Positions 1-64,000 of a stretch of 64,000 nt of DNA are shown one piece after another. The notes beneath the pieces were generated by a model that was not told the origin of the DNA, did no database searches, and worked only from the letters and a program-made list of their open reading frames with translations. Position numbers and translations under genes: made by a program. Every line of letters starts with the position of its first letter. The stretch's first letter is position 1. Source of the DNA: Candidatus Latescibacterota bacterium (GTDB lineage Bacteria; Latescibacterota; UBA2968; UBA8231). The stretch lies in contig CBDCXV010000010.1 in the NCBI GenBank assembly GCA_965223905.1, forward strand, positions 352,001 through 416,000, given 5' to 3'.

Positions 1-62
1 TGCGCCGTAGATTGGAATCGACCTGTAAAGATGCAGGTGTGCCGTTACCGGAGATCCGCTGA
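1..62 (+). CDS. 3' end of a paralog of the secreted Cys-repeat protein at 38957-39997 (runs off the window)
   Basis: Reads RRRLESTCKDAGVPLPEIR*; positions 2-104 are near-identical to 39937-40039. Confidence 0.8.
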   Translation, partial: RRRLESTCKDAGVPLPEIR

Positions 63-256
63 CAATTAAAGTGACATCCAGCACGTAGAAGGGTGTACGC
101 CTTGCTCGTAAAGCCGGCGGAATTTCTCAGCGAAGCGGCGCTCACCTTCTCAGTCCTCCTTTAAGCGATACCAGCTCTGCGATCCCGCTTCAAATCCTCT
201 TTCGTCATTAGCGGTTTAGGCGGCTCTTTTGTAGGATCGGCACAGTGACGAAAAAA

Positions 257-1812
257 GGGTGTAGCCGCGTTTTTACGCAGCCATGGTGTAGGGTTGCGAG
301 GTGGTTTTTTTAAGGTACCAGTTCCAGAAGGCCTCCCATCGTTTCGATTGAACGTGGACTCGCAGGTTGAGAATCTGCTGTCCGCCCTCGCGCCTCCAGC
401 GCATGCCGCTGCGTTTGAGTCGATGGCCGACCAGAGTCTTGGCGGCCGCCTCCACGGGACCGCTGGAGAGGATCAAGCCCGAAGCGTGATAGCCAGCGTA
501 GTCCATTTTATCCCGGTTGTTGCGGAAGTAGCCCAGTTCGGTGGTCGCCTGACGATGGCGTGGTGATCCTTTTGGGAGTGTGCGGCAATGGTAGACCAGG
601 GAACGGATCAGGCCCTGAACGGCACCGGGCTCATGGCGCAGTTTGTGGCGCCATCGTCGATACCAGCGAAAAGCTTTTCCCGACCGCTTGCCGAAGAGGT
701 GCTCGGCGGCCTTCGACAGATGCTGGGCGGCGTGGTAGAAGTCGAGAATGCGGGTGAAGCCGTCGAACACCCCGTGCTCCTCCACGGTACGCCAGATCTC
801 GCGCTTGCCGTCGGCCAACACCACCCGGTGCTCATAGCTACCCTGCTGCAAGGCCCGACCTGTCTGGTTCACCAAGCCGTTGACCAAAGTTTCCATTTTC
901 GCCTCCGGCATGCGCGCGGCATAGCGCACGTCGACGCGTTGGGGCTCTTCCCTGTCGGGATTCAGCGGCGTCAGGTAGGTGGCGACCATGCCCACCCCCG
1001 CCTCTTTCCAGGCCGTGGGGGCGCTGTCGGTTTCGCTGTCCATCGGTCGTTCGGCGGGCCGTCCGCGCTTGGGTGCCGGTTCCCGCAGGGGCACGGTAAC
1101 CCCGTCCCAACTGACCACCAGGGTGTCGCCTTCGGGATCCAGTGGCGCCGCTGCTTGCAAGGCCAGCTCGAGTTGTTCGGCGTGATCCTCCGCATACTGC
1201 CCTACAGTCGTCAACAGGTATTGAATGGCGGTGCGCGAGGGCGGCTCGGGCAGCAGCTCCCCCAAGCAGTCCCGGACCTCGGCAGGGACCATGCCGGCGC
1301 CCAGAAACGCCGTCAGGCGCTCCAGTTCCGGCACCATGAATCGCTTGACCATGCCGCAGCGCTCGTCCAGAGGCACCCGACTCGGTCCGCCGCGATCGGG
1401 CTGATACAGCCGCCGCGCCACCACAACCTTGCCCCACAGGGTCATCCACTCCTTGTCGACCACCTGCTTGAATCGGTACAACTTCCCCTGGTGTACCACG
1501 GTGTCGTCGCTCATTTCACAAGCTTGAGCCAAGCGTTGGAAGCCGCTTCGACCGATGTCGTCCAAACACGAACGAAACTCCCCCAGCATCTGGCGAAATG
1601 CATCCGGTCCTGCTTGCCCGGACTGCAGGCGATGTTCCCACTGCCGGACATTTTCCTGCAGGTTGGTCAGGCGAGCGCTCAAATCGTGCGTATCTTCCAT
1701 CTGGGACCCCTTTCCGGTTTTTGGGCTAAGTCGTTACCCCCAAAAGTACAACTCGTACCCGGACTTGGGGTCCCACTCTTGTTAAGAAATGCGTAAAATG
1801 GAGGCTACACCC
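257..1812 (-). mobile_element. ISKra4-family insertion sequence
   Basis: Imperfect 23-bp terminal IRs (GGGTGTAGCCGCGTTTTTACGCA / TGCGTAAAATGGAGGCTACACCC); 8-bp target duplication CGAAAAAA at 249-256 and 1813-1820. Confidence 0.9.
273..1700 (-). CDS. ISKra4/UPF0236-type DDE transposase
   Basis: 475 aa with WDG, ADG...IW, LDFYHA and SGPVEAA...RLKRSGMRW motifs. Confidence 0.9.
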   Translation of the reverse strand: MEDTHDLSARLTNLQENVRQWEHRLQSGQAGPDAFRQMLGEFRSCLDDIGRSGFQRLAQACEMSDDTVVHQGKLYRFKQVVDKEWMTLWGKVVVARRLYQPDRGGPSRVPLDERCGMVKRFMVPELERLTAFLGAGMVPAEVRDCLGELLPEPPSRTAIQYLLTTVGQYAEDHAEQLELALQAAAPLDPEGDTLVVSWDGVTVPLREPAPKRGRPAERPMDSETDSAPTAWKEAGVGMVATYLTPLNPDREEPQRVDVRYAARMPEAKMETLVNGLVNQTGRALQQGSYEHRVVLADGKREIWRTVEEHGVFDGFTRILDFYHAAQHLSKAAEHLFGKRSGKAFRWYRRWRHKLRHEPGAVQGLIRSLVYHCRTLPKGSPRHRQATTELGYFRNNRDKMDYAGYHASGLILSSGPVEAAAKTLVGHRLKRSGMRWRREGGQQILNLRVHVQSKRWEAFWNWYLKKTTSQPYTMAA

Positions 1813-1820
1813 CGAAAAAA

Positions 1821-2812
1821 GTATAGGTAATGAGGCACCTTTTTTGACTCTCGGTCAAGGCGCTGAGCGTACCGCAAGGGTCTGGCAACTCCCCTGAGGA
1901 TCGTTGCCAGTCCTTCGACCGAGCTCGCAGTACAGTTTGGTTGCCTGTCGGCCCGTATCCGCATCAATCCGGGGCCTGAGGGACCGTTGAGGGCACCCCC
2001 CCGCCGTACGCCCGGCGACGGCCACGGGTCGAGAAGGCAGGTCAGGCGGCGAACTCGAACGGCGGCTGCGGCGGGGGGCCTGGCAGGGGGCCAACGCCGG
2101 GGGCCGGGCCGGCAAACCGACCGCGGTCAAATAGCATCGGATCGAGGCCGGATCGGTCCGGGCGGCGATGATCCTCAGGCGCCCGCCACAGGCTTTGCAT
2201 TCGCTGAGGTCGGAGGAAAACACCCGCGCCAGCAGGGTCGCCCAGCGCAGTCGATGGCCGCAGGACGCAACGCTCGCATCGCCGTCCGCCGCCGACGGCT
2301 CGGCAACCGGCTTGGCCGCCACGATGCGCTCGCGGGCCCGGGCCCGGGGCGCCAGGACCCCGTGGTAGCGTAGGAGATGGAGCGTACGCACCCCGGTGGC
2401 CGCATCTTTCAGGACCCGGCGCAGGGCGTTGGCCGGCGCGTGCCCCGGTGGCGGTGATCCCTCGCACCGAAGCCGCGGTGAGAGCCGCCAGCACCGGCTC
2501 CTCGTCGGTGAGCGGATCCGCTGCGGTGTCGTCGAGCAGGCCGCGTTTCGTGCACCAGCGGATGATGCGGCGCGCACTCGTCTCCACGATCTGCTGAACG
2601 GCTTGGTCGGACAACGGCGGGGCCGGAACGGAAACCGGAGCGTCCTCCCCATCGACGTAGACCCCGTCGAGCATGAGCACGTGTACGTGGGGATTGAGGT
2701 TCAGGGAGGAACCGAATCTTTGGACGAAGGTCACCGAGCCCCACCGCGCGCGGTCATGGCCCATGGCCTGCGCCTGACGCCGATACCAACGGCCCACCAC
2801 GCGCAGAAACAC
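1821..2812 (-). mobile_element. IS91/ISCR-type element piece 1: ori end plus 5'-truncated transposase with ~260-bp internal deletion
   Basis: Starts GTATAGGTAATGAGGCACC; collinear with 6781-8016 except 7329-7587 is missing; keeps NPHVH (HUH), lacks the RYVARP segment. Confidence 0.9.
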
Positions 2813-3029
2813 GGGGCCAGATCGATTACACTAGCTCGCCCGAGGTGGTATCGAGCGACTTCGTCGGCAATGAGAGAAGCGGCATCGTCGACTCGGGGGC
2901 GACCATTACCCAGGGCAAGCGCTGCGTGCTGTACGTGTGGTACCCGACAACGAGTACGGCTACAGCGCCCAGGTGATCCGCATCCTGCAGCACATATCCG
3001 GTCTCGAACTGCCCTATTTCCCCAAGTAA
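2813..3029 (+). pseudogene. gap: 3' fragment of glyceraldehyde-3-phosphate dehydrogenase
   Basis: Manual translation GQIDYTSSPEVVSSDFVG...CVLYVWY/DNEYGYSAQVIRIL...FPK*; GAPDH WYDNE motif with a 2-nt shift; abuts the element piece. Confidence 0.8.
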
Positions 3030-3052
3030 TCCAATAGCTAGGACAGCTCTCC

Positions 3053-4206
3053 ATGCGAGAAAAGCGAGAAGCCAAATACCGGGTCGGCGTCATTGGCTGC
3101 GGACGGGCCGGCACCAGTCGGGCCCGGCCTTTGATGTGCACCCCTTGTGCGAGGTGGTGGCCATTGCCGATACGGATGCGGAAAATCTGGCGCTGGGTTG
3201 CCGCCGCTTCGGGGTGCCCGGCTACGCCACCTACGAGGAGATGTTGGCACGCGAGTCGATCGATATCGCCATGCCAGTGCTGCCGGTGGGAGCCAACGCC
3301 GGAGCAGTAGTGGCCGCGGCCCAGGCCGGGGTCAAGGCCATCTTTTGCGAAAAACCGCTGACGGCCCGGCTGTCCGCAGCCGACCGCATGGTGGAGAGCT
3401 GCCAGCGGCGGGGCGTGTATCTGGCCTCGGGCGTCATGGTGTCGAGCCATCCAGACTACCGCCGGGCCTGCGAGTTGGCCGCGCGCGGGGGGGGGGGGGC
3501 GATTGGCCAAGTGCAGGGCATCAATCTGTACGACGGCAACGGCCAGGGTGGCTGCCACGGTTTGAACTTGGCGCGCAAGTTCGCCGCCAGGGCGCCGGCG
3601 GAGTGGGTCGTCGGCCGGGTCGAGGGCGATCCCCATAGCGATCACGAGGAACCCTACGAGGAAGGAGCCACTGGTTTCGGCGGCGTGGGCGGGTACATTC
3701 GCTTTGACAATGGCATAGAGTGCTTCAGCAGCTTCCCGGGCCCGGCCTGGCGCGGCCTCGAGGTGGTGGGCAGCGAGGGACTGATCTGCAATTGGAACAA
3801 TACGGCCCTAGGTTTGCGCCTGTTCAAGCACAGCGGTCGAGGGGCCCCTTTGGTCGAGGTGGAAGGGGTGTTCGAGCAATACACCGAGGAGGAGAGGGGG
3901 TACGACGACGAGGGCTGGCAGGATTCCGGGCCGGTGATGCGGGCCATTGTCGAGGATATCGTCCGCGTCCTCGAAGAAGGCGGAGACTTGGCAATCACCA
4001 GCGGCGACGATTTGCGCCATGCCCTGGAGTTGGCCGTGGCCCTGCGCCAATCGCACCGGCAGGGCGGCGCCCGGGTGTCCCTGCCCTTGGCGGATCGCTC
4101 CCTGGTGATGTACCCGGAAAAGATGCGCTGGAACTACAAGAAAGACCTCATGGGTCGAGCCGCCTATATGGCGCAGATGGCGCGCCAGGTCGAGGAGGGC
4201 ACCTGA
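3053..4206 (+). CDS. Gfo/Idh/MocA oxidoreductase, frameshift near 3127
   Basis: YRVGVIGCGRAG in the first frame, FCEKP in the second. Confidence 0.8.
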
Positions 4207-4236
4207 GAAGCTCTGGCGAAAGCGGTTAGTGCATGA

Positions 4237-5307
4237 TCAGGTGGTGAGCAGCTTTGCCAGTTCGGGCAAGACATCCTCGGCAAGACCCTCGACAAACCAG
4301 TCCTGTGCATGCATGAAGGCCGGTCTTTCTGGAGCCACAACGACGATTTGGAGGGCGTTGTCACGGGCATAGTCCAGCAGACCGTTATTTGCATCCATCG
4401 ACACGCCTGCAACCAAAGCTACCTGACCTTCCTCGATCCAAGCCCAGCCCTCGTCTGAGCTTTTAAAGTACTTGGGTTCGTTTATATGCACTTTTTGGCT
4501 ACCGGCCCATTCGTGCAGCCCGTCAAAATTGCCCGTAATGATATGCTTCAGTATTCCGTGTTTCTCCAATTGTGCAAGAGCCGCATGGGCTTCGGTGGGG
4601 CTGGCTGTCATAAAGCGGGTATAGAATGTTCCAAGTACTATAGCCGTCTCACGAGGTCGGTGTATTATCCAATCGGCAACAGCACCGGGAAAACGGTAAT
4701 TGTCGATGGGGAATTGCTCCTGCAGTCCACCTTTCCCGTCAAACGCGGGAATACCTGCCGCGGCCGATAACCCAGCGCCCGTGAACGCCACTAGTGGCTT
4801 GCCCTGAATGCGACGCGCAAGTTCCGCCACGTCAACAGCCTCAGCCTGTTCAGGGGCTTGCTCTGGACTTACGGGGTAGTAGCCCCTCCTGCGTTCCGAT
4901 CGTGCCCGCAAGGAGTTCCTAAAAATGGCGGGATCGTCGTGTGAGAGTAACAAATGAGTTGCGACCGTTCCATCGCGCGTTGGTTGGGAGAAAAACTCCA
5001 ACTTAAACTCCTCCCAGACAGCTTCGAGGCGATTTTCCTGGCGCAATGTAGCAGACCACAGACCATCCATGATAGTCTGTCGCAGAGCACTAATCTCGGC
5101 AATCATCTCCTCCTGCTCGTGTTCGCAAGAATGGGCTACCAGGAGGTTTGCCAAGTCAACCTGGCCTTCGCTGGAGATAGCAAACTCGCCATAGAAGCCG
5201 AAAAATCCCGATGGTCCTCCAAAATTGAAATCCATTCCATAGAAGCCCCCAGTTTGTTCTTTGTACCACTCCAACTGCTCTGAGGTTATTTGAGTCAGCC
5301 TGATCAT
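4237..5307 (-). CDS. Atypical Sir2-family protein with an N-terminal extra domain
   Basis: FTGAGLSAAAGIPAF and IITGNFDGLH motifs. Confidence 0.75.
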   Translation of the reverse strand: MIRLTQITSEQLEWYKEQTGGFYGMDFNFGGPSGFFGFYGEFAISSEGQVDLANLLVAHSCEHEQEEMIAEISALRQTIMDGLWSATLRQENRLEAVWEEFKLEFFSQPTRDGTVATHLLLSHDDPAIFRNSLRARSERRRGYYPVSPEQAPEQAEAVDVAELARRIQGKPLVAFTGAGLSAAAGIPAFDGKGGLQEQFPIDNYRFPGAVADWIIHRPRETAIVLGTFYTRFMTASPTEAHAALAQLEKHGILKHIITGNFDGLHEWAGSQKVHINEPKYFKSSDEGWAWIEEGQVALVAGVSMDANNGLLDYARDNALQIVVVAPERPAFMHAQDWFVEGLAEDVLPELAKLLTT

Positions 5308-5451
5308 ACGCCTCCAACCTTCATGCTCGATAGCATCTATCAGTTCTCTAAGAGGGCGGACAGGGTACTTGCCTCGGGACGAGTACCGAGCTTTTCGCTA
5401 GTCGTCTGCCGGGGCCCGCGTGGAATACCGTGGCGTCCAAAGGTGCTCTAA

Positions 5452-6612
5452 TCAGTAGTCCCGCAGGGCGCCGTCGGGTCCAATCACCGGCGACCGGGTA
5501 TAGGGCACAGGCGGATAGTGCGGGAACGCTTCGTCGTTCAGTTCAATTCCAATGCCGGGAGTCTGCGGCACAATCAGGAAACCGCCCTCGCGTCGCAGTG
5601 GCATCTCGACCAGATCCCGTTTCGGGGCATCGTACTCGTCCCGCGGGTACTCCTGGATGGCGACGTTGTGGATGGCGGCGTCGAGTTGCACGCACGCCGC
5701 GGTCAGGACGCAACTCAGAGGGTTGTGCGGGGCGACTCCCACGTAGCTTGCTTCGGCAAGCGCCGCGATCTTTTTGCAATTCGTGACTCCACCGGCGAGC
5801 GACAGGTCCGGCCGGATGTACGAGGCCCCCTTGTGGGCCAGCAACTCGCGGAACTGGTAGGTGGTGTAGAGCCGCTCGCCCATGGCCACGGGCACCGGCA
5901 TATTTGCCGCGATATGGCCCCACGCGTCCATGTTCTCGGGCTCGATGGGATCCTCGAAAAAAAACAGGCCATAGGGCTCAAGGGCCTTGGCCACCTCGAT
6001 GGCCTCCGGCGGCGTGAGGCGGTTGACCACGTCGACCATGAGATCGATCTCGTCACCCACGGCGTCGCGGACCGCCTGTAGGGTAGCCGCGGCGTGCTTA
6101 GCCATGCCGCGGAACGACAGTTGTTCTAGGCTTGTGCCCTCGCCGGACGCAAAGGCCCCGAACGGATAGAGGCGCAGGGCTGTGTAGCCGGCCTCGACCA
6201 TGCTCCGGGCGTCTGCGGCCAACTCCGCCGGGGTATCGCCCTGCAGATGGGAGTACACGCGCACGCGCTCCCGCGTAGGACCGCCTAGCAGCGAATGGAC
6301 GGGTAGCTCGGCTACCTTGCCCTTGATGTCCCATAGCGCGATGTCGATTGCACCGATCGCGGCCATGGTGTCTGCGCCGCCGCGAAACACGCAGCGGCGG
6401 AACATGTGCTGCCAGTTGCGCTCAATGTGGAGGGGATCCTTGCCGATCAGGTACTCGGCGCAGTAATCCACCGCCGCAATGGGCGCAAACGACGTGCCGC
6501 TGGTGCCGCTTGCGGGGTGCAACTCGCCGACCCCCGCTATGCCCTCGTCAGTGTGCACCCGCACGTAGATAAAGCGGCTGGCCCGCAGGGTCTCGATCTT
6601 CGTGACTTTCAT
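5452..6612 (-). CDS. Mandelate racemase/galactonate dehydratase-like enolase superfamily enzyme
   Basis: AIDIALWDIKGK, FFEDP, MGER and VAPHNP motifs. Confidence 0.9.
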   Translation of the reverse strand: MKVTKIETLRASRFIYVRVHTDEGIAGVGELHPASGTSGTSFAPIAAVDYCAEYLIGKDPLHIERNWQHMFRRCVFRGGADTMAAIGAIDIALWDIKGKVAELPVHSLLGGPTRERVRVYSHLQGDTPAELAADARSMVEAGYTALRLYPFGAFASGEGTSLEQLSFRGMAKHAAATLQAVRDAVGDEIDLMVDVVNRLTPPEAIEVAKALEPYGLFFFEDPIEPENMDAWGHIAANMPVPVAMGERLYTTYQFRELLAHKGASYIRPDLSLAGGVTNCKKIAALAEASYVGVAPHNPLSCVLTAACVQLDAAIHNVAIQEYPRDEYDAPKRDLVEMPLRREGGFLIVPQTPGIGIELNDEAFPHYPPVPYTRSPVIGPDGALRDY

Positions 6613-6642
6613 ATCCGTTCTACCTATCTGCCTTCCTAAAAA

Positions 6643-6780
6643 TTAGCTCGCCTCGCGTCCCCGCAGCGCCCCACTCCCCACCATCGCGATCTCCAACGCC
6701 CTCAGCCCATCGCGGTGATCAACGGCAAAGGGTGCTCCAGCACGGCACTGGTCGATATAGTGGGCCACCTCGGCCTTGAA
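6643..6780 (-). pseudogene. 3' fragment of a probable Gfo/Idh/MocA oxidoreductase, cut by an ori end
   Basis: FKAEVAHYIDQCRAGAPFAVDHRDGLRALEIA begins exactly at the element boundary. Confidence 0.6.
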
Positions 6781-8482
6781 GTATAGGTAAAATGAGGCAC
6801 CTTTTTTGGACTCTCGGTCAAGGCGCTGAGCGTACCGCAAGGGTCTGGCAACTCCCCGGAGGATCGTTTGCCAGTCCTTCGACCGAGCTCGCAGTACAGT
6901 TTGGTTGCCTGTCGGCCCGTATCCGGATCAATTCGGGGCCTGAGGGGCCGTTGAGGGCACACCCCGCCGTACGCCCGGCGACGGCGACGGGTCGAGAAGG
7001 CAGGTCAGGCGGCGAACTCGAAAAGCGGCTCAGGCGGGGCCCTCGGCGGGGGCATCCCCGGCAGCCCTACTCCCTCCAGATAGGTCCGGATCGAGGCCGG
7101 ATCGGTCAGGGCGGCGATGATTCTCAGGCCACCGCCGCATGCCGCGCATTCGCTGAGGTCGGAGGAAAACACCCGCGCCAGCAGGGTCGCCCAGCGCAGC
7201 CGATGGGAGCAGGACGCAGCGCTCGCCGAGCCGTCCTCCGCCGACGGCTCGGCACCCGGTTGGGCCGGCACGATGCGCTCGCGGGCCCGGGCCCGGGGCG
7301 CCAGGACCCCGTGGTAGCGTAGGAGATGAAACCGGGGCGGGGGGAACCAGAGCCGCCCGCTTCTCCAGCAGTTCCATCGGAGAGAGCAGGAGAGGGCGGG
7401 TCCCATCCGACCACGGCGTTTTGAGCGCGAAGGAAAGATGGTCGGCATCGAGAACGCGCAGACGCCCCCCCGCCAGGGCCGGCCGGGCCACGTAGCGGCA
7501 CAAGCGTTCGAGCCCGCGCCGGTCAGGGCCTGCGATCCGCGTTGCCGCATGCAGGGAAAATCCGCGCGAAGCAAAGCACAAGGACGCCGTACGCACCCCG
7601 GTGGCCGCATCTTTCAGGACCCGGCGCAGGCGTTGGCCGGCGCGTGCCCCGGTGGCGGTGAGCCCTCGCACCGAAGCCGCGGTGAGAGCCGCCAGCACGG
7701 GCTCCTCGTCGGTGAACAGATCGGCGGCGGTGTCGTCGAGCAGGCCGCGTTTCGTGCACAAGCGCATGATGCGGCGCGCACTCGTCTCCACGATCTGCTG
7801 CACGGCTTGGTCGGACAACGGCGGGGCGGGAACGAAAACCGGAGCGTCCTCCCCATCGACGTAGACCCCGTCGAGCATGAGCACGTGCACGTGGGGATTG
7901 AGGTTCAGGGAGGAACCGAACCGCTGGACGAAGGTCACCGAGCCCCACCGCGCGCGGTCATGGCCCATGGCCTGCGCCTGACGTCGATACCAGCGGCCCA
8001 CCACGCGCAGAAACACCGCCAGTACGGCCGAGACCCACTCGCCGTCGTAGGCGAGGCGGTAGCGAATCTCGTACGGAAAGCTGAGCACCCACTGGCGCAC
8101 CGGCACCCGGGGCAGCACGTCGTCGACCAGGCGCGCCGCCGTATCGGCCATGCGCCGGCCGCAGCACGAGGGGCAGCACCCCCGCTTCTTGCAGGAAAAG
8201 GCTAACGGCCCGGCTCTTCCCGCAGTCCTCACAACGGGCGCGCACGAACCCGTAGGCCAGAATGCCGCATTCGAGGTAGGCCCGCAGCTCTTTGTCGACA
8301 TGGAGGGGCAGTCGGTGCTCGGCCGTTCCGGCTTGCTGGAGAAAGGTTTCCAGATGCCCGGCGAGGACCTGGTAGAGGGGCTCCTTTTCCGGTTCGCGGC
8401 GACGGTACTCGGGTGGGCGGACAGGTGTGACCGGCATGGTGCCGGCCACACAGCAATGGGCGGACCACCCGTGCTCGCGTCC
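6781..8482 (-). mobile_element. IS91/ISCR-type rolling-circle element, near-full-length reference copy (piece 2)
   Basis: No terminal IRs or target duplication; coding strand ends ...TTTACCTATAC 224 bp after the stop; right end shared with 33972-34068. Confidence 0.92.
7005..8437 (-). CDS. HUH rolling-circle transposase (IS91/ISCR family), frameshifts near 8205 and 7340
   Basis: CEDC...SCKKRGCCPSC Zn motif, NLNPHVHVL (HUH), LCRYVARP, RYHGVLAP and a C-terminal CxxC. Confidence 0.92.
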
Positions 8483-9216
8483 GCTTTGAGTCGGACAAGG
8501 GCTCGGTCACCTACTTCGACGCCTGGTTCGACGACAACCCCACCGCCAGGATGAAGCTCGGCCACGTAAAAAAGGCCGACATCGTCATCGCCAGTCACGG
8601 CCACGGCGACCACATCGGCGACTCCTATGAAATCTGCAAGCGCACCAAGGCCAAGTTCGTCGGCAACTACGAGCGCTGCGTCGTCGCTGAGGAGGTGCAC
8701 GGGCTCAAGATGGGCTCGCGCGCGCTGTCGATGAACCCCGGCGGCACGGTCAAGGTGAAAGACGCCGAAATCACGATGGTGCAGTGCCACCACTCGCAGT
8801 CGCTGTCGACCCACGTGATCGGGGCCGAGTTGCCCGCCGGCCTGCTGTTCCACCCCGACAGCGCCGTCAATGGATTTGTCATCTCCTACAACAACGGCAT
8901 CACCATTTACGACACCGCCGATACCTGCCTCTTCAGCGACATGCAGCTGATCGGCCAGATGCATGGGCCGCAAGTGATGGTCATGCCGGTGGGCGGACAG
9001 TATACGATGGGCATTCGCGAGGCGGCGAGGGCGGCGAGTCTTGTCCGCCCCGATGTCGCCATTCCCTGCCACTACGGGCCGATAATGGGGCAGCCGGCAG
9101 ATATTGGCGAGTTGAAGAAGGCGGTGAAGTTTCTCTCTCCCAATACCGAGGTGGTTGAGCTGAAGGTGGGGCAGACGTTGACCTATACGGCGAGTCGCTA
9201 CAAGGTAGGGCGCTAA
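8483..9216 (+). CDS. MBL-fold metal-dependent hydrolase (UPF0173-like), native start replaced by the element
   Basis: SHGHGDH motif; family-like sequence FESDKGSVTYFDAWFDDNP continues upstream of ATG 8551 to the element end. Confidence 0.85.
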
Positions 9217-9251
9217 AGCCACGGTAGATCTGAGGTAGCACCTAATTATTG

Positions 9252-9289
9252 AAATGGGGAAGATCTATATAGAGATCCTCCCCATTTTT
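9252..9289 (+). terminator. Intrinsic terminator-like hairpin
   Basis: AAATGGGGAAGATCT / AGATCCTCCCCATTT inverted repeat with a T-run, after the stop at 9216. Confidence 0.65.
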
Positions 9290-9475
9290 GATCAGGATCT
9301 TTGGGCCACTATCCCCTCATGTTTAGATAAATCAACAGTTTAGCTCATGTTGTACGTTCGGCGCTGGGCCAAATGTGGAATTAATCCCACATTTGCTGGA
9401 CCCACTGGCAGGGCAAGGATGCACGACGGACCCGACGCTGTCCGCATTTCGAGTCTCCTCGTGGACTAAGGTGCC

Positions 9476-10384
9476 GTGATAGGCGAAGAGCCAAAATTTT
9501 CGGTCTCGGAGGTGACAACGTATCACCTCAGCTTCCAGGAAGATCTGGCCGTCTACCGGGAAGCGGGAGCTGGCGGTATCGGGATTTGGGAGTTCAAACT
9601 CCCCGAGGGCCGCGACCGCGAATCGCTGGACCAGTTGCGCGACAGTGGCTTGCAAGCAACTTTGTGTGCCCCGGCCGTAGTCGAGGTGATTCCCAGCGAG
9701 TTCGGTGGACCGACAGATGTGGAGGAAAGAGTGGAGGCGATGTGCGCGGGGATTCGCCGATTGGCTCCGTTCAATCCCGTTGCGATCGCGTGCCTACCCG
9801 GTCCCCGCGGTCAGCTGGAGCTCAACGAAGCACTCCGCATCGCAGCTGACGGCTTGCGCAAAGCGGCACAGACGGCCGCTGAATTCGGGATTCAAATCGC
9901 CGTTGAGCCACTGCATCCCGAGGTGTTGGGTGACAAGACCATCATCACTAGCCTGGCGCAGACGATCGAGTTGATTGATCGAATTGACCAATCCAATATT
10001 GGCATCCTGTTCGATCTCTACCATCATTGGGACCAGCCCGACATTCTATCGCAAATTCGGGAGCACGTGGGCCGCTTCGGCGGTGCCATTCACATCGACG
10101 ATTGGCGTGAACCCACCCGCAGCTGGGCGGACCGAGCCTTGCCCGGTGAGGGGGCGATGGACTTGCCGGCACTCCTTGGCGCACTGGAGGCCGCCGGCTT
10201 TGACGGGTGGTACGATCTGGAGATCTTCTCCGACGACGGTACCTTCGGAGCAGATTATCCCGACTCACTCTGGAAGCTCGATCCGCTGGAGATGCTGCGG
10301 CGGGCCAAGGGTGGGTTCCTGCGTGCGTGGCAGGCACGCAAAAAGCTTGGTTCCGTTCTTCCCACGCGGGAGAATATGCAGTGA
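9476..10384 (+). CDS. Sugar phosphate isomerase/epimerase (xylose isomerase-like TIM barrel)
   Basis: AVEPLHP, FDLYH, HIDD and PGEG...LEIFS motifs. Confidence 0.85.
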
Positions 10385-10974
10385 CACTGAACACGAAAAA
10401 TGTCATCTGGATCCTGGCTGGAATCCTCTTTGCGCTCGCAAGCATCTGGATTCACTACCTCGTCAAGGTCGAGATGGCGCCGGGTGGTCATGCCTCCACA
10501 GGCGAACTCGGGGACCTCCAGGTAGGCGGCGAGTCGCCGGACTTTTCCGGAACCGATCTGCAAGGACGACAGGTAGCGCTCTCGGAATTTCGCGATCGCA
10601 AGGTGGTCGTGCTGGATTTCTGGGCGACCTGGTGTGGCCCTTGCCTGATGGCGATGCCGGCTCTTCAAGAACTGTCCGATGAATTCGGGGCGCATGACGT
10701 GGAGGTTCTCGCTGTAAACATCCGGGAGAACCCCGAGCGCGTCCGGGATTTTATTGAACGGAAGGGCTATACCTTCCGGGTGGTGATGGATCGGGATGGC
10801 GCTATCGGCGATCGATTCGGGGTAACTGCCATTCCCGTGCTTGTGGTGGTGGGTGCCGATGGCCGCGTCGAGTGGATCAAGCTTGGTTACAGCCCGAAAA
10901 ACGATGATGGGCTGCGGGAGTTGCTGGTGCGTCTGAGGGCGGAGAGTCAGTCCGTCGGGTCGGCTACAATGTGA
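10381..10974 (+). CDS. TlpA/ResA-like thiol-disulfide oxidoreductase
   Basis: N-terminal TM helix; [10 protein letters not shown]. Confidence 0.9.
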
Positions 10975-10984
10975 GAGTGGGGGT

Positions 10985-11896
10985 ATGAGCGTCATTCGCA
11001 CCGAGAATCTGGGAAAGACCTACAAGGGGGGCACGGCCGCTCTGCGGGGGCTCGATCTCGAGGTGAACGCCGGCGAGGTGTTTGGCTTTCTCGGGCCCAA
11101 CGGCGCCGGTAAGTCTACGACCATTCAGCTGCTACTGAATTTCATCCGGCCCAGCTCGGGGACGGCCTATCTGTTTGATCAACCCGTTGCCTGCACGCGG
11201 ACCCGGCAAAGGCTCGGTTACCTGCCCGAGTCTGTAAACCTGCACAGCTACTACAGCGGCCAGCGCCTGCTCGAATTCTACGGCGGGCTGCTGGGGATCC
11301 AACGGGCAGACCGTTCACGGCGGGCCGCGGAGCTGCTCGAACGCGTGGGGCTGGTGGAGGCGGCTGGTCAGACGATTTCGAACTACTCCCAGGGTATGAC
11401 GCAGCGTCTGGGGCTGGCGCAGGCGCTGCTCAACGATCCCGAGCTGCTGATTCTCGATGAGCCCACCTCCAATCTCGACCCGGTCGCGCGACGGGATTTC
11501 CGCGATATTCTGCTGGAGCACAAGTCGAGTGGAAAAACGGTGTTCATTTGTTCGCACATCCTCTCCGAAGTCGAATCGGTGTGCGACCGGGTGGCAATTC
11601 TGCAACAGGGCGAGCTGAAAAAGGTAGGGACCTTGGAGGAGTTGTCTGCCGCCAAGGGGTCGAGGATCGTGGTCAGGGATCTGCCGACGCGGGCCATAGA
11701 GGCGTTGTCCGCCACGGCTGCGCGAATGACGATAGAAGGGGGAGTAACCACCATCGAGTGTGACGACGAGGCGGTGCGTCGCGACGTGGATCGCGTGTTG
11801 GCACAGGGCGGCGTAGGTGTCGAACGCGTCGAAACCGAGACGCAGTCGCTGGAGGAGATCTTCTTCGGCGTCATCGGCCGGGAGGGGGCGTCATGA
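10985..11896 (+). CDS. ABC transporter ATP-binding protein
   Basis: GPNGAGKST, YSQGM, LILDEP and SH motifs. Confidence 0.95.
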   Translation: MSVIRTENLGKTYKGGTAALRGLDLEVNAGEVFGFLGPNGAGKSTTIQLLLNFIRPSSGTAYLFDQPVACTRTRQRLGYLPESVNLHSYYSGQRLLEFYGGLLGIQRADRSRRAAELLERVGLVEAAGQTISNYSQGMTQRLGLAQALLNDPELLILDEPTSNLDPVARRDFRDILLEHKSSGKTVFICSHILSEVESVCDRVAILQQGELKKVGTLEELSAAKGSRIVVRDLPTRAIEALSATAARMTIEGGVTTIECDDEAVRRDVDRVLAQGGVGVERVETETQSLEEIFFGVIGREGAS

Positions 11897-12696
11897 GAGC
11901 CGTGCTCCTGATCGCTGCCGACAGCATCCGAGCTCTGCTGCATCAGCGTCTGCTGGTGGCGCTCATGCTGGTCACGCTGGGTTTGACCGTCGTGTTCTCG
12001 GTGCTGTTCACCGAAGCGAAGGACTTTTGGCTCCAGATGGGCGACGCCGCCGCCGCCGCGCAGGAGAGCGGCGAAAAGGAGGAAGCCCTGGGGCAGATGC
12101 GTCAGGGCATGGACATGATGGGATCCGTGTTCCTGTCGGGGTTCTACTGGTTCACCGCCCTTGGAGGTACACTGGTGGCGCTATTCATCTGCTCCACCGC
12201 GGTGACGACCGACCTCCGTCGTGGGACCATCCGCATCACCCTCTCAAAACCGGTGTCTCGAGCGCAGTTTCTCTTGGGCAAATACTGCGGTGCGGTCGCG
12301 GTCATGTTGTGCTACTCGATATTGATCGGCGTTGCCCTGGTGATCTTCGCCCACGCCAATCACCTGGACCTGAACCTGGCAACCCGCTACGCCCCCTGGC
12401 TCATGCTCTGCCACAATCTCATGGCCGGATCGGTGGCCATGCTCCTGTCGCTCCTGGTGCACCCCCTCATCGCCGCTGTTGTGGCCTACTTCGCCAGCGC
12501 CAGTTTCCTGTCGTCGCCCAATCCTCTCTATTTCATCCTGCCGAGCTACGATCGCTACAACGTCTTCATGCTCATCCTCGGGGGAAAGCTGATCGCCCTG
12601 GAGGACATCGTAATGCTCACGCTCTACGCCTTCGATGTTTCGGCGATCTTCCTGCTGCTGGCGCTGTGGCGGTTTCGTTCCAAGGAGCTGTTGTAG
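11893..12696 (+). CDS. ABC-2-type transporter permease
   Basis: Multiple TM helices; LSKPVSRAQFLLGKY; 4-bp overlap with the ATPase gene. Confidence 0.9.
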   Translation: MRAVLLIAADSIRALLHQRLLVALMLVTLGLTVVFSVLFTEAKDFWLQMGDAAAAAQESGEKEEALGQMRQGMDMMGSVFLSGFYWFTALGGTLVALFICSTAVTTDLRRGTIRITLSKPVSRAQFLLGKYCGAVAVMLCYSILIGVALVIFAHANHLDLNLATRYAPWLMLCHNLMAGSVAMLLSLLVHPLIAAVVAYFASASFLSSPNPLYFILPSYDRYNVFMLILGGKLIALEDIVMLTLYAFDVSAIFLLLALWRFRSKELL

Positions 12697-12715
12697 GCGG
12701 GCCCGGGGCCCTCGC

Positions 12716-12904
12716 ATGAACGTCAGACCTATACCTTCCCGCCTGACCCTACCGCTGCTAACTGCGGCTCTCGCGACCATCTACTATGGGTCGGCGCGAC
12801 TCGGCCTGTTGCTGGCATTTGAGAACACGAACGCGTCTCCGGTGTGGCCGCCCTCGGGCATCGCATTCGCAACCCTTCTGCTCTTCGGATATCGAAAAGT
12901 ATAG
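12716..12904 (+). pseudogene. N-terminal fragment of a MASE1-domain sensor, truncated by an ori end
   Basis: YYGSARLGLLLAF...SPVWPPSGIAFA; the stop comes from GTATAG of the element. Confidence 0.8.
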
Positions 12905-13867
12905 GTAAAATGAGGCACCTTTTTTGGACTCTCGGTCAAAGGCGGACAGCGCACCGCCAGGGTCAGGCAGCTCCCGGAGGATCGTTTGCCAATCCTTCGA
13001 CCGAGCTCGCAGTCCGGTCTGGTTGCCTGTAGGCCCGTATCCGCATCAATTCGGGGCCTGAGGGACCGTTGAGGGCACACCCGTCGCCGTACGCCCGGCG
13101 ACGGCGACGGGTCGAGAAGGCAGGTCAGGCGGCGAACTCGAACAGCGGCTCAGGCGGGGCCCTCGGCGGGGGCATCGCCGGCAGCCCTACCCCCTCCAGA
13201 CAGGTCCGGATCGAAGCCGGATCGGTCCGGGCGGCGATGATTCTCAGGCGACCGCCACAGGCCGCGCATTCGCTGAGGTCGGAGGAAAACACCCGCGCCA
13301 GCAGGGTCGCCCACCGCAGCCGATGGCCGCAGGACGCAGCGCTCGCCGAGCCGTCCGCCGCCGCCGACGGCTCGGCAACCGGCTGGGCCGGCACGATGCG
13401 CTCGCGGGCCCGGGCCCAGGGCGCCAGGACCCCGTGGTAGCGCAGGAGATGAAACCGGGGCGGGGGAACCAGAGCCGCCCGCTTCTCCAGCAGTTCCATC
13501 GGAGAGAGCAGAAGAGGGCGGGTCCCATCCGACCACGGCGTTTTGAGCGCGAAGGAAAGATGGTCGGCATCGAGAATGCGCAGACGCCCCCCCGCCAGGG
13601 CCCGGCCGGGCCACGTAGCGGCACAAGCGTTCGAGCCCGCGCCGGTCAGGGCCTGCGATCCGCGTTGCCGCAGGCAGGGAAAAGCCGCGCGAAGCAAAGC
13701 ACAAGGGCGCCGTACGCACCCCGGTGGCCGGATCTTTCAGGACCCGGCGCAGGCGTTGGCCGGCGCCTGCCCCGGTGGCGGTGAGCCCTCGCACCGAAGC
13801 CGCGGTGAGAGCCGCCAGCACCGGCTCCTCGTCGGCGAGCGGATCGGCTGCGGTGTCGTCGAGCAGG
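12899..13867 (-). mobile_element. IS91/ISCR-type element piece 3 (ori plus 3' part of the transposase)
   Basis: Same ori end; collinear with 6781-7744. Confidence 0.92.
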
Positions 13868-14440
13868 GCACCCACATAGACTATGGGATGCGTCCCCTGG
13901 CTCAATTTAATGTTTTCCCGCGGATTAAATACGAGACTGGTGGTTAGATCGGGCATACTTTCCGTTATGGTCGTGCCCCCTCCTCCTACACCAGGAGGTA
14001 TTTCAAATGTCATTACGTAATCATCGTAATATGGCAAATGCGCCCCATGCAATAGATATTCCACGCCTAGTACTTCTATATCGTCAATATTGTCATGGAG
14101 ATGCCTCGTATTGACAATTACATGAATTCTCTGCCAGTCGCCCTCATGTCTGTTCCACCAGTGATTGTAGGGATAGAAGTAGAGATATTGAATTACAGTG
14201 ATGTCTCCCAACATATCGTGATTGCTGATATCGTATACATACACGTAGGCTGTATTCGGGAAGTTATCGCCCGCGTGAGGTCCGTCGCCAAAGTACGTGC
14301 CATTCCATCCGGGGGTTATGAGGTAATCTGGTCCATCCGGAAAAGGATTCGGGACCTTTTTCCCTTCTGGTTTCACACCGGGATAATCAAAGTAAGGAAC
14401 TACTTTGTAAAAGCCATTTTTAAAACCAGGGGGAGCACCG
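13868..14440 (-). pseudogene. Lower-GC gene fragment with a QY..FYPYN...HEGDW motif (Vps62/NPP1-like), fused in frame to the transposase remnant
   Basis: VIQYLYFYPYNHWWNRHEGDWQRI...HPIVYVGA runs into LLDDTAADP. Confidence 0.55.
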
Positions 14441-14767
14441 ATGTATTCGAAGGGAGAGATCTCGGCGAAGGAGTTCCTGGCGAGAATGTCGAATACGGTT
14501 AACGCTATCGACCTCGTTTTGATCATGATCCGTGAAACGCTTAAACAAAAAGAAGGAGGTGAACGAGAAGGCTGTCAGCGGCTGGATGAGAAAGCCGGTA
14601 CGGGCTTACCAGAAGATCAAGGTGTGTGGGTGTCAGCTCAGCGAAGTCGCAATCGGCCGCGCGACGTCGCTACGGCAGCCCTGGCGAAATGTTCGTTCAG
14701 GATGTCTGGAAGGCTCTCGATAATGGCGAGATCATCGACGCGAAAAGTCGGATCGCGTTGCGGTGGC

Positions 14768-16924
14768 TCAGGAATCGGAACTCCCAATGCTGACCGGCTG
14801 TGTCGTCGGCCGAAGGGCCGTTGGAGTCATCTCCTTGTCCCAGCTGGCCAGCTGGGACATCATCTCGAACAGGTTTATCAGCGCCGCGAGCGATTCCACG
14901 CTCGCAGTCTCTTCCTTCTTCGACAACGGCACGGTGAAATCCCTGCACACCCTGATGAACTTCAGTTTTTTCGCTCTGGCGAACTCGCCATCTTTCTTAG
15001 AGTCTCCCACGAACACCACCTCTTCGGGTTTCAGCCCGTGGTCTTGTAGGATGGCGGTGATCTGTCTCCCTTTGTCAAACCCGGCTTTATAGCCAAACAC
15101 TCCATCTATCTGGTCCTGGAGTCCCGTCCGTGCCGCGTACTCCTCGACCAGCTCGACCCGAGTGCTGCTGCACACAAATGTGTTGAGCCCTTTTTGTTTC
15201 AAGTATGACAGGGTTGGGATGGCATCGCGGAACAGAGGCAGAGCAAAAATCCCATTACTCTTGCGCGCCTCGAACTGCTCCGCCACCTCTGCGTTCCTTT
15301 TGTGCTTTGGGAACATCTCCTCCACTTGGTCCGCAAACGGAAGCCCCGAGGTCTCCAAATACTGACTTCGGACTCTGGCCGCTGTGATGGAGTAATTCCG
15401 CGTGATCAATTCGGTAGCCAACTCGGTGAGGAAGGGCATCGTGTCGGCCAGAGTCCCGTCAAAGTCGAACACGACTGCCTTGACTCCCATGCCTGTAGCT
15501 GGGGTCACGGGTTGATAAGCTGAATCCTGGCGTTGGGACACGCCGTGACCCTTCGTCTGTCTCCACGAAAACAGCATCCGCCAGATAACGATGAGGTTCG
15601 TGTGCACCGCTGTGAGCGCCACTCCCAGCATCGCAAAGCCGGGGTGGAACCACGTCGCCAGCCCACAGCAGAAGAGCAAGAAGAGACGCACATCACGTCC
15701 TCGCCCTGCTGCGATCCATTTTCCCGTGTACTTGTGATTCAAGTTGACGACAGACTTAGCCGATGTATAGCTCACCATCAAATGGCCGACAATCGCCATC
15801 ACTGCGATGGCGAAGATCGCCACTGGATTCCACACGAGCCCGATGACCTCCCGGCCTCCGAGCTCCGACAGGGCATAGAAGGTGAGCCCGGCAAACATCA
15901 GACTATCTGCGTACCGATCGAGGACAGCGTCAAAGTAGTCCCCCATTTTGGATTGCAGATGCTTGAGCCGCGCAACTTCCCCATCACACCCGTCCAGAAT
16001 ACTGGAAAGCTGCATCACCACGGCGCCAGCGATCGCCTCGCCAGCGAAGAAGCACGCACTGCTCAAGGCGGCGACGACAAAGCTCACCACCGAAACTTGA
16101 TTAGGCGTAATAGCCGGGCAGAGCTTTAGAAGCAGAGGTGTGAGCAATCGGCTCGAAAGGGGCCGGTTTATGTAACGGGAAACCCAACCGTCAGCTGCTT
16201 TGGTCGACAGGTTCGACAACAGCTCGTGCTCGGCCTTGAAGAGCGCGGCCTCGTCGTCGACGTCCATCCAGAACCGCCCCTGTATGTCGAATGCCGCTAC
16301 CTTACCGCGATCAGCCAGGAGCTGGACAGCCCCCGACAGAGAGGTGTCGTCGCAGGCACGAATACAGGTCTTGATCGCCTTGAAAAGAGCGGGGGAGCAC
16401 AGGAAAATGCCTGCGTCGTACGCGTTGTACCGAGAAATTTGTTTGCCGATTTTGAGGATTCTTCCACCGTTGGCGAGTACGTTCGTCACATCATCCGGAT
16501 CCGCTCGGCCATTCGTGGCCAGGTCGTAATCTACTGCCAAGCGTACGTCGGCATTTCCCAGCGGCTCGCAGAGGAGTCTTTTGAGGATCTCCTCATCGAA
16601 GACGTGGTCTGCCATGAGCAAGACGAAATCGCCTTCCAGCAGATGGGCAGCCTTTAAAACCGACAGACCGTTTCCCTCTTGCCAGTCTTCGTTGATGACC
16701 GGCGTGATCCGCACGTTCATCTTCTGGCTCAGCTCGTCCAGAAAGGACCGAACCATCTCTCCTTGGTAACCCGTTACCACGTAGAGATCGGTCAGTCCAC
16801 TTCTGACTGCCGTACGAATTGTCCGTTCGACGAGCGGCATGCCCAGCAGGGGCACGAGCGGCTTTGAGGGCCCTCTGCGGGATAACCGGCTCCCCCTGCC
16901 GGCGGCGATAATGAGGCATTTCAT
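14768..16924 (-). CDS. Nucleotidyltransferase + CDP-alcohol phosphatidyltransferase (IPCT/DIPPS-like) + HAD phosphatase fusion, 718 aa
   Basis: IIAAGRGSRL..KPL; DGCDGEVAR...GDYFDAVLDRYAD; FDFDGTLADT...FVGDSKKD. Confidence 0.88.
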   Translation of the reverse strand: MKCLIIAAGRGSRLSRRGPSKPLVPLLGMPLVERTIRTAVRSGLTDLYVVTGYQGEMVRSFLDELSQKMNVRITPVINEDWQEGNGLSVLKAAHLLEGDFVLLMADHVFDEEILKRLLCEPLGNADVRLAVDYDLATNGRADPDDVTNVLANGGRILKIGKQISRYNAYDAGIFLCSPALFKAIKTCIRACDDTSLSGAVQLLADRGKVAAFDIQGRFWMDVDDEAALFKAEHELLSNLSTKAADGWVSRYINRPLSSRLLTPLLLKLCPAITPNQVSVVSFVVAALSSACFFAGEAIAGAVVMQLSSILDGCDGEVARLKHLQSKMGDYFDAVLDRYADSLMFAGLTFYALSELGGREVIGLVWNPVAIFAIAVMAIVGHLMVSYTSAKSVVNLNHKYTGKWIAAGRGRDVRLFLLFCCGLATWFHPGFAMLGVALTAVHTNLIVIWRMLFSWRQTKGHGVSQRQDSAYQPVTPATGMGVKAVVFDFDGTLADTMPFLTELATELITRNYSITAARVRSQYLETSGLPFADQVEEMFPKHKRNAEVAEQFEARKSNGIFALPLFRDAIPTLSYLKQKGLNTFVCSSTRVELVEEYAARTGLQDQIDGVFGYKAGFDKGRQITAILQDHGLKPEEVVFVGDSKKDGEFARAKKLKFIRVCRDFTVPLSKKEETASVESLAALINLFEMMSQLASWDKEMTPTALRPTTQPVSIGSSDS

Positions 16925-17041
16925 GTGTGGGACGAACTCCTCGCGTGCGGTCATTTTTCCTTTGACAGTTGAGGACAGAAGGGGCAATCTTGGGGGCGGA
17001 GACATGAAAGGGCGCAAAAACCCCCTTCACTAGCCTCCACC

Positions 17042-17093
17042 CGGTCGTTAGTCCGCGCCCCTCCCCGGTCAGCGACTAACGGCCGTTTTGTTT
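17042..17093 (+). terminator. Hairpin followed by a T-run
   Basis: CGGTCGTTAGTC ... GACTAACGGCCG then TTTTGTTT. Confidence 0.45.
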
Positions 17094-17577
17094 AGATTTC
17101 CGCGACGACCGAGACCACGGAGGCTCTCCTCGATCAAGAGCCCTCTCTCGGCGACGGCTGATCGCCCGAATAAAAACAAAATCCGCACGGGCCTTCCTCG
17201 GCAGCGCGGGCGTTTGGGTAGGCTAGGTGGTCTCGCTTATGACCGCGACCGGTCCTCTCGGTCGCTTAGCGAAGGCCCCCAGATATCAGATCCGGCAGCT
17301 ATTAGCCGGAACGCCTCGTTTCGAATACGCACCCTCTGGTGACGAAAACCGCCACAACCTGAGCCGAAGAAGCCACAGCTGTCTCCTCCGTTATCTGTCA
17401 CCTGGATAGCGGAGGAGGTAGCGTACTCTGTATCGGCTTTTGAGTTTACCAGACACTGCGCCCAGTCGAACGCTGGATGCCGTTGAAGGTTGAAATTAGA
17501 AAACACGCTCGGAGGCGTCAAGGGGGTCGTTTCGGTCCTGGGCTGAGACGCCAATCCCGCCCGTCAATATCAACATA

Positions 17578-17685
17578 ACTATCGAATATTATCTAACGTC
17601 AATTCGGATGGGTCTCCCCCTTCTTATCATGACTATCGAATATTATCTAACTTATCATGCGTCAATTCGGATGGGTCTCCCCCTT
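17578..17685. repeat. Scrambled short direct repeat (A-B-c-A-c-B)
   Basis: A=ACTATCGAATATTATCTAAC, B=GTCAATTCGGATGGGTCTCCCCC, c=TTATCATG, each twice. Confidence 0.85.
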
Positions 17686-17972
17686 GGTGCGACCGCAAGC
17701 TCAGCCGCCTAGCTGTTCGGGTTCGTCGCGTCCGTGAGCACGGAGCCTCTCGAAGCTGATGTCGCTCAGCAACTTTCAGAGGCTGACGAAATCTTCTGAG
17801 TGGCAGCTTGCAGGAACGATTCGACCTGAAGTTCAACGTCTATGATCCTTAAGGAATGGTCGTCGTTGGTGTTCACATCTTCCTCTCGTCCGTACGCCAA
17901 ATCACCCCGACCAGGAAGTACGGCAGGATCACAGCCTGAAACACTGGGCCGTCACGCCATCCCTGGATCCGT

Positions 17973-19040
17973 ATGAATAAGCCCAATGCAGTTGTCGTGG
18001 GTTACGGCTTCGCCGGCCGCTGCTTTCACGCCTACCTGGTTGGTATCACAGCAGATCTCAACCTGTACGGCGTCGTCTCCGGCCGTCCCGAGGCTCGCGA
18101 AGAAGTCCGCTCTCAGCTTGGCGTGAAAGCGTTCGAGCGTTTTGAAGAGGCTCTCGCCGATTCAAATGTCGACCTGGTTGTCCTCGCCACGCCCAACGAT
18201 ATCCACGCTCCGCAGGCCATAGCCGCCATGGAGGCTGGCAAGCACGTGGTCACGGACAAACCGATGTGTCTGAATCTACGAGAGGCAGACGATATGATCG
18301 CCGCCAGCCGCAGGACCGGACGTCTGCTCAGCATCTTTCAGAACCGGCGCTGGGATGGGGACTACCTCACTGTCCGGAAAGTGCTCGAGGAAGGCTTGAT
18401 CGGTGACCCGTACTACATCGAGATGGCATGGCAGCAGTACGGCCCTCCCCGGACCTGGCGCGGAGAAAGGCGGCGCGGCGGCGGCAAATTCGTGGATCTG
18501 GGAGCGCACATGATCGATCAAGCCCTCCAACTGATTCGCGCGTCCCTCGATCGGGTCTACGCCCGCTTTTTCTCGGAGGGGTGGCCGACCGAGGTGGAGG
18601 ACCACGCCCACTGTATTCTGAGTTTCGACAGCGGCGTCGATGTGCACGTTGTGACTTCGTCACTCACCACACACTCAAAGCCGAGATGGTACATATTGGG
18701 GACAAAGGGCGGACTCGTGAAGACGGGTCTGGATCCCCAGGAGAAGGCCATGGTCGCTGGAGATATCGACGCGGCCCGTGAGGATCCGGCCCACTATCCA
18801 CGGCTGTGGACGGCAGTCGCCGGGCAGCCGGCTGAGACCGTGATCGAACCCGTACCCGGACGGTGGCGGTCCTATTACGAGAATATCGCTGCAGCCATCC
18901 GAGGTACAGAGGAGCTGGCAGTCACCCCGGAAAGTGTCCGTGCCGTCATGGCTGTGTTGGAGGCGGCGCGCACATCAGTTGAGCGCGGTGAAGCAGTTTC
19001 GTTGGACGAAACAGCAGGCAGTAGCAGATCTGGCGCATAG
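17973..19040 (+). CDS. Gfo/Idh/MocA oxidoreductase (YdgJ/IolW-like)
   Basis: VVGYGFAG, VTDKPM, QNRRWDGD and DLGAHMID motifs. Confidence 0.9.
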   Translation: MNKPNAVVVGYGFAGRCFHAYLVGITADLNLYGVVSGRPEAREEVRSQLGVKAFERFEEALADSNVDLVVLATPNDIHAPQAIAAMEAGKHVVTDKPMCLNLREADDMIAASRRTGRLLSIFQNRRWDGDYLTVRKVLEEGLIGDPYYIEMAWQQYGPPRTWRGERRRGGGKFVDLGAHMIDQALQLIRASLDRVYARFFSEGWPTEVEDHAHCILSFDSGVDVHVVTSSLTTHSKPRWYILGTKGGLVKTGLDPQEKAMVAGDIDAAREDPAHYPRLWTAVAGQPAETVIEPVPGRWRSYYENIAAAIRGTEELAVTPESVRAVMAVLEAARTSVERGEAVSLDETAGSSRSGA

Positions 19041-19288
19041 CGCCACATTCCCGCATCACCATCAAGTATAGGTAAAATGAGGCACCTTTTTTGGACTCTC
19101 GGTCAAGGCGGACAGCGCACCGCCAGGGTCAGGCAGCTCCCGGAGGATCGTTTGCCAGTCCTTCGACCGAGCTCGCAGTACAGTTTGGTTGCCTGTCGGC
19201 CCGTATCCGGATCAATTCGGGGCCTGAGGGACCGTTGAGGGCACACCCCGCCGTACGCCCGGCGACGGCCACGGGTCGAGAAGGCAGG

Positions 19289-20044
19289 TCAGGCGGCGAA
19301 CTCGAACAGCGGCTCAGGCGGGGCCCTCGGCGGGGGCATCGCCGGCAGCCCTACCCCCTCCAGACAGGTCCGGATCGAAGCCGGATCGGTCCGGGCGGCG
19401 AGGATTCTCAGGCGACCGCCACAGGCCGCACATTCGCTGAGGTCGGAGGAAAACACCCGCGCCAGCAGGGTCGCCCACCGCAGCCGATGGCCGCAGGACG
19501 CAGGGCTCGCCGAGCCGTCCGCCGCCGACGGCTCGGCAACCGGCTTGGCCGGCACGATGCGCTCGCGGGCCCGGGGCCGGGGCGCCAGGACCCCGTGGTA
19601 GCGCAGGAGATGAAACCGGGGCGGGGGAACCAGAGCCGCCCGCTTCTCCAGCGTCTCGATGCGGATGTACGCCATCCCCTCCCCCTTCAGATGCTCGATG
19701 GCCGTCTCCACCAGTTTCAGCCCGATCCCCTTTCTCTGATGCCGCGGTAGCACAGCGTAGTTTGGAATCCCGCCTATTTTGGCTTCTTCGTCTACGCGGG
19801 TAGTGATGTAGCCCACCACCTCGCCGTCGACCTCAGCGACGAACATTCCGTCAGCATGCGCATCCACGTCCGCGTCGATATGCCGCTTCTTGCGCCAGCG
19901 CCAGCCGTGACCGGCGATCGGGCCGAACTCCTTCTCGATGTTCTGATCGATGGAGACACCGTCGAAGCAGATGGCGGTGATTTCTTTGACGATGTCGAGA
20001 TCGGCGTCGGTGCACTTCCTGTCGGTGCACTTCCTTATGTTCAT
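19289..20044 (-). CDS. GNAT acetyltransferase fused in frame to the transposase C-terminus (copy 1)
   Basis: VLPRHQRKGIG GNAT motif, then IETLE|KRAALVPPPRFHLLRYHG. Confidence 0.85.
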   Translation of the reverse strand: MNIRKCTDRKCTDADLDIVKEITAICFDGVSIDQNIEKEFGPIAGHGWRWRKKRHIDADVDAHADGMFVAEVDGEVVGYITTRVDEEAKIGGIPNYAVLPRHQRKGIGLKLVETAIEHLKGEGMAYIRIETLEKRAALVPPPRFHLLRYHGVLAPRPRARERIVPAKPVAEPSAADGSASPASCGHRLRWATLLARVFSSDLSECAACGGRLRILAARTDPASIRTCLEGVGLPAMPPPRAPPEPLFEFAA

Positions 20045-20062
20045 GTCGTTTTCCGCTCGCGC

Positions 20063-20417
20063 CTACTGCCTCTGCACCAGTTCGATCAGCAACCCGTCCG
20101 GATCCCTCGCGCATACGACGCCGCCGTTTTCGTACATGAACGGGTCCGACACGAATTCCACACCTCGTCCCTGCAGTTGCGCCACCGTATCTTTCAGATC
20201 GGCCACGAAGAAAGTGATCCAGCGAACGCCGGCAGAGAAATCCCCGGAGCCCGAGGCCGGCGGCGACTCGATCTGCATCAGCTTGAGCAGGGTGTCACCC
20301 GCTTGGAGCCGCACCTGGCGGAAACCGCTGGGCGCCAGCCCCACCTGTGTGGCCAGTTCCGCGGAGATCTCCAGCTCCACGGCGATCTCGAATCCAAGCT
20401 GATCGCGATAAAACTCC
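20063..20417 (-). pseudogene. VOC/glyoxalase gene, 5'-truncated copy
   Basis: Same as 23211-23565 but lacks the first ~21 codons. Confidence 0.85.
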
Positions 20418-20616
20418 GCGTCCTGAGAAGAAGGGACGATCGACAACGGCCCTGAGCTTGGATACCTTTCGCCGGCGCTACCTGCGCGTGCCCTCGCGTA
20501 GTACGTTCCACGGTCGGGCGGTCGGAGTGACCATCGCGCAAGCGATCGCCGCCCGCTGGTACCGTCTCTGGAGATTCCTTGCCACGCTCAAACCCGTCGA
20601 CATGATTACCGCATGA
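20418..20616 (+). pseudogene. Possible C-terminal remnant of an IS1380-like transposase
   Basis: LDTFRRRYLRVPSRSTFHGR resembles IS1380 C-termini; similarity judged by eye only. Confidence 0.35.
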
Positions 20617-20924
20617 CGCTTGGCCCGGGTCGGTCCATGTGATCGGCTCGCAACGCAGCGTCATCGAGGGCGCGTACAATTTCAAGAAAGGTCAGTAGGG
20701 TCAGGAGAGGACGGGTTTGCCTAAGAAGGAGACTATAGCAGACACTCTGCCTATGTGCTTATGCGAAATCGATCTTCGTAGCGGCGAGCTTCGCTTCATG
20801 GCACGTTGAATGAATAACAAGGGCTCAGGGGACAACCAACCCCCCGCAGAGTCCACCTTAACCCCGCTACCAGCTGTCCAAAGGATGGGGACCACCTCGT
20901 AGCAAACAGACAAGGGAGGCAATT

Positions 20925-21746
20925 GTGCAGATCAAATTCACTTTAAAGTTCACGGGTGCGGTATGGAGTGCAATTTTACTCCTACCAGTTGCGTGCACCA
21001 ACTCGAACGCTCCTGGCTCTCCGGTTTCCGACGGCAATGACGCTGATGAAAACCTCTCTCGGGTGTCCATTGAGAACCATGAAGTTGTGTTCAGCCTCGA
21101 CCGGGAGGATCTCACCATCGGGTCTGCGGTTTTTAGTGTGATTTGTTTTCAGAAAGCTCAAAATCGCGCGAATGAACAGACATTTACAGATTGCGATATC
21201 TTCAGAGTTAACGGTGTAGATCAACCAAGATTGTCTCACCCTATGCAACCAATCGACTTGAATACATTTCTGCTTACCGCTAAAGACATTGAATTCTCCT
21301 TGGACGGTGAAGCCTATCTCTGCTTGACAGTCAAACCCTGGTTTAATGAGATACCAAATGAGTCTGATTGGCATTACTATGCTGAGGGCAACGACCGCTA
21401 TTCCATGCTTTCATATTGTAGCGTGGATGAGATTCCAGATTGGGGCCGGGACAATGTCCGGGTCACGCAAAATCGGGTTCAATCCCTGGAGGAGTTCAAG
21501 CGAAGACTCTCGGCGCCAATTGAAATCTACACATCTGATAGAGCGCTACCGCCAAGGTTTGGGTCAACAGAATTCAAAGGAGGAGATTTGCGCAATGATG
21601 AGCTCAGGCAATGCGGGCACGCGATCCCCATGCCAGCGGGTAGAATTCCAGAGAATCCATCATCAGAGCCAATCAGAATTCCGGTTGGTATCTACGCGGG
21701 ATGGCTTTTTGATGACAATACAACCTACCAGTGCCTGGAGGAGTAG
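20925..21746 (+). CDS. Hypothetical lipoprotein (lower GC)
   Basis: 273-aa ORF, GGAGG RBS, lipobox-like LLLPVA-C. Confidence 0.65.
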   Translation: MQIKFTLKFTGAVWSAILLLPVACTNSNAPGSPVSDGNDADENLSRVSIENHEVVFSLDREDLTIGSAVFSVICFQKAQNRANEQTFTDCDIFRVNGVDQPRLSHPMQPIDLNTFLLTAKDIEFSLDGEAYLCLTVKPWFNEIPNESDWHYYAEGNDRYSMLSYCSVDEIPDWGRDNVRVTQNRVQSLEEFKRRLSAPIEIYTSDRALPPRFGSTEFKGGDLRNDELRQCGHAIPMPAGRIPENPSSEPIRIPVGIYAGWLFDDNTTYQCLEE

Positions 21747-22213
21747 GGGACCGGGAGTGCTTGATCGACGGGTGAGCGCGTACTCAAATGGCTGCGAGAC
21801 TTCTCAGAATATACGTAAGTTCCACTTTCGCTACCACCCAGGTCCCGCTGCGGCGACTTCGCCGCCTTGGCCTCCGGAAACCTGGCTGCGCCAGGTTCCC
21901 AAACCGTGAGACGTTATGCGGAATTTTCAGGATAGAGACGAGGTGCATTGGAGTTGAGCCTAATTGACAAACTGCCAAGCCCCGAATGGGTCAGGAAGGA
22001 ATATGGGATTCTCTGGGATGGACAGTACTGCGACATGACCGGCAGTATCGCCCATGTTGTCAGGATCGAGCCAAAGAATGTTGGGGGATCCTATGTGGTT
22101 CGAATCTCCGATCCCAAGCGGATCTGCAGCGGCGGCTGTCGCTAGTTCACCGGTTCCAGACTCACCTGACCACTAGAGGTGTGCGGACCGTTCTGCCGCT
22201 GAAGGCCCTTAAA

Positions 22214-22800
22214 GTATAGGTAAAATGAGGCACCTTTTTTGGACTCTCGGTCAAGGCGGACAGCGCACCGCCAGGGTCAGGCAGCTCCCGGAGGATCGTT
22301 TGCCAGTCCTTCGACCGAGCTCGCAGTACAGTTTGGTTGCCTGTCGGCCCGTATCCGGATCAATTCGGGGCCTGAGGGACCGTTGAGGGCACACCCCGCC
22401 GTACGCCCGGCGACGGCCACGGGTCGAGAAGGCAGGTCAGGCGGCGAACTCGAACAGCGGCTCAGGCGGGGCCCTCGGCGGGGGCATCGCCGGCAGCCCT
22501 ACCCCCTCCAGACAGGTCCGGATCGAAGCCGGATCGGTCCGGGCGGCGAGGATTCTCAGGCGACCGCCACAGGCCGCACATTCGCTGAGGTCGGAGGAAA
22601 ACACCCGCGCCAGCAGGGTCGCCCACCGCAGCCGATGGCCGCAGGACGCAGGGCTCGCCGAGCCGTCCGCCGCCGACGGCTCGGCAACCGGCTTGGCCGG
22701 CACGATGCGCTCGCGGGCCCGGGGCCGGGGCGCCAGGACCCCGTGGTAGCGCAGGAGATGAAACCGGGGCGGGGGAACCAGAGCCGCCCGCTTCTCCAGC
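22214..22800 (-). mobile_element. IS91/ISCR-type element piece 5 (ori plus transposase 3' end)
   Basis: Same ori end; collinear with 6781-7369. Confidence 0.92.
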
Positions 22801-23192
22801 GTCTCGATGCGGATGTACGCCATCCCCTCCCCCTTCAGATGCTCGATGGCCGTCTCCACCAGTTTCAGCCCGATCCCCTTTCTCTGATGCCGCGGTAGCA
22901 CAGCGTAGTTTGGAATCCCGCCTATTTTGGCTTCTTCGTCTACGCGGGTAGTGATGTAGCCCACCACCTCGCCGTCGACCTCAGCGACGAACATTCCGTC
23001 AGCATGCGCATCCACGTCCGCGTCGATATGCCGCTTCTTGCGCCAGCGCCAGCCGTGACCGGCGATCGGGCCGAACTCCTTCTCGATGTTCTGATCGATG
23101 GAGACACCGTCGAAGCAGATGGCGGTGATTTCTTTGACGATGTCGAGATCGGCGTCGGTGCACTTCCTGTCGGTGCACTTCCTTATGTTCAT
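22437..23192 (-). CDS. GNAT::transposase C-terminus fusion (copy 2)
   Basis: Identical translation to 19289-20044. Confidence 0.85.
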   Translation of the reverse strand: MNIRKCTDRKCTDADLDIVKEITAICFDGVSIDQNIEKEFGPIAGHGWRWRKKRHIDADVDAHADGMFVAEVDGEVVGYITTRVDEEAKIGGIPNYAVLPRHQRKGIGLKLVETAIEHLKGEGMAYIRIETLEKRAALVPPPRFHLLRYHGVLAPRPRARERIVPAKPVAEPSAADGSASPASCGHRLRWATLLARVFSSDLSECAACGGRLRILAARTDPASIRTCLEGVGLPAMPPPRAPPEPLFEFAA

Positions 23193-23210
23193 GTCGTTTT
23201 CCGCTCGCGC

Positions 23211-23630
23211 CTACTGCCTCTGCACCAGTTCGATCAGCAACCCGTCCGGATCCCTCGCGCATACGACGCCGCCGTTTTCGTACATGAACGGGTCCGACAC
23301 GAATTCCACACCTCGTCCCTGCAGTTGCGCCACCGTATCTTTCAGATCGGCCACGAAGAAAGTGATCCAGCGAACGCCGGCAGAGAAATCCCCGGAGCCC
23401 GAGGCCGGCGGCGACTCGATCTGCATCAGCTTGAGCAGGGTGTCACCCGCTTGGAGCCGCACCTGGCGGAAACCGCTGGGCGCCAGCCCCACCTGTGTGG
23501 CCAGTTCCGCGGAGATCTCCAGCTCCACGGCGATCTCGAATCCAAGCTGATCGCGATAAAACTCCAGCGATTTGTCGAAGTCGCTGCAGACGATGGCGAT
23601 GTCGACGACGGTGTGAGTTTGTTTGATCAT
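23211..23630 (-). CDS. VOC/glyoxalase family protein
   Basis: SLEFYRDQLGF and RDPDGLLIELV motifs. Confidence 0.9.
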   Translation of the reverse strand: MIKQTHTVVDIAIVCSDFDKSLEFYRDQLGFEIAVELEISAELATQVGLAPSGFRQVRLQAGDTLLKLMQIESPPASGSGDFSAGVRWITFFVADLKDTVAQLQGRGVEFVSDPFMYENGGVVCARDPDGLLIELVQRQ

Positions 23631-23685
23631 GTTCGCCTACCTCCTCTTTGGTCGAACGAGCCCCGAGGCGCTGGCGCAGCCCGGC

Positions 23686-24675
23686 TCATCGCATCCGGGA
23701 GTCGGACATCCACATGTCAGGGTTCCGGCCGATGGCGTCTTTGACAGGTTGTGTCAGGCGCTCTAACTCGGCCATCGTAGCTGCGTCGAGCTCCAACGAA
23801 AGCGTCGGCAGGTTGGTCTCCAGTTCGTCCGCATCCCGGGCGCCGACCAGGAAGGATGTCACTCCCCTCTGCTGTCTCACCCAGGCGAGTGCCACGCTCG
23901 CCATCGGGGCGCCAACCTGGCGGCTCAACTCGCGAATGCCGGAGATGGCGCTGAAAACAGCTGCCTCGCATCCCGGCTCGCCGTGTCCGGCCTGCGCGCG
24001 GGAGCTCGCATACCATCGCGTCCGGGCCAGCCCCTCCGGAACCTCGTCAGCCGTCGCATACCTTCCCGTCAGCAGCCCCTGCGCCAGCGGACTGTAGCAT
24101 ATCAACCCGATCGCGCTCTCGCGGCAGAGCGGCAGGATTTCAAACTCGATTGCCCGCCACAGAAGGCTGAAGGGCAGCTGGTTCGTCTCCGGCCGGCCAA
24201 CCTCGATCAGATCGGACAGGTCGCCGACGGCGAAGTTCGCGACACCGAGCGCGCGCACCTTGCCCTCCCTCACCAGATCCTCGAGCGCGCGCCAGGACGT
24301 GTCGATCGGGATGTCGTGATTTGGCCAGTGGATCTGGTACAGGTCGATGTAGTCCGTATTCAGATTTTTGAGGCTCTCCTCGCAGGCGGACGCGATCCCT
24401 TCCGCAGTCAGGTGGTTCGGGGCTACCTTGGTTGCGATCACCGCCTGCTGGCGCCTCCCTTCCAGACCACGTGCGAGAACACGCTCGGACTCACCCTTCT
24501 CGTATGCCTCTGCCGTGTCGAAGAGGTTGATGCCCGCGTCCAGTGCGGCGCGCACCGTCGCAATCGATTGATCGTCGTCCTGATCGCCCCAGATCGAGCC
24601 GCCCGCGAAGGGCCAGCAACCCAGACCCATCACCGAGACTTCGATACCCAAATTGCCCAGCCTCCGGTATTCCAC
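23686..24675 (-). CDS. Aldo/keto reductase
   Basis: GLGCW, FDTAEAY, DLYQIHWP and YSPLAQGLLTG motifs. Confidence 0.93.
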   Translation of the reverse strand: MEYRRLGNLGIEVSVMGLGCWPFAGGSIWGDQDDDQSIATVRAALDAGINLFDTAEAYEKGESERVLARGLEGRRQQAVIATKVAPNHLTAEGIASACEESLKNLNTDYIDLYQIHWPNHDIPIDTSWRALEDLVREGKVRALGVANFAVGDLSDLIEVGRPETNQLPFSLLWRAIEFEILPLCRESAIGLICYSPLAQGLLTGRYATADEVPEGLARTRWYASSRAQAGHGEPGCEAAVFSAISGIRELSRQVGAPMASVALAWVRQQRGVTSFLVGARDADELETNLPTLSLELDAATMAELERLTQPVKDAIGRNPDMWMSDSRMR

Positions 24676-24692
24676 TTCACTCCTTCATGTGA

Positions 24693-25265
24693 TCAAAGCT
24701 CGTTGAGGCCTGTCAGGCTGTCAGTCCTGAGTGCCACAGCCTGTGAAAACGCCCCGACCTCAGCAGAAGATCTAAGACGCACAAATCGTATGTGGTTCCA
24801 AGACGATTCAGTAGTATATGCCAGCATACTGCGACGCGTGCGCCGGTGCTGCGTGACAATCCACCATAGCAGCGAATCCTCCTTGCGCCAGACCATGAGC
24901 TGGGGCCAGAAACGCTCGTAGTTTGTCCCCCAAAGCGGCTCCTGCGACCGCCAGCGACGCCACGAATCGAATCAGCATTCGCCAGATGAGTGGAACCATG
25001 GGCAAATCCAGCCAGCGATCGTCTCCAGGCGTGGCCAGAAAATGCGTTGTGAAAATTGCATGTAGGAGCCGGCCACAACCCATCCATCACCACGGGTTGC
25101 TTCGCCTATTCTCCGTTCGAGTTCCTCGGGGTTTGTGTCGCTCAGAGCAACCCAGCCAGGTTGCCAATTGAGCGCGTCCAACTCCACCAAGGGGACGCCG
25201 AGGGCGGCCGACAGCTGCGCTCCCAAGGTGCTTTTTCCAGCGCAGCTATTCCCAACTATTACGGG
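24693..25265 (-). pseudogene. Adenylate kinase-like P-loop protein (FlaR/topology-modulation type), frameshifted and probably 5'-truncated
   Basis: GNSCAGKST...ELDALNWQPGW, then WLDLP, then SLLWWIVTQH in different frames. Confidence 0.7.
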
Positions 25266-25378
25266 GAGCGGTAAATAGGTGACATAGATGGCACCATTTC
25301 CCCTTCGAGAGTGTTGTAAACTTTCAATTACTCCCCGTAGTATGTGAATCCTGTGGCCGGTCCGTAAGCCAGTGTGCG

Positions 25379-25819
25379 TCACTCGAACTGCCGTTCGCTC
25401 TGGCGGACCGCCTTGCCTTTGCCTCGAATGATATCCCGGCGCTTCCAGGTCTGGACGGCGCGACAGATCCAGTCGCTCTCACCGAGGAGTCGCCGTAGCT
25501 GGTCTTTCGTGAACCACTCATGCCGATCGCGGGCCAGTTGGTCAGGAGGCAATGTTTCATCGGAGTAGCCGTACAGTCGGCAGACACCGTCTTTCGTTTC
25601 AACATCCTCGATGTAGGACATCCACGGGATGTCCAGTCCGAGCTGTGTCTTTGTATAGAGCCTTATCGCCGCATCGATATTCCCGAGCCGTGACTCCTCG
25701 CTGGCCAAGCCCCGCGACCGGGCAAGCGCCTCCTGCGAAACTGTGCCATCGTCGGCTGCGGATACAGTTGGGCAGTCAGCTGACCTGCTCTGCCAGTGTC
25801 GAGGCACCGCAGAAGTCAT
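25379..25819 (-). CDS. Hypothetical protein or fragment
   Basis: 146-aa ORF with no recognised motif. Confidence 0.35.
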   Translation of the reverse strand: MTSAVPRHWQSRSADCPTVSAADDGTVSQEALARSRGLASEESRLGNIDAAIRLYTKTQLGLDIPWMSYIEDVETKDGVCRLYGYSDETLPPDQLARDRHEWFTKDQLRRLLGESDWICRAVQTWKRRDIIRGKGKAVRQSERQFE

Positions 25820-25956
25820 TGCTGATTGCCACTGATTGTCACGCTTCCCGTGAACCCACTTGCCACCAATCTATCTGCGACAGCCTGAGCTGACGAATCG
25901 GTCAGCGCGTGCGCGAGCTCTCGGTCCCCAAACCGAATGCTACGCGACGGTCGTTC

Positions 25957-27924
25957 TTAGTACATCATGCTCAGTCCGTTACCCAGCATCCCGGTAAAGT
26001 AGTCGACGATCAGCCAGAATCCCCCGGCCACGAACTGACCCAGAATCAACCCGTAGAACACGGGGATGAGCGACTGATAGGCTTTGAGGCCGCCGTACTT
26101 CAAGAGGACCGTCTTGATCAACCAGGCCAGAAAGACCGGAAACCAGGCGGTGTCCATCACCCGGTCCATGCTGACCACGAATCCCAGAGGATGCAGCGGC
26201 CACCACAGGAATCGGCGCTGCATGAGCAGCAGACCCGTCATCACCCCGGCCCCGATCAGCCGAATGAGCCAACCCAGCCCGTTCGGTCCCGCGTTCTCCT
26301 CGACCCGGCTCGCCACGTACGCCCAGGTGAAGTCGGGGAGGTAACTGACGGAACGCGCTACGTTGATGCCTCCCTCGCGATAGGCTACCGACAGCGACAT
26401 CCAGAAGGTGCTGACAGCGGAGACCAAAATGGCAATTGCCAGCGCCAGCAGCAGCCAGCGCTTGCGAGAGGCGATCTCGCCGGTCAGCTTCAACCCGGTG
26501 GCAGTGTGCGCCATCATCGTGCTCGCCAGGGACTCCGTCCATATCACCGTGGGGCCCAGCGCCGCCATCCCCGCAGGCCCTATGTAGCGCACCCCGATCC
26601 CCGAGACCACGAAGTCCAAGGGGATGTTGCGGGGAAACACCATGGGCAGTCCCGCCTCGGCGATGATGCGCGTCAGGCTGACGAAGGTTACCAGCGCCCC
26701 GAACAGAAACAGCAGACCCGCCCACAGGGGCAAACCCGCCCGCCACAGCCACACGCTCATTCCGATCACCCCGAGAATCACCCCCCATACGGCGGTGCGG
26801 TAGGACATGATTTCATCGGAATCGTCCACGGACGCGTCGCCTCTGAACGCCTTGCGGAACACCTCCCGCAGGTGCCCCCGGGCCATCCACAGCCCGAAGA
26901 GGACGAGCGCTAACATCGCGCCGATGCTCTGATGAGCCAGCAAGCCCCTCACACCGCCGCCGCCGCCATAATTGGACAGCGCTTCTCCTATGCCGAGCCC
27001 CGTCATGTGCAGCACACCCTCCTCCAGGCGCCTCAGGGCATAGAACACCCACATCCCGAACATGACGTCCGCCTTGAGGAAATACGCGAACCCCAGAATC
27101 ATCAGATTCAGCGAAAAGCCTACATTCGCGAATCGCGGCAGCAGTGTGAGTGAGCCGAAGTGGGTCGGAACCACGGGAACGATGGGGAAGTAGTGGTGCA
27201 GGGCGTTGAGACTCTCGCGACCGAACGACAGCGACAAACCCACCCACATCAGACCGCTCTTGAAGAAAGGCGCCACCAGCGAACCGCCCGGTGGCGGCTG
27301 CACCATGGCCAGCGGCACTTTGGTGATGGGATAGATGAGATGTTCGTGCTCCACCCACTGGCGGCGAAGGATAACCATCGCGCAGATGCTCGCCATCCAC
27401 AACGCCACCATGAACAGCAACCACCACAACAGCGGCGACAACCACATGCCCCAGGGAATGGACTCGCCCTCCGGTATGCCCTCGAAAAACCACCGGATCC
27501 CCAGCTCATCCTGAGGGACCATCCACTTCGCCACGTAGGGATGAACACGCTCCGCCCAGTTGTTCTCCGGAGTCGCCAGGTAGGATACCCCGGCCGCGGA
27601 CCCCAACAGCATCATGCAGAAGCCGTTGCGCTCGCCACCCGAGAACGCCGTGGCTACGACCATCATGATGTAGATGGTCAGCAGCTCTCCCTTGCCCAGG
27701 ACCAGCCTCCGGTGAATGAGCCCCAACACCACCTGGACGACACCCACCCACAGAAAGAACAGGAAGAATGCGGCGGGACCATTCAACCCGCTCATGCGGG
27801 TGCCCATGATGACGAACGCACCGTAGGGCTCTCCCACGCCGATCGCCAGACTGAGTGCGGCGCCGATGACGAGCGAGCGCAGCGTCACCCCCGACGCCGA
27901 CCGGTCCTCTAGCCCCCCTGACAA
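25957..27924 (-). CDS. DUF6785/DUF6784-like polytopic membrane protein (putative peptide transporter)
   Basis: 655 aa, many TM helices; LRRQWVEHEHLIYP, WWPLHPLG and LKYGG motifs. Confidence 0.8.
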   Translation of the reverse strand: MSGGLEDRSASGVTLRSLVIGAALSLAIGVGEPYGAFVIMGTRMSGLNGPAAFFLFFLWVGVVQVVLGLIHRRLVLGKGELLTIYIMMVVATAFSGGERNGFCMMLLGSAAGVSYLATPENNWAERVHPYVAKWMVPQDELGIRWFFEGIPEGESIPWGMWLSPLLWWLLFMVALWMASICAMVILRRQWVEHEHLIYPITKVPLAMVQPPPGGSLVAPFFKSGLMWVGLSLSFGRESLNALHHYFPIVPVVPTHFGSLTLLPRFANVGFSLNLMILGFAYFLKADVMFGMWVFYALRRLEEGVLHMTGLGIGEALSNYGGGGGVRGLLAHQSIGAMLALVLFGLWMARGHLREVFRKAFRGDASVDDSDEIMSYRTAVWGVILGVIGMSVWLWRAGLPLWAGLLFLFGALVTFVSLTRIIAEAGLPMVFPRNIPLDFVVSGIGVRYIGPAGMAALGPTVIWTESLASTMMAHTATGLKLTGEIASRKRWLLLALAIAILVSAVSTFWMSLSVAYREGGINVARSVSYLPDFTWAYVASRVEENAGPNGLGWLIRLIGAGVMTGLLLMQRRFLWWPLHPLGFVVSMDRVMDTAWFPVFLAWLIKTVLLKYGGLKAYQSLIPVFYGLILGQFVAGGFWLIVDYFTGMLGNGLSMMY

Positions 27925-28108
27925 ACCCAGTAGTCCCTCTCTCGAGTGTCGCCAGGAAACCTCGACGACCTACTCAATTCCAATGGTCACAAGATGAAAC
28001 GGTAGCGGAGGAATGGAAAGAAAAGATGGATATGGAGATGCGGATGGGGATGGAGAAATGGAGATGGGCACCAGTGGAGACGTGGGAGGAGTACTACTCG
28101 ATCTCCAA

Positions 28109-28698
28109 GTATAGGTGAAATGAGGCACCCTTTTGGACTCTCGGTCAAGGCGGACAGCGCACCGCAAGGGTCCGGCAACTCCCCTGAGTGTGGATCGTTT
28201 GCCAGTCCTTCGACCGAGCTCGCAGTACAGTTTGGTTGCCTGTCGGCCCGTATCCGCATCAATCCGGGGCCTGAGGGACCGTTGAGGGCACCCCCCGCCG
28301 TACGCCCGGCGACGGCGACGGGTCGAGAAGGCAGGGCCGGCGGCGAACTCGAACAGCGGCTCAGGCGGGGCCCTCGGCGGGGGCATCGCCGGCAGCCCTA
28401 CCCCCTCCAGACAGGTCCGGATCGAGGCCGGATCGGTCCGGGCGGCGATGATTCTCAGGCGACCGCCACAGGCCGCGCATTCGCTGAGGTCGGAGGAAAA
28501 CACCCGCGCCAGCAGGGTCGCCCAGCGCAGCCGATGGCCGCAGGACGCAGCGCTCGCCGAGCCGTCCGCCGCCGCCGACGGCTCGGCAACCGGCTTGGCC
28601 GGCACGATGCGCTCGCGGGCCCGGGCCCGGGGCGCCAGGACCCCGTGGTAGCGCAGGAGATGAAACCGGGGCGGGGGAACCAGAGCCGCCAGCTTCTC
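28109..28698 (-). mobile_element. IS91/ISCR-type element piece 6 (ori plus transposase 3' end)
   Basis: Starts GTATAGGTGAAATGAGGCACC; collinear with 6781-7365. Confidence 0.92.
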
Positions 28699-28816
28699 GC
28701 TAAGGGAGAAACTGGTTGCTCGGCATGAGTAACCATACGGCGTATAACATTCCGTGCGAGGTAGGTGCGAATCGTCCGATGATACGCATCTATGGACCGT
28801 CTACCGCGAGGAACTC

Positions 28817-29884
28817 ATGAATCCGACGAAAGTCGCCGTGATCGGGTGCGGCCAGATCGCAACCTCACAACATCTGCCGGCCTACCGGGAGGCAGCAGAG
28901 GCCGGGGTCTGCTGCCTCGTGGGCGTATGCGATCTGGACCCCGAACGGGTGGCGCAGGCCGGAAAGCAGTTTGCAGTCGCCGGATTTCAGGACGCGGCAG
29001 AGATGCTCGAAAAGACCAAGCCCGATGTCGTGAGCATCGCCACGCTGCCCTCGAGTCATCGCAACCTCGCGGTGATGTGCCTGGAGGCGGGATGTCACGT
29101 CCTGTGCGAGAAGCCCGTGGCGCTGGATGCGGGCGAGGCCCGGGACATGGTCCGCGCCGCCGAAGCGAACAATCGACTGCTGAGCATCTGCTTCGAATAC
29201 CGAACCTGGGACGAATCCCGGTACCTGAGAGACCGCATCGCAGACGGCGTCCTCGGTCGCGTACACGCCGTTCGAACGTGGGGCGGGTGTGCCTACGGAC
29301 TGCCGGCGAGAGCGCACCGGTCGCATGGCTCGAACGGCGGCGGCGTTCTCGCGCACTGGACGATCCACAACCTCGACCTCGTGCTCTGGCTGCTTGGCAA
29401 CCCCGAACCGCTGACCGCCAGCGCATTCTGCCATCAGCGGGTCTCCGCTTACCCGGCGGCGGCTGGATCCATGCGAGACGACATCGATCCGGCGTCGCTC
29501 GATCCAGATTTCGAGGACTTCGGCACCGGCTTCGTCCGGCTGTCCGGCAACACCATCCTGACGGTGGAAGCGGATTTCCTTCAGGCGCCCTCTGACCGAC
29601 GCGAAGGCTTGGCCTTTCTCGGAGACCGGGGTGCCGCGTCCATCTCACCACTCAGAATCTGGACCGACGACGGACGATCGTGGCGCGAGGAGACCCCCGC
29701 CAAGGGCACGTTGAAGCCTTGCGACTACGATATGAGGAGACTGATCAACGATTTTCTGCGCGCCGTCCGCGAGGGTGAGGCGTCCCCCGTTGCGGGCGAG
29801 GAAATCGTGCGAATTCAGCGGCTCATGGACGCGCTCTATGCCTCGGCAGCGTCCGGGCAAGAGGTCGCTGTGGCAGGAGCCTGA
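28817..29884 (+). CDS. Gfo/Idh/MocA oxidoreductase
   Basis: VAVIGCGQIA and VLCEKP motifs. Confidence 0.9.
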   Translation: MNPTKVAVIGCGQIATSQHLPAYREAAEAGVCCLVGVCDLDPERVAQAGKQFAVAGFQDAAEMLEKTKPDVVSIATLPSSHRNLAVMCLEAGCHVLCEKPVALDAGEARDMVRAAEANNRLLSICFEYRTWDESRYLRDRIADGVLGRVHAVRTWGGCAYGLPARAHRSHGSNGGGVLAHWTIHNLDLVLWLLGNPEPLTASAFCHQRVSAYPAAAGSMRDDIDPASLDPDFEDFGTGFVRLSGNTILTVEADFLQAPSDRREGLAFLGDRGAASISPLRIWTDDGRSWREETPAKGTLKPCDYDMRRLINDFLRAVREGEASPVAGEEIVRIQRLMDALYASAASGQEVAVAGA

Positions 29885-29889
29885 GCGCT

Positions 29890-30496
29890 ATGGGACTTGT
29901 GTACATCGAGTACATCAGCCGTCTGCCGGGCATCGATCTGGAGACGTTTCGCGCGCAGGCTGCACAAGGCCAGGAGGGATGGGACAGCGGGTATGAGGAC
30001 GAGTTGGTTCTGTCCGTCGGTCGCACGTGGCGATTGGGTCCCGACCCGGGCTACATGACGGTCTGGCACGCGCGGAACGCCAGCCTTGACCGGATCGACG
30101 CGTGGGACCGGATCTTTCGCAGCGGCGAGGCGGACGACCTGGAACAGCCGTTCTTTCAGGTCGCGCGGATCGACGTGGCCGGCTGCTACGATCCGCTGCT
30201 CGAACCGGTCCCGGCCCGCAACGGTACCTACTACGCCGAGTTTTTCGCTGCCCGCGACACCGCGGATACCATCAGGGGCTTCTACGAGAGCCGGGCAAAA
30301 CAGCATCCTGAGTTCACCCTCAATCTCCTCGTCCAGAGAATCGGGAAGCTGGCTCCCGAACCCGGCGGCCTAGCCGTCTGGACCATCCCCCTTCGCAGCG
30401 CTGGATTCCGTGGCAACCGAGCTGGACGGAGCCAACGCCCCGATCAGGCTTTCCGCCGCAGGGACCTATGCCGACTTCGGCAGGGAGATCCTGTGA
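29890..30496 (+). CDS. Hypothetical protein, probable frameshift near 30390
   Basis: Coding-like ORF whose plausible C-terminus (GTYADFGREIL*) is in another frame. Confidence 0.55.
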
Positions 30497-30584
30497 GAGG
30501 CGGGCGGTGGCAAACCTTCGGATAAGTTCCGCGGTATCGTCACGAGCGAAGAATTTGTCTGGCTACTTCCACGCAACCTTCCTG

Positions 30585-30903
30585 CCGGGGCGGGGGAACC
30601 AGAGCCGCCCGCTTCTCCAGCAGTTCCATCGGAGACAGCAGGAGAGGGCGGGTCCCATCCGACCACGGCGTTTTGAGCGCGAAGGAAAAATGGTCGGCAT
30701 CGAGAATGCGCAGACGCCCCCCCGCCAGGGCCGGCCGGGCCACGTAGCGGCACAAGCGTTCGAGCCCCCGTCGAGCATGAGCAGTGCATGTGGGGATTGA
30801 GGTTCAGGGAGGAGCCGAACCGCTGGACGAAGGTCACCGAGCCCCAGCGCGCGCGGTCATGGCCCATGGCCTGCGCCTGACGTCGATACCAACGGCCCAC
30901 CAC
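30585..30903 (-). mobile_element. Piece 7: internal transposase fragment without ori, with ~350-bp internal deletion
   Basis: Joins 7332-7515 to ~7867-8004 at a C-run. Confidence 0.9.
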
Positions 30904-31032
30904 ACCTCGAGTTCATTCAGGGCGTGATCGCCCCCCTCGCCGGTAACTCCTTCCACCTGAAGAGCTGGGCCGTCCTCCTGGTTTCGGCGCTGCTGGTCTT
31001 CCTGACTTGGAAAGGGAGGGTCGAGTTGGCCC
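30903..31032 (+). pseudogene. N-terminal fragment of a small membrane protein
   Basis: HLEFIQGVIAPLAGNSFHLKSWAVLLVSAL, between two transposase pieces. Confidence 0.55.
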
Positions 31033-31212
31033 CCGCAGCCGATGGCCGCAGGACGCAGCGCTCGCAGCGCAGTCCGCCGCCGACGGCTCGGCAACCGGCT
31101 GGGCCGGCACGATGCGCTCGCGGGCCCGGGCCCGGGGCGCCAGGACCCCGTGGTAGCGCAGGAGATGAAACCGGGGCGGGGGGACCAGAGCCGCCCGCTT
31201 CTCCAGCAGTTC
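31033..31212 (-). mobile_element. Piece 8: internal transposase fragment
   Basis: Collinear with ~7195-7374. Confidence 0.9.
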
Positions 31213-31480
31213 GCGGCGGCTGGCGGGGAGCGGCGCGATGATTGCGGGCGGGCTACGCCGCGCAGAAGAAAGTGTATTTGAAGCAGACCGAGGCGGCGGG
31301 CCTGGAGCGCATGCACGGGCTGCGCCACGGCTACTCTCTCGATGCGCTAACGGGAACCTGACGCATGGAAGGCGCCAGTGCGGAGAGTCCCCCGACACCC
31401 GCGGCGGCCGGAACGGCCGAACGAAGACGGCCCCGAATGGGTCGAGGCCCAAGGCCAGGGCCAGCGGGTCGGACCCGTGC
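31213..31480 (+). pseudogene. Degenerate tyrosine recombinase (Integrase_1-like) fragment
   Basis: QTEAAGLERMHGLRHGY (HxLRH) followed by frameshifted LT.WKAP. Confidence 0.55.
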
Positions 31481-31519
31481 TCGAACCTCGGTAATGTGTA
31501 TATTTATACACAATAAGGA

Positions 31520-31717
31520 ATGGTTGTGGAACGCAACAGCGGCAGGCTCATCCGGATGCTCCAACAGGACGGCTGGGTGCATGTCGCCACCAAGGGCAGC
31601 CACTGGCAGTTCACGCATCCCGCCAAGCCGGGGCGCGTCACCGTGCCGCACCCGAACAAGGACATCCCGCGCGGAACGGTGGCGTCGATCTACCGGCAGG
31701 CAGGCTGGAAGGCGTAA
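31520..31717 (+). CDS. hicA: HicA-family toxin
   Basis: DGW...KGSHWQFTHPAKPGRVTVPHPNKDIPRGT. Confidence 0.93.
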   Translation: MVVERNSGRLIRMLQQDGWVHVATKGSHWQFTHPAKPGRVTVPHPNKDIPRGTVASIYRQAGWKA

Positions 31718-31729
31718 GGAGGACGACTG

Positions 31730-32131
31730 ATGCGCTACGTATCCTTCATCCACCGGGACGACGCCGGCTACGGGGTCAGCTTCCCGGACTTCCCGGGTTG
31801 CGTCTCGGTCGGCGACACGGTTGACGACGCCGTCAGGCAAGGCGGCGAAGCCCTCGCGTTCCACGTTGAGGGGCTCCGCGACGACGGCGAGCCGATTCCC
31901 GCGCCCCGCTCGATCGACGCCATCAAGGCCGACCCGGACCTCGCCGAGTGGCGGCGCGGCGCCGACTTCGTGCTGATCCCGCTCCTCCTGGACCGCGGAT
32001 CCTCGCGGCGGGTCAATATCTCCCTTGACCGCGGCCTGCTCGACGCCATCGACGACGAGGCCAGGCAGCGCCGCATGACCCGGTCGGCCTTCCTGGCGAC
32101 GGCCGCCCGGCACGAGATCGAGGGCACGTGA
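31730..32131 (+). CDS. hicB: HicB-family antitoxin
   Basis: YGVSFPDFPGC...RVNISLD...TRSAFL. Confidence 0.93.
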   Translation: MRYVSFIHRDDAGYGVSFPDFPGCVSVGDTVDDAVRQGGEALAFHVEGLRDDGEPIPAPRSIDAIKADPDLAEWRRGADFVLIPLLLDRGSSRRVNISLDRGLLDAIDDEARQRRMTRSAFLATAARHEIEGT

Positions 32132-33067
32132 CCGGAGGCGACGGAGAAGGCACGAACGCAGACCAAGAGCGGGACCCGGGACGGGTGTTCGGGTGAGCCG
32201 GTGAAGGACCCGTACTGGTGATGGTTGTGCGCCCAGAGGAAACTGAGGCGAGATACGGCGTGCCGGTTCTCGAGAGAGAACGGTCCTGGCGCGAAGAACG
32301 ATGAAGGAGGCGTGGCATCTGTACGAGGCGGTGATCGGCAACACCCGCCTGTGGTTCAAGCTACAGGCTTCGTGTTCTTCTAGGACGCCGGCGGCGTTCT
32401 TCGAGTACCGGTTCACGGGGGCCGAGTACACTCCGGTGAATGGAGACCGTCCGGTGACCCCTTTCAGGTTGTCGGAACGTTGCCAGCACATTGCCAACCG
32501 GTCGGCAATTGTCGACCAGCTCCCCCATCAAGACGCGAAACGTTAGGTACGAGAATTACATCCGCGAGATGGAGGAGCGGATCGCCGAGCGCGACGAGCA
32601 GGTGCGGGAGGAGAGACGCCGGAGAGCGCAACGACCCGCGACTGGGGGCTCGATTCCGGCGGGGTCCAACGGACCGCGGGCTAGGCAGCCGGACCCAGCC
32701 AAGACGCTGGCCCGAGCGCTCCGTCGGGTCAACGGGCTGATCGGCCAGGGCTTCTACTGCTCGATCCACGGTCGTCACCACCGCTACGGCGAGCAGGCCA
32801 AGCGGAAGACCGTGGCGAGCCTTACCGAGACGATGGCGCAGATCTCGAGTTGGTGGCCGGCGGATCGCGAGTTGGCGATGTCGCGGATGGACGACATCGC
32901 GGCACACTGGTTGCAGGTGAATCAGTCACAAGAGTGCGCGCAGCGGTCGGTGTGGGGCGATGGGGACATCCCTGACGTCCTTTACAAGTACATCCCCAGG
33001 GAACGGATAGGCGGACGGGGCGCCGGATACCCTGCGTGCGACACAGCTGCTGGCCCTGAACGACGAC

Positions 33068-33853
33068 ATGGAATGCAACGTCGTCGCGATGAAGGGCGGC
33101 GAGGAAGCCGCCCTCGAGTTCCTGCGGTCGGTGCAATCCAAGGTGAAGGAGCATCTGGGCGTCGACGTGCCGTGGGAGGACCTCCTGGTGCGGTGGCAGT
33201 TGTACGCCGATGTCAGGCTATCCACATACGTGCAGGAGTACTTGAACACCCGGTTGGGCGTTGTCTCGTTCAGCACCGACATACTGGTCCCGACGATGTG
33301 GGCGCACTACGCCCGGAACACGGGGATAGTGGTGGGTTACGACAGGGACGCGTTGAAGGCACTCGGGTTCGAGTTGAGGCCCGTGCTCTATTCGGAAATA
33401 GCCCCCGTCTGGGAACCGAGGGAAGGGGAGGACATCCGGCTCGATTTCGTCAACCGCGAGGACGTGGAACGGGAGCTGCGGTCGGGCCGGGATCGGGAAG
33501 GCTGGCCCATCCTCACGCGCACACAGCTCGCCACGTTCGGGGGGTATTGGAAGCTGCTGTCCCGACTACTGTTCGTGAAAGGCATGAGCTGGGCGTACGA
33601 GAAGGAAGTCAGGTTGCTGGTGGACCTCGAGCAGGCGCGCGACACCGGCAAGGTCCGCGATGGCTGGCCCGTCAAGGTGATCCAACCTCCGCGGGAGGCG
33701 ATAAGGGAAGTCTACGGCAGTACCAACACAAGGGAGGAGGACCTCGAACAGGCCGTTCAGGTGGCCCGCGGCGAACGCAAGGATGGGCTATTCGTCGGGC
33801 ATGTGTCGGGCCACGCTTTTCGCATGCAGAAAACCGGCGGGACTCGCTATTGA
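33068..33853 (+). CDS. DUF2971-like protein; probably extends upstream to ~32500 across a frameshift near 33012
   Basis: LYKY...LND upstream; MWAHYA and K..SWAYEKEVR motifs. Confidence 0.7.
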   Translation: MECNVVAMKGGEEAALEFLRSVQSKVKEHLGVDVPWEDLLVRWQLYADVRLSTYVQEYLNTRLGVVSFSTDILVPTMWAHYARNTGIVVGYDRDALKALGFELRPVLYSEIAPVWEPREGEDIRLDFVNREDVERELRSGRDREGWPILTRTQLATFGGYWKLLSRLLFVKGMSWAYEKEVRLLVDLEQARDTGKVRDGWPVKVIQPPREAIREVYGSTNTREEDLEQAVQVARGERKDGLFVGHVSGHAFRMQKTGGTRY

Positions 33854-33971
33854 GTGGTGTGTCACGTTGGATTATCTGAACGGGCTTGGTGGCGAGGCAG
33901 GTCTGATCCGTACCCATTCACGGGGGCCGGAGAGTGGGAGTCGATGCGCGACGCTCACGTTGTGGGAGGCA

Positions 33972-34068
33972 TTTCGGGTTCGCGGCGACGGTACCCGCGT
34001 GGGCGGACAGGTGTGGCCGGCATGGTGCCGGTCCAACAGCAATGGGCGGACCACCCGTGCTCACGTCC
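33972..34068 (-). mobile_element. Piece 9: transposase 5' end and ter-side leader
   Basis: Matches 8386-8482 with a few substitutions. Confidence 0.85.
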
Positions 34069-34174
34069 CTTGTATTCCGGGACTTGCTCTATGACTGGGG
34101 GGGGGTCAGCGCACGGGAGTGTGAAGATTTTCACCCGCCTCAGGTACGCCCCGCCACGGCTGGGCGCCGCATCC

Positions 34175-35224
34175 TTACCCTTTGCGTCCCGTAATGAAGA
34201 GGCTGGATGACCGCTCCTCCCCCGGATGCGGGGGAGGCAGGGATTCGTCCCTTATCCGCCGCCAGATCCAGCCGAGGGTCATGACGTCGGGGCCGCCCCC
34301 GACGCGGCGGTTCGGCACAGCCTTGACCCGGCCGTCCCGCAGCTCCCCGACCACGAAGCGGAACACGTACGCCGGCTCGAACCCCATGCGCAGGTCGGCC
34401 ATCTGGATTTCGCTGCCGATCAGGCGCACCCCGTAGAATCCCTTGGTGACTCGCTTCAGGTCGGCTACCGGCTCCTCCTCGGCCATGGCCTCGAGCAGTC
34501 TCCGGTCGTCCGGGTAGCGGGTGAAGCGGACGCGCTCCGAATCGTCGAGGAGGGAGTAGTAGCCGATGCGATAGCCGTCGCTGTCCATCGCCACGACGCG
34601 CCAGAGCAGGATGTTGAAGGGAGTGGCCCCGGAGGTGAAGGCCCCCGCTTCGGGATCCCCACGCAGGGTTTCGCGCACGGCCCCGTCGACGTGAAGCTTG
34701 GCGGCAATGCTGAGGAGGAGGTAGCCGGAGCTGAGCAACAGACCCATGCGGTTCCAGCGCGCCCCTCTCTCTCCTCCCGACGCAATCGCCGCGATCACAC
34801 CGGCGAGCAGCGGCAGGCTGTAGAGGGGATCGAGGATGAACAGGGTCGACCAGGCGGTCGGCGCCACCGGCAGCGGCCAGAGCAGCTGCGTGCTGTACGC
34901 GGTGAAACCGTCGAGCAGGGCGTGCGTCGCCAGGCAGAGGAAGGCCAGCAGCCAGCGGCGGAGGCGGAAGGGCAGGATCGCCGACTGCACCCGCCCCATT
35001 ACCCAGGCGATGGCCGGGGTCGCCGCGGCGTGCAGGAGCAGCGAGTGAGTGGGGCCGCGATGGTGGGTGAAATCGGCGACGTCGTCCCCGAGGGGCACGA
35101 ACACGTCGAGGTCCGGGATCGTGCCGAGAACGGCGCCCCATACCAGGGCCTTGCGGCCCGCCTGCCGCCCCAGAACCCCGTACCCGACCGCGGCGCCGAG
35201 GGCCGCCTGGGTCAGCGAATCCAC
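34175..35224 (-). CDS. Membrane-bound metal-dependent hydrolase (YdjM-like)
   Basis: MDSLTQ, PDLD, HRGPTHS and THALLD motifs. Confidence 0.88.
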   Translation of the reverse strand: MDSLTQAALGAAVGYGVLGRQAGRKALVWGAVLGTIPDLDVFVPLGDDVADFTHHRGPTHSLLLHAAATPAIAWVMGRVQSAILPFRLRRWLLAFLCLATHALLDGFTAYSTQLLWPLPVAPTAWSTLFILDPLYSLPLLAGVIAAIASGGERGARWNRMGLLLSSGYLLLSIAAKLHVDGAVRETLRGDPEAGAFTSGATPFNILLWRVVAMDSDGYRIGYYSLLDDSERVRFTRYPDDRRLLEAMAEEEPVADLKRVTKGFYGVRLIGSEIQMADLRMGFEPAYVFRFVVGELRDGRVKAVPNRRVGGGPDVMTLGWIWRRIRDESLPPPHPGEERSSSLFITGRKG

Positions 35225-35239
35225 CTGGATTCTCCTGTG

Positions 35240-36349
35240 CTACGCCGAGATGTCCGGGGGACCGCTGTAGCCGATGCTCTCCCAGCCGGCCTGGTCGCCG
35301 CCGTAGAGCCGGTAGGGGTGCGGGTAGAGCTTGAGCGAGCGGTCCTCGAGAGGCAGCTCGATGCGCTCCCCCCCGCGGGCCGCCGAGTGGGTCAGGGCGA
35401 TGGCTATTTCGAAGGCGCGCAGGTAGTCGGCGCCGCTGCAGGGAAACTCGCTGCTCCCCGCATCGCAGGCGGCGACGAGCCGGTCGACGGCGTGGCGGAT
35501 CATGTGCATGGCCCCGGGAGACTGCGGCGGTCCGTCGAGAAACCCGGGAAAGACCGGGCTCGCTTCGGCCCCGGTTCCCAGCACCATCACCGGCCGCGGC
35601 CGCGAGATCCAGACGCGGCCGTTCTCGCCGCTGACCGAGAGGATGCAACCGCCGCGCCCGAGCTGGGGGTCGAGCACCTCGCAGACGGCGCCCCCGGCAA
35701 GTCCGAGCCTGCCGTACGCGGGCCGGTCGATCTCGGTGTCGCTCTCGGCCTCGGCGGCGACAAAGGTCGGCTCCGGGGGATGGGTGGCCCCTTCGACCCA
35801 CTCCACCGACAGGCCGGTGACGAAGCGCATCATGGCCAGGGTGTGGCAGCCGCCGCCGGAGACCTCGGTGGGCAACCCGCCCGGGATGGCGGCCGCTGTC
35901 ACCTTTCCGAGGTGGCCCTCCCGCAGCCAGGCGACGGTCTCGGGCAGAAACGGCTCCCCCCAGTGGGCGGTGCCGCAGCCGAAAGCGGTGCCGCGCTCTC
36001 GGCAGATCCTCACGGTCTCGTCGGCGCGGGACAGCTGGTAATCGATCGGCTTCTCGCAGGACACCGCCCTGACCCCGGCCTCGGCGCAGGCGACGACGGT
36101 GTCGTGTATCCAGGCGACGGGGATGCTGGCGGTGACGATGTCGGGTACCTCGTCGGCCAGCAGCTCCTCGATGGAGTCGCAGGTGCGGGGGATTCCGTAA
36201 TGCTCTGCGAACCGCTGCCGTCTCTCCCGGGCCCTGTCGACGAGGGCGACGATCTCGCACTGCGGATGCTCGGCGCAGGCCCGGGTGTAGTAGCGGCCCC
36301 AGGTGCCGGCGCCGCCGACCACGGCGACGCGGTACTTCTTCGCTTCCAT
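35240..36349 (-). CDS. Gfo/Idh/MocA oxidoreductase
   Basis: YRVAVVGGAG and SCEKP; paralog of 3053-4206. Confidence 0.88.
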   Translation of the reverse strand: MEAKKYRVAVVGGAGTWGRYYTRACAEHPQCEIVALVDRARERRQRFAEHYGIPRTCDSIEELLADEVPDIVTASIPVAWIHDTVVACAEAGVRAVSCEKPIDYQLSRADETVRICRERGTAFGCGTAHWGEPFLPETVAWLREGHLGKVTAAAIPGGLPTEVSGGGCHTLAMMRFVTGLSVEWVEGATHPPEPTFVAAEAESDTEIDRPAYGRLGLAGGAVCEVLDPQLGRGGCILSVSGENGRVWISRPRPVMVLGTGAEASPVFPGFLDGPPQSPGAMHMIRHAVDRLVAACDAGSSEFPCSGADYLRAFEIAIALTHSAARGGERIELPLEDRSLKLYPHPYRLYGGDQAGWESIGYSGPPDISA

Positions 36350-36514
36350 GCCGCTTCTTCCCGTCTCAGGTCGAACTGCTTATCCTCGCGGCTGCATTGT
36401 ACGGCACGGCTCGCTGCGATCAACCCCGGTGTGGCGGTGCCGGAAAACCCGGCGGCCACCGCCTCCGAGCCTGCCGGCCGCCCGTTGCCTTTGCATGGCC
36501 AGGAGACCGAAAGC

Positions 36515-37596
36515 ATGAGAGCTGTCAGGGTGGGATTCATCGGCATCGGCCACATCGCCTCGCGGGCCCACCTTCCGGCGCTCGCGCCGCTGGTCGAGAG
36601 CGGGGAGGTCGTTCTGCAGGCGTTCTGCGACATCGACCCCGAGGCCCTGCAGAAACGCGCCGCAGAGTACGGCCCCGCGGCGACCTACGGAGACTACCGG
36701 CATATGCTCGACCGCGAGGAGCTCGACGCTGTCTACGTCTGCCCGGCCCCTACCCGGCACACCGGCGAGGTGAGGGAGGCCGCCGAAAGGGGGATTCACC
36801 TGTTCGTCGAGAAACCGGTCAGCTTCGACGCCGCCGAGGCGGTGGAGACCGCCGCGGTCATCGCGCGCGCCGGCATCGTCAGCCAGGTCGGCTTCCAGTT
36901 CCGCTACCACCCCTCGTCGGAGGCGGCCCGGCAGCTCCTGCGGCAGCGAACCTCCCGGCACGCCTCGATCCAGATGTTCTACTCCGGAAAGCCGCTGCGC
37001 TGGTGGACGAGCCGCTACGAGGAGTGCGGCGGCTCTTTCGTCGAGAACACCATCCACATGGTCGACCTGCTGCGCTACCTGCTCGGCGACATCACCGACG
37101 TCTCCGCCTTCTACCAGTGGCGCCGGCCCGGCGAGGGTCCCGAGCCGATGAACCTGCCGCACGTGTACACCGCCAACTTCCGCTTCGCTTCCGGCCTGCT
37201 CGCCAACGCCTCGACGGCGAGGTGCTGTACGACGGCGACTCCGGCCCCGGCCGCCGCGCCCTGACAGTCGTCGGCGACGACTCGATCGTCGAGTGGAGCA
37301 GCGACAGGGTGGTCGAGAACGGAACCGCGGTCTTCGAGGACGAGGAGGCGGCCAGGGGCGGCCGGAACTGCCAGGCGCTGCAGGCGCGCGCCTTCATCGC
37401 CGCGGTCAGGGCCGAAGACCCGACGGCGACGCGGTCGCCCTACCCGGCCAGCGTCAACAGCCTCGCCGCGGTGCTGGGGGCGAACTGCTCGGCCGAGCGG
37501 GACGGAGAGAGGTTGAGCCTCGACGACGTCGCCGCCGGCAGGGTCTCATGGAACCGGCGCGCCGCCGCGGGTCAGGGGATACCGCCCCTGGAATGA
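36515..37596 (+). CDS. Gfo/Idh/MocA oxidoreductase, frameshift near 37215
   Basis: VGFIGIGHIA, FVEKP and ENTIHMVD motifs. Confidence 0.8.
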
Positions 37597-37695
37597 TCCG
37601 GCCCCGGCGCATGGCACTCGTTGTTTTTCCACCGCTGAACGCCGTATTGTTTCGATCGCGTCACGCCCCCAGACCTTGAGCAAAAAGGAGCACCC

Positions 37696-38571
37696 ATGCT
37701 GACACAGGAACAGGTCGAAGCCTACCACGCCCGGGGCTACATCAGCGTGGAAGGGGTTTTCCCGGACACGGAGATCGAGGAGCTCAGGCGGGTAACCGAG
37801 GAATTCGTCGAGCGCTCCCGGCAGGTTACGGAGAACGACGAGGACTTCGACCTCGAGCCCGGGCACAGCGCCGCGTCCCCGCGCCTGCGGCGGCTCAAGC
37901 ATCCCGAGGAGCTGCACCCGGCGTACGACCGCATCTTCCGCGACAGCCGCATTCTCGACAAGGTCGCGCAGCTGATCGGCCCGGACATCCGTCACTTCAG
38001 CGGCAAGCTCAACATGAAGTCGGCCGGGTTCGGCAGCCCGGTCGAGTGGCACCAGGACTACGCCTTCTGCGCGCGCACCAACGAGGACATCCTGGCCGTG
38101 GGAGTGGCCATCGACGACATGAGCCTGGAGAACGGCTGCCTGCTGGTCGTCCCCGGATCGCACCGGGGGCCGATCTACAACCACTACCAGGAGGAGTTCT
38201 TCGTCGGGGCCGTCACCGATCGCGACTTCGGCGCGGAAAACGCGGTTCCGGTCGAGGTGAAGGCGGGCGGGATCACCATCCACCACGGCACCATGCTGCA
38301 CGCCTCGGCACCCAACACCTCCCAGACCCGGCCGCGCCGTCTCTACCTGCTGCAGTACTGCGCCGCCGATGCCTGGCCCATCAAGAACCCGCCTGAGGAC
38401 ATGGCCGCGTTCGACGCCTGCATCATCAGGGGGAAGCCGGTCGCCAAGCCGCGGCGCACCGACGTTCCCGCGGTTCCCGCGCCGGCTGTCATCCGCCCGG
38501 GACGCAGCGGCTCCATCTACGAGAGCCAGACCCAGCTGAACCGCCCGATGGTGGTCGCCGGGGACCGCTGA
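37696..38571 (+). CDS. Phytanoyl-CoA dioxygenase (PhyH) family protein
   Basis: WHQD, NGCL..VPGSH and LHAS..N..R motifs. Confidence 0.92.
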   Translation: MLTQEQVEAYHARGYISVEGVFPDTEIEELRRVTEEFVERSRQVTENDEDFDLEPGHSAASPRLRRLKHPEELHPAYDRIFRDSRILDKVAQLIGPDIRHFSGKLNMKSAGFGSPVEWHQDYAFCARTNEDILAVGVAIDDMSLENGCLLVVPGSHRGPIYNHYQEEFFVGAVTDRDFGAENAVPVEVKAGGITIHHGTMLHASAPNTSQTRPRRLYLLQYCAADAWPIKNPPEDMAAFDACIIRGKPVAKPRRTDVPAVPAPAVIRPGRSGSIYESQTQLNRPMVVAGDR

Positions 38572-38681
38572 CAGCGGGGGATCCAGGACCAGAGCTGCGC
38601 GCAGTTCCGAGTGAATTCCGTCGACTCCGCAGAACCAACAACGAAAAAGAGAAGAAAAAACACTCAATCAAATCGTTGAAC

Positions 38682-38732
38682 CCCCGGGTGCACCCGGGGA
38701 TGTTGACAGGCGCTTCCCAAGGAGGCTATCCT
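38682..38732 (+). promoter_or_regulatory. Candidate sigma70 promoter preceded by an 18-bp palindrome
   Basis: CCCCGGGTGCACCCGGGG (38682-38699), TTGACA (38703), 18 bp, TATCCT. Confidence 0.4.
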
Positions 38733-38956
38733 TTCTCAAAATTGCGCTCTTTTGCACGGGAGAACGGGCGCTCTTTTACTTGCGCGTCTCCAACCTATAA
38801 GCTGTCCGGGAGATCCCGGCAGCGTGTCGCCTAAAATCGCATTACAAGACGATGCGCCAATCGAGGAGATATCCGACGGTATTGGGATATCCTGAACCTG
38901 CCTGAACGGACAAAGGGGAGTTGAACGGATCACAGAAAAGTTGGAGGAATGGCATC

Positions 38957-39997
38957 ATGAAAATATTGAAAGCACTTGTACTAGCCCTGATGGCACTTCT
39001 TATACTTACACGATCGGAAGGCTTTGCCAGCGCGGAGTGGATTGAAGTTGACGCATCTGGCAACATACCGGAGGGAAGTATAGTGGTAGGGTGTGATGAC
39101 GGATCGAGCAGGGACATGTGCGCGACCCCTGTGTACGTGTGTCGTGGTATGATTGAGGGCACATCATTCACAGGAAAAACAGGGCAAGGATGGGGATTCT
39201 GTAATATTGAACGGGACGGCCAGGAGCACCAAGTCACTCCACATTTCGTTTTGCATGGCAGGGTGAATGGTTATGCGCAGGCAGAAGCAGGCGGGACTAT
39301 CACTGCAGACAAGCAAGGTTTGTTCACTCAGGAACAACTGGAGGCGGCCGTCGCTGCGGGCAAGCAAGGCTTGTTCACTCAGGAACAACTGGAGGCGGCC
39401 GTCGCTGCGGGTAAGCAAGGCTTGGGTACTCATGCCCTACTTCACGAGACGCGTGCAGAGCGTCCTCCAGGTGGGCAATTTTGTAGTAGAAATTGCCGCG
39501 AAGCCGGTAGATTACTGTGCCCCCAACCCCATCTATCTGACATCTGTCACGGGGTTTCGGCAATTATTATGTATTCTCGTCAGGGCTCTGAGAACGCAGA
39601 GGATATTGTGCAGGCCTGGAGCTTAAAGGAGCCCTCCAAGCGCCGTAGATTGGAATCGACCTGTAAAGATGCAGGCGTGCCGTTACCGGAGAGCGGGGCT
39701 ACCACTGCAGGCAAGCAAGGTTTGGGTACTCATGCACTACTTCACGAGACGCGTGCCGAGCGTCCTCCAGGGCAATTTTGTAGTAGAAATTGCCGGGAAG
39801 CCGGCAGATTACAGTGCCCCCAACACCATCTATCTGACATCTGTCACGGGGTTTCGGCTATTATTACGTATTCTCGTCAGGGCTCTGAGAACGCAGAGGA
39901 TATTGTGCAGGCCTGGAGCTTAAAGGAGCCCTCCAAGCGCCGTAGATTGGAATCGACCTGTAAAGACGCAGGTGTGCCGTTACCGGAGATCCGCTGA
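38957..39997 (+). CDS. Secreted protein: DM9/DUF3421-like domain, 2x17-aa repeats and 2x ~95-aa Cys-rich repeats
   Basis: Signal peptide; W...GNIPEGSIVVG...VYVCRG...GK...CNI; DNA repeats 39310-39360/39361-39411 and 39412-39691/39712-39988. Confidence 0.75.
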   Translation: MKILKALVLALMALLILTRSEGFASAEWIEVDASGNIPEGSIVVGCDDGSSRDMCATPVYVCRGMIEGTSFTGKTGQGWGFCNIERDGQEHQVTPHFVLHGRVNGYAQAEAGGTITADKQGLFTQEQLEAAVAAGKQGLFTQEQLEAAVAAGKQGLGTHALLHETRAERPPGGQFCSRNCREAGRLLCPQPHLSDICHGVSAIIMYSRQGSENAEDIVQAWSLKEPSKRRRLESTCKDAGVPLPESGATTAGKQGLGTHALLHETRAERPPGQFCSRNCREAGRLQCPQHHLSDICHGVSAIITYSRQGSENAEDIVQAWSLKEPSKRRRLESTCKDAGVPLPEIR

Positions 39998-40262
39998 CAA
40001 TTAAAGTGACACCCAGCACGTAGAAGGGCGCACGCGTTGTGGCGAAGCGGTGTTCCTCCGGTTCTTGACCTTGGCCCGTTATATACGGCCCAGTCCATCC
40101 AGCCTGGCCCTTTGCCATCGGCATCATCGCTGGGCTTACCCCCAAAGCCGCATGCTGGGGGCTTCTTGCTCGTACCGGCGGAATTCAGTGCCTCCAAATT
40201 CCGTTCATGAAAAATACGGCGCGCCTCACCGCCCCTTCAGCGCGACATGGCTCTTTCCGCGG

Positions 40263-41030
40263 CTAGGCTTCGTAGATCACCGGGCTCATCCGAGGATCCT
40301 CCAGATGCGCGCTGTAAAAGCTCTGGTCGCCGGCTTTCGGTACGGCCCGTTCGTCGCGCATATGCACCGCCAGGCTGCAGCGCGGCGCCTCCGAGACGTT
40401 GGCGTTGGAGCCGTGGTAGGTCAGGCAGTGGTGGACGCTGAACCCTCCCGAGGGCATCAGGGCCGGGACTTCTTCCCAGGCCGCGCCCGCCGGCACCGCG
40501 ATGCCCTCCCGCAGCTTGCCCTGGTCCTTGTCGTAGAAATCCCCCTGATCCAGAAAGCCCCACCGATGCGATCCGCGCACGAATAGCATCGGCCCCGACT
40601 CCTCCTTCACCTCGCTCAGCGCGATCCAGGCCGTAAAAAGCCCCTCGTCATGCTGCCACACGTGCCAGTACTGGCGGTCTTGATGCCAGCCCACGTGACC
40701 CGCGGCCGCCGACCCCGGCGGCTTGATCAACAACTGGCTCGCCCACACCTGCACTCTCCGTGCGCCGGTGATCTCGGCCACCTTGCGGCCCACCTGCGGG
40801 CAAGTTGCCAGTCCACGCAGCCCGGTATCCGACCGATGAGGATTGTCGATCTTGCATAGCACGGCCGAATCATACCCGGGATGTTTGGTCGGCGGCAGCC
40901 CCGTATCGAACACCCCGTCGCGCACCGCCACCATCCTCTGCAAGGCCCTTTCCAGCACCTCGTCGGGGGCTATCCGTTCGTCCGCGATCCAATACCCGTC
41001 GCGCTCGTACTGCTCGATGGCTTGTCCCAT
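40263..41030 (-). CDS. PhyH family dioxygenase
   Basis: WHQD, GSHRWG and YHGS..N motifs. Confidence 0.92.
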   Translation of the reverse strand: MGQAIEQYERDGYWIADERIAPDEVLERALQRMVAVRDGVFDTGLPPTKHPGYDSAVLCKIDNPHRSDTGLRGLATCPQVGRKVAEITGARRVQVWASQLLIKPPGSAAAGHVGWHQDRQYWHVWQHDEGLFTAWIALSEVKEESGPMLFVRGSHRWGFLDQGDFYDKDQGKLREGIAVPAGAAWEEVPALMPSGGFSVHHCLTYHGSNANVSEAPRCSLAVHMRDERAVPKAGDQSFYSAHLEDPRMSPVIYEA

Positions 41031-41099
41031 GTGGATTCTCCCGAATTATCGCTGAAGGAACAGCAAGGCATTGACGCGATCATGCCCGGCGAGATGCCG

Positions 41100-41230
41100 T
41101 CAACGCAGCAACACGAGGCGGCGGGTCTGCCTGTCCTGCCCGGTGCTCAGGCGATAGAAGTACACCCCGCTGGACAGCGGCCGTCCCCGGTCGTCTGCTC
41201 CATCCCAGACCGCGTTGCGCGCCGCCGCCT
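41100..41230 (-). pseudogene. Orphan FlgD Ig-like C-terminal tail fragment
   Basis: VWDGADDRGRPLSSGVYFYRL...TRRLVLLR* with no matching upstream gene. Confidence 0.7.
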
Positions 41231-41284
41231 GCCCACTGCGAGGGGTTGCGTGCAGCCCATTACCCTCGCCTGCGGAGGGGCATG

Positions 41285-42163
41285 TCAACCGGCTTCGATG
41301 CTCTCCTGAATCGCCGCCATCTCCTCGAGCCTCTTCATGAACGGCAGGGCCTGGCGGACCTGGGTCCGCCAGTCCGGTAGCGCCGGGACGCAGTCGAGGG
41401 AGAGGTACCCCGAAAAGGAGATGTCGTTCAAGGCGCGGATCACCTGCAGGAAGTCGATGTGGCCGGTGCCGGGAAGCTGCCGGTTGCTGTCGGCGAGGTG
41501 GACGTGCATCAGGCGATGGCCGGCGAGCCGCAGGGCGTCGGTCAGGGCTCTGTCCTCGATGTTGACGTGGAAGAAGTCGGCGAGCACCCCGAGGTTGTCC
41601 ATCGCCAGCTCGTCGGCGATGCCGACCGCTTCGGCCAGGCTGTTGAGAAAGCCGGCGTACCCCTCGAAGCGGTTGATCGGCTCGATGGCGACCGCCACCC
41701 CGGCCTGCGCCCCGTGCTCGGCGATAGCGCGCGCCGACTCGACGAAACGGGCCCGCAGCTCGCTGCGCGGGATCTTCGTCTGCGGGTAGTCGTTCTCCGC
41801 GGGACAGGCGACGATCTCGAAGGTCGGCGGCTTCTCGAAGGTAGCGGCGAGGTCGATGCACTTCCTGGCGTAGTCGACGCCGTGCTGGCGCACCCTGCCG
41901 TCCCCGGAAGCCAGGTCCCGCTCCTCGCCGGCGTGCCACAGGGCCCAGGCCCCTATCAAGGCCGGCACCTCGAGCCCCAGCGAGCCGGCGATATCCCTGA
42001 CTTCGTCGAAGCGGGCCGCGGGGATGCGGTCCGGCTCCGCATCGAGGTCGACGCCGTCGAAGCCGGCCCCGGCGACCGTTTCGAGCACGCCTCGCGGATC
42101 CTCCCAGACGTCGCCGCCGCCTGCCGCCAGGGTGCAGAGGATTACGGAGTATTTGTGCGCCAT
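41285..42163 (-). CDS. Sugar phosphate isomerase/epimerase (tagatose-3-epimerase-like)
   Basis: IEPINRFE, DFFHVNIE and HLADSNR..PG.G motifs. Confidence 0.88.
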   Translation of the reverse strand: MAHKYSVILCTLAAGGGDVWEDPRGVLETVAGAGFDGVDLDAEPDRIPAARFDEVRDIAGSLGLEVPALIGAWALWHAGEERDLASGDGRVRQHGVDYARKCIDLAATFEKPPTFEIVACPAENDYPQTKIPRSELRARFVESARAIAEHGAQAGVAVAIEPINRFEGYAGFLNSLAEAVGIADELAMDNLGVLADFFHVNIEDRALTDALRLAGHRLMHVHLADSNRQLPGTGHIDFLQVIRALNDISFSGYLSLDCVPALPDWRTQVRQALPFMKRLEEMAAIQESIEAG

Positions 42164-42230
42164 TGGGTTTCCCCTTTACCTCAGGACGCGAACGATGGAA
42201 GAGCTTCCGCTTTCAAGGAGATGATGAGCA

Positions 42231-43141
42231 ATGCCTGAGCTGGTTGGTTACAAGAACGGGGAATGGCCGCCGATGAACCAGATACTCCCCGACCCGAACG
42301 ACCGCGGCACCCTGCTGGGTGACCAGGTGCTCGACGTCGAGCGGACCTTCGGCGGCACAAGGGGTTCCGGCTGGAAGAGCATGTCGAGCGGCTCTACAAG
42401 TCGCTCAAGTACGTGCGCATCGACCTCGAGCTTACCCCCGCGGACATGCTCTCCCTGACCGAGGAGGGGATCCGGCGCAATCTCGAGCGGGCCCCCGGCG
42501 CCGATTTCATCATAACGCAGCTGGTTACGCGGGGATCCGGCGGACAGCGGGCGTGGATGGCGGGGCCGCCGAACCTCTACATCAAGTACGCCCCGGTCGC
42601 CAACGAATGGGTCGCCCGCTACTTCCGGGAAGGCCTGCGCGCGGTGATCACCAAAACGCGCAGCTACGATCCCCTCGCCCTCGACCCCAAGATCAAGCAC
42701 CTCAGCCGCATGAACATGGCTCTGGCGGAAATCGAGGCCAACGACCTCGACCCCGGAGCGTGGCCGATCCTGACCGATGCCGCGGGCAACCTCACCGAGG
42801 GGTCGGGGTACAACGTCTTCATCGTCTCCGGGGGCGTCCTCCGCACCCCGGACGACCGCGCCATCCTCGCCGGGGTTTCCAGGCAGACGGTGCTCGACCT
42901 CGCGGCGCAGACCGGAATCCCCGCGGCGGAGGAAGACCTGCAGCCGTACGACATCCACACCGCGGACGAGGCCTTCTTCGCCAGCACCCCGTGGTCGATT
43001 CTGCCGGTCACCCACGTCGACAGGCAAGCGATCGCCGACGGCAGGCCGGGCAAGGTTACCGGCCGGCTCCTCGACGCCTGGACCGAATTGGTCGGAGTCG
43101 ACGTCGCCGCGGAGGCGGAGAAGCTCGCGGCCGGAGGCTGA
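42231..43141 (+). CDS. Class IV aminotransferase (IlvE-like), frameshift near 42360
   Basis: DRG.LLGD, KIKH.SR, EGSGYN and ILAGVSR motifs. Confidence 0.82.
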
Positions 43142-43319
43142 ACCAAGCGGTTTCCCCGACCCCGCCTGGACCCTTCCCGGGGGCCGGCTACTCGACTTCC
43201 CTGCGCGGGTTCGGCTGCAGGAGACGACATTCCAGCCATTATTGCCTGGTGTAGGGGTTCAGCATAAATCGGCGAGCTTATCCGAGCTTTTTTGTGACTA
43301 TTGATTGTTTGGGATGACC

Positions 43320-43572
43320 ATGCAACTGGTTTTCAGCGAACATGAAGAGATGATTATGAAACAAAGAAGCATCAAGTCCGAGTGGTGCCGCAGAGTGGTA
43401 GACAACCCGGTTTCCTCCGTTGCCCAGAAAAACCGTTTCCGTCAGTACTGGGGTTACATCCAGGAAGCCAATCAGTACATTCGAGTCGTCGTTAAGGGCC
43501 GATGGAAAAACCGTCCATACGACCTTCCTCGACCGCAATTTCAAGCGAAGGATGGAGCGCGGTGAGCATTGA
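43320..43572 (+). CDS. DUF4258-like toxin, frameshift near 43498
   Basis: FSEH...R.I..EW...V.NP...YIRVV/DGKTVHTTFLDR; upstream of a DUF2283-like gene. Confidence 0.6.
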
Positions 43573-43837
43573 CGTAACAGTCGACGAAGAAACCGGAGCT
43601 GCCTACATCTACCTGCAGGGTCGCGATGCCAAGAGCGCCCGAACGGACGAGATTGAAGAGGGCTTCCTGATCGACTTCGACGACAACGGCCATATCATTG
43701 GATTCGAAATCCTGGAGATCGAGGGGGAGAACCGCCAGAAACAGGCGGTGGCGCGAGTCCTCGCCTATCTCACGGGACAACTCCGAACTCACGCTCTTGC
43801 CCTCGACGAGTTGCGTGAGTATGCCACGGCCGTTTAG
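43562..43837 (+). CDS. DUF2283-like antitoxin
   Basis: DEETGAAYIYL...IDFDDNGHIIGFEIL. Confidence 0.8.
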   Translation: MSIDVTVDEETGAAYIYLQGRDAKSARTDEIEEGFLIDFDDNGHIIGFEILEIEGENRQKQAVARVLAYLTGQLRTHALALDELREYATAV

Positions 43838-44029
43838 GCAGAGCTATTCCTGGAACGGCTAGCGCCCGCGAGATACCCTACCCATCAATCCTTGGGCCGC
43901 CGGTTTCCACCGTGGTGGCCAGGAAACATCCAAATCGCAGTCGCCTTTCCTGGCGATTTCCCTCGGGGTCAACACACCCTCCTGTAAGGACGAGCGCTTC
44001 TTTCCGCCCGGACTCCGCCTTCCCGCCGG

Positions 44030-44995
44030 TTACCCGGCCTCCCGCCGCGGGTCCGGCTGCAGGGGCGGCTTTTCCCGCGCCGCCGAGTAGTCCCGCTCGT
44101 CGACAGGCGGGTGCCCCATCGGACCGTAGGCGTCGAATTCCTCGCACTGAACCTCCCCGGGCACGAAGGTGACCTCGATGCCGTCGCCGCCGACGTCGCA
44201 GCGGTGGAACCCCTGGCGCACCTCGGCCTCCTCCCAGCGCTCCTCGAGCTGAGGGGTGTTCCCCCCGGCCGAGGTCCGGTAGAGGCGCATCCCCGCGGCC
44301 TCCTGCATCGGCCGCCCGGTGTGGACGTGGCCGCAGAACAGGATCTCGACCCCGGCGGCCTCCAGCAGATCCAATAGCCGCCGCCGGTGCGGCGGATCGA
44401 TCGAGAAGTACCAGTTGTCATACTCCTCTTTACAGGTGATGTCCCAGGCGGGCTCGTCCGGCTGTTCCATGAAGGGCCAGTAGTGCATCACGGCGACGTG
44501 GTGCCGTCCCCGCGGCAGCCCCGGGAGCTTCTCCAGCAGGCGCCACATCCGCTCCTCGTGGCTGAACCCGGTCCCGGCGACCGCGGCGAACAGGCCGGTG
44601 AAGCGGACCTCGCGGTGCATGAAGCTCCAGCTCACGGGACCGAAGTAGCGTGAGAACAGGTCGACCCGGGCAGAGGTCATGTTGAGCTCGCGGTCGTCCC
44701 GGTAGCGCGGGCCGCTGCGCTCGGTGTGCTTGTTGCCGACGTCCATGTTCCCCGGGATGATCCAGGTCGGAAAGGGCAGGCGGTCGAGGTCGTCGCGTGC
44801 CTGGACGTACTCGAACTCGTGGGTCTCGCCGTCCCTCGTCAGGTCGCCGCCGTGCAGGAGGAAGTCGGCGTCGATCGCCGACATCTGGCGGGTGATCGCC
44901 TCCCATCGGCGGTTGATCGCCGGCCGGAAGCGGTACGACCGCGGCGTGCCGAGGTGGCTGTCGTTGGCGTGCAGGAAGGTCCAGGTGTCCGTCAT
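44030..44995 (-). CDS. Calcineurin-like metallophosphoesterase
   Basis: DSH, GDL, GNMD and GHVH motifs. Confidence 0.88.
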   Translation of the reverse strand: MTDTWTFLHANDSHLGTPRSYRFRPAINRRWEAITRQMSAIDADFLLHGGDLTRDGETHEFEYVQARDDLDRLPFPTWIIPGNMDVGNKHTERSGPRYRDDRELNMTSARVDLFSRYFGPVSWSFMHREVRFTGLFAAVAGTGFSHEERMWRLLEKLPGLPRGRHHVAVMHYWPFMEQPDEPAWDITCKEEYDNWYFSIDPPHRRRLLDLLEAAGVEILFCGHVHTGRPMQEAAGMRLYRTSAGGNTPQLEERWEEAEVRQGFHRCDVGGDGIEVTFVPGEVQCEEFDAYGPMGHPPVDERDYSAAREKPPLQPDPRREAG

Positions 44996-45164
44996 CGGCT
45001 GTTCCTTTCCATCACTTTCCCATCAATCTTCTTGCTCTTGCAATCCCGCCGCACCCCGGCTCGCGGTCCAGTTCTGACAATCTCCCGTGTCATGGCCCGG
45101 GTCATTGGCCTTGCAGGCGAGTCCGGGAATTGCCGAAGCCTGCCCTGGCTGTTGCCGGACAGGC

Positions 45165-45989
45165 TCAGGACCAGACGTAGATCTCGTCGTCCTCCGGGGA
45201 CATCGCGAAGAAGCTGGCCAGGACGATGCGGGGCCGGTCCCCTTTCGGCGGCGGCACCTCGTGGATGGTTTCCGAGCAGAAGACGTAAAAGTCCCCCGGC
45301 TGCAGATCGATCCGAACCCGCTCGATCCCCTTCCCGGCGGCGTACTCCCGGAACCGGGGCAGCTCTTCGGTCAACTCCTCCGACCACTGGCGCCGGTAGA
45401 GGAAGGCGTGGCCGCCCTCCTCGTCCTCGAGGGCGTTCTGGAAGCACAGCACCGCGGCGAACTGCTTCTCGAACCGCGACACCTGCAGGTCGAACAGCTT
45501 CGACCTTTTGCGGGCCGAGTCGAAGTGCGGGGTGTGCCCCACCCCCTCGTAGTAGGTGCGGAAGATCGCCGGGCCGTACTGGCGGCCGTCCGGCTCGCGG
45601 GCGACCATGGCCCGCTTACCGGGAGCGAGCGCCGACAGGGTGTCGTAGATGAGGGCGACCGGGTCGCCGTACCCCTCGAACAGGGTCTCGAACAGGTCGC
45701 GGGTCTGCCGCGCGTGCGCGAAGAACCCCTCGGGGTCGCCGCGGTGGCGCCCGAGGCTGGTGCCGATGTCGACGCGGGAGGCCGGCTCCCCGGCGACCCG
45801 AGGGTCGTAGAGAAGGCCGCGCTCGTAGAAGCGCTCGACGAGGGCGGCGCAGTGGGCCGGATCGTAGGCCCGGCGCATCACCAGGGCCGGGACCTCCCCG
45901 CGCCCCAGCAGCTCCAGCGGGCGTTCATGAGCTTGGAGAATCTCTCCGGGGCCGGCTTCCACCGGCGCCCAATGTGAGGTATCCGGCAT
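45165..45989 (-). CDS. 2OG-Fe(II) oxygenase-like protein
   Basis: PHFD...IHEV...R facial-triad pattern. Confidence 0.6.
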   Translation of the reverse strand: MPDTSHWAPVEAGPGEILQAHERPLELLGRGEVPALVMRRAYDPAHCAALVERFYERGLLYDPRVAGEPASRVDIGTSLGRHRGDPEGFFAHARQTRDLFETLFEGYGDPVALIYDTLSALAPGKRAMVAREPDGRQYGPAIFRTYYEGVGHTPHFDSARKRSKLFDLQVSRFEKQFAAVLCFQNALEDEEGGHAFLYRRQWSEELTEELPRFREYAAGKGIERVRIDLQPGDFYVFCSETIHEVPPPKGDRPRIVLASFFAMSPEDDEIYVWS

Positions 45990-45994
45990 CTGTC

Positions 45995-46807
45995 TCAGTG
46001 GTGGTCGACGCGGTCGGCGATCGGGAGGCGGCGGAACTCCCGGATGATTTCCGACAGCTGCGCCGCGGCCTCCTCAAACACGCGCTCCCCCTTTTCCCTC
46101 GTTGCCAGAGTCGCGTCTCCGATCACCCCGGTATCCGAGACCCGCGACCAGTGGTCCATCATCTTGAGCGGCGAGGCCCCCTTCCCCTTCAGCGACCCGC
46201 GCCAGTAGTAGCGCCCTACCGGCATCTTCTCGTCGCGGGCGGCCTTGTCCATCTGCACCGCCTCTTCGTTGAGATGCAGGTACACCGAGGTTTCGATCTC
46301 GTCGGCGTGCGACAGCACCTCGGACTCCTGCACCTTCTCGACTTCGGCCGAGCCCCCCATCAGCAGCCCGCAGTGCGCTTCGGTCTCGATCACGGTGCGC
46401 CGCGCCGCCAGCTCGAGGATCGGGCTGTTGGAGCCGTGGCCGTTGACGATCAGGATCTTGCGGAAGCCGTGGTGGGCGACGCTGCGGGTGATGTCGAGGA
46501 CGAAATGCAGCAGGTGCTCGTCCTTGACGGTGATGGTGCCGGGGAAATCCATGTGGTGGTCCTCGAAGCCGTAGGGCAGGGCCGGCAGCAGCAGCACTTC
46601 GTCGGGGATGCGTTTGGCCGCGGCCTCGCAGACCTCGCTGACGACGAAGGTGTCGACGTCGAGCGGCAGGTGATGCCCGTGGTCCTCGGTCGAGCCGACC
46701 GGCAGCAGCACCGCCGGCTGCCGCGGCACGAGGTCGCGCAGCTCCGGCCAGGTGTAGTGGTCGTACCGGTACGGGATGTGGCCGGTGTTGTATTCTTTCA
46801 GCTGCAA
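45995..46807 (-). CDS. Creatininase family amidohydrolase
   Basis: GSTEDHGHHLPLDVD, NGHGSN and HADEIET motifs. Confidence 0.9.
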   Translation of the reverse strand: MQLKEYNTGHIPYRYDHYTWPELRDLVPRQPAVLLPVGSTEDHGHHLPLDVDTFVVSEVCEAAAKRIPDEVLLLPALPYGFEDHHMDFPGTITVKDEHLLHFVLDITRSVAHHGFRKILIVNGHGSNSPILELAARRTVIETEAHCGLLMGGSAEVEKVQESEVLSHADEIETSVYLHLNEEAVQMDKAARDEKMPVGRYYWRGSLKGKGASPLKMMDHWSRVSDTGVIGDATLATREKGERVFEEAAAQLSEIIREFRRLPIADRVDHH

Positions 46808-47284
46808 CGGAGCGTTTCAAAATTTCTCACTGACTATACCCAGCGGGCGGATGGATCAGGAGGGCGAATCGGCAAAGGAGGGGGTGTCTGATCCGGACAG
46901 TCGGCTGGAAGGGTGTAGTCTCCCAGTTCGGGTTCGAGGTAGGTAAGGCCATATGCAACAGCCATTCGGGAGAATGGCCCTCTACCATCGAGGGAGTCGT
47001 AGTCATCGGGTTCCGGTAATGCTGCCACCGGGTAGCGTACGTACTGCTGAGTAAGCTGTCTCCACCAAGGTCTCGCGAAGGCCTCCTGTGCCCCAACAAC
47101 CTCGGCTCCACCACCAGTGAGAAATACCTCCACTCGATGCCAAGGACCTTCCTTATGCAGATGTTTGTATGCCTCCGTCCAGACGGGTCGAGCTTCCTTG
47201 TGAATCATTGACAGAATCTTCTTTACACCATCTACCAAGTCCAGCTGCGTCCCCCGCCGCAGCCCGTTGATCTTCTCACTGATC

Positions 47285-48859
47285 GGGTGTCTTAGCTGAT
47301 TGTTACGGTTTCGGTGGTTGTTTTTAGGTTTTCTCGGTACTGCTGAAAGACCCGGTCAAGCGTTCCATTGTACAAGGCGCAGCGCAGGGCCAGAATGGCG
47401 TTGCTGTTTTCCTTATACCACCAAGCGCCCGACCGTTTCAGACGAACGTGGCCGATGAAGCGATGCGCCGATTCGATCGCCCCCGACCCGATCGGGTATC
47501 CGCCCTTGCGATGGCTGCCGAAATCGACCTGGTGCAGTCGCTTTTGCAGGTAGGTCAAGGCCGTGCCGATGGCCTCTCCGGCCTCTTCCGAGAGCGGCTG
47601 CATGCGCTGCAGACCCCAGACCACGCCGCTGCCCTCGCCGCAGAACAGGCGCGCCAGGGTCGCTTCCAGCCAATGGGCAGCACGCGCCGCATCGGCGCCG
47701 TATTGGGCCTCGGCCACCGCGTGCAGGTAGCTGCTGCAATGGTAGTAGTCGAGGATCTGACGGGCGCTCGGGAACAGCTCTTCCACCCACTTCCAGATCC
47801 ACGGAGCGCCATCTCCGATGGCACACAAGCGCACCTGATCCTCCGGGATCAGCCCCGCCTCCTTGACCTGGCGCAAGGCCGCGCCGAAGGCCTGTTCGTT
47901 GCCCATCTGGTGCCAGGAGATCAGCTGCTCGATGCGCTCATCGTCTATCAGGTAGAAGCGAAAGCCCTTGGCTTCGTGGTATTCCCCCTGCCAACGCCTT
48001 CGCCGAGCCCGGCTCTTCTTGCGTCCGGGACGGGTGCCTTTGGCGGTCTGGGGACGACTGGGCACGTCGGCCGCGTCGATGGCCAACACCACGATCGGCC
48101 GCCACTTGCGACCGGCGGCGGCTTGCGCAATGCGATCCTGGATATCGGCCGCGTCCGGACACACCTGCAGCACGTCCAACGACCCGGTCTGTTGCAGCAC
48201 CTCGTGAATCACACAATCGCTCATCGACGCGTCGGTGAGCTCGTCCAACAGTTCGGCGGCGCGCCGGTGGGGCATCTCCAGCCCCAGCTTGACCCCGGCC
48301 TGCTGCACGTCCCACTGCTTGCGCTGCGCCGACAGGCCCAGGGCCTCGTCCAGCGGATAGAACCCGTGGTGACAGCCAACGCAGTAGAAATAGGGACGCT
48401 CCAAGGTCACCGGCCCGAGCAGCGTCTCCACCGTGCGCGAGCGAGACGGGCGCGCTCGCAGCAGGCCTTTGCACTTGGGGCAGGCCGCCTCTTCCTGGGC
48501 CAGGAAATGGCCGTGGCGGCGTTCGACGAAGGCTTCCACCAAGGCCGCGGTGAGCCCGGAGCGCTCTTGAGACATCGCCGCGGTGATCTCCATCAACGTC
48601 GGCGCACAAGATCCGCGCTCGCTCATTTGCGTCTCCACCCGATCCAGCCATTGGTCCAAGGCTTCATGCGCCCGGCTTCGAAAGCGGTCCTGACTCTGCC
48701 GCTCCTGAAAAACTTCCAGAGAGAGAATCGCACTCATCGCTCCCCTTCTTTCTGAAATCAGGGGAGCGCGCCGCAGGGGATGCGGAAAAAGAAAGCAACT
48801 TACTGTAAAATATACACATACGCACCTGAATTGCGCTATAACAATTACTTAAGACGCCC
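47285..48859 (-). mobile_element. ISKra4-family insertion sequence (distinct from the first)
   Basis: Imperfect 21-bp IRs (GGGTGTCTTAGCTGATTGTTA / TAACAATTACTTAAGACGCCC); 8-bp target duplication CACTGATC at 47277-47284 and 48860-48867. Confidence 0.92.
47292..48737 (-). CDS. ISKra4-family transposase
   Basis: GDGAPWIW, LDYYH and GSGAIES...RLKRSGAWW motifs. Confidence 0.92.
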   Translation of the reverse strand: MSAILSLEVFQERQSQDRFRSRAHEALDQWLDRVETQMSERGSCAPTLMEITAAMSQERSGLTAALVEAFVERRHGHFLAQEEAACPKCKGLLRARPSRSRTVETLLGPVTLERPYFYCVGCHHGFYPLDEALGLSAQRKQWDVQQAGVKLGLEMPHRRAAELLDELTDASMSDCVIHEVLQQTGSLDVLQVCPDAADIQDRIAQAAAGRKWRPIVVLAIDAADVPSRPQTAKGTRPGRKKSRARRRRWQGEYHEAKGFRFYLIDDERIEQLISWHQMGNEQAFGAALRQVKEAGLIPEDQVRLCAIGDGAPWIWKWVEELFPSARQILDYYHCSSYLHAVAEAQYGADAARAAHWLEATLARLFCGEGSGVVWGLQRMQPLSEEAGEAIGTALTYLQKRLHQVDFGSHRKGGYPIGSGAIESAHRFIGHVRLKRSGAWWYKENSNAILALRCALYNGTLDRVFQQYRENLKTTTETVTIS

Positions 48860-49953
48860 CACTGATCTGCCCGGCCGTAAGGCCGCCTGCTCCATTCATT
48901 CCAACAAGCCGCTCGATGGCCAGCCCACCGATCGGCAGATTTCCGGACGAATACCAGTAACAGTGCTCTCCGGTTGGTTCATCAGCAAGATTAAAGAAGG
49001 AAACATCGGTCGTGCCCGCACCGATATCGATGAGGGCATGAAGTCCGGGCCTACGTCGAAGCGACGAAACATAGGAGGCGGCTTCCGCCACGGACTCGGG
49101 TATCACAAAGACTCTTTCAGGTTCAGGCTCCAAGGAGGGTGCTTCCTCCAAGGGGGGTGCTTCATAGGAACTGTAATTTCCAGCCAACCACTCCGTTCTT
49201 GACCCGTATGGCCAGTCCCTTTCTACTGCCTCGGCCTTTGCCAGGATCTGTCTGAAGGCGTTCAGCACAGGATTGGATTCTACGTGCTGCATGGGAAGAC
49301 AGACGTTGTACAGGAACTCCAGCCTGCTGTTCACATATTCTGGCAGCTCGCTGATGCGTCGCCGAGCTTCTCGCATCGCATATGCGAGATAAACGAAGGA
49401 AACTGTCCCTGGCGTCAGGACTCCCCCATTGATGGGATGCATCCGGGCATAGCGTTCGAATCCATCACTCAATTCCCCGGTTTCAAGGCCCGAATCACGC
49501 GATGCAACAAGCACCTTGAAGGCTCGCAGGGCCTCATCCCATGACCGGTCCCTCATCTGGCTGGCTGCTTCCTCTCCAACCAGCATTCTGCCATCGCCGT
49601 CGACCATCGCCAAGGTTGGCAGACCAAATGCGGGAACCCCTGGAAGACAATGATCGAAGATCAAAGGCTTTACTTCCCCTCGAGGACTCACTTGCCGGTA
49701 GGCGATCTTCGTGGTGCTCGTGCCGAAATCGATCCCGACCTGGATGATCGCGGCTCGTCTGGGCACTTCCTTTCTTGCCCTCGCTTGCGGAGATTGCGAC
49801 CTCTTCGCCCCAGGGCTCCCTGCCGATGGGGAGTCCTGGCCGATGCCTGAAGGTGACGTGGAACCCCCTTGGTTCCGGAGACATGAACGTTCTTCGTTTT
49901 CCTGGGCAGGTTCCTTCCGACCCTTGCCTTTCCCTTGTCTCTCGCGCCGGACG

Positions 49954-52900
49954 TTACCGGCTATGGACTTCCAAAATGCCCGCAGCAATTTCATCATAGG
50001 TGACTCCTACCCGGCGTTGCTGCTCCAGTGAATCGGCGTCCGCACCAAGCTTGCGCTCGATGTTATCGATGCTTCCGCGAAGCATCCTGAGATACCGCTC
50101 CTCTCGCCCCAATACCTCTCCTTTTTTTAGGAGTGCCTGCTGTCCTGCCAACTTCCTGCCCGCAAAGGCCCGTACGCTGGCAAGACGTCGATCGATAAAC
50201 GCGTCATTCGTTCGCTCTGCTTCCAATCTAAGCCCTTTGATTCTCCCCAGGAGCAGTTGCTCGGCTTCATTGAAGGCATGCATTGCGCGATCCTCATCCA
50301 CTGGCATGTGCCCTCCTTTGGGCTCCTGGCCGTTTTCGACTATCTCCCCAAGAATTGCCTCGGAATTTTCCGCAGAACATGCTTCCTTCAAGTCTTCGTT
50401 CAGCACAACTATCTCAAGAACGCTGCTCTGCCGGAGCGCCTCAATTCTCAGCTTGAAAATGAAAAAATAGTAAGTACCTGGATCGAGCAGACCCACTTCC
50501 CGTAGACTCACGCGCGTGGCTGGGGCGATCCGGGCTTCTTCGTAATGGCGCGCAATGGCCCGCACGAGGGGGTGTACGACGTTGATGAATTCGATCCTCG
50601 GCTTGCGGAAGGCAAGGTCAGAATCGAAGGTCACTGAGATGCCAGTTCTTTCGGACCTAGCCAGGAGCTGTGTATCCCTGACGCTGACGTTCTCGCGGAC
50701 AAGGAACTGTCTGAGCTGATCGCAGACATGGATAACACCATCACCTTCGGAACCGGTCAGGAATCTAGTCCGAGGGCAGTGTGAACGGAGAAAGTCACAG
50801 ACAAATCTCTCAAGTTGAACGGAGGTCACATAACGACGCCGATCACGAATCCGTGCCACTTCTGCTTCAAAGTACTCGTCGACGCCCACCAGCTGGGCGG
50901 CTTTCTCCTCTAGCCTCTGCAGCTCTTGCAGCCGCTCTTCGAGAACAAGGACAGCGTGGTCTACACGTTGTTCGATCTCCTCCGGGGTCAGACTCGTGCT
51001 CAGGAGCTCCCTTTCGAGATTGTGTACGATGTCCCCTAGAATATCCTCTAAATCCCCGATGGAACGCTCGAAAATCCCTATGCGGTTGTACAGCCGGTCC
51101 AGGATCTTCTTCTCGATCGTCCCTTCCACGGAGAAGTTGTAGATCCGAATAACCTCGGATTCCTGCCCAATACGATCCAGCCGGCCGATTCGCTGTTCAA
51201 CCTCCATAGGATTCCAGGGGAGGTCGTAGTTGAACATTGTGTTGCAGAACTGAAAGTCGAGACCTTCACCGCCGATGCGGGAGGAGAGAAGGATGGGGAT
51301 CTCTCGATCGTCCCGGAAACTGTCGATAACCCCTGTGCGTTCCTTCACGTGGACGTCACCGCTTAGGACGAGATTGGGGAATCCATCCGCGGAAAGTTTT
51401 TTACTCAGATAGTTCAGCGTTCCCTTGTAGAAAGCGAAAATCAGGCACTTGCACCCATTCTCCTCCTCCTGGATGCCACGAAGGGCTTGCGAGAGATGGG
51501 CGTATTTTGTGTCGATCCCATCGTCCCTCCACTCCCGCAATACATCTCGAAGCCGATGGGTAACTGATCCAAAGACAGGCGGGGATTCTCCGTCCCCATT
51601 ACTCGACGTAACCGTCTCATCCTCTGAAAGGTCTTCGATGCTAAGGTCACTGCATTCACGATAGTGCTCAACCATAGCCGGAATACAGGAAGCCATGCGT
51701 CTCTGGGGAGTCTGAAGGATCCAGCTCTGAACGACCGGATCGCCCGTTCTCTTGATGCTATTCTCTCGGACAAACTCGGTCACCGTGTCGTAAAATACCC
51801 GCTCCTGTTCGCTGAGCTGGACTTGCAAGACAAAGGCATGGCGTTCGACAACGTGCTCGTGGACTTCTCTCTTCCGTGTCCTCGAGAAGATATGACCGAT
51901 CAGGTTGAGGTCTGCAAGATCCCCCTGAAGTCCAAGTTGCAGGCGTCTGCTATCATTTTCCCTCGGTTCCAGTTTCTCAAGCTTCTTCAGCTTAAGCATC
52001 GCCTCCATCATGGCGGGATTCTGGGCAATCTCTGTGCTCTTGGCGGCCCTATGCAAAAACTCTGTGGCTTGTTTCACGTTCGGTGGAACACCTGCAATAC
52101 ATGCCTGAGCCTGAACGATTGGCGCATTCTGCTCAAATCGCGCCTGTGACGTTCGAAGTTCGGGGAAGCTTTCCTCATCAAGGATATTGAGAAGGCTGAA
52201 AAGGTTTTCGTTTCCCAAGTGAACTGGGGTTGCGGTCAACATTATCATGGCGCTGGATCCACTTCCAAGAAGTTCGCCTGCTCTCCGGTTCCGGGTTCCG
52301 AAGTTTCGCATGTGATGTGCTTCGTCAACAATTACCAAGTCGAAAGTCGGCGCTTGGGCTTCCAGCACTTCGATGATCTTGCGAGTACGAAGGCTTTCGA
52401 TGGAAATGATTCCTGAGAGCTCCGACCGGTCGGGAGCCTCTTGGTACATACGCAAAAACGCCCCAAATCTTTCGGCGTCTAGTATCTCAAATCGTTCCCC
52501 AAAGCGGGTAAGCATCTCGGTTAACCACTTCTCTCTGAGATTGGAGGGGCAAACGACCAGCACTCTCTGCAGAGACTCTCGTGCCCGCAATTCGGTCAGA
52601 ATCAGCCCCGCCTCAATCGTCTTCCCGAGACCCACTTCATCGGCAATCAGAAGTCTGTGATTCGCTGAAGCCAGGAATTTCAAGAGCGGCTTGAACTGGT
52701 ACGGATAGAAGCGTGTTCTAGACGCATTGATTGCGTGGATGTTGTTTGTGAGTGGTCTGTCCCGGTTGAGTCTCTCATAGGTTATCGCACGCTGGAATTC
52801 CCTGTAACCTCCGAGTTCTCCAGACGCCAGGACTTCATGTGGAGCTCTGTCTTCGAAGTACGATTGCAGATCATGTTCGGCAACCAGGGACTTATTTCCA

Positions 52901-53220
52901 TCGTTCCAACTCACCCTGTAAAACTGAATCAAGCCACCATGATTCGGTCCGATTTCCAGGACCACCCCAATTATGCCGGTGTCTGCAATGAATTGTACTT
53001 GATCACCGGGTTTGAACTTTGGCCCCTTCGGGATTTTCTGTTTGCCACGGATACGTCGATAACGCTCGACAATATGGGGGACTACCTCACTTGCCGGGCG
53101 CATACGCGCAATTTCTTCGCCGGTAAGTTCCCGTGTGTCCGGATCGGCGGCGATGGCAGCACGGATTTCGATGTCCTCCTCTTTTGTTGGGAGAACCATT
53201 CTATTTTTGTCTTTTGGCAT
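49954..53220 (-). CDS. SNF2/RapA-like helicase with a BrnA-like antitoxin N-terminus fused in frame (1088 aa)
   Basis: ADEVGLGKT, DEAH, TATP, GGEGLD and QRIGRLDR; first ~65 aa PTKEED...AIAADPD...MRPA...RGKQK. Confidence 0.85.
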   Translation of the reverse strand: MPKDKNRMVLPTKEEDIEIRAAIAADPDTRELTGEEIARMRPASEVVPHIVERYRRIRGKQKIPKGPKFKPGDQVQFIADTGIIGVVLEIGPNHGGLIQFYRVSWNDGNKSLVAEHDLQSYFEDRAPHEVLASGELGGYREFQRAITYERLNRDRPLTNNIHAINASRTRFYPYQFKPLLKFLASANHRLLIADEVGLGKTIEAGLILTELRARESLQRVLVVCPSNLREKWLTEMLTRFGERFEILDAERFGAFLRMYQEAPDRSELSGIISIESLRTRKIIEVLEAQAPTFDLVIVDEAHHMRNFGTRNRRAGELLGSGSSAMIMLTATPVHLGNENLFSLLNILDEESFPELRTSQARFEQNAPIVQAQACIAGVPPNVKQATEFLHRAAKSTEIAQNPAMMEAMLKLKKLEKLEPRENDSRRLQLGLQGDLADLNLIGHIFSRTRKREVHEHVVERHAFVLQVQLSEQERVFYDTVTEFVRENSIKRTGDPVVQSWILQTPQRRMASCIPAMVEHYRECSDLSIEDLSEDETVTSSNGDGESPPVFGSVTHRLRDVLREWRDDGIDTKYAHLSQALRGIQEEENGCKCLIFAFYKGTLNYLSKKLSADGFPNLVLSGDVHVKERTGVIDSFRDDREIPILLSSRIGGEGLDFQFCNTMFNYDLPWNPMEVEQRIGRLDRIGQESEVIRIYNFSVEGTIEKKILDRLYNRIGIFERSIGDLEDILGDIVHNLERELLSTSLTPEEIEQRVDHAVLVLEERLQELQRLEEKAAQLVGVDEYFEAEVARIRDRRRYVTSVQLERFVCDFLRSHCPRTRFLTGSEGDGVIHVCDQLRQFLVRENVSVRDTQLLARSERTGISVTFDSDLAFRKPRIEFINVVHPLVRAIARHYEEARIAPATRVSLREVGLLDPGTYYFFIFKLRIEALRQSSVLEIVVLNEDLKEACSAENSEAILGEIVENGQEPKGGHMPVDEDRAMHAFNEAEQLLLGRIKGLRLEAERTNDAFIDRRLASVRAFAGRKLAGQQALLKKGEVLGREERYLRMLRGSIDNIERKLGADADSLEQQRRVGVTYDEIAAGILEVHSR

Positions 53221-53464
53221 ATTCGCGGGCCTCGCTTCTGGTGGCCTTGCGCAGGCTGATAATTCGGGTGTCCCTGCTCTGGTCTGCGAAGACAACAACG
53301 TGAAGATTTGCGCCGATAAAACCCGTGGCGATCCAGCGGGATTCGGCGTGATCTCCATCCATATCAACTACAGCGTTTTCCCACTCAAATGCCTCCATGT
53401 CGACAAAGTCCACGCCATGTTTCGTCAAATTGCCTCGCCGTTTGTCTTCGTCCCATTGGTACAT
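53201..53464 (-). CDS. brnT: BrnT-family toxin
   Basis: WDEDK...N..KHGVDF...RIISLRKAT..E. Confidence 0.92.
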   Translation of the reverse strand: MYQWDEDKRRGNLTKHGVDFVDMEAFEWENAVVDMDGDHAESRWIATGFIGANLHVVVFADQSRDTRIISLRKATRSEAREYAKRQK

Positions 53465-53708
53465 TGCATTTGCGTGCCATGATCCATTTCAATTTGGAAT
53501 AAACTCTCGTCTGGTAGCTGTCAATTCATGAGAGCCGATTCATCCGACCTGATCCGAGTTCAGCAAATCCCATTCGCCAGCTATAACATCTTACCTGCCT
53601 GACAATTGCCAAGAGTTTCCTTTCCTGCCGGCCACCGTATCCTGCAGCATGGGTAAAAAACGTGGGGGAACGCCGGAAACGAATTGACTGCTGACTTCCC
53701 CACCTCCG

Positions 53709-54091
53709 TCAGGCGCCCCGGCGGTTGTCCCGGGAGCGCGGCGCCAGGTCGAACCAGGTCTCGTGGCCTCCGAGAAGCGCTTGAGCTCGTCGACCATCAG
53801 GGTGAAATACTGCTGCCTCACCGCGGGACCGTACCAGCCGATATGCGGACTCAGGAACACGTTCGGCAGCTCGAGGATCTCGCAGTCGGGGGAGATCGGC
53901 TCCGGATCGAAGACGTCGAGCCCAGCGGTGATGTCCCCTCTCTTCAGCCGTTCAATGAGGGCCTGCGGATCGACGATCGGCCCGCGCGACACGTTGACGA
54001 AAGTGCACCCCGGCCGGATCAGGTCGAGCTCGGCGCGGCCGACCATGCGCCGCGTCTTCGGGGTGAGAGAGGCCAGGTCCGGACGGCTCAC
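53709..54091 (-). pseudogene. D-2-hydroxyacid dehydrogenase with a large internal deletion
   Basis: Start VSRPDL joins directly to ASLTPKT...FVNVSRG...LDVFDPEP...SPHIG. Confidence 0.75.
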
Positions 54092-54963
54092 TGTTCCCAG
54101 CGTTCCGGGGCGATCGCCGGTGCGTCCGACCTCATCCCCACCGGCTTGTGGGGCTGCTCCCAGTCGACCCCCGAGGTGTTGAGGCTCTGCAGGAAGCGCC
54201 GGGCCACGGCCGGGGCCGCGGCGACCAGCTCGGGGTCCCAATCCTCCATCGGCTGGATGGGGCCGGCCCAGGCGGGACGGTAGCCCAGCTGCACCAGGGT
54301 GCGCAGCGAATCCGACCGGTTGGGGTGGGTGCCGTGAAAGATGTTGACCGGAAATACCGCGGCGGTCCCCGCCTTTGCGCAGATGGTCACCTCTCCCGGG
54401 TGCGACTTGTAGCGCACGTACGGGTTGGCGTCGACGTGAAAGGAGAGGTGCGAGCGCGGCAGTACGCGCAGGGGGGCCCGCTCGGGGGTGAGGTCGTCGA
54501 GGTAGTAGAGCACCCGCAGCAGCTTCGGGGAGCTGCCCTCGTACCCGAAGATCGAGGAGCCGAACGGCTGCCCGTCGGTGTGCAGGGAGATCGGTGGGGA
54601 CCCGGACAGGGTGCGCGTGAACAGCCCGCGGGTGAAGACGATCTCCTCGCCGCACAGCGCCTCGAGGAACTCGACCACCGGCGGGTTGGCGATCACTTCC
54701 GCCAACGCCGGGCTGTACCACTGCGGCTCGCGGTGGTAGGTCTGGCAGTCGCTGTAATCTTTCGTCCCCATCGGCGCGTCCGCCATCTCCTGCTTGATGC
54801 GGCCCATGTGATCGGCGTCGAGCACGCCGGGAAGGACGACGTACCCCTCGACCTCGAGGTGGCGCATCTTCTCCCCCAGGGTCATGGCGCCGTAGTCGGT
54901 CTCGTCGATGTTCATGAAGTCGATCCTCTCTTCGGGATCGAAGTTCAGGTCGCGTTTGGCCAT
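54088..54963 (-). CDS. PhyH family dioxygenase
   Basis: LHTD, YYLDD, PRSH and FHGTHPN motifs. Confidence 0.88.
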   Translation of the reverse strand: MAKRDLNFDPEERIDFMNIDETDYGAMTLGEKMRHLEVEGYVVLPGVLDADHMGRIKQEMADAPMGTKDYSDCQTYHREPQWYSPALAEVIANPPVVEFLEALCGEEIVFTRGLFTRTLSGSPPISLHTDGQPFGSSIFGYEGSSPKLLRVLYYLDDLTPERAPLRVLPRSHLSFHVDANPYVRYKSHPGEVTICAKAGTAAVFPVNIFHGTHPNRSDSLRTLVQLGYRPAWAGPIQPMEDWDPELVAAAPAVARRFLQSLNTSGVDWEQPHKPVGMRSDAPAIAPERWEQ

Positions 54964-55095
54964 CGGTATTCTCCGCGTGTCTCCCGAGTCTCGGCCCCGC
55001 CGCGGCGAGGCATTACCGAGGCGAGGCATTACCGAAAAGTAAATAGGCAAACAGGTGGCCCGGAACAAGCGGCGGATGCCCCCGGCCTGCTGCAC

Positions 55096-55430
55096 TCGAT
55101 CTCCGGGTGGTCAGTGGAGCAGGCGGCATCGAGGTGGAAATACTGCCATGTCCGCACGCGGAGGACTTTGCAATGGACTTCGAGGAGATGGGACGATCCG
55201 CGCCGCGGCCACCGCGGTCGATTCTCCGGGTGCCTCAGAGGAGCAAGCGACATCGAGGTGGCAGTACTGACATGCCCGCATGGCAGGAGTTCTCAATGGG
55301 CTTCGAGCAGATGGGACGATTCCGATGCCGCGGCCACCGCGCTTGATATCCGGGGTGCCTCAGTGGAGCAATCGTCACCGAAGTGGCCGCGCAGCCATTG
55401 TCTGCACCCCAGGACTTCGAATGGACTTCC
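55096..55430. repeat. Degenerate tandem repeat, ~2.7 units of 124-125 bp
   Basis: TCAG[T/A]GGAGCA recurs at 55111, 55235 and 55360; AATGG.CTTC and GATGGGACGAT recur at the same period. Confidence 0.8.
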
Positions 55431-55490
55431 TGCGCCCGCACCATGCAGGGGATTTTTGGTTGGTCTTGCGAATCGGGGCGCCTGGGAACC

Positions 55491-57179
55491 CTATCCACCC
55501 CCGACTTCGCTGGCGCCGCGCGCCCTCAGAAGGGCCGCGAGCTCCTCGTCGCCGCGCCCCAGCGCCGCGGAGAGCGGGGTCGTGCCGTCGTCGGCAGCGG
55601 CGGCGATATCGGCGCCGTGGGCGAGCAGCAGGTCGAGCACCTGTTCCCCTTCCGGGCTTGCGGTGACGCCGTGAACGGGGGTGTGGCCTGCCGCGAGGCG
55701 GGCCTTCGCCAGGGCCGGATCGGATTCCAGGACCGCGGCGAGCTGCTCAACCCTGCCCCAAGCCGTCAGGTCGAACACGTCCCTGCTGTGATCGAGCAGC
55801 AGGTCGCGAAGCTCGAAGTGGCCGGCGTGATTGGCGAAGCCTACCGGGGTGGCGTCGTGGTCCCTCTCCCGGATCTCGCAGTTCGCCCCGCGAGCCAGCA
55901 GCAGGCGGACGACCTCGCCGCTGTTCTCCCAGGCGGCCCAGTGCAGGGAGACGCGGCCCCTCTCGTTCGGCGCGTCGGGGTCGGCCCCGAGATCGAGGAG
56001 CAGGCGGGTCGCCGCGGCATTGGTCACCGCTTCCTGGAGCAGCTCGGGGTTCTCTATCAGGCCGGGTGCTTCCGCGAGCAGCTGATTCGCCCTGCCCTCG
56101 TCGCCGCTCATCACTGCCGCGGTGAAGCGGTCTTCCAGGGACAGCTCCACGACTTCGGCGCCGTGTCGAGCCAGCATTTCCGCAATCTCCGGAAAGCCCC
56201 CGAGAACGGCGTTCTCGTAGTTCGAGCGGCCCTTGTAGAGATCGGGGGCCGTCACGTCGGCGCCGTGCTCCAGCAGCAGGGACACCCTTTCGGGGAATCC
56301 CCTCTTGACCGCCTGGGACAACTGGTAGTCGAGGGTCCTCAGCGGCGGGTCGTGGGAGGGATAGACCACTGCGGCTGCCTCAAGCCCGCGCGACAGGAAC
56401 AGCTCCAGCCACTGGTTGTCCGGGGTGAACATCGTGTTGTAGAGCCCCTGCGCGTCGTTCGGGTCGGCCCCGGCGTCGAGCAGGATCGCCGCCAGCTCGC
56501 GGGCCCGCGGGTGGGGCGGCTGCTGCAGGAGGCCATGCTCCCCCTCCCCCATGACCCCGGTCAGGGCAGACCAGCTCCAGCCGCCCCGCTCCTCCGGTCC
56601 CACGCAGGTGTCGCCCGGGGCGCCGGCGGCGAGCAGCAGCTCAGCCGCGGCCACGGCGTCGCGCCGTGGCGTATCCTCCGGCACCCGGCTGAAACAGAGG
56701 TAGAGGAGCGGCGGCCAGTCGCGCGGCCCTCCGGGGGCGACTGCGCTGTCCGCATCCCGGGTCAGATGCCGCAGGGCTTCGACATCGGAAGCGGCCGCGG
56801 CGGCCCAGGGGTGCACCCAGGAGATCCCGGGAGTTTCGCCCAGCATGCGGGCGGCGCGCTCGCGGCGGCTGACGTGGTCGTCGCCGCGATACGACAGGCA
56901 GGCGAGCTCGGCGAACAGATCGGCCAGATCCTCAAGAGTTCCCGAAACCCCGGCCTCCTCCTCGAAGGCCCGCTGCAACTCCCACCAGCCAGGATGCCCG
57001 TATTTCCGGGCAACCACCAACAGGGCGTCGCGACAGGTGCTGAACTCTCCCGGGTCCGGATGGTGCTCGCGGATGAGCTCGAGCGCTTCATGCGGTTTGC
57101 GCCGGGCCCGGTCGAGAAGGGATTTCGCCTCCCTGCGGAGACTGGACAGGCTGGGACGGCTGGATCTATCGACGGACAT
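55491..57179 (-). CDS. Ankyrin repeat protein with a helical N-terminal domain
   Basis: Repeated LL..GAD.N and SLHWAA; N-terminal RPSLSSLRREAKSLL...ARKYGHPGW. Confidence 0.9.
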   Translation of the reverse strand: MSVDRSSRPSLSSLRREAKSLLDRARRKPHEALELIREHHPDPGEFSTCRDALLVVARKYGHPGWWELQRAFEEEAGVSGTLEDLADLFAELACLSYRGDDHVSRRERAARMLGETPGISWVHPWAAAAASDVEALRHLTRDADSAVAPGGPRDWPPLLYLCFSRVPEDTPRRDAVAAAELLLAAGAPGDTCVGPEERGGWSWSALTGVMGEGEHGLLQQPPHPRARELAAILLDAGADPNDAQGLYNTMFTPDNQWLELFLSRGLEAAAVVYPSHDPPLRTLDYQLSQAVKRGFPERVSLLLEHGADVTAPDLYKGRSNYENAVLGGFPEIAEMLARHGAEVVELSLEDRFTAAVMSGDEGRANQLLAEAPGLIENPELLQEAVTNAAATRLLLDLGADPDAPNERGRVSLHWAAWENSGEVVRLLLARGANCEIRERDHDATPVGFANHAGHFELRDLLLDHSRDVFDLTAWGRVEQLAAVLESDPALAKARLAAGHTPVHGVTASPEGEQVLDLLLAHGADIAAAADDGTTPLSAALGRGDEELAALLRARGASEVGGG

Positions 57180-57748
57180 GGAGGTCCCTTTCGCGAAATA
57201 GTCCGGACCCGTTGTGACAGGCAGAATAGAAGGGTTTGTCGGAGGTTTGCCGGCTGCGGGATCGGCACCCAAGGGGACCCATTACCTGCCGCGACCTGAG
57301 GAGCTTCCGGGCAGCCCATTCGGGGTGCGGCCGGTCCCTGCGCCCCGCGTTGCAGCATTGGGCTCGCGCGCCGCGTTTCCTCCCGCGACTCGGCTCGAAA
57401 ACCCTGCCATCGGCCGAGCGAGTTAGCAGCCCGTTGATAAAGTTGCTCTGTAGGCGAGGCCGAGTCATGACGGTCGAAGACAAGGCGCGCGACCGAGTCG
57501 AATCGAGGGGATTCGGGGAGGGAGCGCAACGCCGTATTCGGACGCTCTTTCGAGCGTTTCAGGGAACGGCAAAGCCGTTCCCAACACGAACCCCAAGGGT
57601 TCGCGACCGTCAGGGCCGCCCGCAGCCCAGATGGACTTTTTCCACGGGCTGTTAGTCCCGATTCGAAGCCGCCTCCCCGCCAGAGGGAATGCTCGAACCC
57701 TCCGGTGGCACCCTGGCGGCTGGCTTTCGGCGATAATAGGTTCGGGCC

Positions 57749-58135
57749 ATGGGGTCGTCAAAACGAAATCAGCGGGCCAAAGAACGGCCCTCCCCCTCCG
57801 TCGAGGCCGAGTTGCTCGACGAAGCTGCCGCGGCGTCGATTTCCAGCCTGATCGGCATCGGCTGCCAGTCCGGGGACACGGTGATGGGCCTGTCCGCGGT
57901 GCGGCGCATCCGCGAGCTCGCCTACCTGTTCGCTTCCGCGGAGCTGGCAAAAGGTACCTGGAGAGAGCTCGGGCGGCGGCGGCGGACGGGAACGCGGCTC
58001 TTCCGGGTAGCGGATCTCTCCCGCCTCACCGCTGCCGCGGGCCGCGGCGACCTGTCGGTCGTCGGCGTGAAACCGGGAGGGTTGGCCGCCGGCATCGCCG
58101 CCCGCCTCGAGGCCCATGCAAAGGCAGACGCGTAA
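57749..58135 (+). CDS. L7Ae/L30e-like (YlxQ-like) RNA-binding protein
   Basis: LIGIG..SG..VMG..AVR...L..A.GR...SVVGV...GLA.GI pattern. Confidence 0.55.
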   Translation: MGSSKRNQRAKERPSPSVEAELLDEAAAASISSLIGIGCQSGDTVMGLSAVRRIRELAYLFASAELAKGTWRELGRRRRTGTRLFRVADLSRLTAAAGRGDLSVVGVKPGGLAAGIAARLEAHAKADA

Positions 58136-58171
58136 ACCGGACGGCCGCCACCCTTCACTAAGGAGAATTCC

Positions 58172-59602
58172 ATGCTCCAGCCGAAGCGGTTCCACCAGCT
58201 CTTTCTCGACGACGGCGCCATTCACTCGAGCGAGCGCATAACCCGGCGCCTGCACCAGCCGAAGAAGTGCGGCCCGCTGATAACCGGCGGGGTGCAGAGC
58301 CGCAACTCCCCGCAGTGGAACCCCGGCAAGCAGGTGTGGGAGTGGTGGTACTCCGGCGGCCTCCGCTACGCGACCTCCGCGGACGGGGAACACTGGGACC
58401 TTCCCCACCTCGGCCTCTACGAGTGGGAGGGGTCGCGGCAGAACAACCTCGCCGCGGACCCGGCCAGCGACGGCAGCGAGCGGGCCTACCACCTCGTGCG
58501 GGACGATGCCGATCCCGACCTGCAGCGGCGCTACAAGGGTCTGCTGGCGACCTGGGGCCGGCTGCCGGCGCTGTCGCCGGACGGCTTCCAATGGACGCCG
58601 ACCGGCGCCCCGGCGATCCCCAGCAGCGACGAGTCGCAGTTTACCTGGGATCCTTACAGCAGCCAGTACCTGGCGATGGTCAAGCAGGGAACCGAATGGG
58701 GGCGCTCGGTATTCCTTTCGACGAGCGGCCCCGACTTCGAGGAGTTCAGCGAGCCGAGGCTGATCTTCCACTCCGACGAGATCGACCACGAGAACTGCCG
58801 GCAGCGGGTGCGCAAAATCATCGAGGACCCGGCCTACGTGACCCCGGCCGCGGTCGACGGCGAAGACTACATCGCCGAGGTCTACAACATGGCCGTCTTC
58901 CCCTACCAGGGGCTCTACGTCGGCTTCCCTGTGCTGTTCAATCCCTTCGGCGCCAATCCCCCGCCGGCAACCAACTTCGACCGCATCAACCAGGTGGAGC
59001 TCAGCGTCTCCCGCGACCTCTATCACTGGGAGCGAGTCGCCGACCGCGCCGTCTTCCTCGGGGTCGAACCCTACGACGGGGAGACCTACGATACCGGGCA
59101 GCTGTTGATGGCCGGACAGCCGGTCGTCCGCGACGACGGCGAGATCTGGTGCTACTACAACGGCCTCAGGTGGGGTACGTCCATGCAGAACTACGAGCGC
59201 CGCGGCAAGCTGGACGAGCTGCATCGCATGGGGGTCGATCCCCACCACTTCGACGACAGCGGGGCCCTGTCGCTGGCCAGGCTGCGGCCCGACGGCTTCG
59301 TGTCGCTCGAGGGCAGCGACAACGGCGTCGTCACGACGCGGCCGTTCGAGCTGAATGGGGAGGAGGTCTTCATCAACGCCGATGCCCGCTGGGGGGAGAT
59401 CTACACCGAGATCCTCGACGCCGAGTCGGGCCGGCCGATTCCCGGTTTCTGGGTGCCGTCCGAGCGCCCGCCCCCCTTCACCGGCGACTCGACCCGCGCC
59501 CGGGTAGCCTGGAAGAATGGGCACGGATTCCTGTTCGACAGGCCGGTGCAGCTTCGGTTCTACCTGCACCGGGCGAGCCTGTTCTCCTTCTGGATCGAGT
59601 GA
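58172..59602 (+). CDS. Glycoside hydrolase-like beta-propeller protein
   Basis: YATSADGEHW, SPDGFQW, SRDLYHW and LRPDGFVSL motifs. Confidence 0.7.
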   Translation: MLQPKRFHQLFLDDGAIHSSERITRRLHQPKKCGPLITGGVQSRNSPQWNPGKQVWEWWYSGGLRYATSADGEHWDLPHLGLYEWEGSRQNNLAADPASDGSERAYHLVRDDADPDLQRRYKGLLATWGRLPALSPDGFQWTPTGAPAIPSSDESQFTWDPYSSQYLAMVKQGTEWGRSVFLSTSGPDFEEFSEPRLIFHSDEIDHENCRQRVRKIIEDPAYVTPAAVDGEDYIAEVYNMAVFPYQGLYVGFPVLFNPFGANPPPATNFDRINQVELSVSRDLYHWERVADRAVFLGVEPYDGETYDTGQLLMAGQPVVRDDGEIWCYYNGLRWGTSMQNYERRGKLDELHRMGVDPHHFDDSGALSLARLRPDGFVSLEGSDNGVVTTRPFELNGEEVFINADARWGEIYTEILDAESGRPIPGFWVPSERPPPFTGDSTRARVAWKNGHGFLFDRPVQLRFYLHRASLFSFWIE

Positions 59603-59961
59603 GCCGCTGTCCCTGAGGCCGGCAGGGACCGTATGGCGAAACGCTGGCTCTCGTGGGCAGGGCAGATGCTGCGGCCGGGGGTTGCATCCATCATGCGATT
59701 ACCGGAGGTATTGCTGCCCGGAGTGGACAACCCTCCGGTGGCCAGCGCGCGATTTGCCGGGATCCCGCCTCGAAGGAAGGGCTTGGTATCCGCCGCCCCT
59801 GCCGCCGGCCCGGGAACGGGCAGGTGGCCGCAGCGGGATGATCGCCCGGGATTCCGCCGCCGGGTGAAGGGGAGGCTATCCCCCGCCACTGCCGGTGCGC
59901 CGGCCCGGAACACCGGAGGCTTCCCGAAGTAAGCCGAGGCCGGGATTTCCTCCGCGGACAG

Positions 59962-60903
59962 CTACGGGGTCTGCGCCCCGTTCGTCTCGAGATAGACGGA
60001 GAACAGCGACTGCGAGCAGGTCATGAACAGCCGGTTCTTCCTGCGGCCGCCGAAGCAGAGATTGGAGCAGGGAGCCGGCAGGTGGATCTTGCCGATCAGG
60101 GCGCCGTCCGGGGCGAAGCAGTGGACGCCGTCGAACCCCTCTCCCCCCCAGCAGGCCCCCGACCACAGGTTGCCGTCCAGGTCCGTGCGGATGCCGTCCG
60201 AGGCGCCCGGCTCCATGTCGGCGAAGACGCGGCCGTTGGCGAGGCGCTCCCCCTCGACGTCGAAGACGCGGATGTGGGTCGGGTGCTCCGGACCGTCGGA
60301 GCGCCCGGTGTCGACGACGTAGAGCAGCGACTCGTCCGGGCTGAAGCAGATGCCGTTCGGGCGCCGGAAGTCCCCTGCCGCCACTGTCGCTTCTCCGGTT
60401 TCCGGGTCGAGGCGGTAGACGTTGGCGGCGTTCTCGAAGGGGGCCCGGGCGCCCTCGTAATCCATCAGGATGCCGTACCCCGGGTCGGTGAACCAGATCG
60501 ATCCGTCCGACTTGACCACGATATCGTTCGGTGCGTTCAGCGGCCGCCCCTGGAAGCGGTCCATGAGCACGGTGATCGTGCCGTCGTGCCCGGTGCGGGT
60601 GACCCGGCGGGTGCGGTGCTCGCAGGTGACGAGGCGGCCCTGGCGGTCACGGGTGTTGCCGTTGCTGTTGTTGGAGGGCTTGCGGAAGACGGACACCTCC
60701 CCGGTCTCCTCCTCCCACTTGAGGATGCGGTCGTTGGGGATGTCGCTGAACAGCAGGTAGCGGCCGTCGCCGAACCAGACCGGCCCCTCGAGCCAGCGCC
60801 CCCCGGTCCACAGCATCTCGAGGGCGGCGTTGGCGAGCTTGTAGCGGGCGAAGCGGTCGTCGAGCACTTCGATGCGGCTGTCTGGATATCTCACGAGCTC
60901 CAT
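59962..60903 (-). CDS. SMP-30/gluconolactonase
   Basis: EGPVW, SDIPN, PND, PNG and DG..D..GNLW motifs. Confidence 0.92.
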   Translation of the reverse strand: MELVRYPDSRIEVLDDRFARYKLANAALEMLWTGGRWLEGPVWFGDGRYLLFSDIPNDRILKWEEETGEVSVFRKPSNNSNGNTRDRQGRLVTCEHRTRRVTRTGHDGTITVLMDRFQGRPLNAPNDIVVKSDGSIWFTDPGYGILMDYEGARAPFENAANVYRLDPETGEATVAAGDFRRPNGICFSPDESLLYVVDTGRSDGPEHPTHIRVFDVEGERLANGRVFADMEPGASDGIRTDLDGNLWSGACWGGEGFDGVHCFAPDGALIGKIHLPAPCSNLCFGGRRKNRLFMTCSQSLFSVYLETNGAQTP

Positions 60904-60951
60904 ATCTATCTTCCCCGGGCTTTCAATTCCACCACAACGGAGGGACTGCGA

Positions 60952-61596
60952 ATGAAGGTTCTGGTATTGTCGGGCGAGAATCACGGCTTCGGGCAGAGCG
61001 CCGAGGTGATCTGCGGATTCCTAAATACGGCCGGGGACCTCGAAGCGCAACTCGACGGCGACAAGGGCATTCTCGCCTCCGCGGCGCTGCGCGAGTTCGA
61101 CGTCTGCGTCTTCGGCACCGGGTTCACCCGCACTTTCCAGGGGCCGGACGGCGACATCCGGCGGGAGCCAGATCTCACGCCGGAACAGGAGGACGGGCTT
61201 TTCGATTTCGTCGCCGGCGGCAAGGGCCTGGTCGGAGTCCACGGCACCGGCTGGTGGGTCGGGGCGCGGGCGGTCGATCTCCTGGGCGGGCACGCCAACT
61301 GGCATCCTCCCGGGCTGACCTTCACCGTCAACATCGAGGACGGCACCCACCCGGTGACCCGGGGCATCTCCGACTTCGAGGTCGAGGACGAGATCTACAT
61401 GTCGGCCTGGGACCCCGCCATCCACATCCTCGCCACGGCCGATTGGAGCGACAAGCAGCACCCGATGGCCTGGGTCAAGCCGTACAAGGCGGGGCGGGTC
61501 TTCTACACCGCCCTCGGGCATACCGCCGGCACCTTCCAGCGCCCGGCCATGCAGGCGCTGATGACCCAGGGGGTGCGCTGGGCGGGGTCGAACTGA
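60952..61596 (+). CDS. ThuA-like domain protein
   Basis: GKGLVGVH, HP...DEIY and GRVFYTALGH motifs. Confidence 0.88.
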   Translation: MKVLVLSGENHGFGQSAEVICGFLNTAGDLEAQLDGDKGILASAALREFDVCVFGTGFTRTFQGPDGDIRREPDLTPEQEDGLFDFVAGGKGLVGVHGTGWWVGARAVDLLGGHANWHPPGLTFTVNIEDGTHPVTRGISDFEVEDEIYMSAWDPAIHILATADWSDKQHPMAWVKPYKAGRVFYTALGHTAGTFQRPAMQALMTQGVRWAGSN

Positions 61597-61622
61597 GCCC
61601 CCGGCGCGGCGGGAGCTGAGCC

Positions 61623-62555
61623 ATGGCCATCGCCATGACCGGAGAGCAGCGGCGGGACTTCGAGGAGAAGGGGTACGTCATCCTCGACGACTTCCTCGAA
61701 CCGCTCGAAGTAGGCCGCCTGCTCGAAGCAGTCGACGAGGTGGCGGCCCGCCTCAGGGAATCGACCGGCCTCGGTCCCGAGGAACCCTTCGCCGTCCGCA
61801 ATGCCCTCGCCCAGCACGACGCCTTCCTCGACCTGATCGATCACCCGAAGGCCTTGCCGCTGGTCGTCGACGCCATCGGCTGGAACATCCAGATCCGCAC
61901 CTCCCACCTCGACTACCGGCCCCCCTATCCCGGCCGGATGCAAGCCGGGGGGGTCGGCCGCGGCGACGGGGAGGATCACCAGGCCGGGTACCGCAACATC
62001 AACTGGCACCCGGATCTCGCCGGCAGCTACCTGTTCGAGGCCCCCTCCCTCGACGGGAGGCTGCCGTTCATGGAGGTCAAGATCTTCTACGCCCTGTCCG
62101 ATCTCAGCGAGTCGAACTCGGGTAACCTCTGGGTGATGCCCGGCAGCCACCTGCGGCCGCCGCAGGAGCTGCGGGACGGGTCCGCAGTCGACCTCGACGC
62201 CGCGGTCGAGCTGAGGATTCCCCCGGGCACCGCGGTGCTGTGGCGCACCGCGACCTGGCACTGCGTCGGCCCCAACCTGTCGGCGAGGACGCGCATGATC
62301 ATGCACGTAGGCTATCACTACCGCTGGCTGCGCCCGACCGACTACATCGAGCAGGACCCCGGGCTTATCGCGCGCTGCTCCCCGATCCGCCGCCAGCTTC
62401 TGGGAGCGCTGGCCACCGGGTCGCCTCCCCTCGGGGAGACCCCGGAGTTCCACCCCGCCTCCCAGTACTGGATCACCTCGAACTGGGACGACGTCCCGCT
62501 CAAGGCGTGGGCGGAAGAGCGGGCCGGAGCCGCGGCGACCACCAGCCCTCTGTAG
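61623..62555 (+). CDS. PhyH family dioxygenase
   Basis: WHPD, PGSH and WHCVGPN..R motifs. Confidence 0.9.
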   Translation: MAIAMTGEQRRDFEEKGYVILDDFLEPLEVGRLLEAVDEVAARLRESTGLGPEEPFAVRNALAQHDAFLDLIDHPKALPLVVDAIGWNIQIRTSHLDYRPPYPGRMQAGGVGRGDGEDHQAGYRNINWHPDLAGSYLFEAPSLDGRLPFMEVKIFYALSDLSESNSGNLWVMPGSHLRPPQELRDGSAVDLDAAVELRIPPGTAVLWRTATWHCVGPNLSARTRMIMHVGYHYRWLRPTDYIEQDPGLIARCSPIRRQLLGALATGSPPLGETPEFHPASQYWITSNWDDVPLKAWAEERAGAAATTSPL

Positions 62556-62745
62556 GCGGGGCCGCGGCCGGAGGGACCTGGAAGCGGTCGACCCGTCCGA
62601 GAACGGAAATTGGCGTTCGCAATCCCAGGAGCTGACGGCGAGGAGTTCCGTGAGGTCTACAAGGCACGCAGAATCAGAATCCGCTCTCTCAGGCCCGGCG
62701 GCGATTGCCGAAAGCCCTTTCACCAGCCCGACCAGGAGACCTCCC

Positions 62746-63560
62746 ATGTCTGAAATCGCCGCCTCGGCCAAGGGCCTGCGCCTGAGCCCGGCCCGGATCG
62801 AACAGTTCCACGAGACCGGTTACTTGAAGAACCTGCCCCTGCTCGACCAGGAGGGCATCGCGACGCTGCAGCGGGAGTTCATGGAGCTGGTCGACAGGGT
62901 GCCGGACACGGTCGACATCTACCGCGTGAACAACTGGCACAAGGCGAACCGCTGGTTCTACGAGCTTGGCCGCATCCCCGCCGTTCTCGACTACGTGGAG
63001 GATCTGCTCGGCCCCGACCCCACGACGAATCGACGGTTCCCTGGCACCAGGATGCCAGGTACTGGCCCCTCGAACCGCGGGAAACCGTCACCGTCTGGCT
63101 CGCCGTCTTCGACGCCGATGCGGAAAACGGCTGCATGCGCGTCGTCCCGGGCAGCCATCGCTGGGGCGACCTCGAGCATGTGGATCTGCCGGGACTGAAC
63201 TGGACCACCGGCTCGGCCGAGGAGATGAGGAAGAGCAAGTACGTCCTCTGGAAGCAGGTCGACCTCGAAAGCTTCGACCCTGAGGACGCCGTCGACATCG
63301 ATCTCGCGCCAGGAGAGATCTCGCTTCACGACGACGACCTCATCCACGGCTCCGCGGGCAACCCCTCCTCCCGCATGCGCGCCGGCATCACCCTGCGCTA
63401 TTCCCCGACCCGGGTGAAATGCGATTCAGGGGTGTGGCCGACGTTCGAAGCCTATCCCGCCCGCGGCACCGACCGCTTCGGACACAACCCGGTCGGCAAG
63501 GTGCCCTCGGGGAACGGCTGGCCGACGCAGTTCAACCAGAGCTCGTCCGACTTCGAGTGA
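62746..63560 (+). pseudogene. PhyH family dioxygenase with a short frameshifting deletion near 63020
   Basis: LLGPD joins PHDESTVPWHQD in another frame; the usual intervening strand is missing. Confidence 0.75.
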
Positions 63561-64000
63561 TCGTCCCCGGCTTGTCTCTGTCGGCGGTGTCGGCCGCTCG
63601 GGAACAACCCGGCCGGAAAGGGGAGGAACGGCTGACGGACCGGGTTCAACAAGGGTTCCCGGGGGAAGGGGGGAGCAGTCCTTTCAGCCGAAATCCCCTG
63701 ACCCGAAGCGACTGCTCCCGGAACTCGCTTCAGTCGCGGGGGCCGGAGAACAAGCACTCGACCGGCATCGGGGGGATGGGGCGAAGCGGTCGATTCAAGT
63801 GGTGCTTCCCTGCGGGGAAGCGGCTGTTTTTCGGGGATCTCTCAGTCGTCGAGCCCCGTAAACAGGCAGTCGACCGGCATCGGCGGGAAGCTCCCCCTCA
63901 GGCCCCCGAGAGCGAAATGCTCCACAGCCATCATCTGCGGCCTCTTCTCGACCTCGGCGCGCGCGCGCTCCCCGGTGCCGAACTGCGAGGCATGGGCGCA

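Follow-up and report, generated by a model that had tools for sequence, protein, structure and literature searches.

How did nine pieces of one mobile element come to lie in a single orientation, with blocks of other genes between them, along one stretch of a bacterial chromosome? The window (the whole stretch of DNA analysed, 64,000 nt) comes from a genome assembled in 11 contigs (G000), which we compared with two genomes of the same genus (G001 and G002). The nine pieces, designated A to I, derive from one 1.8-kb element and span positions 1819-34168; alignment confirmed the original prediction that all nine share an orientation and that six share a start. We consider it rather probable that the locus is a degenerate array built by a rolling-circle (HUH, Y2) element of the IS91/ISCR family, whose units, having no ter end, moved by one-ended transposition and were later reshaped.

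Pieces A to F begin at an identical nucleotide (AAGTATAGGTAAAATGAGGCACC) and stop at el 8016, 8482, 7744, 7369, 7369, and 7365, respectively (el numbers are window positions within the reference copy, B). The pieces share 86.5-97% pairwise identity (100% for D and E), and the spacers between successive pieces are 3966, 4414, 5196, 2559, 5306, 1886, 126, and 2759 bp. All are on the minus strand, and all copies in the window are defective. Piece A (1819-2379 and 2383-2812) has an internal deletion of el 7329-7587: its divergent ori-end part (el 6779-7328, 86.5-88% identical to the other pieces), which groups with C10_1468257 (support 100/99), is joined through three filler bases to el 7588-8016. 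Piece B (6779-8482) is the longest; it keeps the ori end and matches Y2_Tnp (1.2e-20) and Zn_Tnp_IS91 (9e-7), but is not the complete copy it had been taken for, since tnpA is frameshifted, about 90 bp at the ter end are missing, and its 730-aa ORF extends into the antisense of the adjoining MBL gene. Pieces C (12897-13867; el 6779-7744), D (19064-19652), E (22212-22800; el 6779-7369), and F (28107-28698; el 6779-7365) follow, and then two ori-less pieces, G (30585-30773 and 30763-30903; el 7332-7521 and 7863-8004) and H (31030-31212; el 7195-7374), with 126 bp between them. The common ori start and the variable stops thus stand as predicted, whereas piece I proved longer: it runs from 33972-34068 on to ~34168, comprising the region of the tnpA start along with the true ter end, which is adjoined by a GC-rich subterminal hairpin (34147-34166; fold z-scores for the whole region are not significant).

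The transposase gene of the element lies on the minus strand, a correction to the original description, and therefore the end common to the pieces is the oriIS side, as had been supposed. The only intact transposase gene in G000 is on contig C11 (L015:324-1766, 480 aa). Its domains are Zn_Tnp_IS91 (PF14319, 7.9e-21) and Y2_Tnp (PF04986, 5.2e-29) only; a helicase domain is absent. The protein aligns with positions 24-485 of the 509 in the NCBIfam ISCR_clade_Ia model at 364 bits (cut-off 925 bits) and scores 108.3 bits against the IS91 model (cut-off 125 bits), reaching neither cut-off. The element belongs to the IS91/ISCR family, as predicted. Its transposase has ~41% identity to relatives from Proteobacteria and stands outside both named subgroups, as a distant superfamily member. 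An H-L-H triplet and two R-Y sites, which we take to be the catalytic motifs, are seen in the translation. The two ends are unlike and have no terminal inverted repeats: a sharp ori is found on the 3′ side of tnpA, and on its 5′ side a ter that is unlike the ori. With CTTG, GTTC, and GTCC considered as target tetranucleotides, we found none conserved directly 5′ of ori at 14 ends in G000 (CTTG in 1 of 14, the rest varying), and nothing like the IS91 CTTG/GTTC at the 14 G002 junctions (of 20 examined) that have the canonical end; nor did we find a ter-like motif common to unit ends and truncation points. A full copy on contig C1 has no direct repeat at its flanks, and no empty site was found for comparison. 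The intact copy differs from the others in the last ~20 ori bases; since, in addition, every copy in the window is defective, present-day mobilization is only putative, although the C11 transposase may be able to act on the array ends.

The DNA between the pieces was imported, as predicted: the cargo is absent from the syntenic site in G001 and G002, and part of it recurs in other arrays (99.9-100% identity). Block 1 (2813-6778) encodes a GFO/IDH/MocA oxidoreductase, a SIR2-domain protein, and an MR/MLE enolase-type enzyme (Pfam); window positions 2383-6613 recur in an array at 1.6 Mb (4231 bp, 3 mismatches to C10:1604638-1608868), and this shared segment does not start at an ori. Block 2 (8483-12896), of which we found no high-identity copy in G001 or G002, carries an MBL-fold hydrolase missing its first ~13 codons relative to a paralog, a xylose-isomerase-like TIM barrel protein, an ABC ATPase with an ABC-2 permease, and a MASE1 gene cut by the ori of piece C, with profile positions 2-50 of 299 left. 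Block 3 (13868-19063) holds an unassigned gene fragment, an NTP-transferase/CDP-alcohol transferase/HAD fusion gene, and a GFO/IDH/MocA gene, and forms with piece C a 6167-bp unit. Piece D is followed by a cut GNAT gene and a cut glyoxalase gene (765 bp; with the piece, 19064-20417, minus strand) and by block 4b (20418-22211), which has no assigned genes; positions 20428-20827 are part of a dispersed repeat (~70-72% identity). Block 5 (22801-28106) is a mosaic of a GNAT gene, truncated C-terminally and fused with the element, an intact glyoxalase gene, an aldo-keto reductase gene, and a DUF6785/DUF6784 copy; positions 23566-25654 are shared with the array at 1.6 Mb and with G002. A 1694-bp segment also matches the 1.6-Mb array at 100% identity and, with the 4231-bp segment, speaks for recent movement of DNA between arrays. 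Block 6 (28699-30584), with a GFO/IDH/MocA gene and an unassigned ORF, lies between the two copies of a 33-bp direct repeat that belong to the element, one at the end of F and one at the start of G. Block 7 (31213-33971), parts of which occur elsewhere in G001 at 86-95%, encodes a HicB-like antitoxin, a DUF2971 protein, and unassigned ORFs. The MASE1, MBL, and GNAT genes are thus cut as originally listed, whereas we found no gap gene, no PF00589 integrase in C10:352001-386200, and no oxidoreductase cut at a junction. In the D copy, a glyoxalase gene is cut as well.

One block could be traced to an ordinary chromosomal locus, a check that the original prediction had proposed. Positions 25654-28053 are a condensed version of a native DUF6785/DUF6784 locus, collinear with the native locus of G002 (3726456-3733667, 85-93% identity), which in turn shows synteny with the 2.08-2.11 Mb region of G000’s own contig C10, at only 81-92% identity. 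The block is a second, foreign-like copy of this locus.

The array is not the product of one element alone, as had been proposed, since other mobile DNA has landed there too. A 1.56-kb repeated element, IS-like and unclassified (257-1812), stands to the left of the first ori end, 6 bp away, and is unrelated to the array element; G000 has four further copies (93-99.7%), copies are also found in G002, G012, and G010, and neither of its long ORFs matched a Pfam family. An 86-bp MITE-like insert is located at 25257-25342, in block 5. These insertions favor a different account of the locus, an insertion hotspot or graveyard in a tolerant accessory island, where full-length elements and other insertion sequences accumulated, ter sides were lost to ordinary deletions, flanks were reshuffled by homologous recombination among the copies, and cargo came in by other means, with no capture by the element. 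We regard this as possible, but doubtful. The dispersed repeat, which is present inside G002 units as well, the 4231-bp shared segment with its non-ori start, and the missing target or termination tetranucleotide also fit it.

Repeats misjoined during assembly might produce such a pattern as well, given copies that are 87-100% alike and a genome in 11 contigs. The junction sequences argue strongly against this, and we give an artefact almost no credence. Six junctions (12896/12897, 13867/13868, 19063/19064, 19652/19653, 20417/20418, and 22211/22212) are reached by 27-34 nt in contigs from four public runs of three studies (most of these spans are below the bridging threshold of 31 nt, and the contigs break at 20417 in all four runs). 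Flank/ori and element/cargo junctions, including that of piece C, recur nucleotide-exact in G002, and the ter/flank junction recurs in both G001 and G002; the misassembly that might have undone the original prediction is therefore not what we found.

Counts across the genome also bear on the hotspot. G000 holds 53 element pieces, of which 22 keep the ori end (piece start within 7 nt of it) and five reach the ter end (two-sided binomial p ~0.0015); G002 has a similar bias, with 21 ori ends to 3-4 ter ends among 56 matches. Random deletion in a hotspot does not predict this excess. The window array is not unique: G000 has at least eight clusters of this kind. Orientation is uniform rather than random in all eight clusters with two or more pieces, which a hotspot would not predict without a replication-strand rule. 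GC-skew sign was considered as the cause of orientation and rejected, since C10 0.3-0.6 Mb and C11 are both negative and their pieces are opposite. No full-length copy is found among the 56 G002 and 22 G001 matches.

At the right edge of the array, the ter/flank junction is common to G000, G002, and G001, with a right flank that is syntenic over >30 kb, while the left flanks differ among all three genomes. What remains at this junction is a single element with an internal deletion in G002 and a 55-bp remnant of the ori in G001. Array content is almost wholly strain-specific (3 of 20 G002 ori junctions match G000). In arrays with shared flanks or cargo, several differences between genomes look like plain deletions: a piece at C10:1609336 without its ori part, differing truncation points before the same cargo, and the deleted states of G002 and G001 just described. 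Such in-situ deletions between orthologous loci are what a hotspot would leave, and for several junctions deletion, internal rearrangement, or homologous recombination is the better reading. IS801 offers a precedent: excerpts of the report (PMC3189936) ascribe most genomic fragments to reorganization, not one-ended transposition.

The junctions at ori point the other way. Positions 19064-20417 and 22212-23565 are 100% identical over 1354 bp, with identity beginning at the first ori base and ending inside the glyoxalase gene, which is intact only in the E copy; this favors the predicted copying from ori into flanking DNA and is not expected of a hotspot. Of the 22 ori units in G000, only one pair has cargo in common beyond the element. 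The flank ending at 19063 adjoins an E-type unit in G000 and a C-type unit in G002, and the C-type unit adjoins the cut MASE1 gene in G000. These exchanges fall exactly at the ori nucleotide, again unpredicted by a hotspot. In addition, the order in G000, [element C][13868-17010][644 bp][17655-19063], is [17655-19063][element C][13868-17010] in G002, a circular permutation such as a circular or tandem intermediate would leave. We infer that rolling-circle copying, not recombination alone, made most junctions, and that units probably enter at ori junctions already present. Circles and swapped flanks can also arise by homologous recombination between direct copies, and this counts against our main reading, as do the missing ori tetranucleotide and ter-like motif, the dead copies, the single pair of ori units with common cargo, the 4231-bp copy without an ori start, the deletion-like differences, and the IS801 precedent.

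The exact exchanges raise the further, rather speculative idea that the ori junction is a site-specific recombination point, at which the transposase nicks a resident ori and the ssDNA circle of another unit is joined in, or strands are swapped between two ori junctions. If so, growth and reshuffling of the arrays would proceed in one direction, to the ori side of a single anchored copy with a ter end, and each stacked ori would form, with the single downstream ter, a nested exportable segment. This would amount to a transposase-driven, self-assembling form of gene stacking that has no target tetranucleotide, samples the chromosomal genes of relatives, and is conserved across a bacterial family.

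Exchanges at exact ori junctions would also suit a selected, integron-like capture platform, in which useful cassettes are stored and expressed and the ori pieces serve as putative recombination sites or promoters; comparable arrays in several genera of the family, and many intact cargo genes (AKR, glyoxalase, GFO/IDH/MocA, ABC transporter, DUF6785), are in keeping with this. We think it improbable. The genes at unit edges are cut (MASE1, MBL, GNAT), the blocks are mosaics with internal deletions, content is nearly all specific to the strain, and the arrays have no dedicated recombinase, the sole intact transposase being elsewhere in G000. As predicted, none of the 19 PF00589 integrase matches in G000 falls within C10:352001-386200, which takes in the array, and no tRNA lies within the array either. 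The working platform originally proposed lacks support on two counts, dead copies throughout the window and a selected function nowhere indicated.

A degenerate array formed by one-ended transposition could have arisen as follows. The genus’s common ancestor would already have had an element at this chromosomal site, as the shared ter/flank junction indicates. Each unit would consist of an oriIS end, a 5′-truncated transposase remnant, and DNA from the ter side; since units lack terIS, one-ended transposition would be their sole way to move. Transposase supplied in trans would nick the ori junction and copy rightward, with the stop falling anywhere or, on a circular form, after one complete round, and the new copy would be placed beside or within resident copies. 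The outcome would be head-to-tail stacks of one orientation upstream of a single ter-bearing copy. These stacks would later have been eroded and shuffled by deletion, by template switching or homologous recombination among the many copies, and by other IS inserting into them.

Among known systems, integrons likewise hold acquired genes in ordered, same-direction stacks at one site, but the array has no tyrosine-recombinase integrase, and its units contain cut genes and several genes each. Helitrons transpose by a rolling-circle HUH mechanism and, in the portions cited of PMC4778049, capture gene fragments by failed or shifted termination; the resemblance is in mechanism only, since the array transposase belongs to another protein family and has no Rep-helicase fusion. 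The sdpA cluster of Sphingobium herbicidovorans, as described in extracts from PMC5737581, also has several IS91 copies with cargo between them, a tandem duplication via shared IS91 ends, and an observed 11-kb cargo circle; it differs in being on a plasmid, with few intact copies and an experimental circle, whereas the circle of the array would follow from the permutation alone. ISCR elements provide the best model for the transposase (clade Ia, nearly full length), and their complex class 1 integrons likewise have ter-less, same-orientation copies with foreign genes between; here, in contrast, the transposase is far below the ISCR cut-off, five copies have a real ter end, the cargo consists of ordinary metabolic and membrane genes instead of resistance genes, and the arrays are chromosomal, with 3-12 pieces each, in an uncultured-type lineage. 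With IS91, IS801, and IS1294 the element shares both transposase domains, distinct ori and ter ends without inverted repeats, an ori 3′ of tnpA, a GC-rich hairpin by ter, ori-anchored truncated derivatives, and the mobilization of flanking DNA: parts of PMC3189936 describe IS801 ori fragments of 229, 360, and 679 nt with upstream DNA carried along, and termination failure is put at 1-14% in a section of PMC13181058. It differs from them in having no CTTG/GTTC-type tetranucleotide by ori, in its sub-threshold IS91 score, and in the far larger number of fragments per genome and their long same-orientation stacks. The array is thus a large natural example of IS91/ISCR-type elements acquiring and stacking adjacent DNA, a principle that known IS91 one-ended transposition and ISCR arrays already cover.

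We compared the window with itself and recovered nine pieces of one element, all in a single orientation, between 1819 and 34068; the original prediction had described these pieces with coordinates correct to within 2-3 nt, and its observation stands, with corrections. Six of the pieces (A-F) share their first nucleotide (start sequence AAGTATAGGTAAAATGAGGCACC; hereafter the ori end) but have variable stops, as had been claimed: measured on the reference copy, B, piece A starts at 1819 and stops at position 8016, B itself starts at 6779 and stops at 8482, C (from 12897) stops at 7744, D (from 19064) and E (from 22212) both stop at 7369, and F (from 28107) stops at 7365. Three further pieces are without the ori end: G (30585-30903), H (31030-31212), and I, which extends from 33972 to about 34168 and carries the true far (ter) end. 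A small GC-rich hairpin adjoins this far end, and a hairpin by the ter end is described for the IS91 family (PMC3189936). The pieces are 86.5-97% identical to one another, D and E fully so over 1354 bp, and the spacers separating them are 126 to 5306 bp long. The breaks at 7365, 7369, and 7374 of the reference copy lie close together, as a truncation hotspot might produce; in G002, a genome of the same genus, piece lengths are widely spread.

Support for the junctions had been asked for, and we sought it in Logan contigs from four public sequencing runs (three studies), with a bridging rule of 31 nt. The contigs extend 27-34 nt over six junctions, so these junctions are crossed, but mostly just short of the rule and by contigs rather than reads; most contigs end 27-30 nt into the repeat. 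In these runs the cargo between the pieces has single depth, and the depth of the element pieces is high. Two junctions are reproduced to the nucleotide in G002, and one recurs in both G002 and a second genome of the genus, G001. The reach of the contigs together with this recurrence makes misassembly very unlikely.

Alignment with other copies in the genome indicated a full element of about 1.8 kb, and revealed that copy B is frameshifted and lacks its last ∼90 bp. The long ORF of copy B (minus strand) contains the Y2_Tnp and Zn_Tnp_IS91 domains; its length of 730 aa is an accident, as it reads into the antisense of the adjoining MBL-fold hydrolase gene, which has strong third-position GC. 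The sole intact transposase gene of the 7.9-Mb assembly lies on another contig, C11 (480 aa, both Pfam domains present). Its product scored 364 bits against the NCBIfam ISCR clade Ia model (cut-off 925), with a nearly full-length alignment, and 108 bits against the IS91 model (cut-off 125). Since it falls below both cut-offs, it is a distant member of the IS91/ISCR superfamily, and the element is a new, distant member of this family. The closest named relatives of the C11 transposase come from MAGs titled Candidatus Latescibacterota (83-88% identity); identity is 74% to a Chloroflexota MAG protein, 61% to a Polyangia MAG protein, and ∼41% to proteobacterial relatives. A search for a solved structure gave none (the top PDB match, with E 0.16, is unrelated), and the search of G001 and G002 for an empty site of the intact C11 copy returned partial flank matches only. 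tnpA points away from the ter end and toward the end that the pieces share, which identifies the latter as the oriIS side; IS91 has the same layout, with the gene reading away from ter and toward oriIS (PMC13181058).

The most informative evidence is the comparison of this site with the two relatives. From ∼34169 rightward, the window is syntenic with both G002 and G001 over more than 30 kb. At the same flank junction G002 has a single ori-to-ter element, internally deleted, and G001 has a 55-bp ori remnant fused to the flank; the cargo is missing from this site in both, and the left flanks differ in all three genomes. It follows that the common ancestor already had an element at this site, and that the 32 kb built up in the lineage of the window's genome, on the ori side of or inside the resident copy. 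One possible reading takes F, G, H, and I together as this copy (ori at 28107, ter at 34168), split by two insertions and small rearrangements; cargo block 6 (28699-30584) is flanked on both sides by a 33-bp repeat of element sequence. We consider it fairly probable that one-ended rolling-circle mobilisation of ter-less, ori-anchored units (an ori piece with the cargo behind it) built the array: units retaining the ori end would be mobilised by one-ended transposition, would stack at the anciently occupied site, and the stack would subsequently be eroded and shuffled. The main rival is a history of hotspot insertion plus recombination alone, which we regard as unlikely but deserving of weight, and in its favor the differences between the orthologous arrays resemble simple deletions.

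Three observations on duplicated and rearranged units are signs of rolling-circle copying. The duplicate shared by D and E starts exactly with the first base of the ori and breaks off (at 20417 and 23565, respectively) inside a glyoxalase gene, which is cut in the D copy and whole only in the E context; no other pair among the genome's 22 ori units shares cargo. The flank that stops at 19063 joins an ori at the identical nucleotide in this genome and in G002, with different element and cargo behind it: in G002 it is followed by a C-type element and block 3 (13868-19063), and the C-type unit of the window is preceded by a cut MASE1 gene. Thus the order is [element][13868-17010][644 bp][17655-19063] in the window and [17655-19063][element][13868-17010] in G002, a circular permutation that calls for a circle or tandem intermediate. 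The known IS91 intermediate is a circle with the unit end joined to ori (PMC13181058), and a cargo-carrying circle was observed in Sphingobium (PMC5737581). Homologous recombination between direct copies could also yield a circle and flank swaps, but a break at the first ori base would not be expected from it. On the other side, no IS91-type tetranucleotide occurs beside the ori or at the unit ends in the inspected junctions of the two genomes, and no common motif was found at the unit ends, both of which we counted toward plain REARRANGEMENT. At junctions with known parents, a microhomology check gave a single shared base in one case and three filler bases in a second; piece A, a chimera with three filler bases, likewise counts for the rival. 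As a separate observation, one contig in each of two public runs (X6 and X8) joins 13869 to 19064, that is, the end of piece C plus two bases to an ori, omitting 5194 bp, almost exactly block 3; with 28 letters on its shorter side, this join may originate from another locus.

Using the full copy as a BLAST query, we found 53 element pieces in the genome, 22 of which start at most 7 nt from the ori end, five of which reach the ter end, and two of which are full length. All eight clusters of at least two pieces (sizes 3, 12, 4, 6, 9, 2, 2, and 3) are uniformly oriented; the window array is the largest by piece number, and a second cluster on the same contig, C10, at 1.60-1.65 Mb (the 1.6-Mb array), spans about the same length. 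We considered replication-strand bias as the source of this uniformity: dnaA adjoins the GC-skew flip on contig C1, and across contigs regions with the same skew sign hold pieces of opposite orientation, so replication direction does not explain it. On C10 the pieces lie on the plus strand at 343-1441 kb and on the minus strand at 1460-1934 kb, the only deviation being at 2021 kb; GC skew at ∼1.45 Mb, where the orientation switches, marks neither origin nor terminus. Two other arrays retain a ter end, both with truncated ori units upstream of the ter-bearing copy and one with fragments downstream as well. A tree built from the 560 bp nearest the ori places C, D, E, and F together as a local group (support 91/84) and A beside a piece from another array (100/99), with B on its own; the window array therefore mixes local copying and imports. 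Two pieces in the second cluster (C10:1621885-1622181 and 1628019-1628653) have a variant ori end, TATACGAGG..., and share 137 bp upstream, which suggests that they either belong to a subfamily whose end is longer or arose by local duplication. The bias toward ori ends is repeated in G002, with 56 matches (21 to the ori end, three or four to the ter end, none full length), and long same-strand runs of matches also occur in G004 and G012, which belong to other genera of the family. G004 has two ∼60-kb runs, at C1 2.49-2.55 Mb and 4.32-4.38 Mb, with ∼15 plus-strand and ∼12 minus-strand matches, respectively. The presence of such arrays in another genus makes them a trait of the whole family.

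The proposal that the cargo is ordinary chromosomal DNA is supported for one cargo block. Three segments of the window (25654-25728, 25765-25906, and 25956-28053) are collinear with G002 3726456-3733667 (93, 85, and 91% identity), an ordinary chromosomal locus syntenic with C10 2.08-2.11 Mb of the window's own genome (81-92%). The native DUF6785 gene there is only 81-86% identical to either the array or the G002 copy; since the array copy is nearer the relative's gene than the host's own, the segment duplicates a normal chromosomal region in condensed and foreign-like form. Between arrays, 2383-6613 differs from the 1.6-Mb array at three of 4231 bases, 23566-25259 is identical to it, and 23548-25259 is present in G002 at 99.5-100%; to judge from these near-identical segments, the traffic is recent. 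For blocks 1 (2813-6778), 2 (8483-12896), 4, and 6, neither G001 nor G002 contains a high-identity match. The recombination-only history gains from two of these comparisons: the 4231-bp segment begins within the element and not at an ori, and of 20 ori junctions in G002, only three are spanned by a match in the window's genome.

Functional annotation with Pfam predicted ordinary genes, for three GFO/IDH/MocA oxidoreductases, an MR/MLE enzyme, an MBL hydrolase, a xylose-isomerase-like barrel, an ABC transporter pair, a nucleotidyl-transferase/HAD fusion, GNAT, glyoxalase, and aldo-keto reductase proteins, a DUF6785/DUF6784 membrane protein, a DUF2971 protein, a SIR2-domain protein (4237-5307, minus strand, 356 aa, with the domain C-terminal), and a HicB-like antitoxin (31718-32131, plus strand) with no recognisable HicA beside it. 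SIR2-domain and HicB-like genes are of types often found in defence or addiction modules. Block-to-block GC swings from 53 to 67%. Of the genes said to be cut at junctions, we recovered MASE1 (∼50 residues left ahead of the ori of piece C), the MBL hydrolase (short of ∼13 codons), and GNAT (fused to the element), but not the gap gene or the integrase; the array does lack an integrase, as had been proposed, with no PF00589 match within it. No Pfam family was assigned to 257-1812, 13868-14526, 20862-21746, 29890-30525, 31331-32497, or the 2813-3037 fragment, and the window contains no tRNA or Rfam RNA that could be an integration site.

The 1.56-kb sequence at 257-1812, ending 6 bp short of piece A and its ori, has four further copies in the genome (93-99.7%) and others in G002, G012, and G010, and holds overlapping long ORFs of 475 aa (minus strand) and 402 aa (plus strand), neither with a Pfam match; it probably represents an unclassified insertion sequence. 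At 25257-25342 the window has an 86-bp insert that the counterparts in the 1.6-Mb array and G002, otherwise identical, lack; the insert's three further copies in the genome (100%) point to MITE-like behaviour. A ∼400-bp sequence at 20428-20827, beginning 10 bp past the end of the D copy, has about ten copies at ∼72% in G002 and several at ∼70-72% in the window's genome, where a related locus (∼C10 1.953-1.958 Mb) is 89-93% identical to sequence within three units of G002. These regions thus also collect other mobile DNA, which we likewise counted toward the rival. About 2.5 kb immediately left of the window (C10:349493-352104; window 2-104) is 88-99% similar, in the same orientation, to 37883-40039, which contains 51-bp and 297-bp internal repeats; direct repeats of a repeat-rich gene thus stand on both sides of the array and 3.7 kb of its right flank.

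The movement of resistance, virulence, and catabolic genes is attributed to IS91/ISCR elements; to our knowledge, there is little natural evidence of how they capture DNA, and most of it is from proteobacterial plasmids. This genome and its relatives hold dozens of ori-anchored units with precise junctions and, because one site can be followed across three genomes and cargo can be traced to an ordinary chromosomal locus, they are a natural data set on which one-ended capture, insertion at resident ori ends, and the formation of circle intermediates could be tested. They also extend the reach of IS91/ISCR-type elements beyond clinical plasmids, to shaping the chromosomes of little-studied environmental lineages. 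Architecturally, the analogy with an integron array is fair; functionally, it is unsupported. IS91, IS801, ISCR, and Helitrons already exemplify the underlying principle; the novelty lies in how large the arrays are, their chromosomal non-resistance cargo, the lineage that carries them, the missing target tetranucleotide, and the clean view of one site in three genomes.

Follow-up and report, generated by a model that had tools for sequence, protein, structure and literature searches.

A 1354-bp exact repeat beginning at an ISCR-like ori end in a Candidatus Latescibacterota genome: one-ended transposition or module duplication?

In a 64,000-nt stretch of DNA from a Candidatus Latescibacterota bacterium (GCA_965223905.1, CBDCXV010000010.1:352001-416000; hereafter the window), one block of sequence occurs twice, each copy beginning at the ori end of an IS91-like element and including neighbouring host genes. 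The question raised by this locus is whether a transposase copied the block into a new site in a single one-ended event, as the initial annotation had proposed, or whether the two copies reached their present form by another route. We addressed it by determining the extent of the repeat, the family of the element and the origin of each flank, and by weighing the possible histories against related genomes and strain reads.

The repeat and the ISCR-like array in which it lies

Ungapped comparison at an offset of 3148 shows that positions 19064-20417 equal 22212-23565 over 1354 bp with 0 mismatches, and repeat finding and blastn against the genome agree on this block. A repeat of 1352 bp (19066-20417 and 22214-23565) had been described previously; its exact identity is real, while its true extent reaches two bases further to the left because the AAG preceding TATAGG is common to both copies. 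The edges were otherwise read correctly at base level, as the block starts at the ori end and stops inside a VOC/glyoxalase gene, the CAAG tetramer is present at the join (19063-19066), and no direct repeat or target duplication was found at the block flanks. The left edge corresponds to the family-wide ori terminus, AAG/TATAGG, the AAG at 19064-19066 being its invariant trinucleotide; by analogy with IS91, the ori nick presumably falls at 19066/19067. On the right, copy 1 ends with ...ACTCC, and TCC is not an AAG-type terminator. Over the first ~600 bp of the block the next-closest copy in the genome reaches only 96.2% identity (blastn), so that a 1354-bp stretch at 100% is exceptional and chance is impossible as its source.

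The initial assignment of the element to the IS91 family is supported by its domain content. One uninterrupted transposase gene is present elsewhere in the genome (copy C11, 480 codons; the element reference copy measures 1767 bp), and its product matches Y2_Tnp with 102 bits (cut-off 20.9) and Zn_Tnp_IS91 with 74 bits (cut-off 26.3). The best NCBIfam profile is ISCR clade Ia (E 1e-108, residues 9-454 on 24-485 of 509). The curated cut-offs are nevertheless missed, both for the IS91 equivalog (108.3 against 125 bits) and for ISCR_clade_Ia (364 against 925 bits), which makes the element a distant member by domain content that stands outside the named groups. Judged from its sequence, it thus belongs to the IS91 family (ISCR-like), with a Y2 HUH transposase and an N-terminal zinc-binding domain. 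The ori end reads AAG/TATAGGTAAAATGAGG... and the ter end ...GTGTGAAGATTCCCTCACATT with a 5-bp hairpin; the two are unlike and not complementary, so there are no terminal inverted repeats. AAG followed by (T/C)ATAGG stands at the start of 15 of the 21 ori-proximal matches in the genome, the base before AAG in these 15 being A in seven, G in five, C in two and T in one, which gives NAAG. In a second set of 51, which is informative only at that preceding base since AAG was part of the search pattern, the counts are G 24, A 15, T 7 and C 5.

The window contains an array of six such ori ends in the same orientation (1818-28698, plus strand; at 1818/9, 6779, 12896/7, 19064, 22212 and 28107), each followed by a transposase remnant of differing length and then by differing cargo. 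Copy 1 of the block (19064-20417, plus strand; self-comparison and blastn) forms the head of module 4 (M4, 19064-22211), and copy 2 (22212-23565, plus strand) the head of module 5 (M5, 22212-28106), in which it runs on into intact VOC and aldo/keto reductase (AKR) genes. Genome-wide there are 51 HSPs to the 1767-bp reference, 22 of which begin at most 7 nt from the ori terminus, and adjacent ori pairs share their orientation without exception, both in this genome (13/13, in 5 clusters) and in other genomes (11/11, in 10 multi-match loci). Premature rolling-circle termination was considered as the source of the nested ori-anchored remnants and rejected, as the truncation points lack AAG and orthologous copies differ by post-insertional internal deletions (358 bp between L043 and L046; element positions ~90-1204 between L039 and L040). 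Per 600 columns, remnants within the genome differ at 29-46 positions, compared with 88 differences to the orthologous G002 remnant. No second case of ori plus cargo duplicated at 97% identity or more beyond the transposase remnant was found among 51 ori-led stretches from other genomes (40 loci, 8-kb pieces), and a mosaic test of the block remnant against unit U_a (described below) and G002 gave no interpretable switch point.

Composition of the block and origin of its flanks

From its left edge, the block comprises an ISCR-like remnant (19064-19652, minus strand; element positions 1-581 by alignment to the 1767-bp reference) with the ori end, a non-coding stretch of ~225 nt and the final ~118 Y2 transposase codons, matching Y2_Tnp at 153-180 of 183 and ISCR_clade_Ia at 375-484 of 509. 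When the element reference and the window are set beside the native G013 GNAT locus, the junction of this remnant with a 3'-truncated GNAT gene falls in a 6-nt microhomology, TCCAGC (19647-19652; second copy at 22795-22800). Pfam and NCBIfam identify a chimeric 251-codon ORF across it (19289-20044, minus strand; twin ORF 22437-23192), in which GNAT residues 1 to ~130 continue in frame into the transposase C-terminus. Next to this ORF, copy 1 holds the 3' part of the VOC gene without its first 22 codons (20063-20417, minus strand; Pfam and base-level comparison). The gene is intact only at copy 2 (139 codons, 23211-23630, minus strand; Pfam and NCBIfam), where it covers 5-121 of the 121 positions of Pfam Glyoxalase, against 17-121 for the ORF of copy 1, and the AKR gene lies in the tail of module 5 (23686-24675, minus strand; Pfam). 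The native GNAT-VOC-AKR locus of G013 is IS-free, 89-94% identical and contiguous across 23565/23566, and module 5 retains its order.

The left flank of copy 1, which is also the end of module 3, is the 3' flank (to 19063) of a GFO/IDH/MocA oxidoreductase gene (17973-19040, plus strand; Pfam). This flank is 98% identical in the congener G002, including its junction with an ori end: at the same base, G002 passes from the GFO flank to AAGTATAGG, but then continues with U_a instead, a unit that in the window occupies 12897-17010 (plus strand; a 4.1-kb blastn alignment with G002 at 97.6%, each end inspected at single-base level). The G002 arrangement implies that an ori-led unit probably already followed the GFO gene in this lineage. 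U_a consists of an ori end, a 971-bp transposase remnant, two cargo ORFs and a terminal AAAG; it ends with ...GAAAG in both genomes, with different flanks in each, and no target duplication flanks it in either. A transposase-dead remnant with its cargo is thus present at different sites in two species, and on this comparison U_a is a clear case of a demonstrably mobile unit. When ori, ter and VOC sites were folded, only a hairpin in the GFO flank stood out (z -2.5). A ter-like motif close to the CAAG, CACATT after the hairpin at 19031-19051, was discarded as chance because it does not recur before the other ori ends.

On the right, copy 1 abuts a 5'-truncated IS1380-like relic (20418-20823, plus strand; tblastn) that consists of the last 61-65 codons (20419-20616) and the 3' end of that element. 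Homology starts at the junction itself, with residues 322-382 of IS1380 matched from 20419 (74% over 61 aa), and the 5' part of the relic is absent from window and genome. The 65-codon relic has no Pfam match of its own and shares 74% identity with the C-terminal end of a paralogue that reaches 132 bits for DDE_Tnp_1_4 (cut-off 34.7) and 173.3 bits for NF033539 (cut-off 180). A longer copy in G012, 90% identical at the nucleotide level, carries ...CGGG before the breakpoint, which is therefore not an AAG-type target. The relic is followed by low-GC DNA (0.47-0.52) with a 273-codon ORF without family match (20925-21746, plus strand), and by the 5' fragment of a gene, segment B (21846-22211, plus strand), that is interrupted by the ori end of copy 2; its homologue in G020 is a 375-codon frame, and the remainder of the gene is absent from this genome. 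By eye, the N-terminus of the 273-codon ORF is lipoprotein-like. For both the relic and segment B the closest matches lie in other genera (90% in G012 and 84% in G020, respectively), and the block cargo and segment B are wholly absent from G001 and G002.

These origins bear directly on the proposal that the block had inserted into an IS1380 gene. The two flanks differ in origin, GFO 3' flank on one side and the last 61 codons of an IS1380-like gene on the other, and this part of the proposal fails. The stop-free frame obtained by rejoining them does exist, but only its right part has homologues, the left being GFO flank. The empty site that was expected was not found, as no word of 10, 12 or 14 bases per flank occurs in the genome; the circle-junction word of the block is likewise absent from the genome. 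Among the 13 joints listed for runs X1-X4 none is the 19063>20418 joint, an absence from contigs that proves nothing, and metagenome scans with a 30-mer of the relic and a 30-mer across 23565/6 gave 0 loci each.

The right edge of the block coincides with the foot of a predicted hairpin (23565-23586; 9-bp stem, 4-nt loop), which starts on the repeat's final base and whose fold is no better than that of shuffled sequences (z -0.8 and -1.2). The same breakpoint, 23565/23566, is reused with its complementary side at C10:1,604,638, where position 6613 directly abuts 23566. Both junctions, 23565/20418 and 6613/23566, would have been made by a single 1.23-Mb inversion with one end in the window and the other at C10:1.604 Mb, but synteny refutes it: the two flanks C10:330-338 kb and 430-438 kb keep a collinear order in G001 (778-784 and 716-723 kb, both minus strand). 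The four synteny probes are scattered in G002, and GC skew is uninformative, since the putative inversion would be symmetric about the skew switch.

Possible histories of the two copies

We consider it slightly better than an even bet that the repeat reflects an older duplication at module level, with an illegitimate junction at the foot of the VOC hairpin and identity kept by conversion; recombination, rather than a fresh jump, looks to have been the main influence on the two stretches. The head has a single origin: with the element beside a native GNAT-VOC-AKR locus, a deletion at the 6-nt microhomology fused element position 581 to GNAT codon ~130, as the comparison with G013 shows. Module 4 starts with a second copy of this head that ends at the hairpin foot in VOC, and an illegitimate, probably non-transposase event would account for the observed junction of this head with foreign low-GC DNA. 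Identity would begin at the ori because AAG/TATAGG nick sites form the borders between modules of the array, rather than because a 1354-bp piece entered a virgin site. Judging by U_a, the transposase appears to move complete units that extend from ori to AAG; it may have placed the whole of module 4 and probably did not make the 20417/20418 junction.

The strain reads are consistent with conversion. In runs X3 and X4, from two other studies, a single unitig, with its end at 20417, holds the unique part of the block and carries a 15-nt deletion at 20006 in full depth (35.3/35.3 and 17.6/17.6) that is missing from X2; Logan unitigs may drop variants, and depth was not taken as copy number. Strain-specific changes on a single unitig suggest gene conversion between the copies. 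The strain contigs would thus make the event older than it appears, and 100% identity of the copies is no evidence of recency.

Several observations weigh against module duplication. The ori-exact boundary is also predicted by copying that a transposase initiates; at least two steps are required, namely duplication or placement of the head and the illegitimate junction; the 20417/20418 junction lacks clear microhomology (0-1 nt), unlike the junction of element and GNAT; and reuse of the VOC breakpoint is explained only by a fragile hairpin whose fold is statistically undistinguished.

An unlikely history is an aberrant rolling-circle event, in which copying from an M5-like ori nick ran as far as the hairpin foot (23565), where it met an existing nick or stalled, and host end-joining then linked the free 3' end to a resected end within a neighbouring IS1380 copy with deletion of the intervening DNA; the same fragile site would also have given the 6613/23566 junction. 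A single event would account for the exact start at the ori and the non-canonical right edge, for the relic truncated at the junction and for the reuse of 23565/23566, and in G002 the same partner gene is joined 18 nt away, at a different palindrome and with TG microhomology. Nicking at the hairpin is, however, putative and its fold unremarkable, the stem-loop sits on the 3' side of the break, the reverse of the arrangement at the ter end, and the outcome is indistinguishable from polymerase stalling during recombinational repair.

Quite improbable, in our judgement, is a one-ended transposition in the strict sense, and even if aberrant forms are counted with it, a transposase-made 1354-bp event stays on the doubtful side. 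Here a transposase acting in trans would have nicked the ori at 22212, copied 1354 nt by rolling circle, stopped in VOC and inserted the strand after CAAG at 19063-19066 without duplication, the relic at 20418 being the original right neighbour. The start at the ori terminus, the missing target duplication and the uninterrupted transposase gene in the genome fit such an event, as does the preceding CAAG, the canonical tetranucleotide in the IS91 rule for sequences next to ori, as far as that account goes (PMC13181058). Mobilisation in trans of any ori-containing fragment is described for IS801 in the relevant part of PMC6354349, and U_a shows dead remnants moving with cargo in the present ISCR-like family. 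The end of the block, however, is TCC, compared with AAAG in U_a and with the GAAC/CAAG at which one-ended IS801 events finish in that part of the same source (PMC6354349). Moreover, the truncated relic begins exactly where the block ends and bears no relation to the left flank, so that an insertion would have had to hit exactly an older illegitimate junction, and G002 has the same GFO/ori junction with another unit. Of the earlier suggestion that a transposase-dead composite was mobilised in trans with host genes, the general part stands, since the copy is dead and fused to host genes, C11 encodes an intact transposase and U_a occurs in two contexts; the specific 1354-bp event is unsupported in view of the flank origins, the TCC end and the missing empty site.

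It is scarcely credible that an assembler placed a single, collapsed copy twice: identical copies in a repeat-rich genome would favour such an artefact, but each of the four junction 30-mers of the two copies occurs once in the assembly, the unitig with the unique part has its end precisely at 20417, a position at which the graph has to branch, and an 1853-nt unitig found in three runs spans 20388-22240, with 30 letters of block end and 29 of ori, which links the two although it falls 1-2 letters short of the 31 required to bridge a junction (listed pieces reach 29-30).

Relation to known IS91 and ISCR systems

This locus illustrates how much, and how little, is proved by an ori-exact, duplication-free repeat when it lies in an IS91/ISCR-type array. 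An ori-exact start and 100% identity mimic a fresh one-ended jump, while the relatives point to module borders, microhomology deletions and conversion. It also documents large chromosomal arrays of ISCR-like remnants with ordinary metabolic genes in an uncultured phylum, and these genomes constitute a natural data set for rolling-circle gene capture and shuffling outside the setting of antibiotic resistance. A more speculative and rather improbable extension would be that ISCR-like ori ends act as a cassette system in Latescibacterota, cutting at AAG^TATAGG, lifting modules up to the next AAG and re-inserting them preferentially at existing nick sites, with secondary cleavage at cargo hairpins (23565/6). 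Such a system would build same-orientation arrays of swappable cargo, in which cuts at cargo hairpins would create new module heads and tails, and the 1354-bp block and the 6613/23566 junction would be two products of one cut site.

ISCR1 has a known association with class 1 integrons, and its terIS is often missing. No resistance-specific NCBIfam model was reached by the cargo here, which differs from that of ISCR elements in consisting of ordinary metabolic genes; the transposase, although best matched by the ISCR clade Ia profile, stays far below the curated cut-off and marks a distant relative. Shared with ISCR elements, within what PMC13393415 describes of them, are copies flanked by varied captured genes. 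With IS91, as far as PMC13181058 sets out its features, the element has in common the Y2 HUH transposase with N-terminal zinc-binding domain, unlike ori and ter ends, a hairpin adjoining ter, the lack of target duplication and a required short sequence at ori; it differs in its length of 1767 bp and in its sub-threshold score for the IS91 equivalog.

IS801 and its isoform CRR1, IS91-family elements of Pseudomonas syringae plasmids, offer a further parallel: in the portion of PMC6354349 considered here, they show many ori-containing fragments, dead fragments mobilised in trans, one-ended transposition with neighbouring genes and termination at short tetramers, as in U_a, and frequent deletions and recombination between copies. 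The present elements differ in their host phylum, their chromosomal location, their flanking motif (NAAG rather than the GAAC/CAAG of that source) and their long same-orientation arrays, and no tetramer of this kind closes the 1354-bp block. A segmental duplication homogenised by gene conversion is comparable in its direct repeats 3.1 kb apart, in the confinement of identity to the homologous stretch and in strain-specific changes on a single unitig. What sets the present case apart from a plain duplication of this kind is that one border is a transposase nick site, and a contribution of the transposase may thus be part of its history.

An exact repeat headed by an IS91-family remnant

Self-comparison of the window at an offset of 3148 revealed that positions 19064-20417 and 22212-23565 are identical over 1354 bp with 0 mismatches. 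Alignment of the two copies thus bears out the repeat reported in the initial annotation, although the block is 2 bases longer leftward than described there, because the AAG before TATAGG is common to both copies. As annotated, the repeat starts at an ori end (the AAG/TATAGG terminus at 19064 and 22212) and lacks a target duplication, since a base-level comparison of the flanks showed no direct repeat. The last bases of the block are ...ACTCC, not AAG. The next-closest copy of its first ~600 bp is only 96.2% identical, so that the exact block stands apart from the general resemblance among members of this repeat family.

Profile matches assign the first 589 bp of the block (19064-19652) to an IS91-family element, of which they form the ori-proximal end. 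The complete element comprises 1767 bp, from AAG/TATAGGTAAAATGAGG... through ...GTGTGAAGATTCCCTCACATT, and carries a 5-bp hairpin at its ter end. An uninterrupted 480-codon transposase gene is found only in the copy on contig C11 of this genome. Its product exceeds the Pfam cut-offs for Y2_Tnp and Zn_Tnp_IS91; among NCBIfam profiles it fits ISCR clade Ia best, with 364 bits where the model cut-off is 925, and it reaches 108 bits against the IS91 equivalog (cut-off 125). These matches uphold the family assignment made initially, and the reading of the block as a transposase-dead composite is likewise correct, as it holds only a C-terminal remnant of the transposase fused to host genes. The ORF at 19289-20044 (minus strand) encodes a GNAT domain (residues 51-133) followed by matches to profile positions 153-180 of 183 in Y2_Tnp and 375-484 of 509 in ISCR_clade_Ia. 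Past the remnant, a GNAT gene cut short at its 3' end is succeeded by a VOC/glyoxalase gene, which is whole in copy 2 (23211-23630), where an aldo/keto reductase (AKR) gene comes next, and lacks its first 22 codons in copy 1. Among NCBIfam profiles, no resistance-specific model was reached by the GNAT or VOC genes.

In a genome from another genus of the family (G013), the GNAT-VOC-AKR stretch is 89-94% identical, carries no transposon remnant and is unbroken across 23565/23566. Comparison of the element reference, the window and G013 places the remnant::GNAT junction within a 6-nt microhomology, TCCAGC (19647-19652), which shows that the head arose when a microhomology deletion fused an element to a neighbouring native locus. 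The native continuation past the head is retained in the module that copy 2 leads.

Ori-led modules and the flanks of the block

The 1767-bp reference yields 51 HSPs in the genome, 22 of which begin ≤7 nt from the ori terminus; AAG followed by (T/C)ATAGG starts 15 of 21 ori-proximal matches, preceded by A (7), G (5), C (2) or T (1). Six ori ends lie in the window (1818/9, 6779, 12896/7, 19064, 22212 and 28107), all in one orientation and each with its own remnant length and its own cargo. Genome-wide, 18 ori ends form five clusters in which all 13 adjacent pairs share their orientation, as do 11 of 11 adjacent pairs in 10 multi-match loci of other genomes. A scan of species-representative genomes detected the ori motif at 40 loci, every one of them in records titled Candidatus Latescibacterota MAGs. 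The two block copies are therefore the heads of neighbouring modules, M4 (19064-22211) and M5 (22212-28106).

A 1.57-kb insertion sequence (251-1820; copies 96.6-99.7% identical on C10, C11 and C2) adjoins the first ori end at 1818, and its 475-codon ORF (273-1700, minus strand) scores 182.5 bits against the ISKra4 family, for which the cut-off is 205. The 1.58-kb element at 47281-48859, probably an active insertion sequence, has 13 more copies (99.8-100% identical) on C1, C9, C10 and C11, one of which adjoins the 1.6-Mb array. The DUF6785/DUF6784 gene in the tail of M5 (25957-27924) has paralogues 84-86% identical at C10:2.09 Mb and 2.17 Mb. Three ori-anchored remnants (C10:1,468,257; 1,602,245; 1,628,653) end at element positions 638-640, a recurrent truncation point, and run into three different downstream sequences.

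To the left of copy 1, a GFO/IDH/MocA gene ends with a stop codon at 19040, followed by 23 bp of flank. To the right, the C-terminal 61 residues of an IS1380-like transposase are encoded at 20419-20601 (tblastn E 2e-23); the match begins at the junction, and its identity to residues 322-382 of a C10 paralogue is 74%. That paralogue itself matches DDE_Tnp_1_4 and scores just below the NF033539 cut-off. The initial annotation noted that removal of the block restores a stop-free frame. When the rejoined peptide was searched against these IS1380-like transposases, the right half matched and the left half found no counterpart, and the flanks are not two halves of one gene but a GFO/IDH/MocA 3' flank and an IS1380-like relic. 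The 5' part of the relic is absent from the window and from the genome. The nearest relative of the relic is a longer copy in another genome, G012 (90% identical, against 72-75% for the IS1380-like copies of the genome that holds the window), and in that intact element the bases preceding the breakpoint are ...CGTCCGGG, not an AAG-type target. One half of the restored frame is therefore real, and the other is due to chance.

The GFO stop codon lies inside a GGCGC-ATA-GCGCC hairpin (19031-19051) followed by ACATT (z -2.5; a fold equalled by 2 of 200 shuffles), resembling the element's ter end (hairpin and CACATT) and located 15 nt before the module-border CAAG; no such motif precedes the other ori ends. 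Upstream of the GFO gene is a 63-bp tandem duplication (17589-17685), and homology to the block in G002, a congener with a complete genome, starts in the second copy of this duplication, at 17655.

The tail of M4 is low in GC (0.47-0.52). Over the 366 bp that precede copy 2, it matches the first part of a 375-codon frame in a further genome, G020, at 81-84% identity; this homology ends at 22211, where G020 goes on GAGGAG..., and the remainder of the gene is absent from this genome by blastn and tblastx. With relatives in other genomes, a cut gene and low GC, M4 as a whole looks like an ori-to-AAG unit whose tail is foreign. The transposase may have set it in place whole, or it may have formed locally, with a tandem-type duplication of 20418-23565 and later recombination between remnants.

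In G002, the GFO gene and its flank are 98% identical and give way, with no shift in the junction base, to AAGTATAGG, after which G002 carries not the block but window 12897-17010 (97.6%). This unit, U_a, starts at an ori end and finishes at ...GAAAG in both genomes, with flanks that differ on both sides; the context of the G002 block is non-syntenic. Judged from sequence, U_a bears the signature of a one-ended-type unit finishing at an AAG, and the element family evidently moves dead remnants together with cargo.

The breakpoint at 23565/23566

At C10:1,604,638, reversed relative to the window, a copy of window 2383-6613 (99.93%) directly abuts one of 23566-25259 (100%), a junction that represents the complementary side of the block's breakpoint. 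In G002 the same two partners meet differently, 6285-6406 running into 23548 across a TG overlap, and the G002 breakpoint sits at a neighbouring palindrome. A hairpin with a 9-bp stem (23565-23586) begins at the shared breakpoint, its fold being no better than shuffles. The site is taken to be fragile, with stalling or nicking at the foot of the predicted hairpin as the presumed cause. A single inversion making both junctions is ruled out by synteny with genome G001.

The second locus (C10:1,608,868-1,602,634, inverted relative to window 2383-6613 and 23566-25654) fuses the enolase-superfamily start codon (6610-6612) to the first 22 VOC codons, and the stop of this VOC stub overlaps the start codon (ATGA). 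The copy in the window is longer by 81 bp (25260-25340), absent from both the second locus and G002. GC skew on C10 is negative except at ~1.02-1.61 Mb, the right-hand switch coinciding with the second ISCR-like array, which suggests an older inversion ending there; G001 probes either side of that array also differ in orientation.

Origin of the duplicated block

The reading we favour, with somewhat better than even confidence, is an older duplication at module level. A rolling-circle element would have built the array of modules, the duplication would have involved an illegitimate junction, and gene conversion would hold the two copies identical. Sequence comparison shows that deletions and conversion predominate here. 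Between two genomes, orthologous ori copies differ through internal deletions, and no AAG was found at remnant truncation points among the HSPs of the reference. Other remnants of this genome differ from that of the block at 29-46 positions per 600 columns, and the U_a remnant differs from its G002 orthologue at 88. In other Latescibacterota (L043 versus L046, L039 versus L040), one orthologue is reduced to the initial 47-89 nt of the element and the other retains much more; the ori tip outlasts deletions that remove the rest.

Logan unitigs were compared over window 17700-22250 for a possible source sample (X2) and two runs from studies other than that of X2 (X3 and X4). In X3 and X4, a single unitig holds the unique part of the block; it stops at 20417 and shows a 15-nt deletion at 20006 throughout its depth, with two additional substitutions in X4; X2 has neither the deletion nor the substitutions. 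The segment between the two block copies lies on a 1853-nt unitig (20388-22240) with 30 letters of the block end on one side and 29 of ori on the other, and the GFO unitig extends 29 letters into ori. Such overlaps, as expected at repeat borders for k=31 and one or two letters under the bridging rule, suggest that both block copies are present in X3 and X4. If so, the shared strain-specific changes imply conversion, and the age of the event cannot be read from the 100% identity.

A doubtful alternative to module-level duplication is an aberrant rolling-circle copy that stopped at a nick; the putative fragile site at 23565/23566 provides the main opening for a transposase-based reading. Simple one-ended transposition, proposed in the initial annotation from the ori start and the missing target duplication, appears less likely still. 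The block ends in TCC rather than AAG, and the relic to its right is cut off precisely where the junction falls, so that a simple insertion would have had to hit an older illegitimate junction; with such unlike flanks, the insertion of a 1.35-kb unit into an IS1380 gene is not sustained. Moreover, the GFO-flank|ori junction of G002 holds another ori-led unit whose remnant is ~95% identical to that of the block, offering ample homology for recombination. The prevalence of deletions and conversion and the strain-specific changes that the two copies seem to share within X3 and X4 also speak against it, and the block is probably not a one-ended product of the U_a kind. An assembly artefact is highly improbable, the unitig overlaps being consistent with a two-copy structure, if not proof of it.

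For IS801, ori fragments are described as mobilisable in trans and one-ended events as ending at GAAC/CAAG (PMC6354349), and for IS91, a tetranucleotide beside oriIS is described as essential and no duplication as being made (PMC13181058). U_a, ending at an AAG, parallels the one-ended events described for IS801 (PMC6354349).

Follow-up and report, generated by a model that had tools for sequence, protein, structure and literature searches.

Element pieces and genes at the locus

The window, that is, the whole analyzed stretch of 64,000 nucleotides, carries between positions 28107 and 34140 five pieces of one IS91/ISCR-like element, all co-oriented according to both blastn and nhmmer (Table 1). 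The pieces were mapped using blastn, with c2 (6779-8482) as the most complete window copy, and nhmmer, with an element profile of 1779 positions numbered from ori (position 1); the ends of three pieces were trimmed by eye according to low-confidence parts of the nhmmer alignments (30904-30917, 31026-33 and 33943-71). All five matches lie on the plus strand and run from ori to ter from left to right, with the transposase gene on the minus strand. This placement confirms the layout proposed in the first-pass annotation, its collinear order with one backward step, which falls at 31034, and its description of the element type, with ori located 3' and ter 5' relative to the transposase gene. None of the three inner pieces has an ori, thus they do not represent independent insertions, as had been argued.

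Table 1. Element copies, element pieces and genes in the window; element positions are those of the profile.
Feature	Coordinates	Strand	Description
c1	1819..2812	-	ori-anchored, internal deletion, ter-truncated; positions 1-554 and 810-1225
c2	6779..8482	-	fullest copy; transposase gene frameshifted; terminal GTCC
c3	12897..13867	-	ori-anchored; positions 1-966
c4 unit	19064..20417	-	positions 1-595 and 765 bp of GNAT' and glyoxalase' DNA
c5 unit	22212..23565	-	donor of the c4 unit; glyoxalase gene whole only here
c6	28107..28698	-	ori end and 3' part of transposase gene; positions 1-587; nhmmer E 3e-181
Cargo A	28699..30584	+	Gfo/Idh/MocA oxidoreductase gene and gene of an unnamed ~200-aa family
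Gfo/Idh/MocA oxidoreductase gene (cargo A)	~28817-29884	+	Pfam GFO_IDH_MocA with C-terminal domains
Unnamed-family gene (cargo A)	29890-30525	+	211 aa; C-terminus out of frame
p7	30585..30773	-	middle part, no ori; positions 555-742; E 4e-61
p8	30763..30903	-	no ori; positions 1086-1226; E 6e-39
Small membrane-protein-like gene fragment	30904..31033	+	both ends cut; open frame 30906-31031
p9	31034..31212	-	second 3' part, no ori; positions 418-596; E 2e-54; terminal GTTC
Cargo B	31213..33971	+	putative gene 3' end, hicA, hicB, DUF2971 pseudogene
Putative gene 3' end (cargo B)	stop near 31362	+	our own reading
hicA	31520-31717	+	Pfam HicA_toxin, full profile
hicB	31730-32131	+	Pfam HicB_lk_antitox, full profile
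DUF2971 pseudogene	32301-33853	+	tblastn with 548-570-aa DUF2971 proteins
p10	33972..34140	-	5'/ter part; positions 1603-1777; E 2e-48

Piece c6 is 93.4% identical to c2 by blastn. At the p7-p8 join (30763-30773), 343 positions are missing between position 742 and position 1086 and the two pieces overlap by 9-11 bases; this junction is a microhomology deletion of the kind suggested earlier. The last piece, p10, carries the start of the transposase gene (~17 codons), its leader, and a complete ter end with two inverted repeats.

The element pieces are separated by two gene-bearing segments, named cargo A and cargo B, and by a gene fragment of 130 bp. The gene content of the stretch is ordinary, consisting of an oxidoreductase, a HicAB pair and pseudogenes. 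The cargo A oxidoreductase has only below-threshold dehydrogenase matches in NCBIfam, and the neighboring unnamed-family gene has 184 relatives, of which the full-length ones align to residues 1-170 only. The 130-bp fragment is indeed foreign to the element, as the first-pass annotation stated; it encodes part of a 128-aa protein family (residues 8-49, 33 of 42 identical). In the DUF2971 pseudogene, tblastn matches are spread over three frames and residues 76-128 are absent; a 462-aa frame that was a candidate DDE transposase (protein-atlas score 0.85) proved to be this gene in a shifted frame and was rejected. PADLOC returned nothing meaningful for the cargo ORFs. Neither cargo A nor cargo B has a copy, donor or earlier state among the 64 fetched loci, therefore the order of events described below is only inferred.

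Ten copies from outside the window can be aligned up to about 34129-34140, which is the common ter boundary, and c2 stops at 8482, 61-72 nt short of this family ter. The guess that the true ter runs beyond 34068 and is absent from c2 was thus correct, and the inverted repeats reported at 34054-34117 are present. In the 10-copy alignment, 94% of cells of the outer 7-bp pair are paired, as are 68% of those of the inner one, and neither repeat shows compensatory changes; together with folding of the ter consensus, this count gave a conserved sequence with 0 compensatory pairs, which speaks neither for nor against a structure. An Rfam scan of the whole window produced no matches.

Ori-anchored copies in the window and in related genomes

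Six ori-anchored copies with truncated ter sides form an array in the window, at the far end of which the stretch 28107-34140 is located, and related Candidatus Latescibacterota chromosomes have similar arrays. The six window copies (c1-c6) start at the same base, share the left (ori) boundary beginning with AAGTATAGG in six cases out of six, and are all cut on the ter side. The c4 and c5 units are 100% identical over 1354 bp counted from the first ori base, including 765 bp of flanking DNA. A family-type tetranucleotide is found at only two truncation points in the window, p9 (GTTC) and c2 (GTCC), the ends of c6, c4/c5, c3, c1 and p8 being formed by other bases. The sequence GCGTCC that follows the c4 unit was considered as a leftover of a short ter and rejected, as the C-terminal 65 residues of a DDE transposase are encoded at 20419-20613. 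Positions 555-596 were likewise rejected as a hot spot of breakpoints: five window breakpoints fall inside this interval, yet the pooled histogram of 171 breakpoints is peakless. The window holds no intact transposase gene, hence further movement would depend on a transposase encoded in another part of the genome.

A census of element pieces in the window and 34 Latescibacterota loci yielded 129 pieces, 73 with ori and 13 with ter. Among neighboring pieces within 10 kb, 100 of 104 share a strand and the other 4 do not; in OZ244619.1 all 32 of 32 pieces occupy one strand over about 125 kb. Abutting internal deletions number 27, of which 19 have ends that overlap by 1-9 nt. Spaced ori-less pieces number 19, including 16 outside the window (among about 120 outside pieces). 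Split or truncated copies of a similar kind are present in several complete-chromosome assemblies.

Several of these loci share junctions with the window. Locus L020 of a sister genome has a single nearly whole copy (positions 2-1272 and 1675-1777) with the same ter|ydjM junction as p10; this copy cannot derive from the mosaic because it includes parts missing from the window pieces, and its left flank has no match anywhere in the window. Sister locus L018 has the same 966|flank junction as c3, as well as the left flank|ori junction of c4. Identity to L018 amounts to 98.4% in the flank designated X and 99.5% in the flank designated Y, but to only 91.4% in the element between them; sliding identity of c3 and c4 against L018, in which a crossover point was sought, gave no sharp switch. 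Past ter, loci L013 and L001 carry DNA of the ydjM-side flank (about 42 nt and 97 nt, respectively), at other sites and in another genome. Among 79 units, the only ori-anchored duplicates extending beyond the element are c4/c5 and c3/L018, overlapping loci aside.

Family assignment and comparison with known systems

The c2 copy matches the Pfam domains Y2_Tnp (E 3e-21) and Zn_Tnp_IS91 and shares 95% identity with an intact relative of 476 aa; an H-x-H motif is visible in its translation and in the intact relative P0003. The NCBIfam IS91 model scores 97-104 bits, under its cut-off of 125, and the best NCBIfam model is that of ISCR clade Ia (NF052416), with 330 bits for P0003 and 354 bits for the intact relative P0006 at a cut-off of 925. 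By these matches the element of this Candidatus Latescibacterota chromosome is classified as an ISCR-like member of the IS91 family with an HUH transposase and a predicted rolling-circle type of transposition, and it is outside ISCR clade Ia. In ISCR elements, truncated copies flank captured genes. The element resembles them in its IS91-like transposase, its best NCBIfam match, and its truncated ori-bearing copies located next to unrelated genes. It differs from them in a score far under the clade cut-off, in a clear ter, and in its environmental bacterial host, where the cargo consists of housekeeping-type and toxin-antitoxin genes.

The two ends of the element are unlike: all six copies of the window have a sharp ori boundary, which most of 59 matches outside the window share, and a repeat search found no inverted repeat that pairs the ori end with the ter end. 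The c2 copy was inserted after CTTG within a UPF0173 metal-hydrolase gene; at this sole testable case there is no target-site duplication, as the hydrolase frame continues across the insertion without repeated bases. CTTG abuts ori at c2 only (one of six window copies), and the left flanks outside the window have no tetranucleotide consensus, where many such junctions may not be primary insertions. Termination failure, with both early stops and read-through, appears to be a feature of this element as in the IS91 family, because c2 stops at GTCC and p9 at GTTC, L001 and L013 carry flanking DNA past ter, and the repeat shared by c4 and c5 starts at ori.

The ends and targets of the IS91 family are characterized by the tetranucleotides CTTG, GTTC and GTCC (PMC13181058). 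The unlike oriIS and terIS ends, the lack of target duplication, and frequent failure of termination are common to IS91 and our element (PMC13181058), in which the target tetranucleotide that IS91 has by ori is seen at c2 (CTTG). Our element differs from IS91 in that the region upstream of the transposase gene, only a leader of ~45 nt and the ter region, showed no orf121-like gene, and in that most ori flanks are without CTTG or GTTC.

The study of IS801 in Pseudomonas syringae, a member of the IS91 family, describes ori-anchored fragments of 229, 360 and 679 nt that end in a ter-like tetranucleotide, read-through of 290-1431 nt, and mobilization of ori-bearing fragments in trans; its authors attribute most genomic fragments to reorganization and regard the copies as recombination substrates (PMC3189936). 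In both systems the fragments keep ori and are cut on the ter side, and read-through takes adjacent DNA; a ter-like tetranucleotide end is seen here at c2 and at p9, which has lost its ori. The present element differs in belonging to another phylum, in a transposase nearer to the ISCR models, and in fragments arranged in long co-oriented arrays without a link to virulence or resistance genes. Helitrons of eukaryotes also belong to the rolling-circle elements, and on failed termination they capture parts of genes between their two ends (PMC4778049); however, their hosts are unrelated and their protein architecture is different, and no membership is implied. As regards integron-like cassette arrays, no integrase domain was detected in 35 window ORFs covered by a non-exhaustive scan, and the unit boundaries are element stumps rather than attC-like sites.

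Origin of the patchwork

The stretch is a decayed patchwork of an already known kind. Two overlaps in element coordinates, of 1-587 with 555-742 and of 1-587 with 418-596, bear on the number of copies involved. In 173 nt, c6 and p9 differ by 6 mismatches and 1 gap (94.8% identity), whereas c6 and c3 differ by 3 mismatches (98.3% identity); the divergence between c6 and p9 is as large as that between any two copies. The single parent element assumed in the first-pass annotation was therefore not supported, as the pieces overlap and differ where they overlap, and the comparison of variants that it proposed points to different parent copies. By this comparison the stretch appears to hold leftovers of at least three copies, not one element with spliced-in cargo. 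The remnants probably represent four copies, namely c6 with its ori, p7 and p8 as one copy with a microhomology deletion, p9, and p10. Assignment of individual pieces to parent copies by best match failed, the pieces being too short and all 94-98% identical to several copies.

We lean towards reading the stretch as the decayed terminal part of an array of co-oriented copies, generated by faulty rolling-circle termination and then reshaped by microhomology deletions and recombination between copies. Transposition would start at ori, terminate badly and deposit copies: stopping too early would leave ori-anchored stumps, for example p9 (GTTC) and c2 (GTCC), and stopping too late would take flanking DNA along. 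Later short-homology deletions and recombination between copies may have stripped the ori sides of the inner copies, thereby stranding host genes and one gene fragment between stumps, and p10 would be a resident copy located by ydjM with its full ter. Of the two mechanisms that had been proposed earlier, the surroundings agree better with serial deletions in a longer array, and repeated template switching is a possible alternative. Several observations argue against the array with later deletions. A row of three to four ori-less pieces is unusual against the rate outside the window and hints at one common cause rather than independent deletions. The end of c6 at 587 lies near the start of p7 at 555, which would be a coincidence under deletions; in a hand tally, an ori-less piece restarts within 100 positions of the previous stop in 6 of 15 comparable pairs, two of which look like nested insertions, so that the pattern is not convincing. 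Complete genes make up most of both cargos, an outcome not favored by random deletions, only the p9 and c2 truncations end in a family-type tetranucleotide, and the left flank of the L020 copy is unmatched in the window.

Another reading is a form of template switching that we regard as possible, though rather unlikely, in which a single resident copy by ydjM underwent three rounds of overwriting that started on its ori side. In every round, a donor-derived strand (ori, truncated element and adjacent DNA) would replace the ori-proximal part and rejoin the resident at an arbitrary inner point, at 1603, then 418, then 555, with one ori, one ter and nested ori-less remnants as the outcome. Such overwriting takes 3 events and 1 deletion versus about 7 for an array with deletions, and it explains why ori and ter each occur once, why the pieces are co-oriented and overlap, and why ori-less pieces follow one another. 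The c4 unit is a similar case, having the left junction shared with L018 yet a perfect copy of the c5 unit, flank included, to the right of ori, and the element bodies change faster than their flanks, as seen against L018. However, the 64 fetched loci contain no donor of either cargo, ori-anchored sharing beyond the element is confined to the two pairs among 79 units, and the seeming ter remnant after the c4 unit is part of a DDE transposase fragment. In addition, overwriting predicts that the left flank|ori junction is retained, but the L020 left flank is absent from the window, and the clustering of restarts near stops in the hand tally is not significant without the nested insertions.

It is improbable that 28107-34140 moves as one 6-kb composite unit, a transposase-less rolling-circle transposon served by a transposase in trans, even though its left end is a good ori and its right end a full ter, both intact in comparison with outside copies, and relatives possess intact 476-aa transposases, with the trans-mobilization documented for IS801 as a precedent (PMC3189936). 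The ter|ydjM junction also occurs in the sister genome, therefore the right end has been fixed since before the mosaic formed; moreover, the window and the 64 loci have no second copy of the unit, and its genes are decaying (the DUF2971 pseudogene, the shifted end of the 211-aa gene). An artefact, with repeat copies misjoined in a metagenome-assembled contig, is likewise improbable. The many repeats of 94-100% similarity, including the exact 1354-bp repeat 3.1 kb apart, could promote mis-joins, but these arise within shared repeats, and every junction in the stretch is between element and non-element DNA; the pieces are also 3-6% different from one another, and like copies occur in the complete-chromosome assemblies.

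Biological implications

The decayed array as favored above implies that sloppy termination of a rolling-circle insertion sequence can make a chromosome stretch a co-oriented patchwork of stumps and trapped genes. It can also be speculated, although we consider it unlikely, that in Latescibacterota the element builds cassette arrays, in which ori-anchored units of truncated element and neighboring genes would pile up in one orientation and be copied from ori into other copies. Strains would exchange these units at a higher rate than that at which the surrounding chromosome diverges, and the 6-kb stretch would then be a live composite with working ori and ter. Complete Latescibacterota chromosomes constitute a natural data set for a question common to IS91, IS801 and ISCR elements, namely whether truncated copies originate from one-ended transposition or from later recombination.

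Element identity and distribution of its pieces

The repeated element of the window belongs to the IS91 family of insertion sequences. Its fullest copy, c2, encodes a protein with a Y2_Tnp core and an IS91 zinc-binding domain, set in two frames by a frameshift, and matches the intact 476-aa protein P0003 with 95% identity across 74% of the length. The top NCBIfam model for c2 and its intact relatives is ISCR clade Ia (208-354 bits, far under its cut-off of 925), and the IS91 model yields 44-104 bits versus a cut-off of 125. The literature that we searched does not mention IS91 family elements in Latescibacterota. Because the transposase gene lies on the minus strand, the plus strand reads from ori (left, downstream side of the gene) to ter (right, upstream side), as the first-pass annotation had assumed.

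Pieces were placed by blastn with c2 and by an nhmmer profile of 1779 positions (ori = 1), built from the outside copies L001 and L004, c2 and nine partial copies; three piece ends were trimmed at low-confidence nhmmer alignment. The window contains eleven element pieces in a single orientation. Six copies (c1-c6) are anchored at ori and lack the ter side (first base common to 6/6: AAGTATAGG). Four further pieces, p7-p10, follow c6, and their placement reproduces exactly the layout described in the first-pass annotation, including its one backward step.

Element pieces, intervening segments and other features of the window
Feature	Position	Strand	Profile positions	Description
c1	1819-2812		1-554 plus 810-1225	ori-anchored copy
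SIR2 gene	4237-5307	-		SIR2-domain protein between c1 and c2, weak PADLOC matches (PDC-S65, E 5e-7)
Hydrolase gene	6702-6778 + 8483-9216			UPF0173 metal-dependent hydrolase gene split by c2, no target duplication
c2	6779-8482	- (gene)	about 1-1704	ori-anchored copy
c3	12897-13867		1-966	ori-anchored copy
c4	19064-19652		1-595	ori-anchored copy
DDE remnant	20419-20613 (to about 20830)			3' end of a DDE-type insertion sequence abutting the c4 unit end; encodes last 65 transposase residues (72% identity)
c5	22212-22800		1-595	ori-anchored copy
c6	28107-28698		1-587	ori-anchored copy
Cargo A	28699-30584			Gfo/Idh/MocA oxidoreductase, gene of an unnamed ~200-aa family
p7	30585-30773		555-742	piece without ori
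p8	30763-30903		1086-1226	piece without ori
p9	31034-31212		418-596	piece without ori
Cargo B	31213-33971			3' gene end, hicA, hicB, broken DUF2971 gene
p10	33972-34140		1603-1777	piece without ori
Repeats	39267-40040 + 1-104			tandem/dispersed, periods 51 nt and ~297 nt, not related to the element; 39267-40040 lies in a lower-GC stretch and also matches bases 1-104

The DNA between the pieces is itself partly broken. The ~200-aa-family gene of cargo A has an out-of-frame end; among its 184 relatives, alignments with the full-length ones are confined to residues 1-170. A 130-bp piece between p8 and p9 matches a family of 128-aa proteins over residues 8-49 (33/42 identical) and is thus cut off at both ends. 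Cargo B reads as starting inside the 3' end of a further gene, includes hicA and hicB, both with Pfam matches over the full length, and closes with the DUF2971 gene, which has two frameshifts and has lost residues 76-128. No second copy of cargo A or cargo B was found in the window or in 64 fetched loci.

The pieces had been taken as parts of one parent element, which their coordinates and mismatches contradict. In element coordinates c6 overlaps p7 by 33 positions and p9 by about 170, and p7 overlaps p9 by about 40. Across the 173 nt that they have in common, c6 and p9 show 6 mismatches and one gap (94.8% identity), versus 3 mismatches between c6 and c3 (98.3%). These comparisons indicate at least two parent copies, and at least three by the overlaps. 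Pieces p7, p8 and p10 are each 94-97% identical to several copies, a resemblance that singles out no one parent.

The ter end

A genome scan yielded the 64 loci (L001-L064); the close relatives among them all come from Candidatus Latescibacterota MAGs assembled as complete chromosomes. Alignment with the window continues past 34068 in ten outside copies (L001, L002/L011, L003, L004, L012, L013, L016, L017, L020, L043); homology reaches GTGAAGATT at 34129, then fades over about ten bases of loose similarity, and the flanks beyond differ. The proposal that the true ter lies at 34054-34140 and is missing from c2 was thus borne out. Both flanks of c2 form one continuous hydrolase frame with no repeated bases, which argues that c2 inserted as a unit ending in GTCC, 61-72 nt short of the family's usual end; CTTG adjoins its ori. 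In an alignment of ten copies, pairing is preserved in 94% and 68% of cells of the two ter inverted repeats, with 0 compensatory changes for either, so that this conservation says nothing on a hairpin.

Comparison with the sister genome

Locus L020 of the close genome OZ242214.1 matches window positions 34041-56094 in seven blocks (89-95% identity). It contains one nearly whole copy (2-1272 plus 1675-1777) with the same junction between ter and ydjM. Since this copy has parts absent from the window pieces, it is not derivable from the mosaic, and the common ancestor carried a plain element at the ydjM site. Its left flank has no match anywhere in the window, and the left side appears to have been rearranged in one of the two lineages. 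Left of the mosaic, window positions 23548-25654 are 99.4-99.5% identical to L003 of the same genome, where they are followed by an ori-anchored copy different from that of the window. In L003 the equivalent of position 23548 directly adjoins 122 bp of the MR/MLE gene region (window 6285-6406, 99%). Identity between the two genomes is 97.5-99.5% for array-linked segments and 89-95% for the chromosome right of the mosaic, a difference which suggests that array segments may have been exchanged recently between them.

Sister-genome locus L018 carries a single element copy (1-966), preceded by segment X (window 17655-19063) and followed by segment Y (window 13868-17010). The window has Y directly behind c3 and X directly in front of c4. 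The two junctions that a single ancestral insertion once had lie 5 kb from each other there, with their order permuted. The left flank-ori junction of c4 is shared with L018, where the element continues to 966 and then into DNA found behind c3; DNA right of ori is thus swappable while the left junction stays. Against L018, X has 98.4% and Y 99.5% identity, compared with only 91.4% for the element that separates them.

Behaviour of the element across Latescibacterota

A census of the window and 34 Latescibacterota loci, with overlapping loci merged by contig coordinates, gave 129 pieces (73 with ori, 13 with the ter end). Neighbours within 10 kb lie on the same strand in 100 pairs and on opposite strands in 4; the second piece bears ori in 54 same-strand pairs. 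There are 27 abutting internal deletions, 19/27 with a 1-9 nt end overlap, and 19 spaced ori-less pieces of the p7, p9 and p10 type. The partly covered region 3.62-3.75 Mb of OZ244619.1 (L011, L002, L036, L023, L064, L006) holds 32 pieces, 32/32 on one strand; this array, far larger than that of the window, consists mostly of ori-anchored stumps spaced 1-7 kb.

Copies split by foreign DNA with roughly collinear parts recur among the loci, as in L005 (1-643, 2072 bp, 544-1282) and L003 (1-544, 3638 bp, 847-1775), the latter insert containing a DDE-type insertion sequence. The DDE-type element whose remnant abuts the c4 unit has at least five near-identical full copies in the sister genome (L003, L025 twice, L026, L047). 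At other sites in another genome, L013 and L001 contain about 42 and 97 nt of ydjM-side flank past the ter of full or nearly full copies (L013 9848-9890; L001 9788-9885, the latter with some 20 codons from the 3' end of ydjM); such stretches look like read-through captures. Positions 19064-20417 and 22212-23565 form a direct repeat (100% over 1354 bp, 3148 bp apart). It starts with the first base of ori and also covers 765 bp of truncated GNAT and glyoxalase sequence; only at c5 is the glyoxalase gene complete. Two readings fit the repeat: ori-anchored copying in the very recent past, or a duplication introduced by the assembly.

Origin of the mosaic

The main rival to accumulation of several units, and a form of the template switching proposed in the first-pass annotation, is that one resident copy was overwritten from ori. 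It requires fewer events, accounts for the consecutive ori-less pieces and for the near-coincidence of the c6 end (587) and p7 start (555), and has a model in c4. However, it predicts an unaltered left flank, which the L020 comparison does not bear out, and no donor was found in the window or the 64 fetched loci; we regard it as rather unlikely. That the whole unit moves as a single composite transposon seems highly improbable, given that the ter-ydjM junction is common to the window and the sister genome. Mis-assembly, against which the nature of the junctions speaks, receives the lowest probability of all.

We lean, with modest confidence, towards a history of a resident copy, ori-anchored accumulation, and microhomology deletion with inter-copy recombination. 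Transposition would start at ori and end unreliably. Passages of PMC13181058 describe unreliable termination of IS91, and parts of PMC3189936 report, from IS801 experiments, ori-anchored fragments of 229, 360 and 679 nt with a ter-like tetranucleotide end, as well as the taking along of 290-1431 nt of adjoining DNA. The ends of p9 (GTTC) and c2 (GTCC) are both among the family's end/target tetranucleotides; the remaining truncation points in the window carry none from the family list. From a resident copy adjoining ydjM, more ori-anchored units would have piled up on its ori side. Microhomology deletions, one of which is demonstrated at the p7-p8 junction, and recombination between copies would then have stripped the inner copies of their ori ends and removed most of one intervening segment, of which the 130-bp gene fragment may be the leftover.
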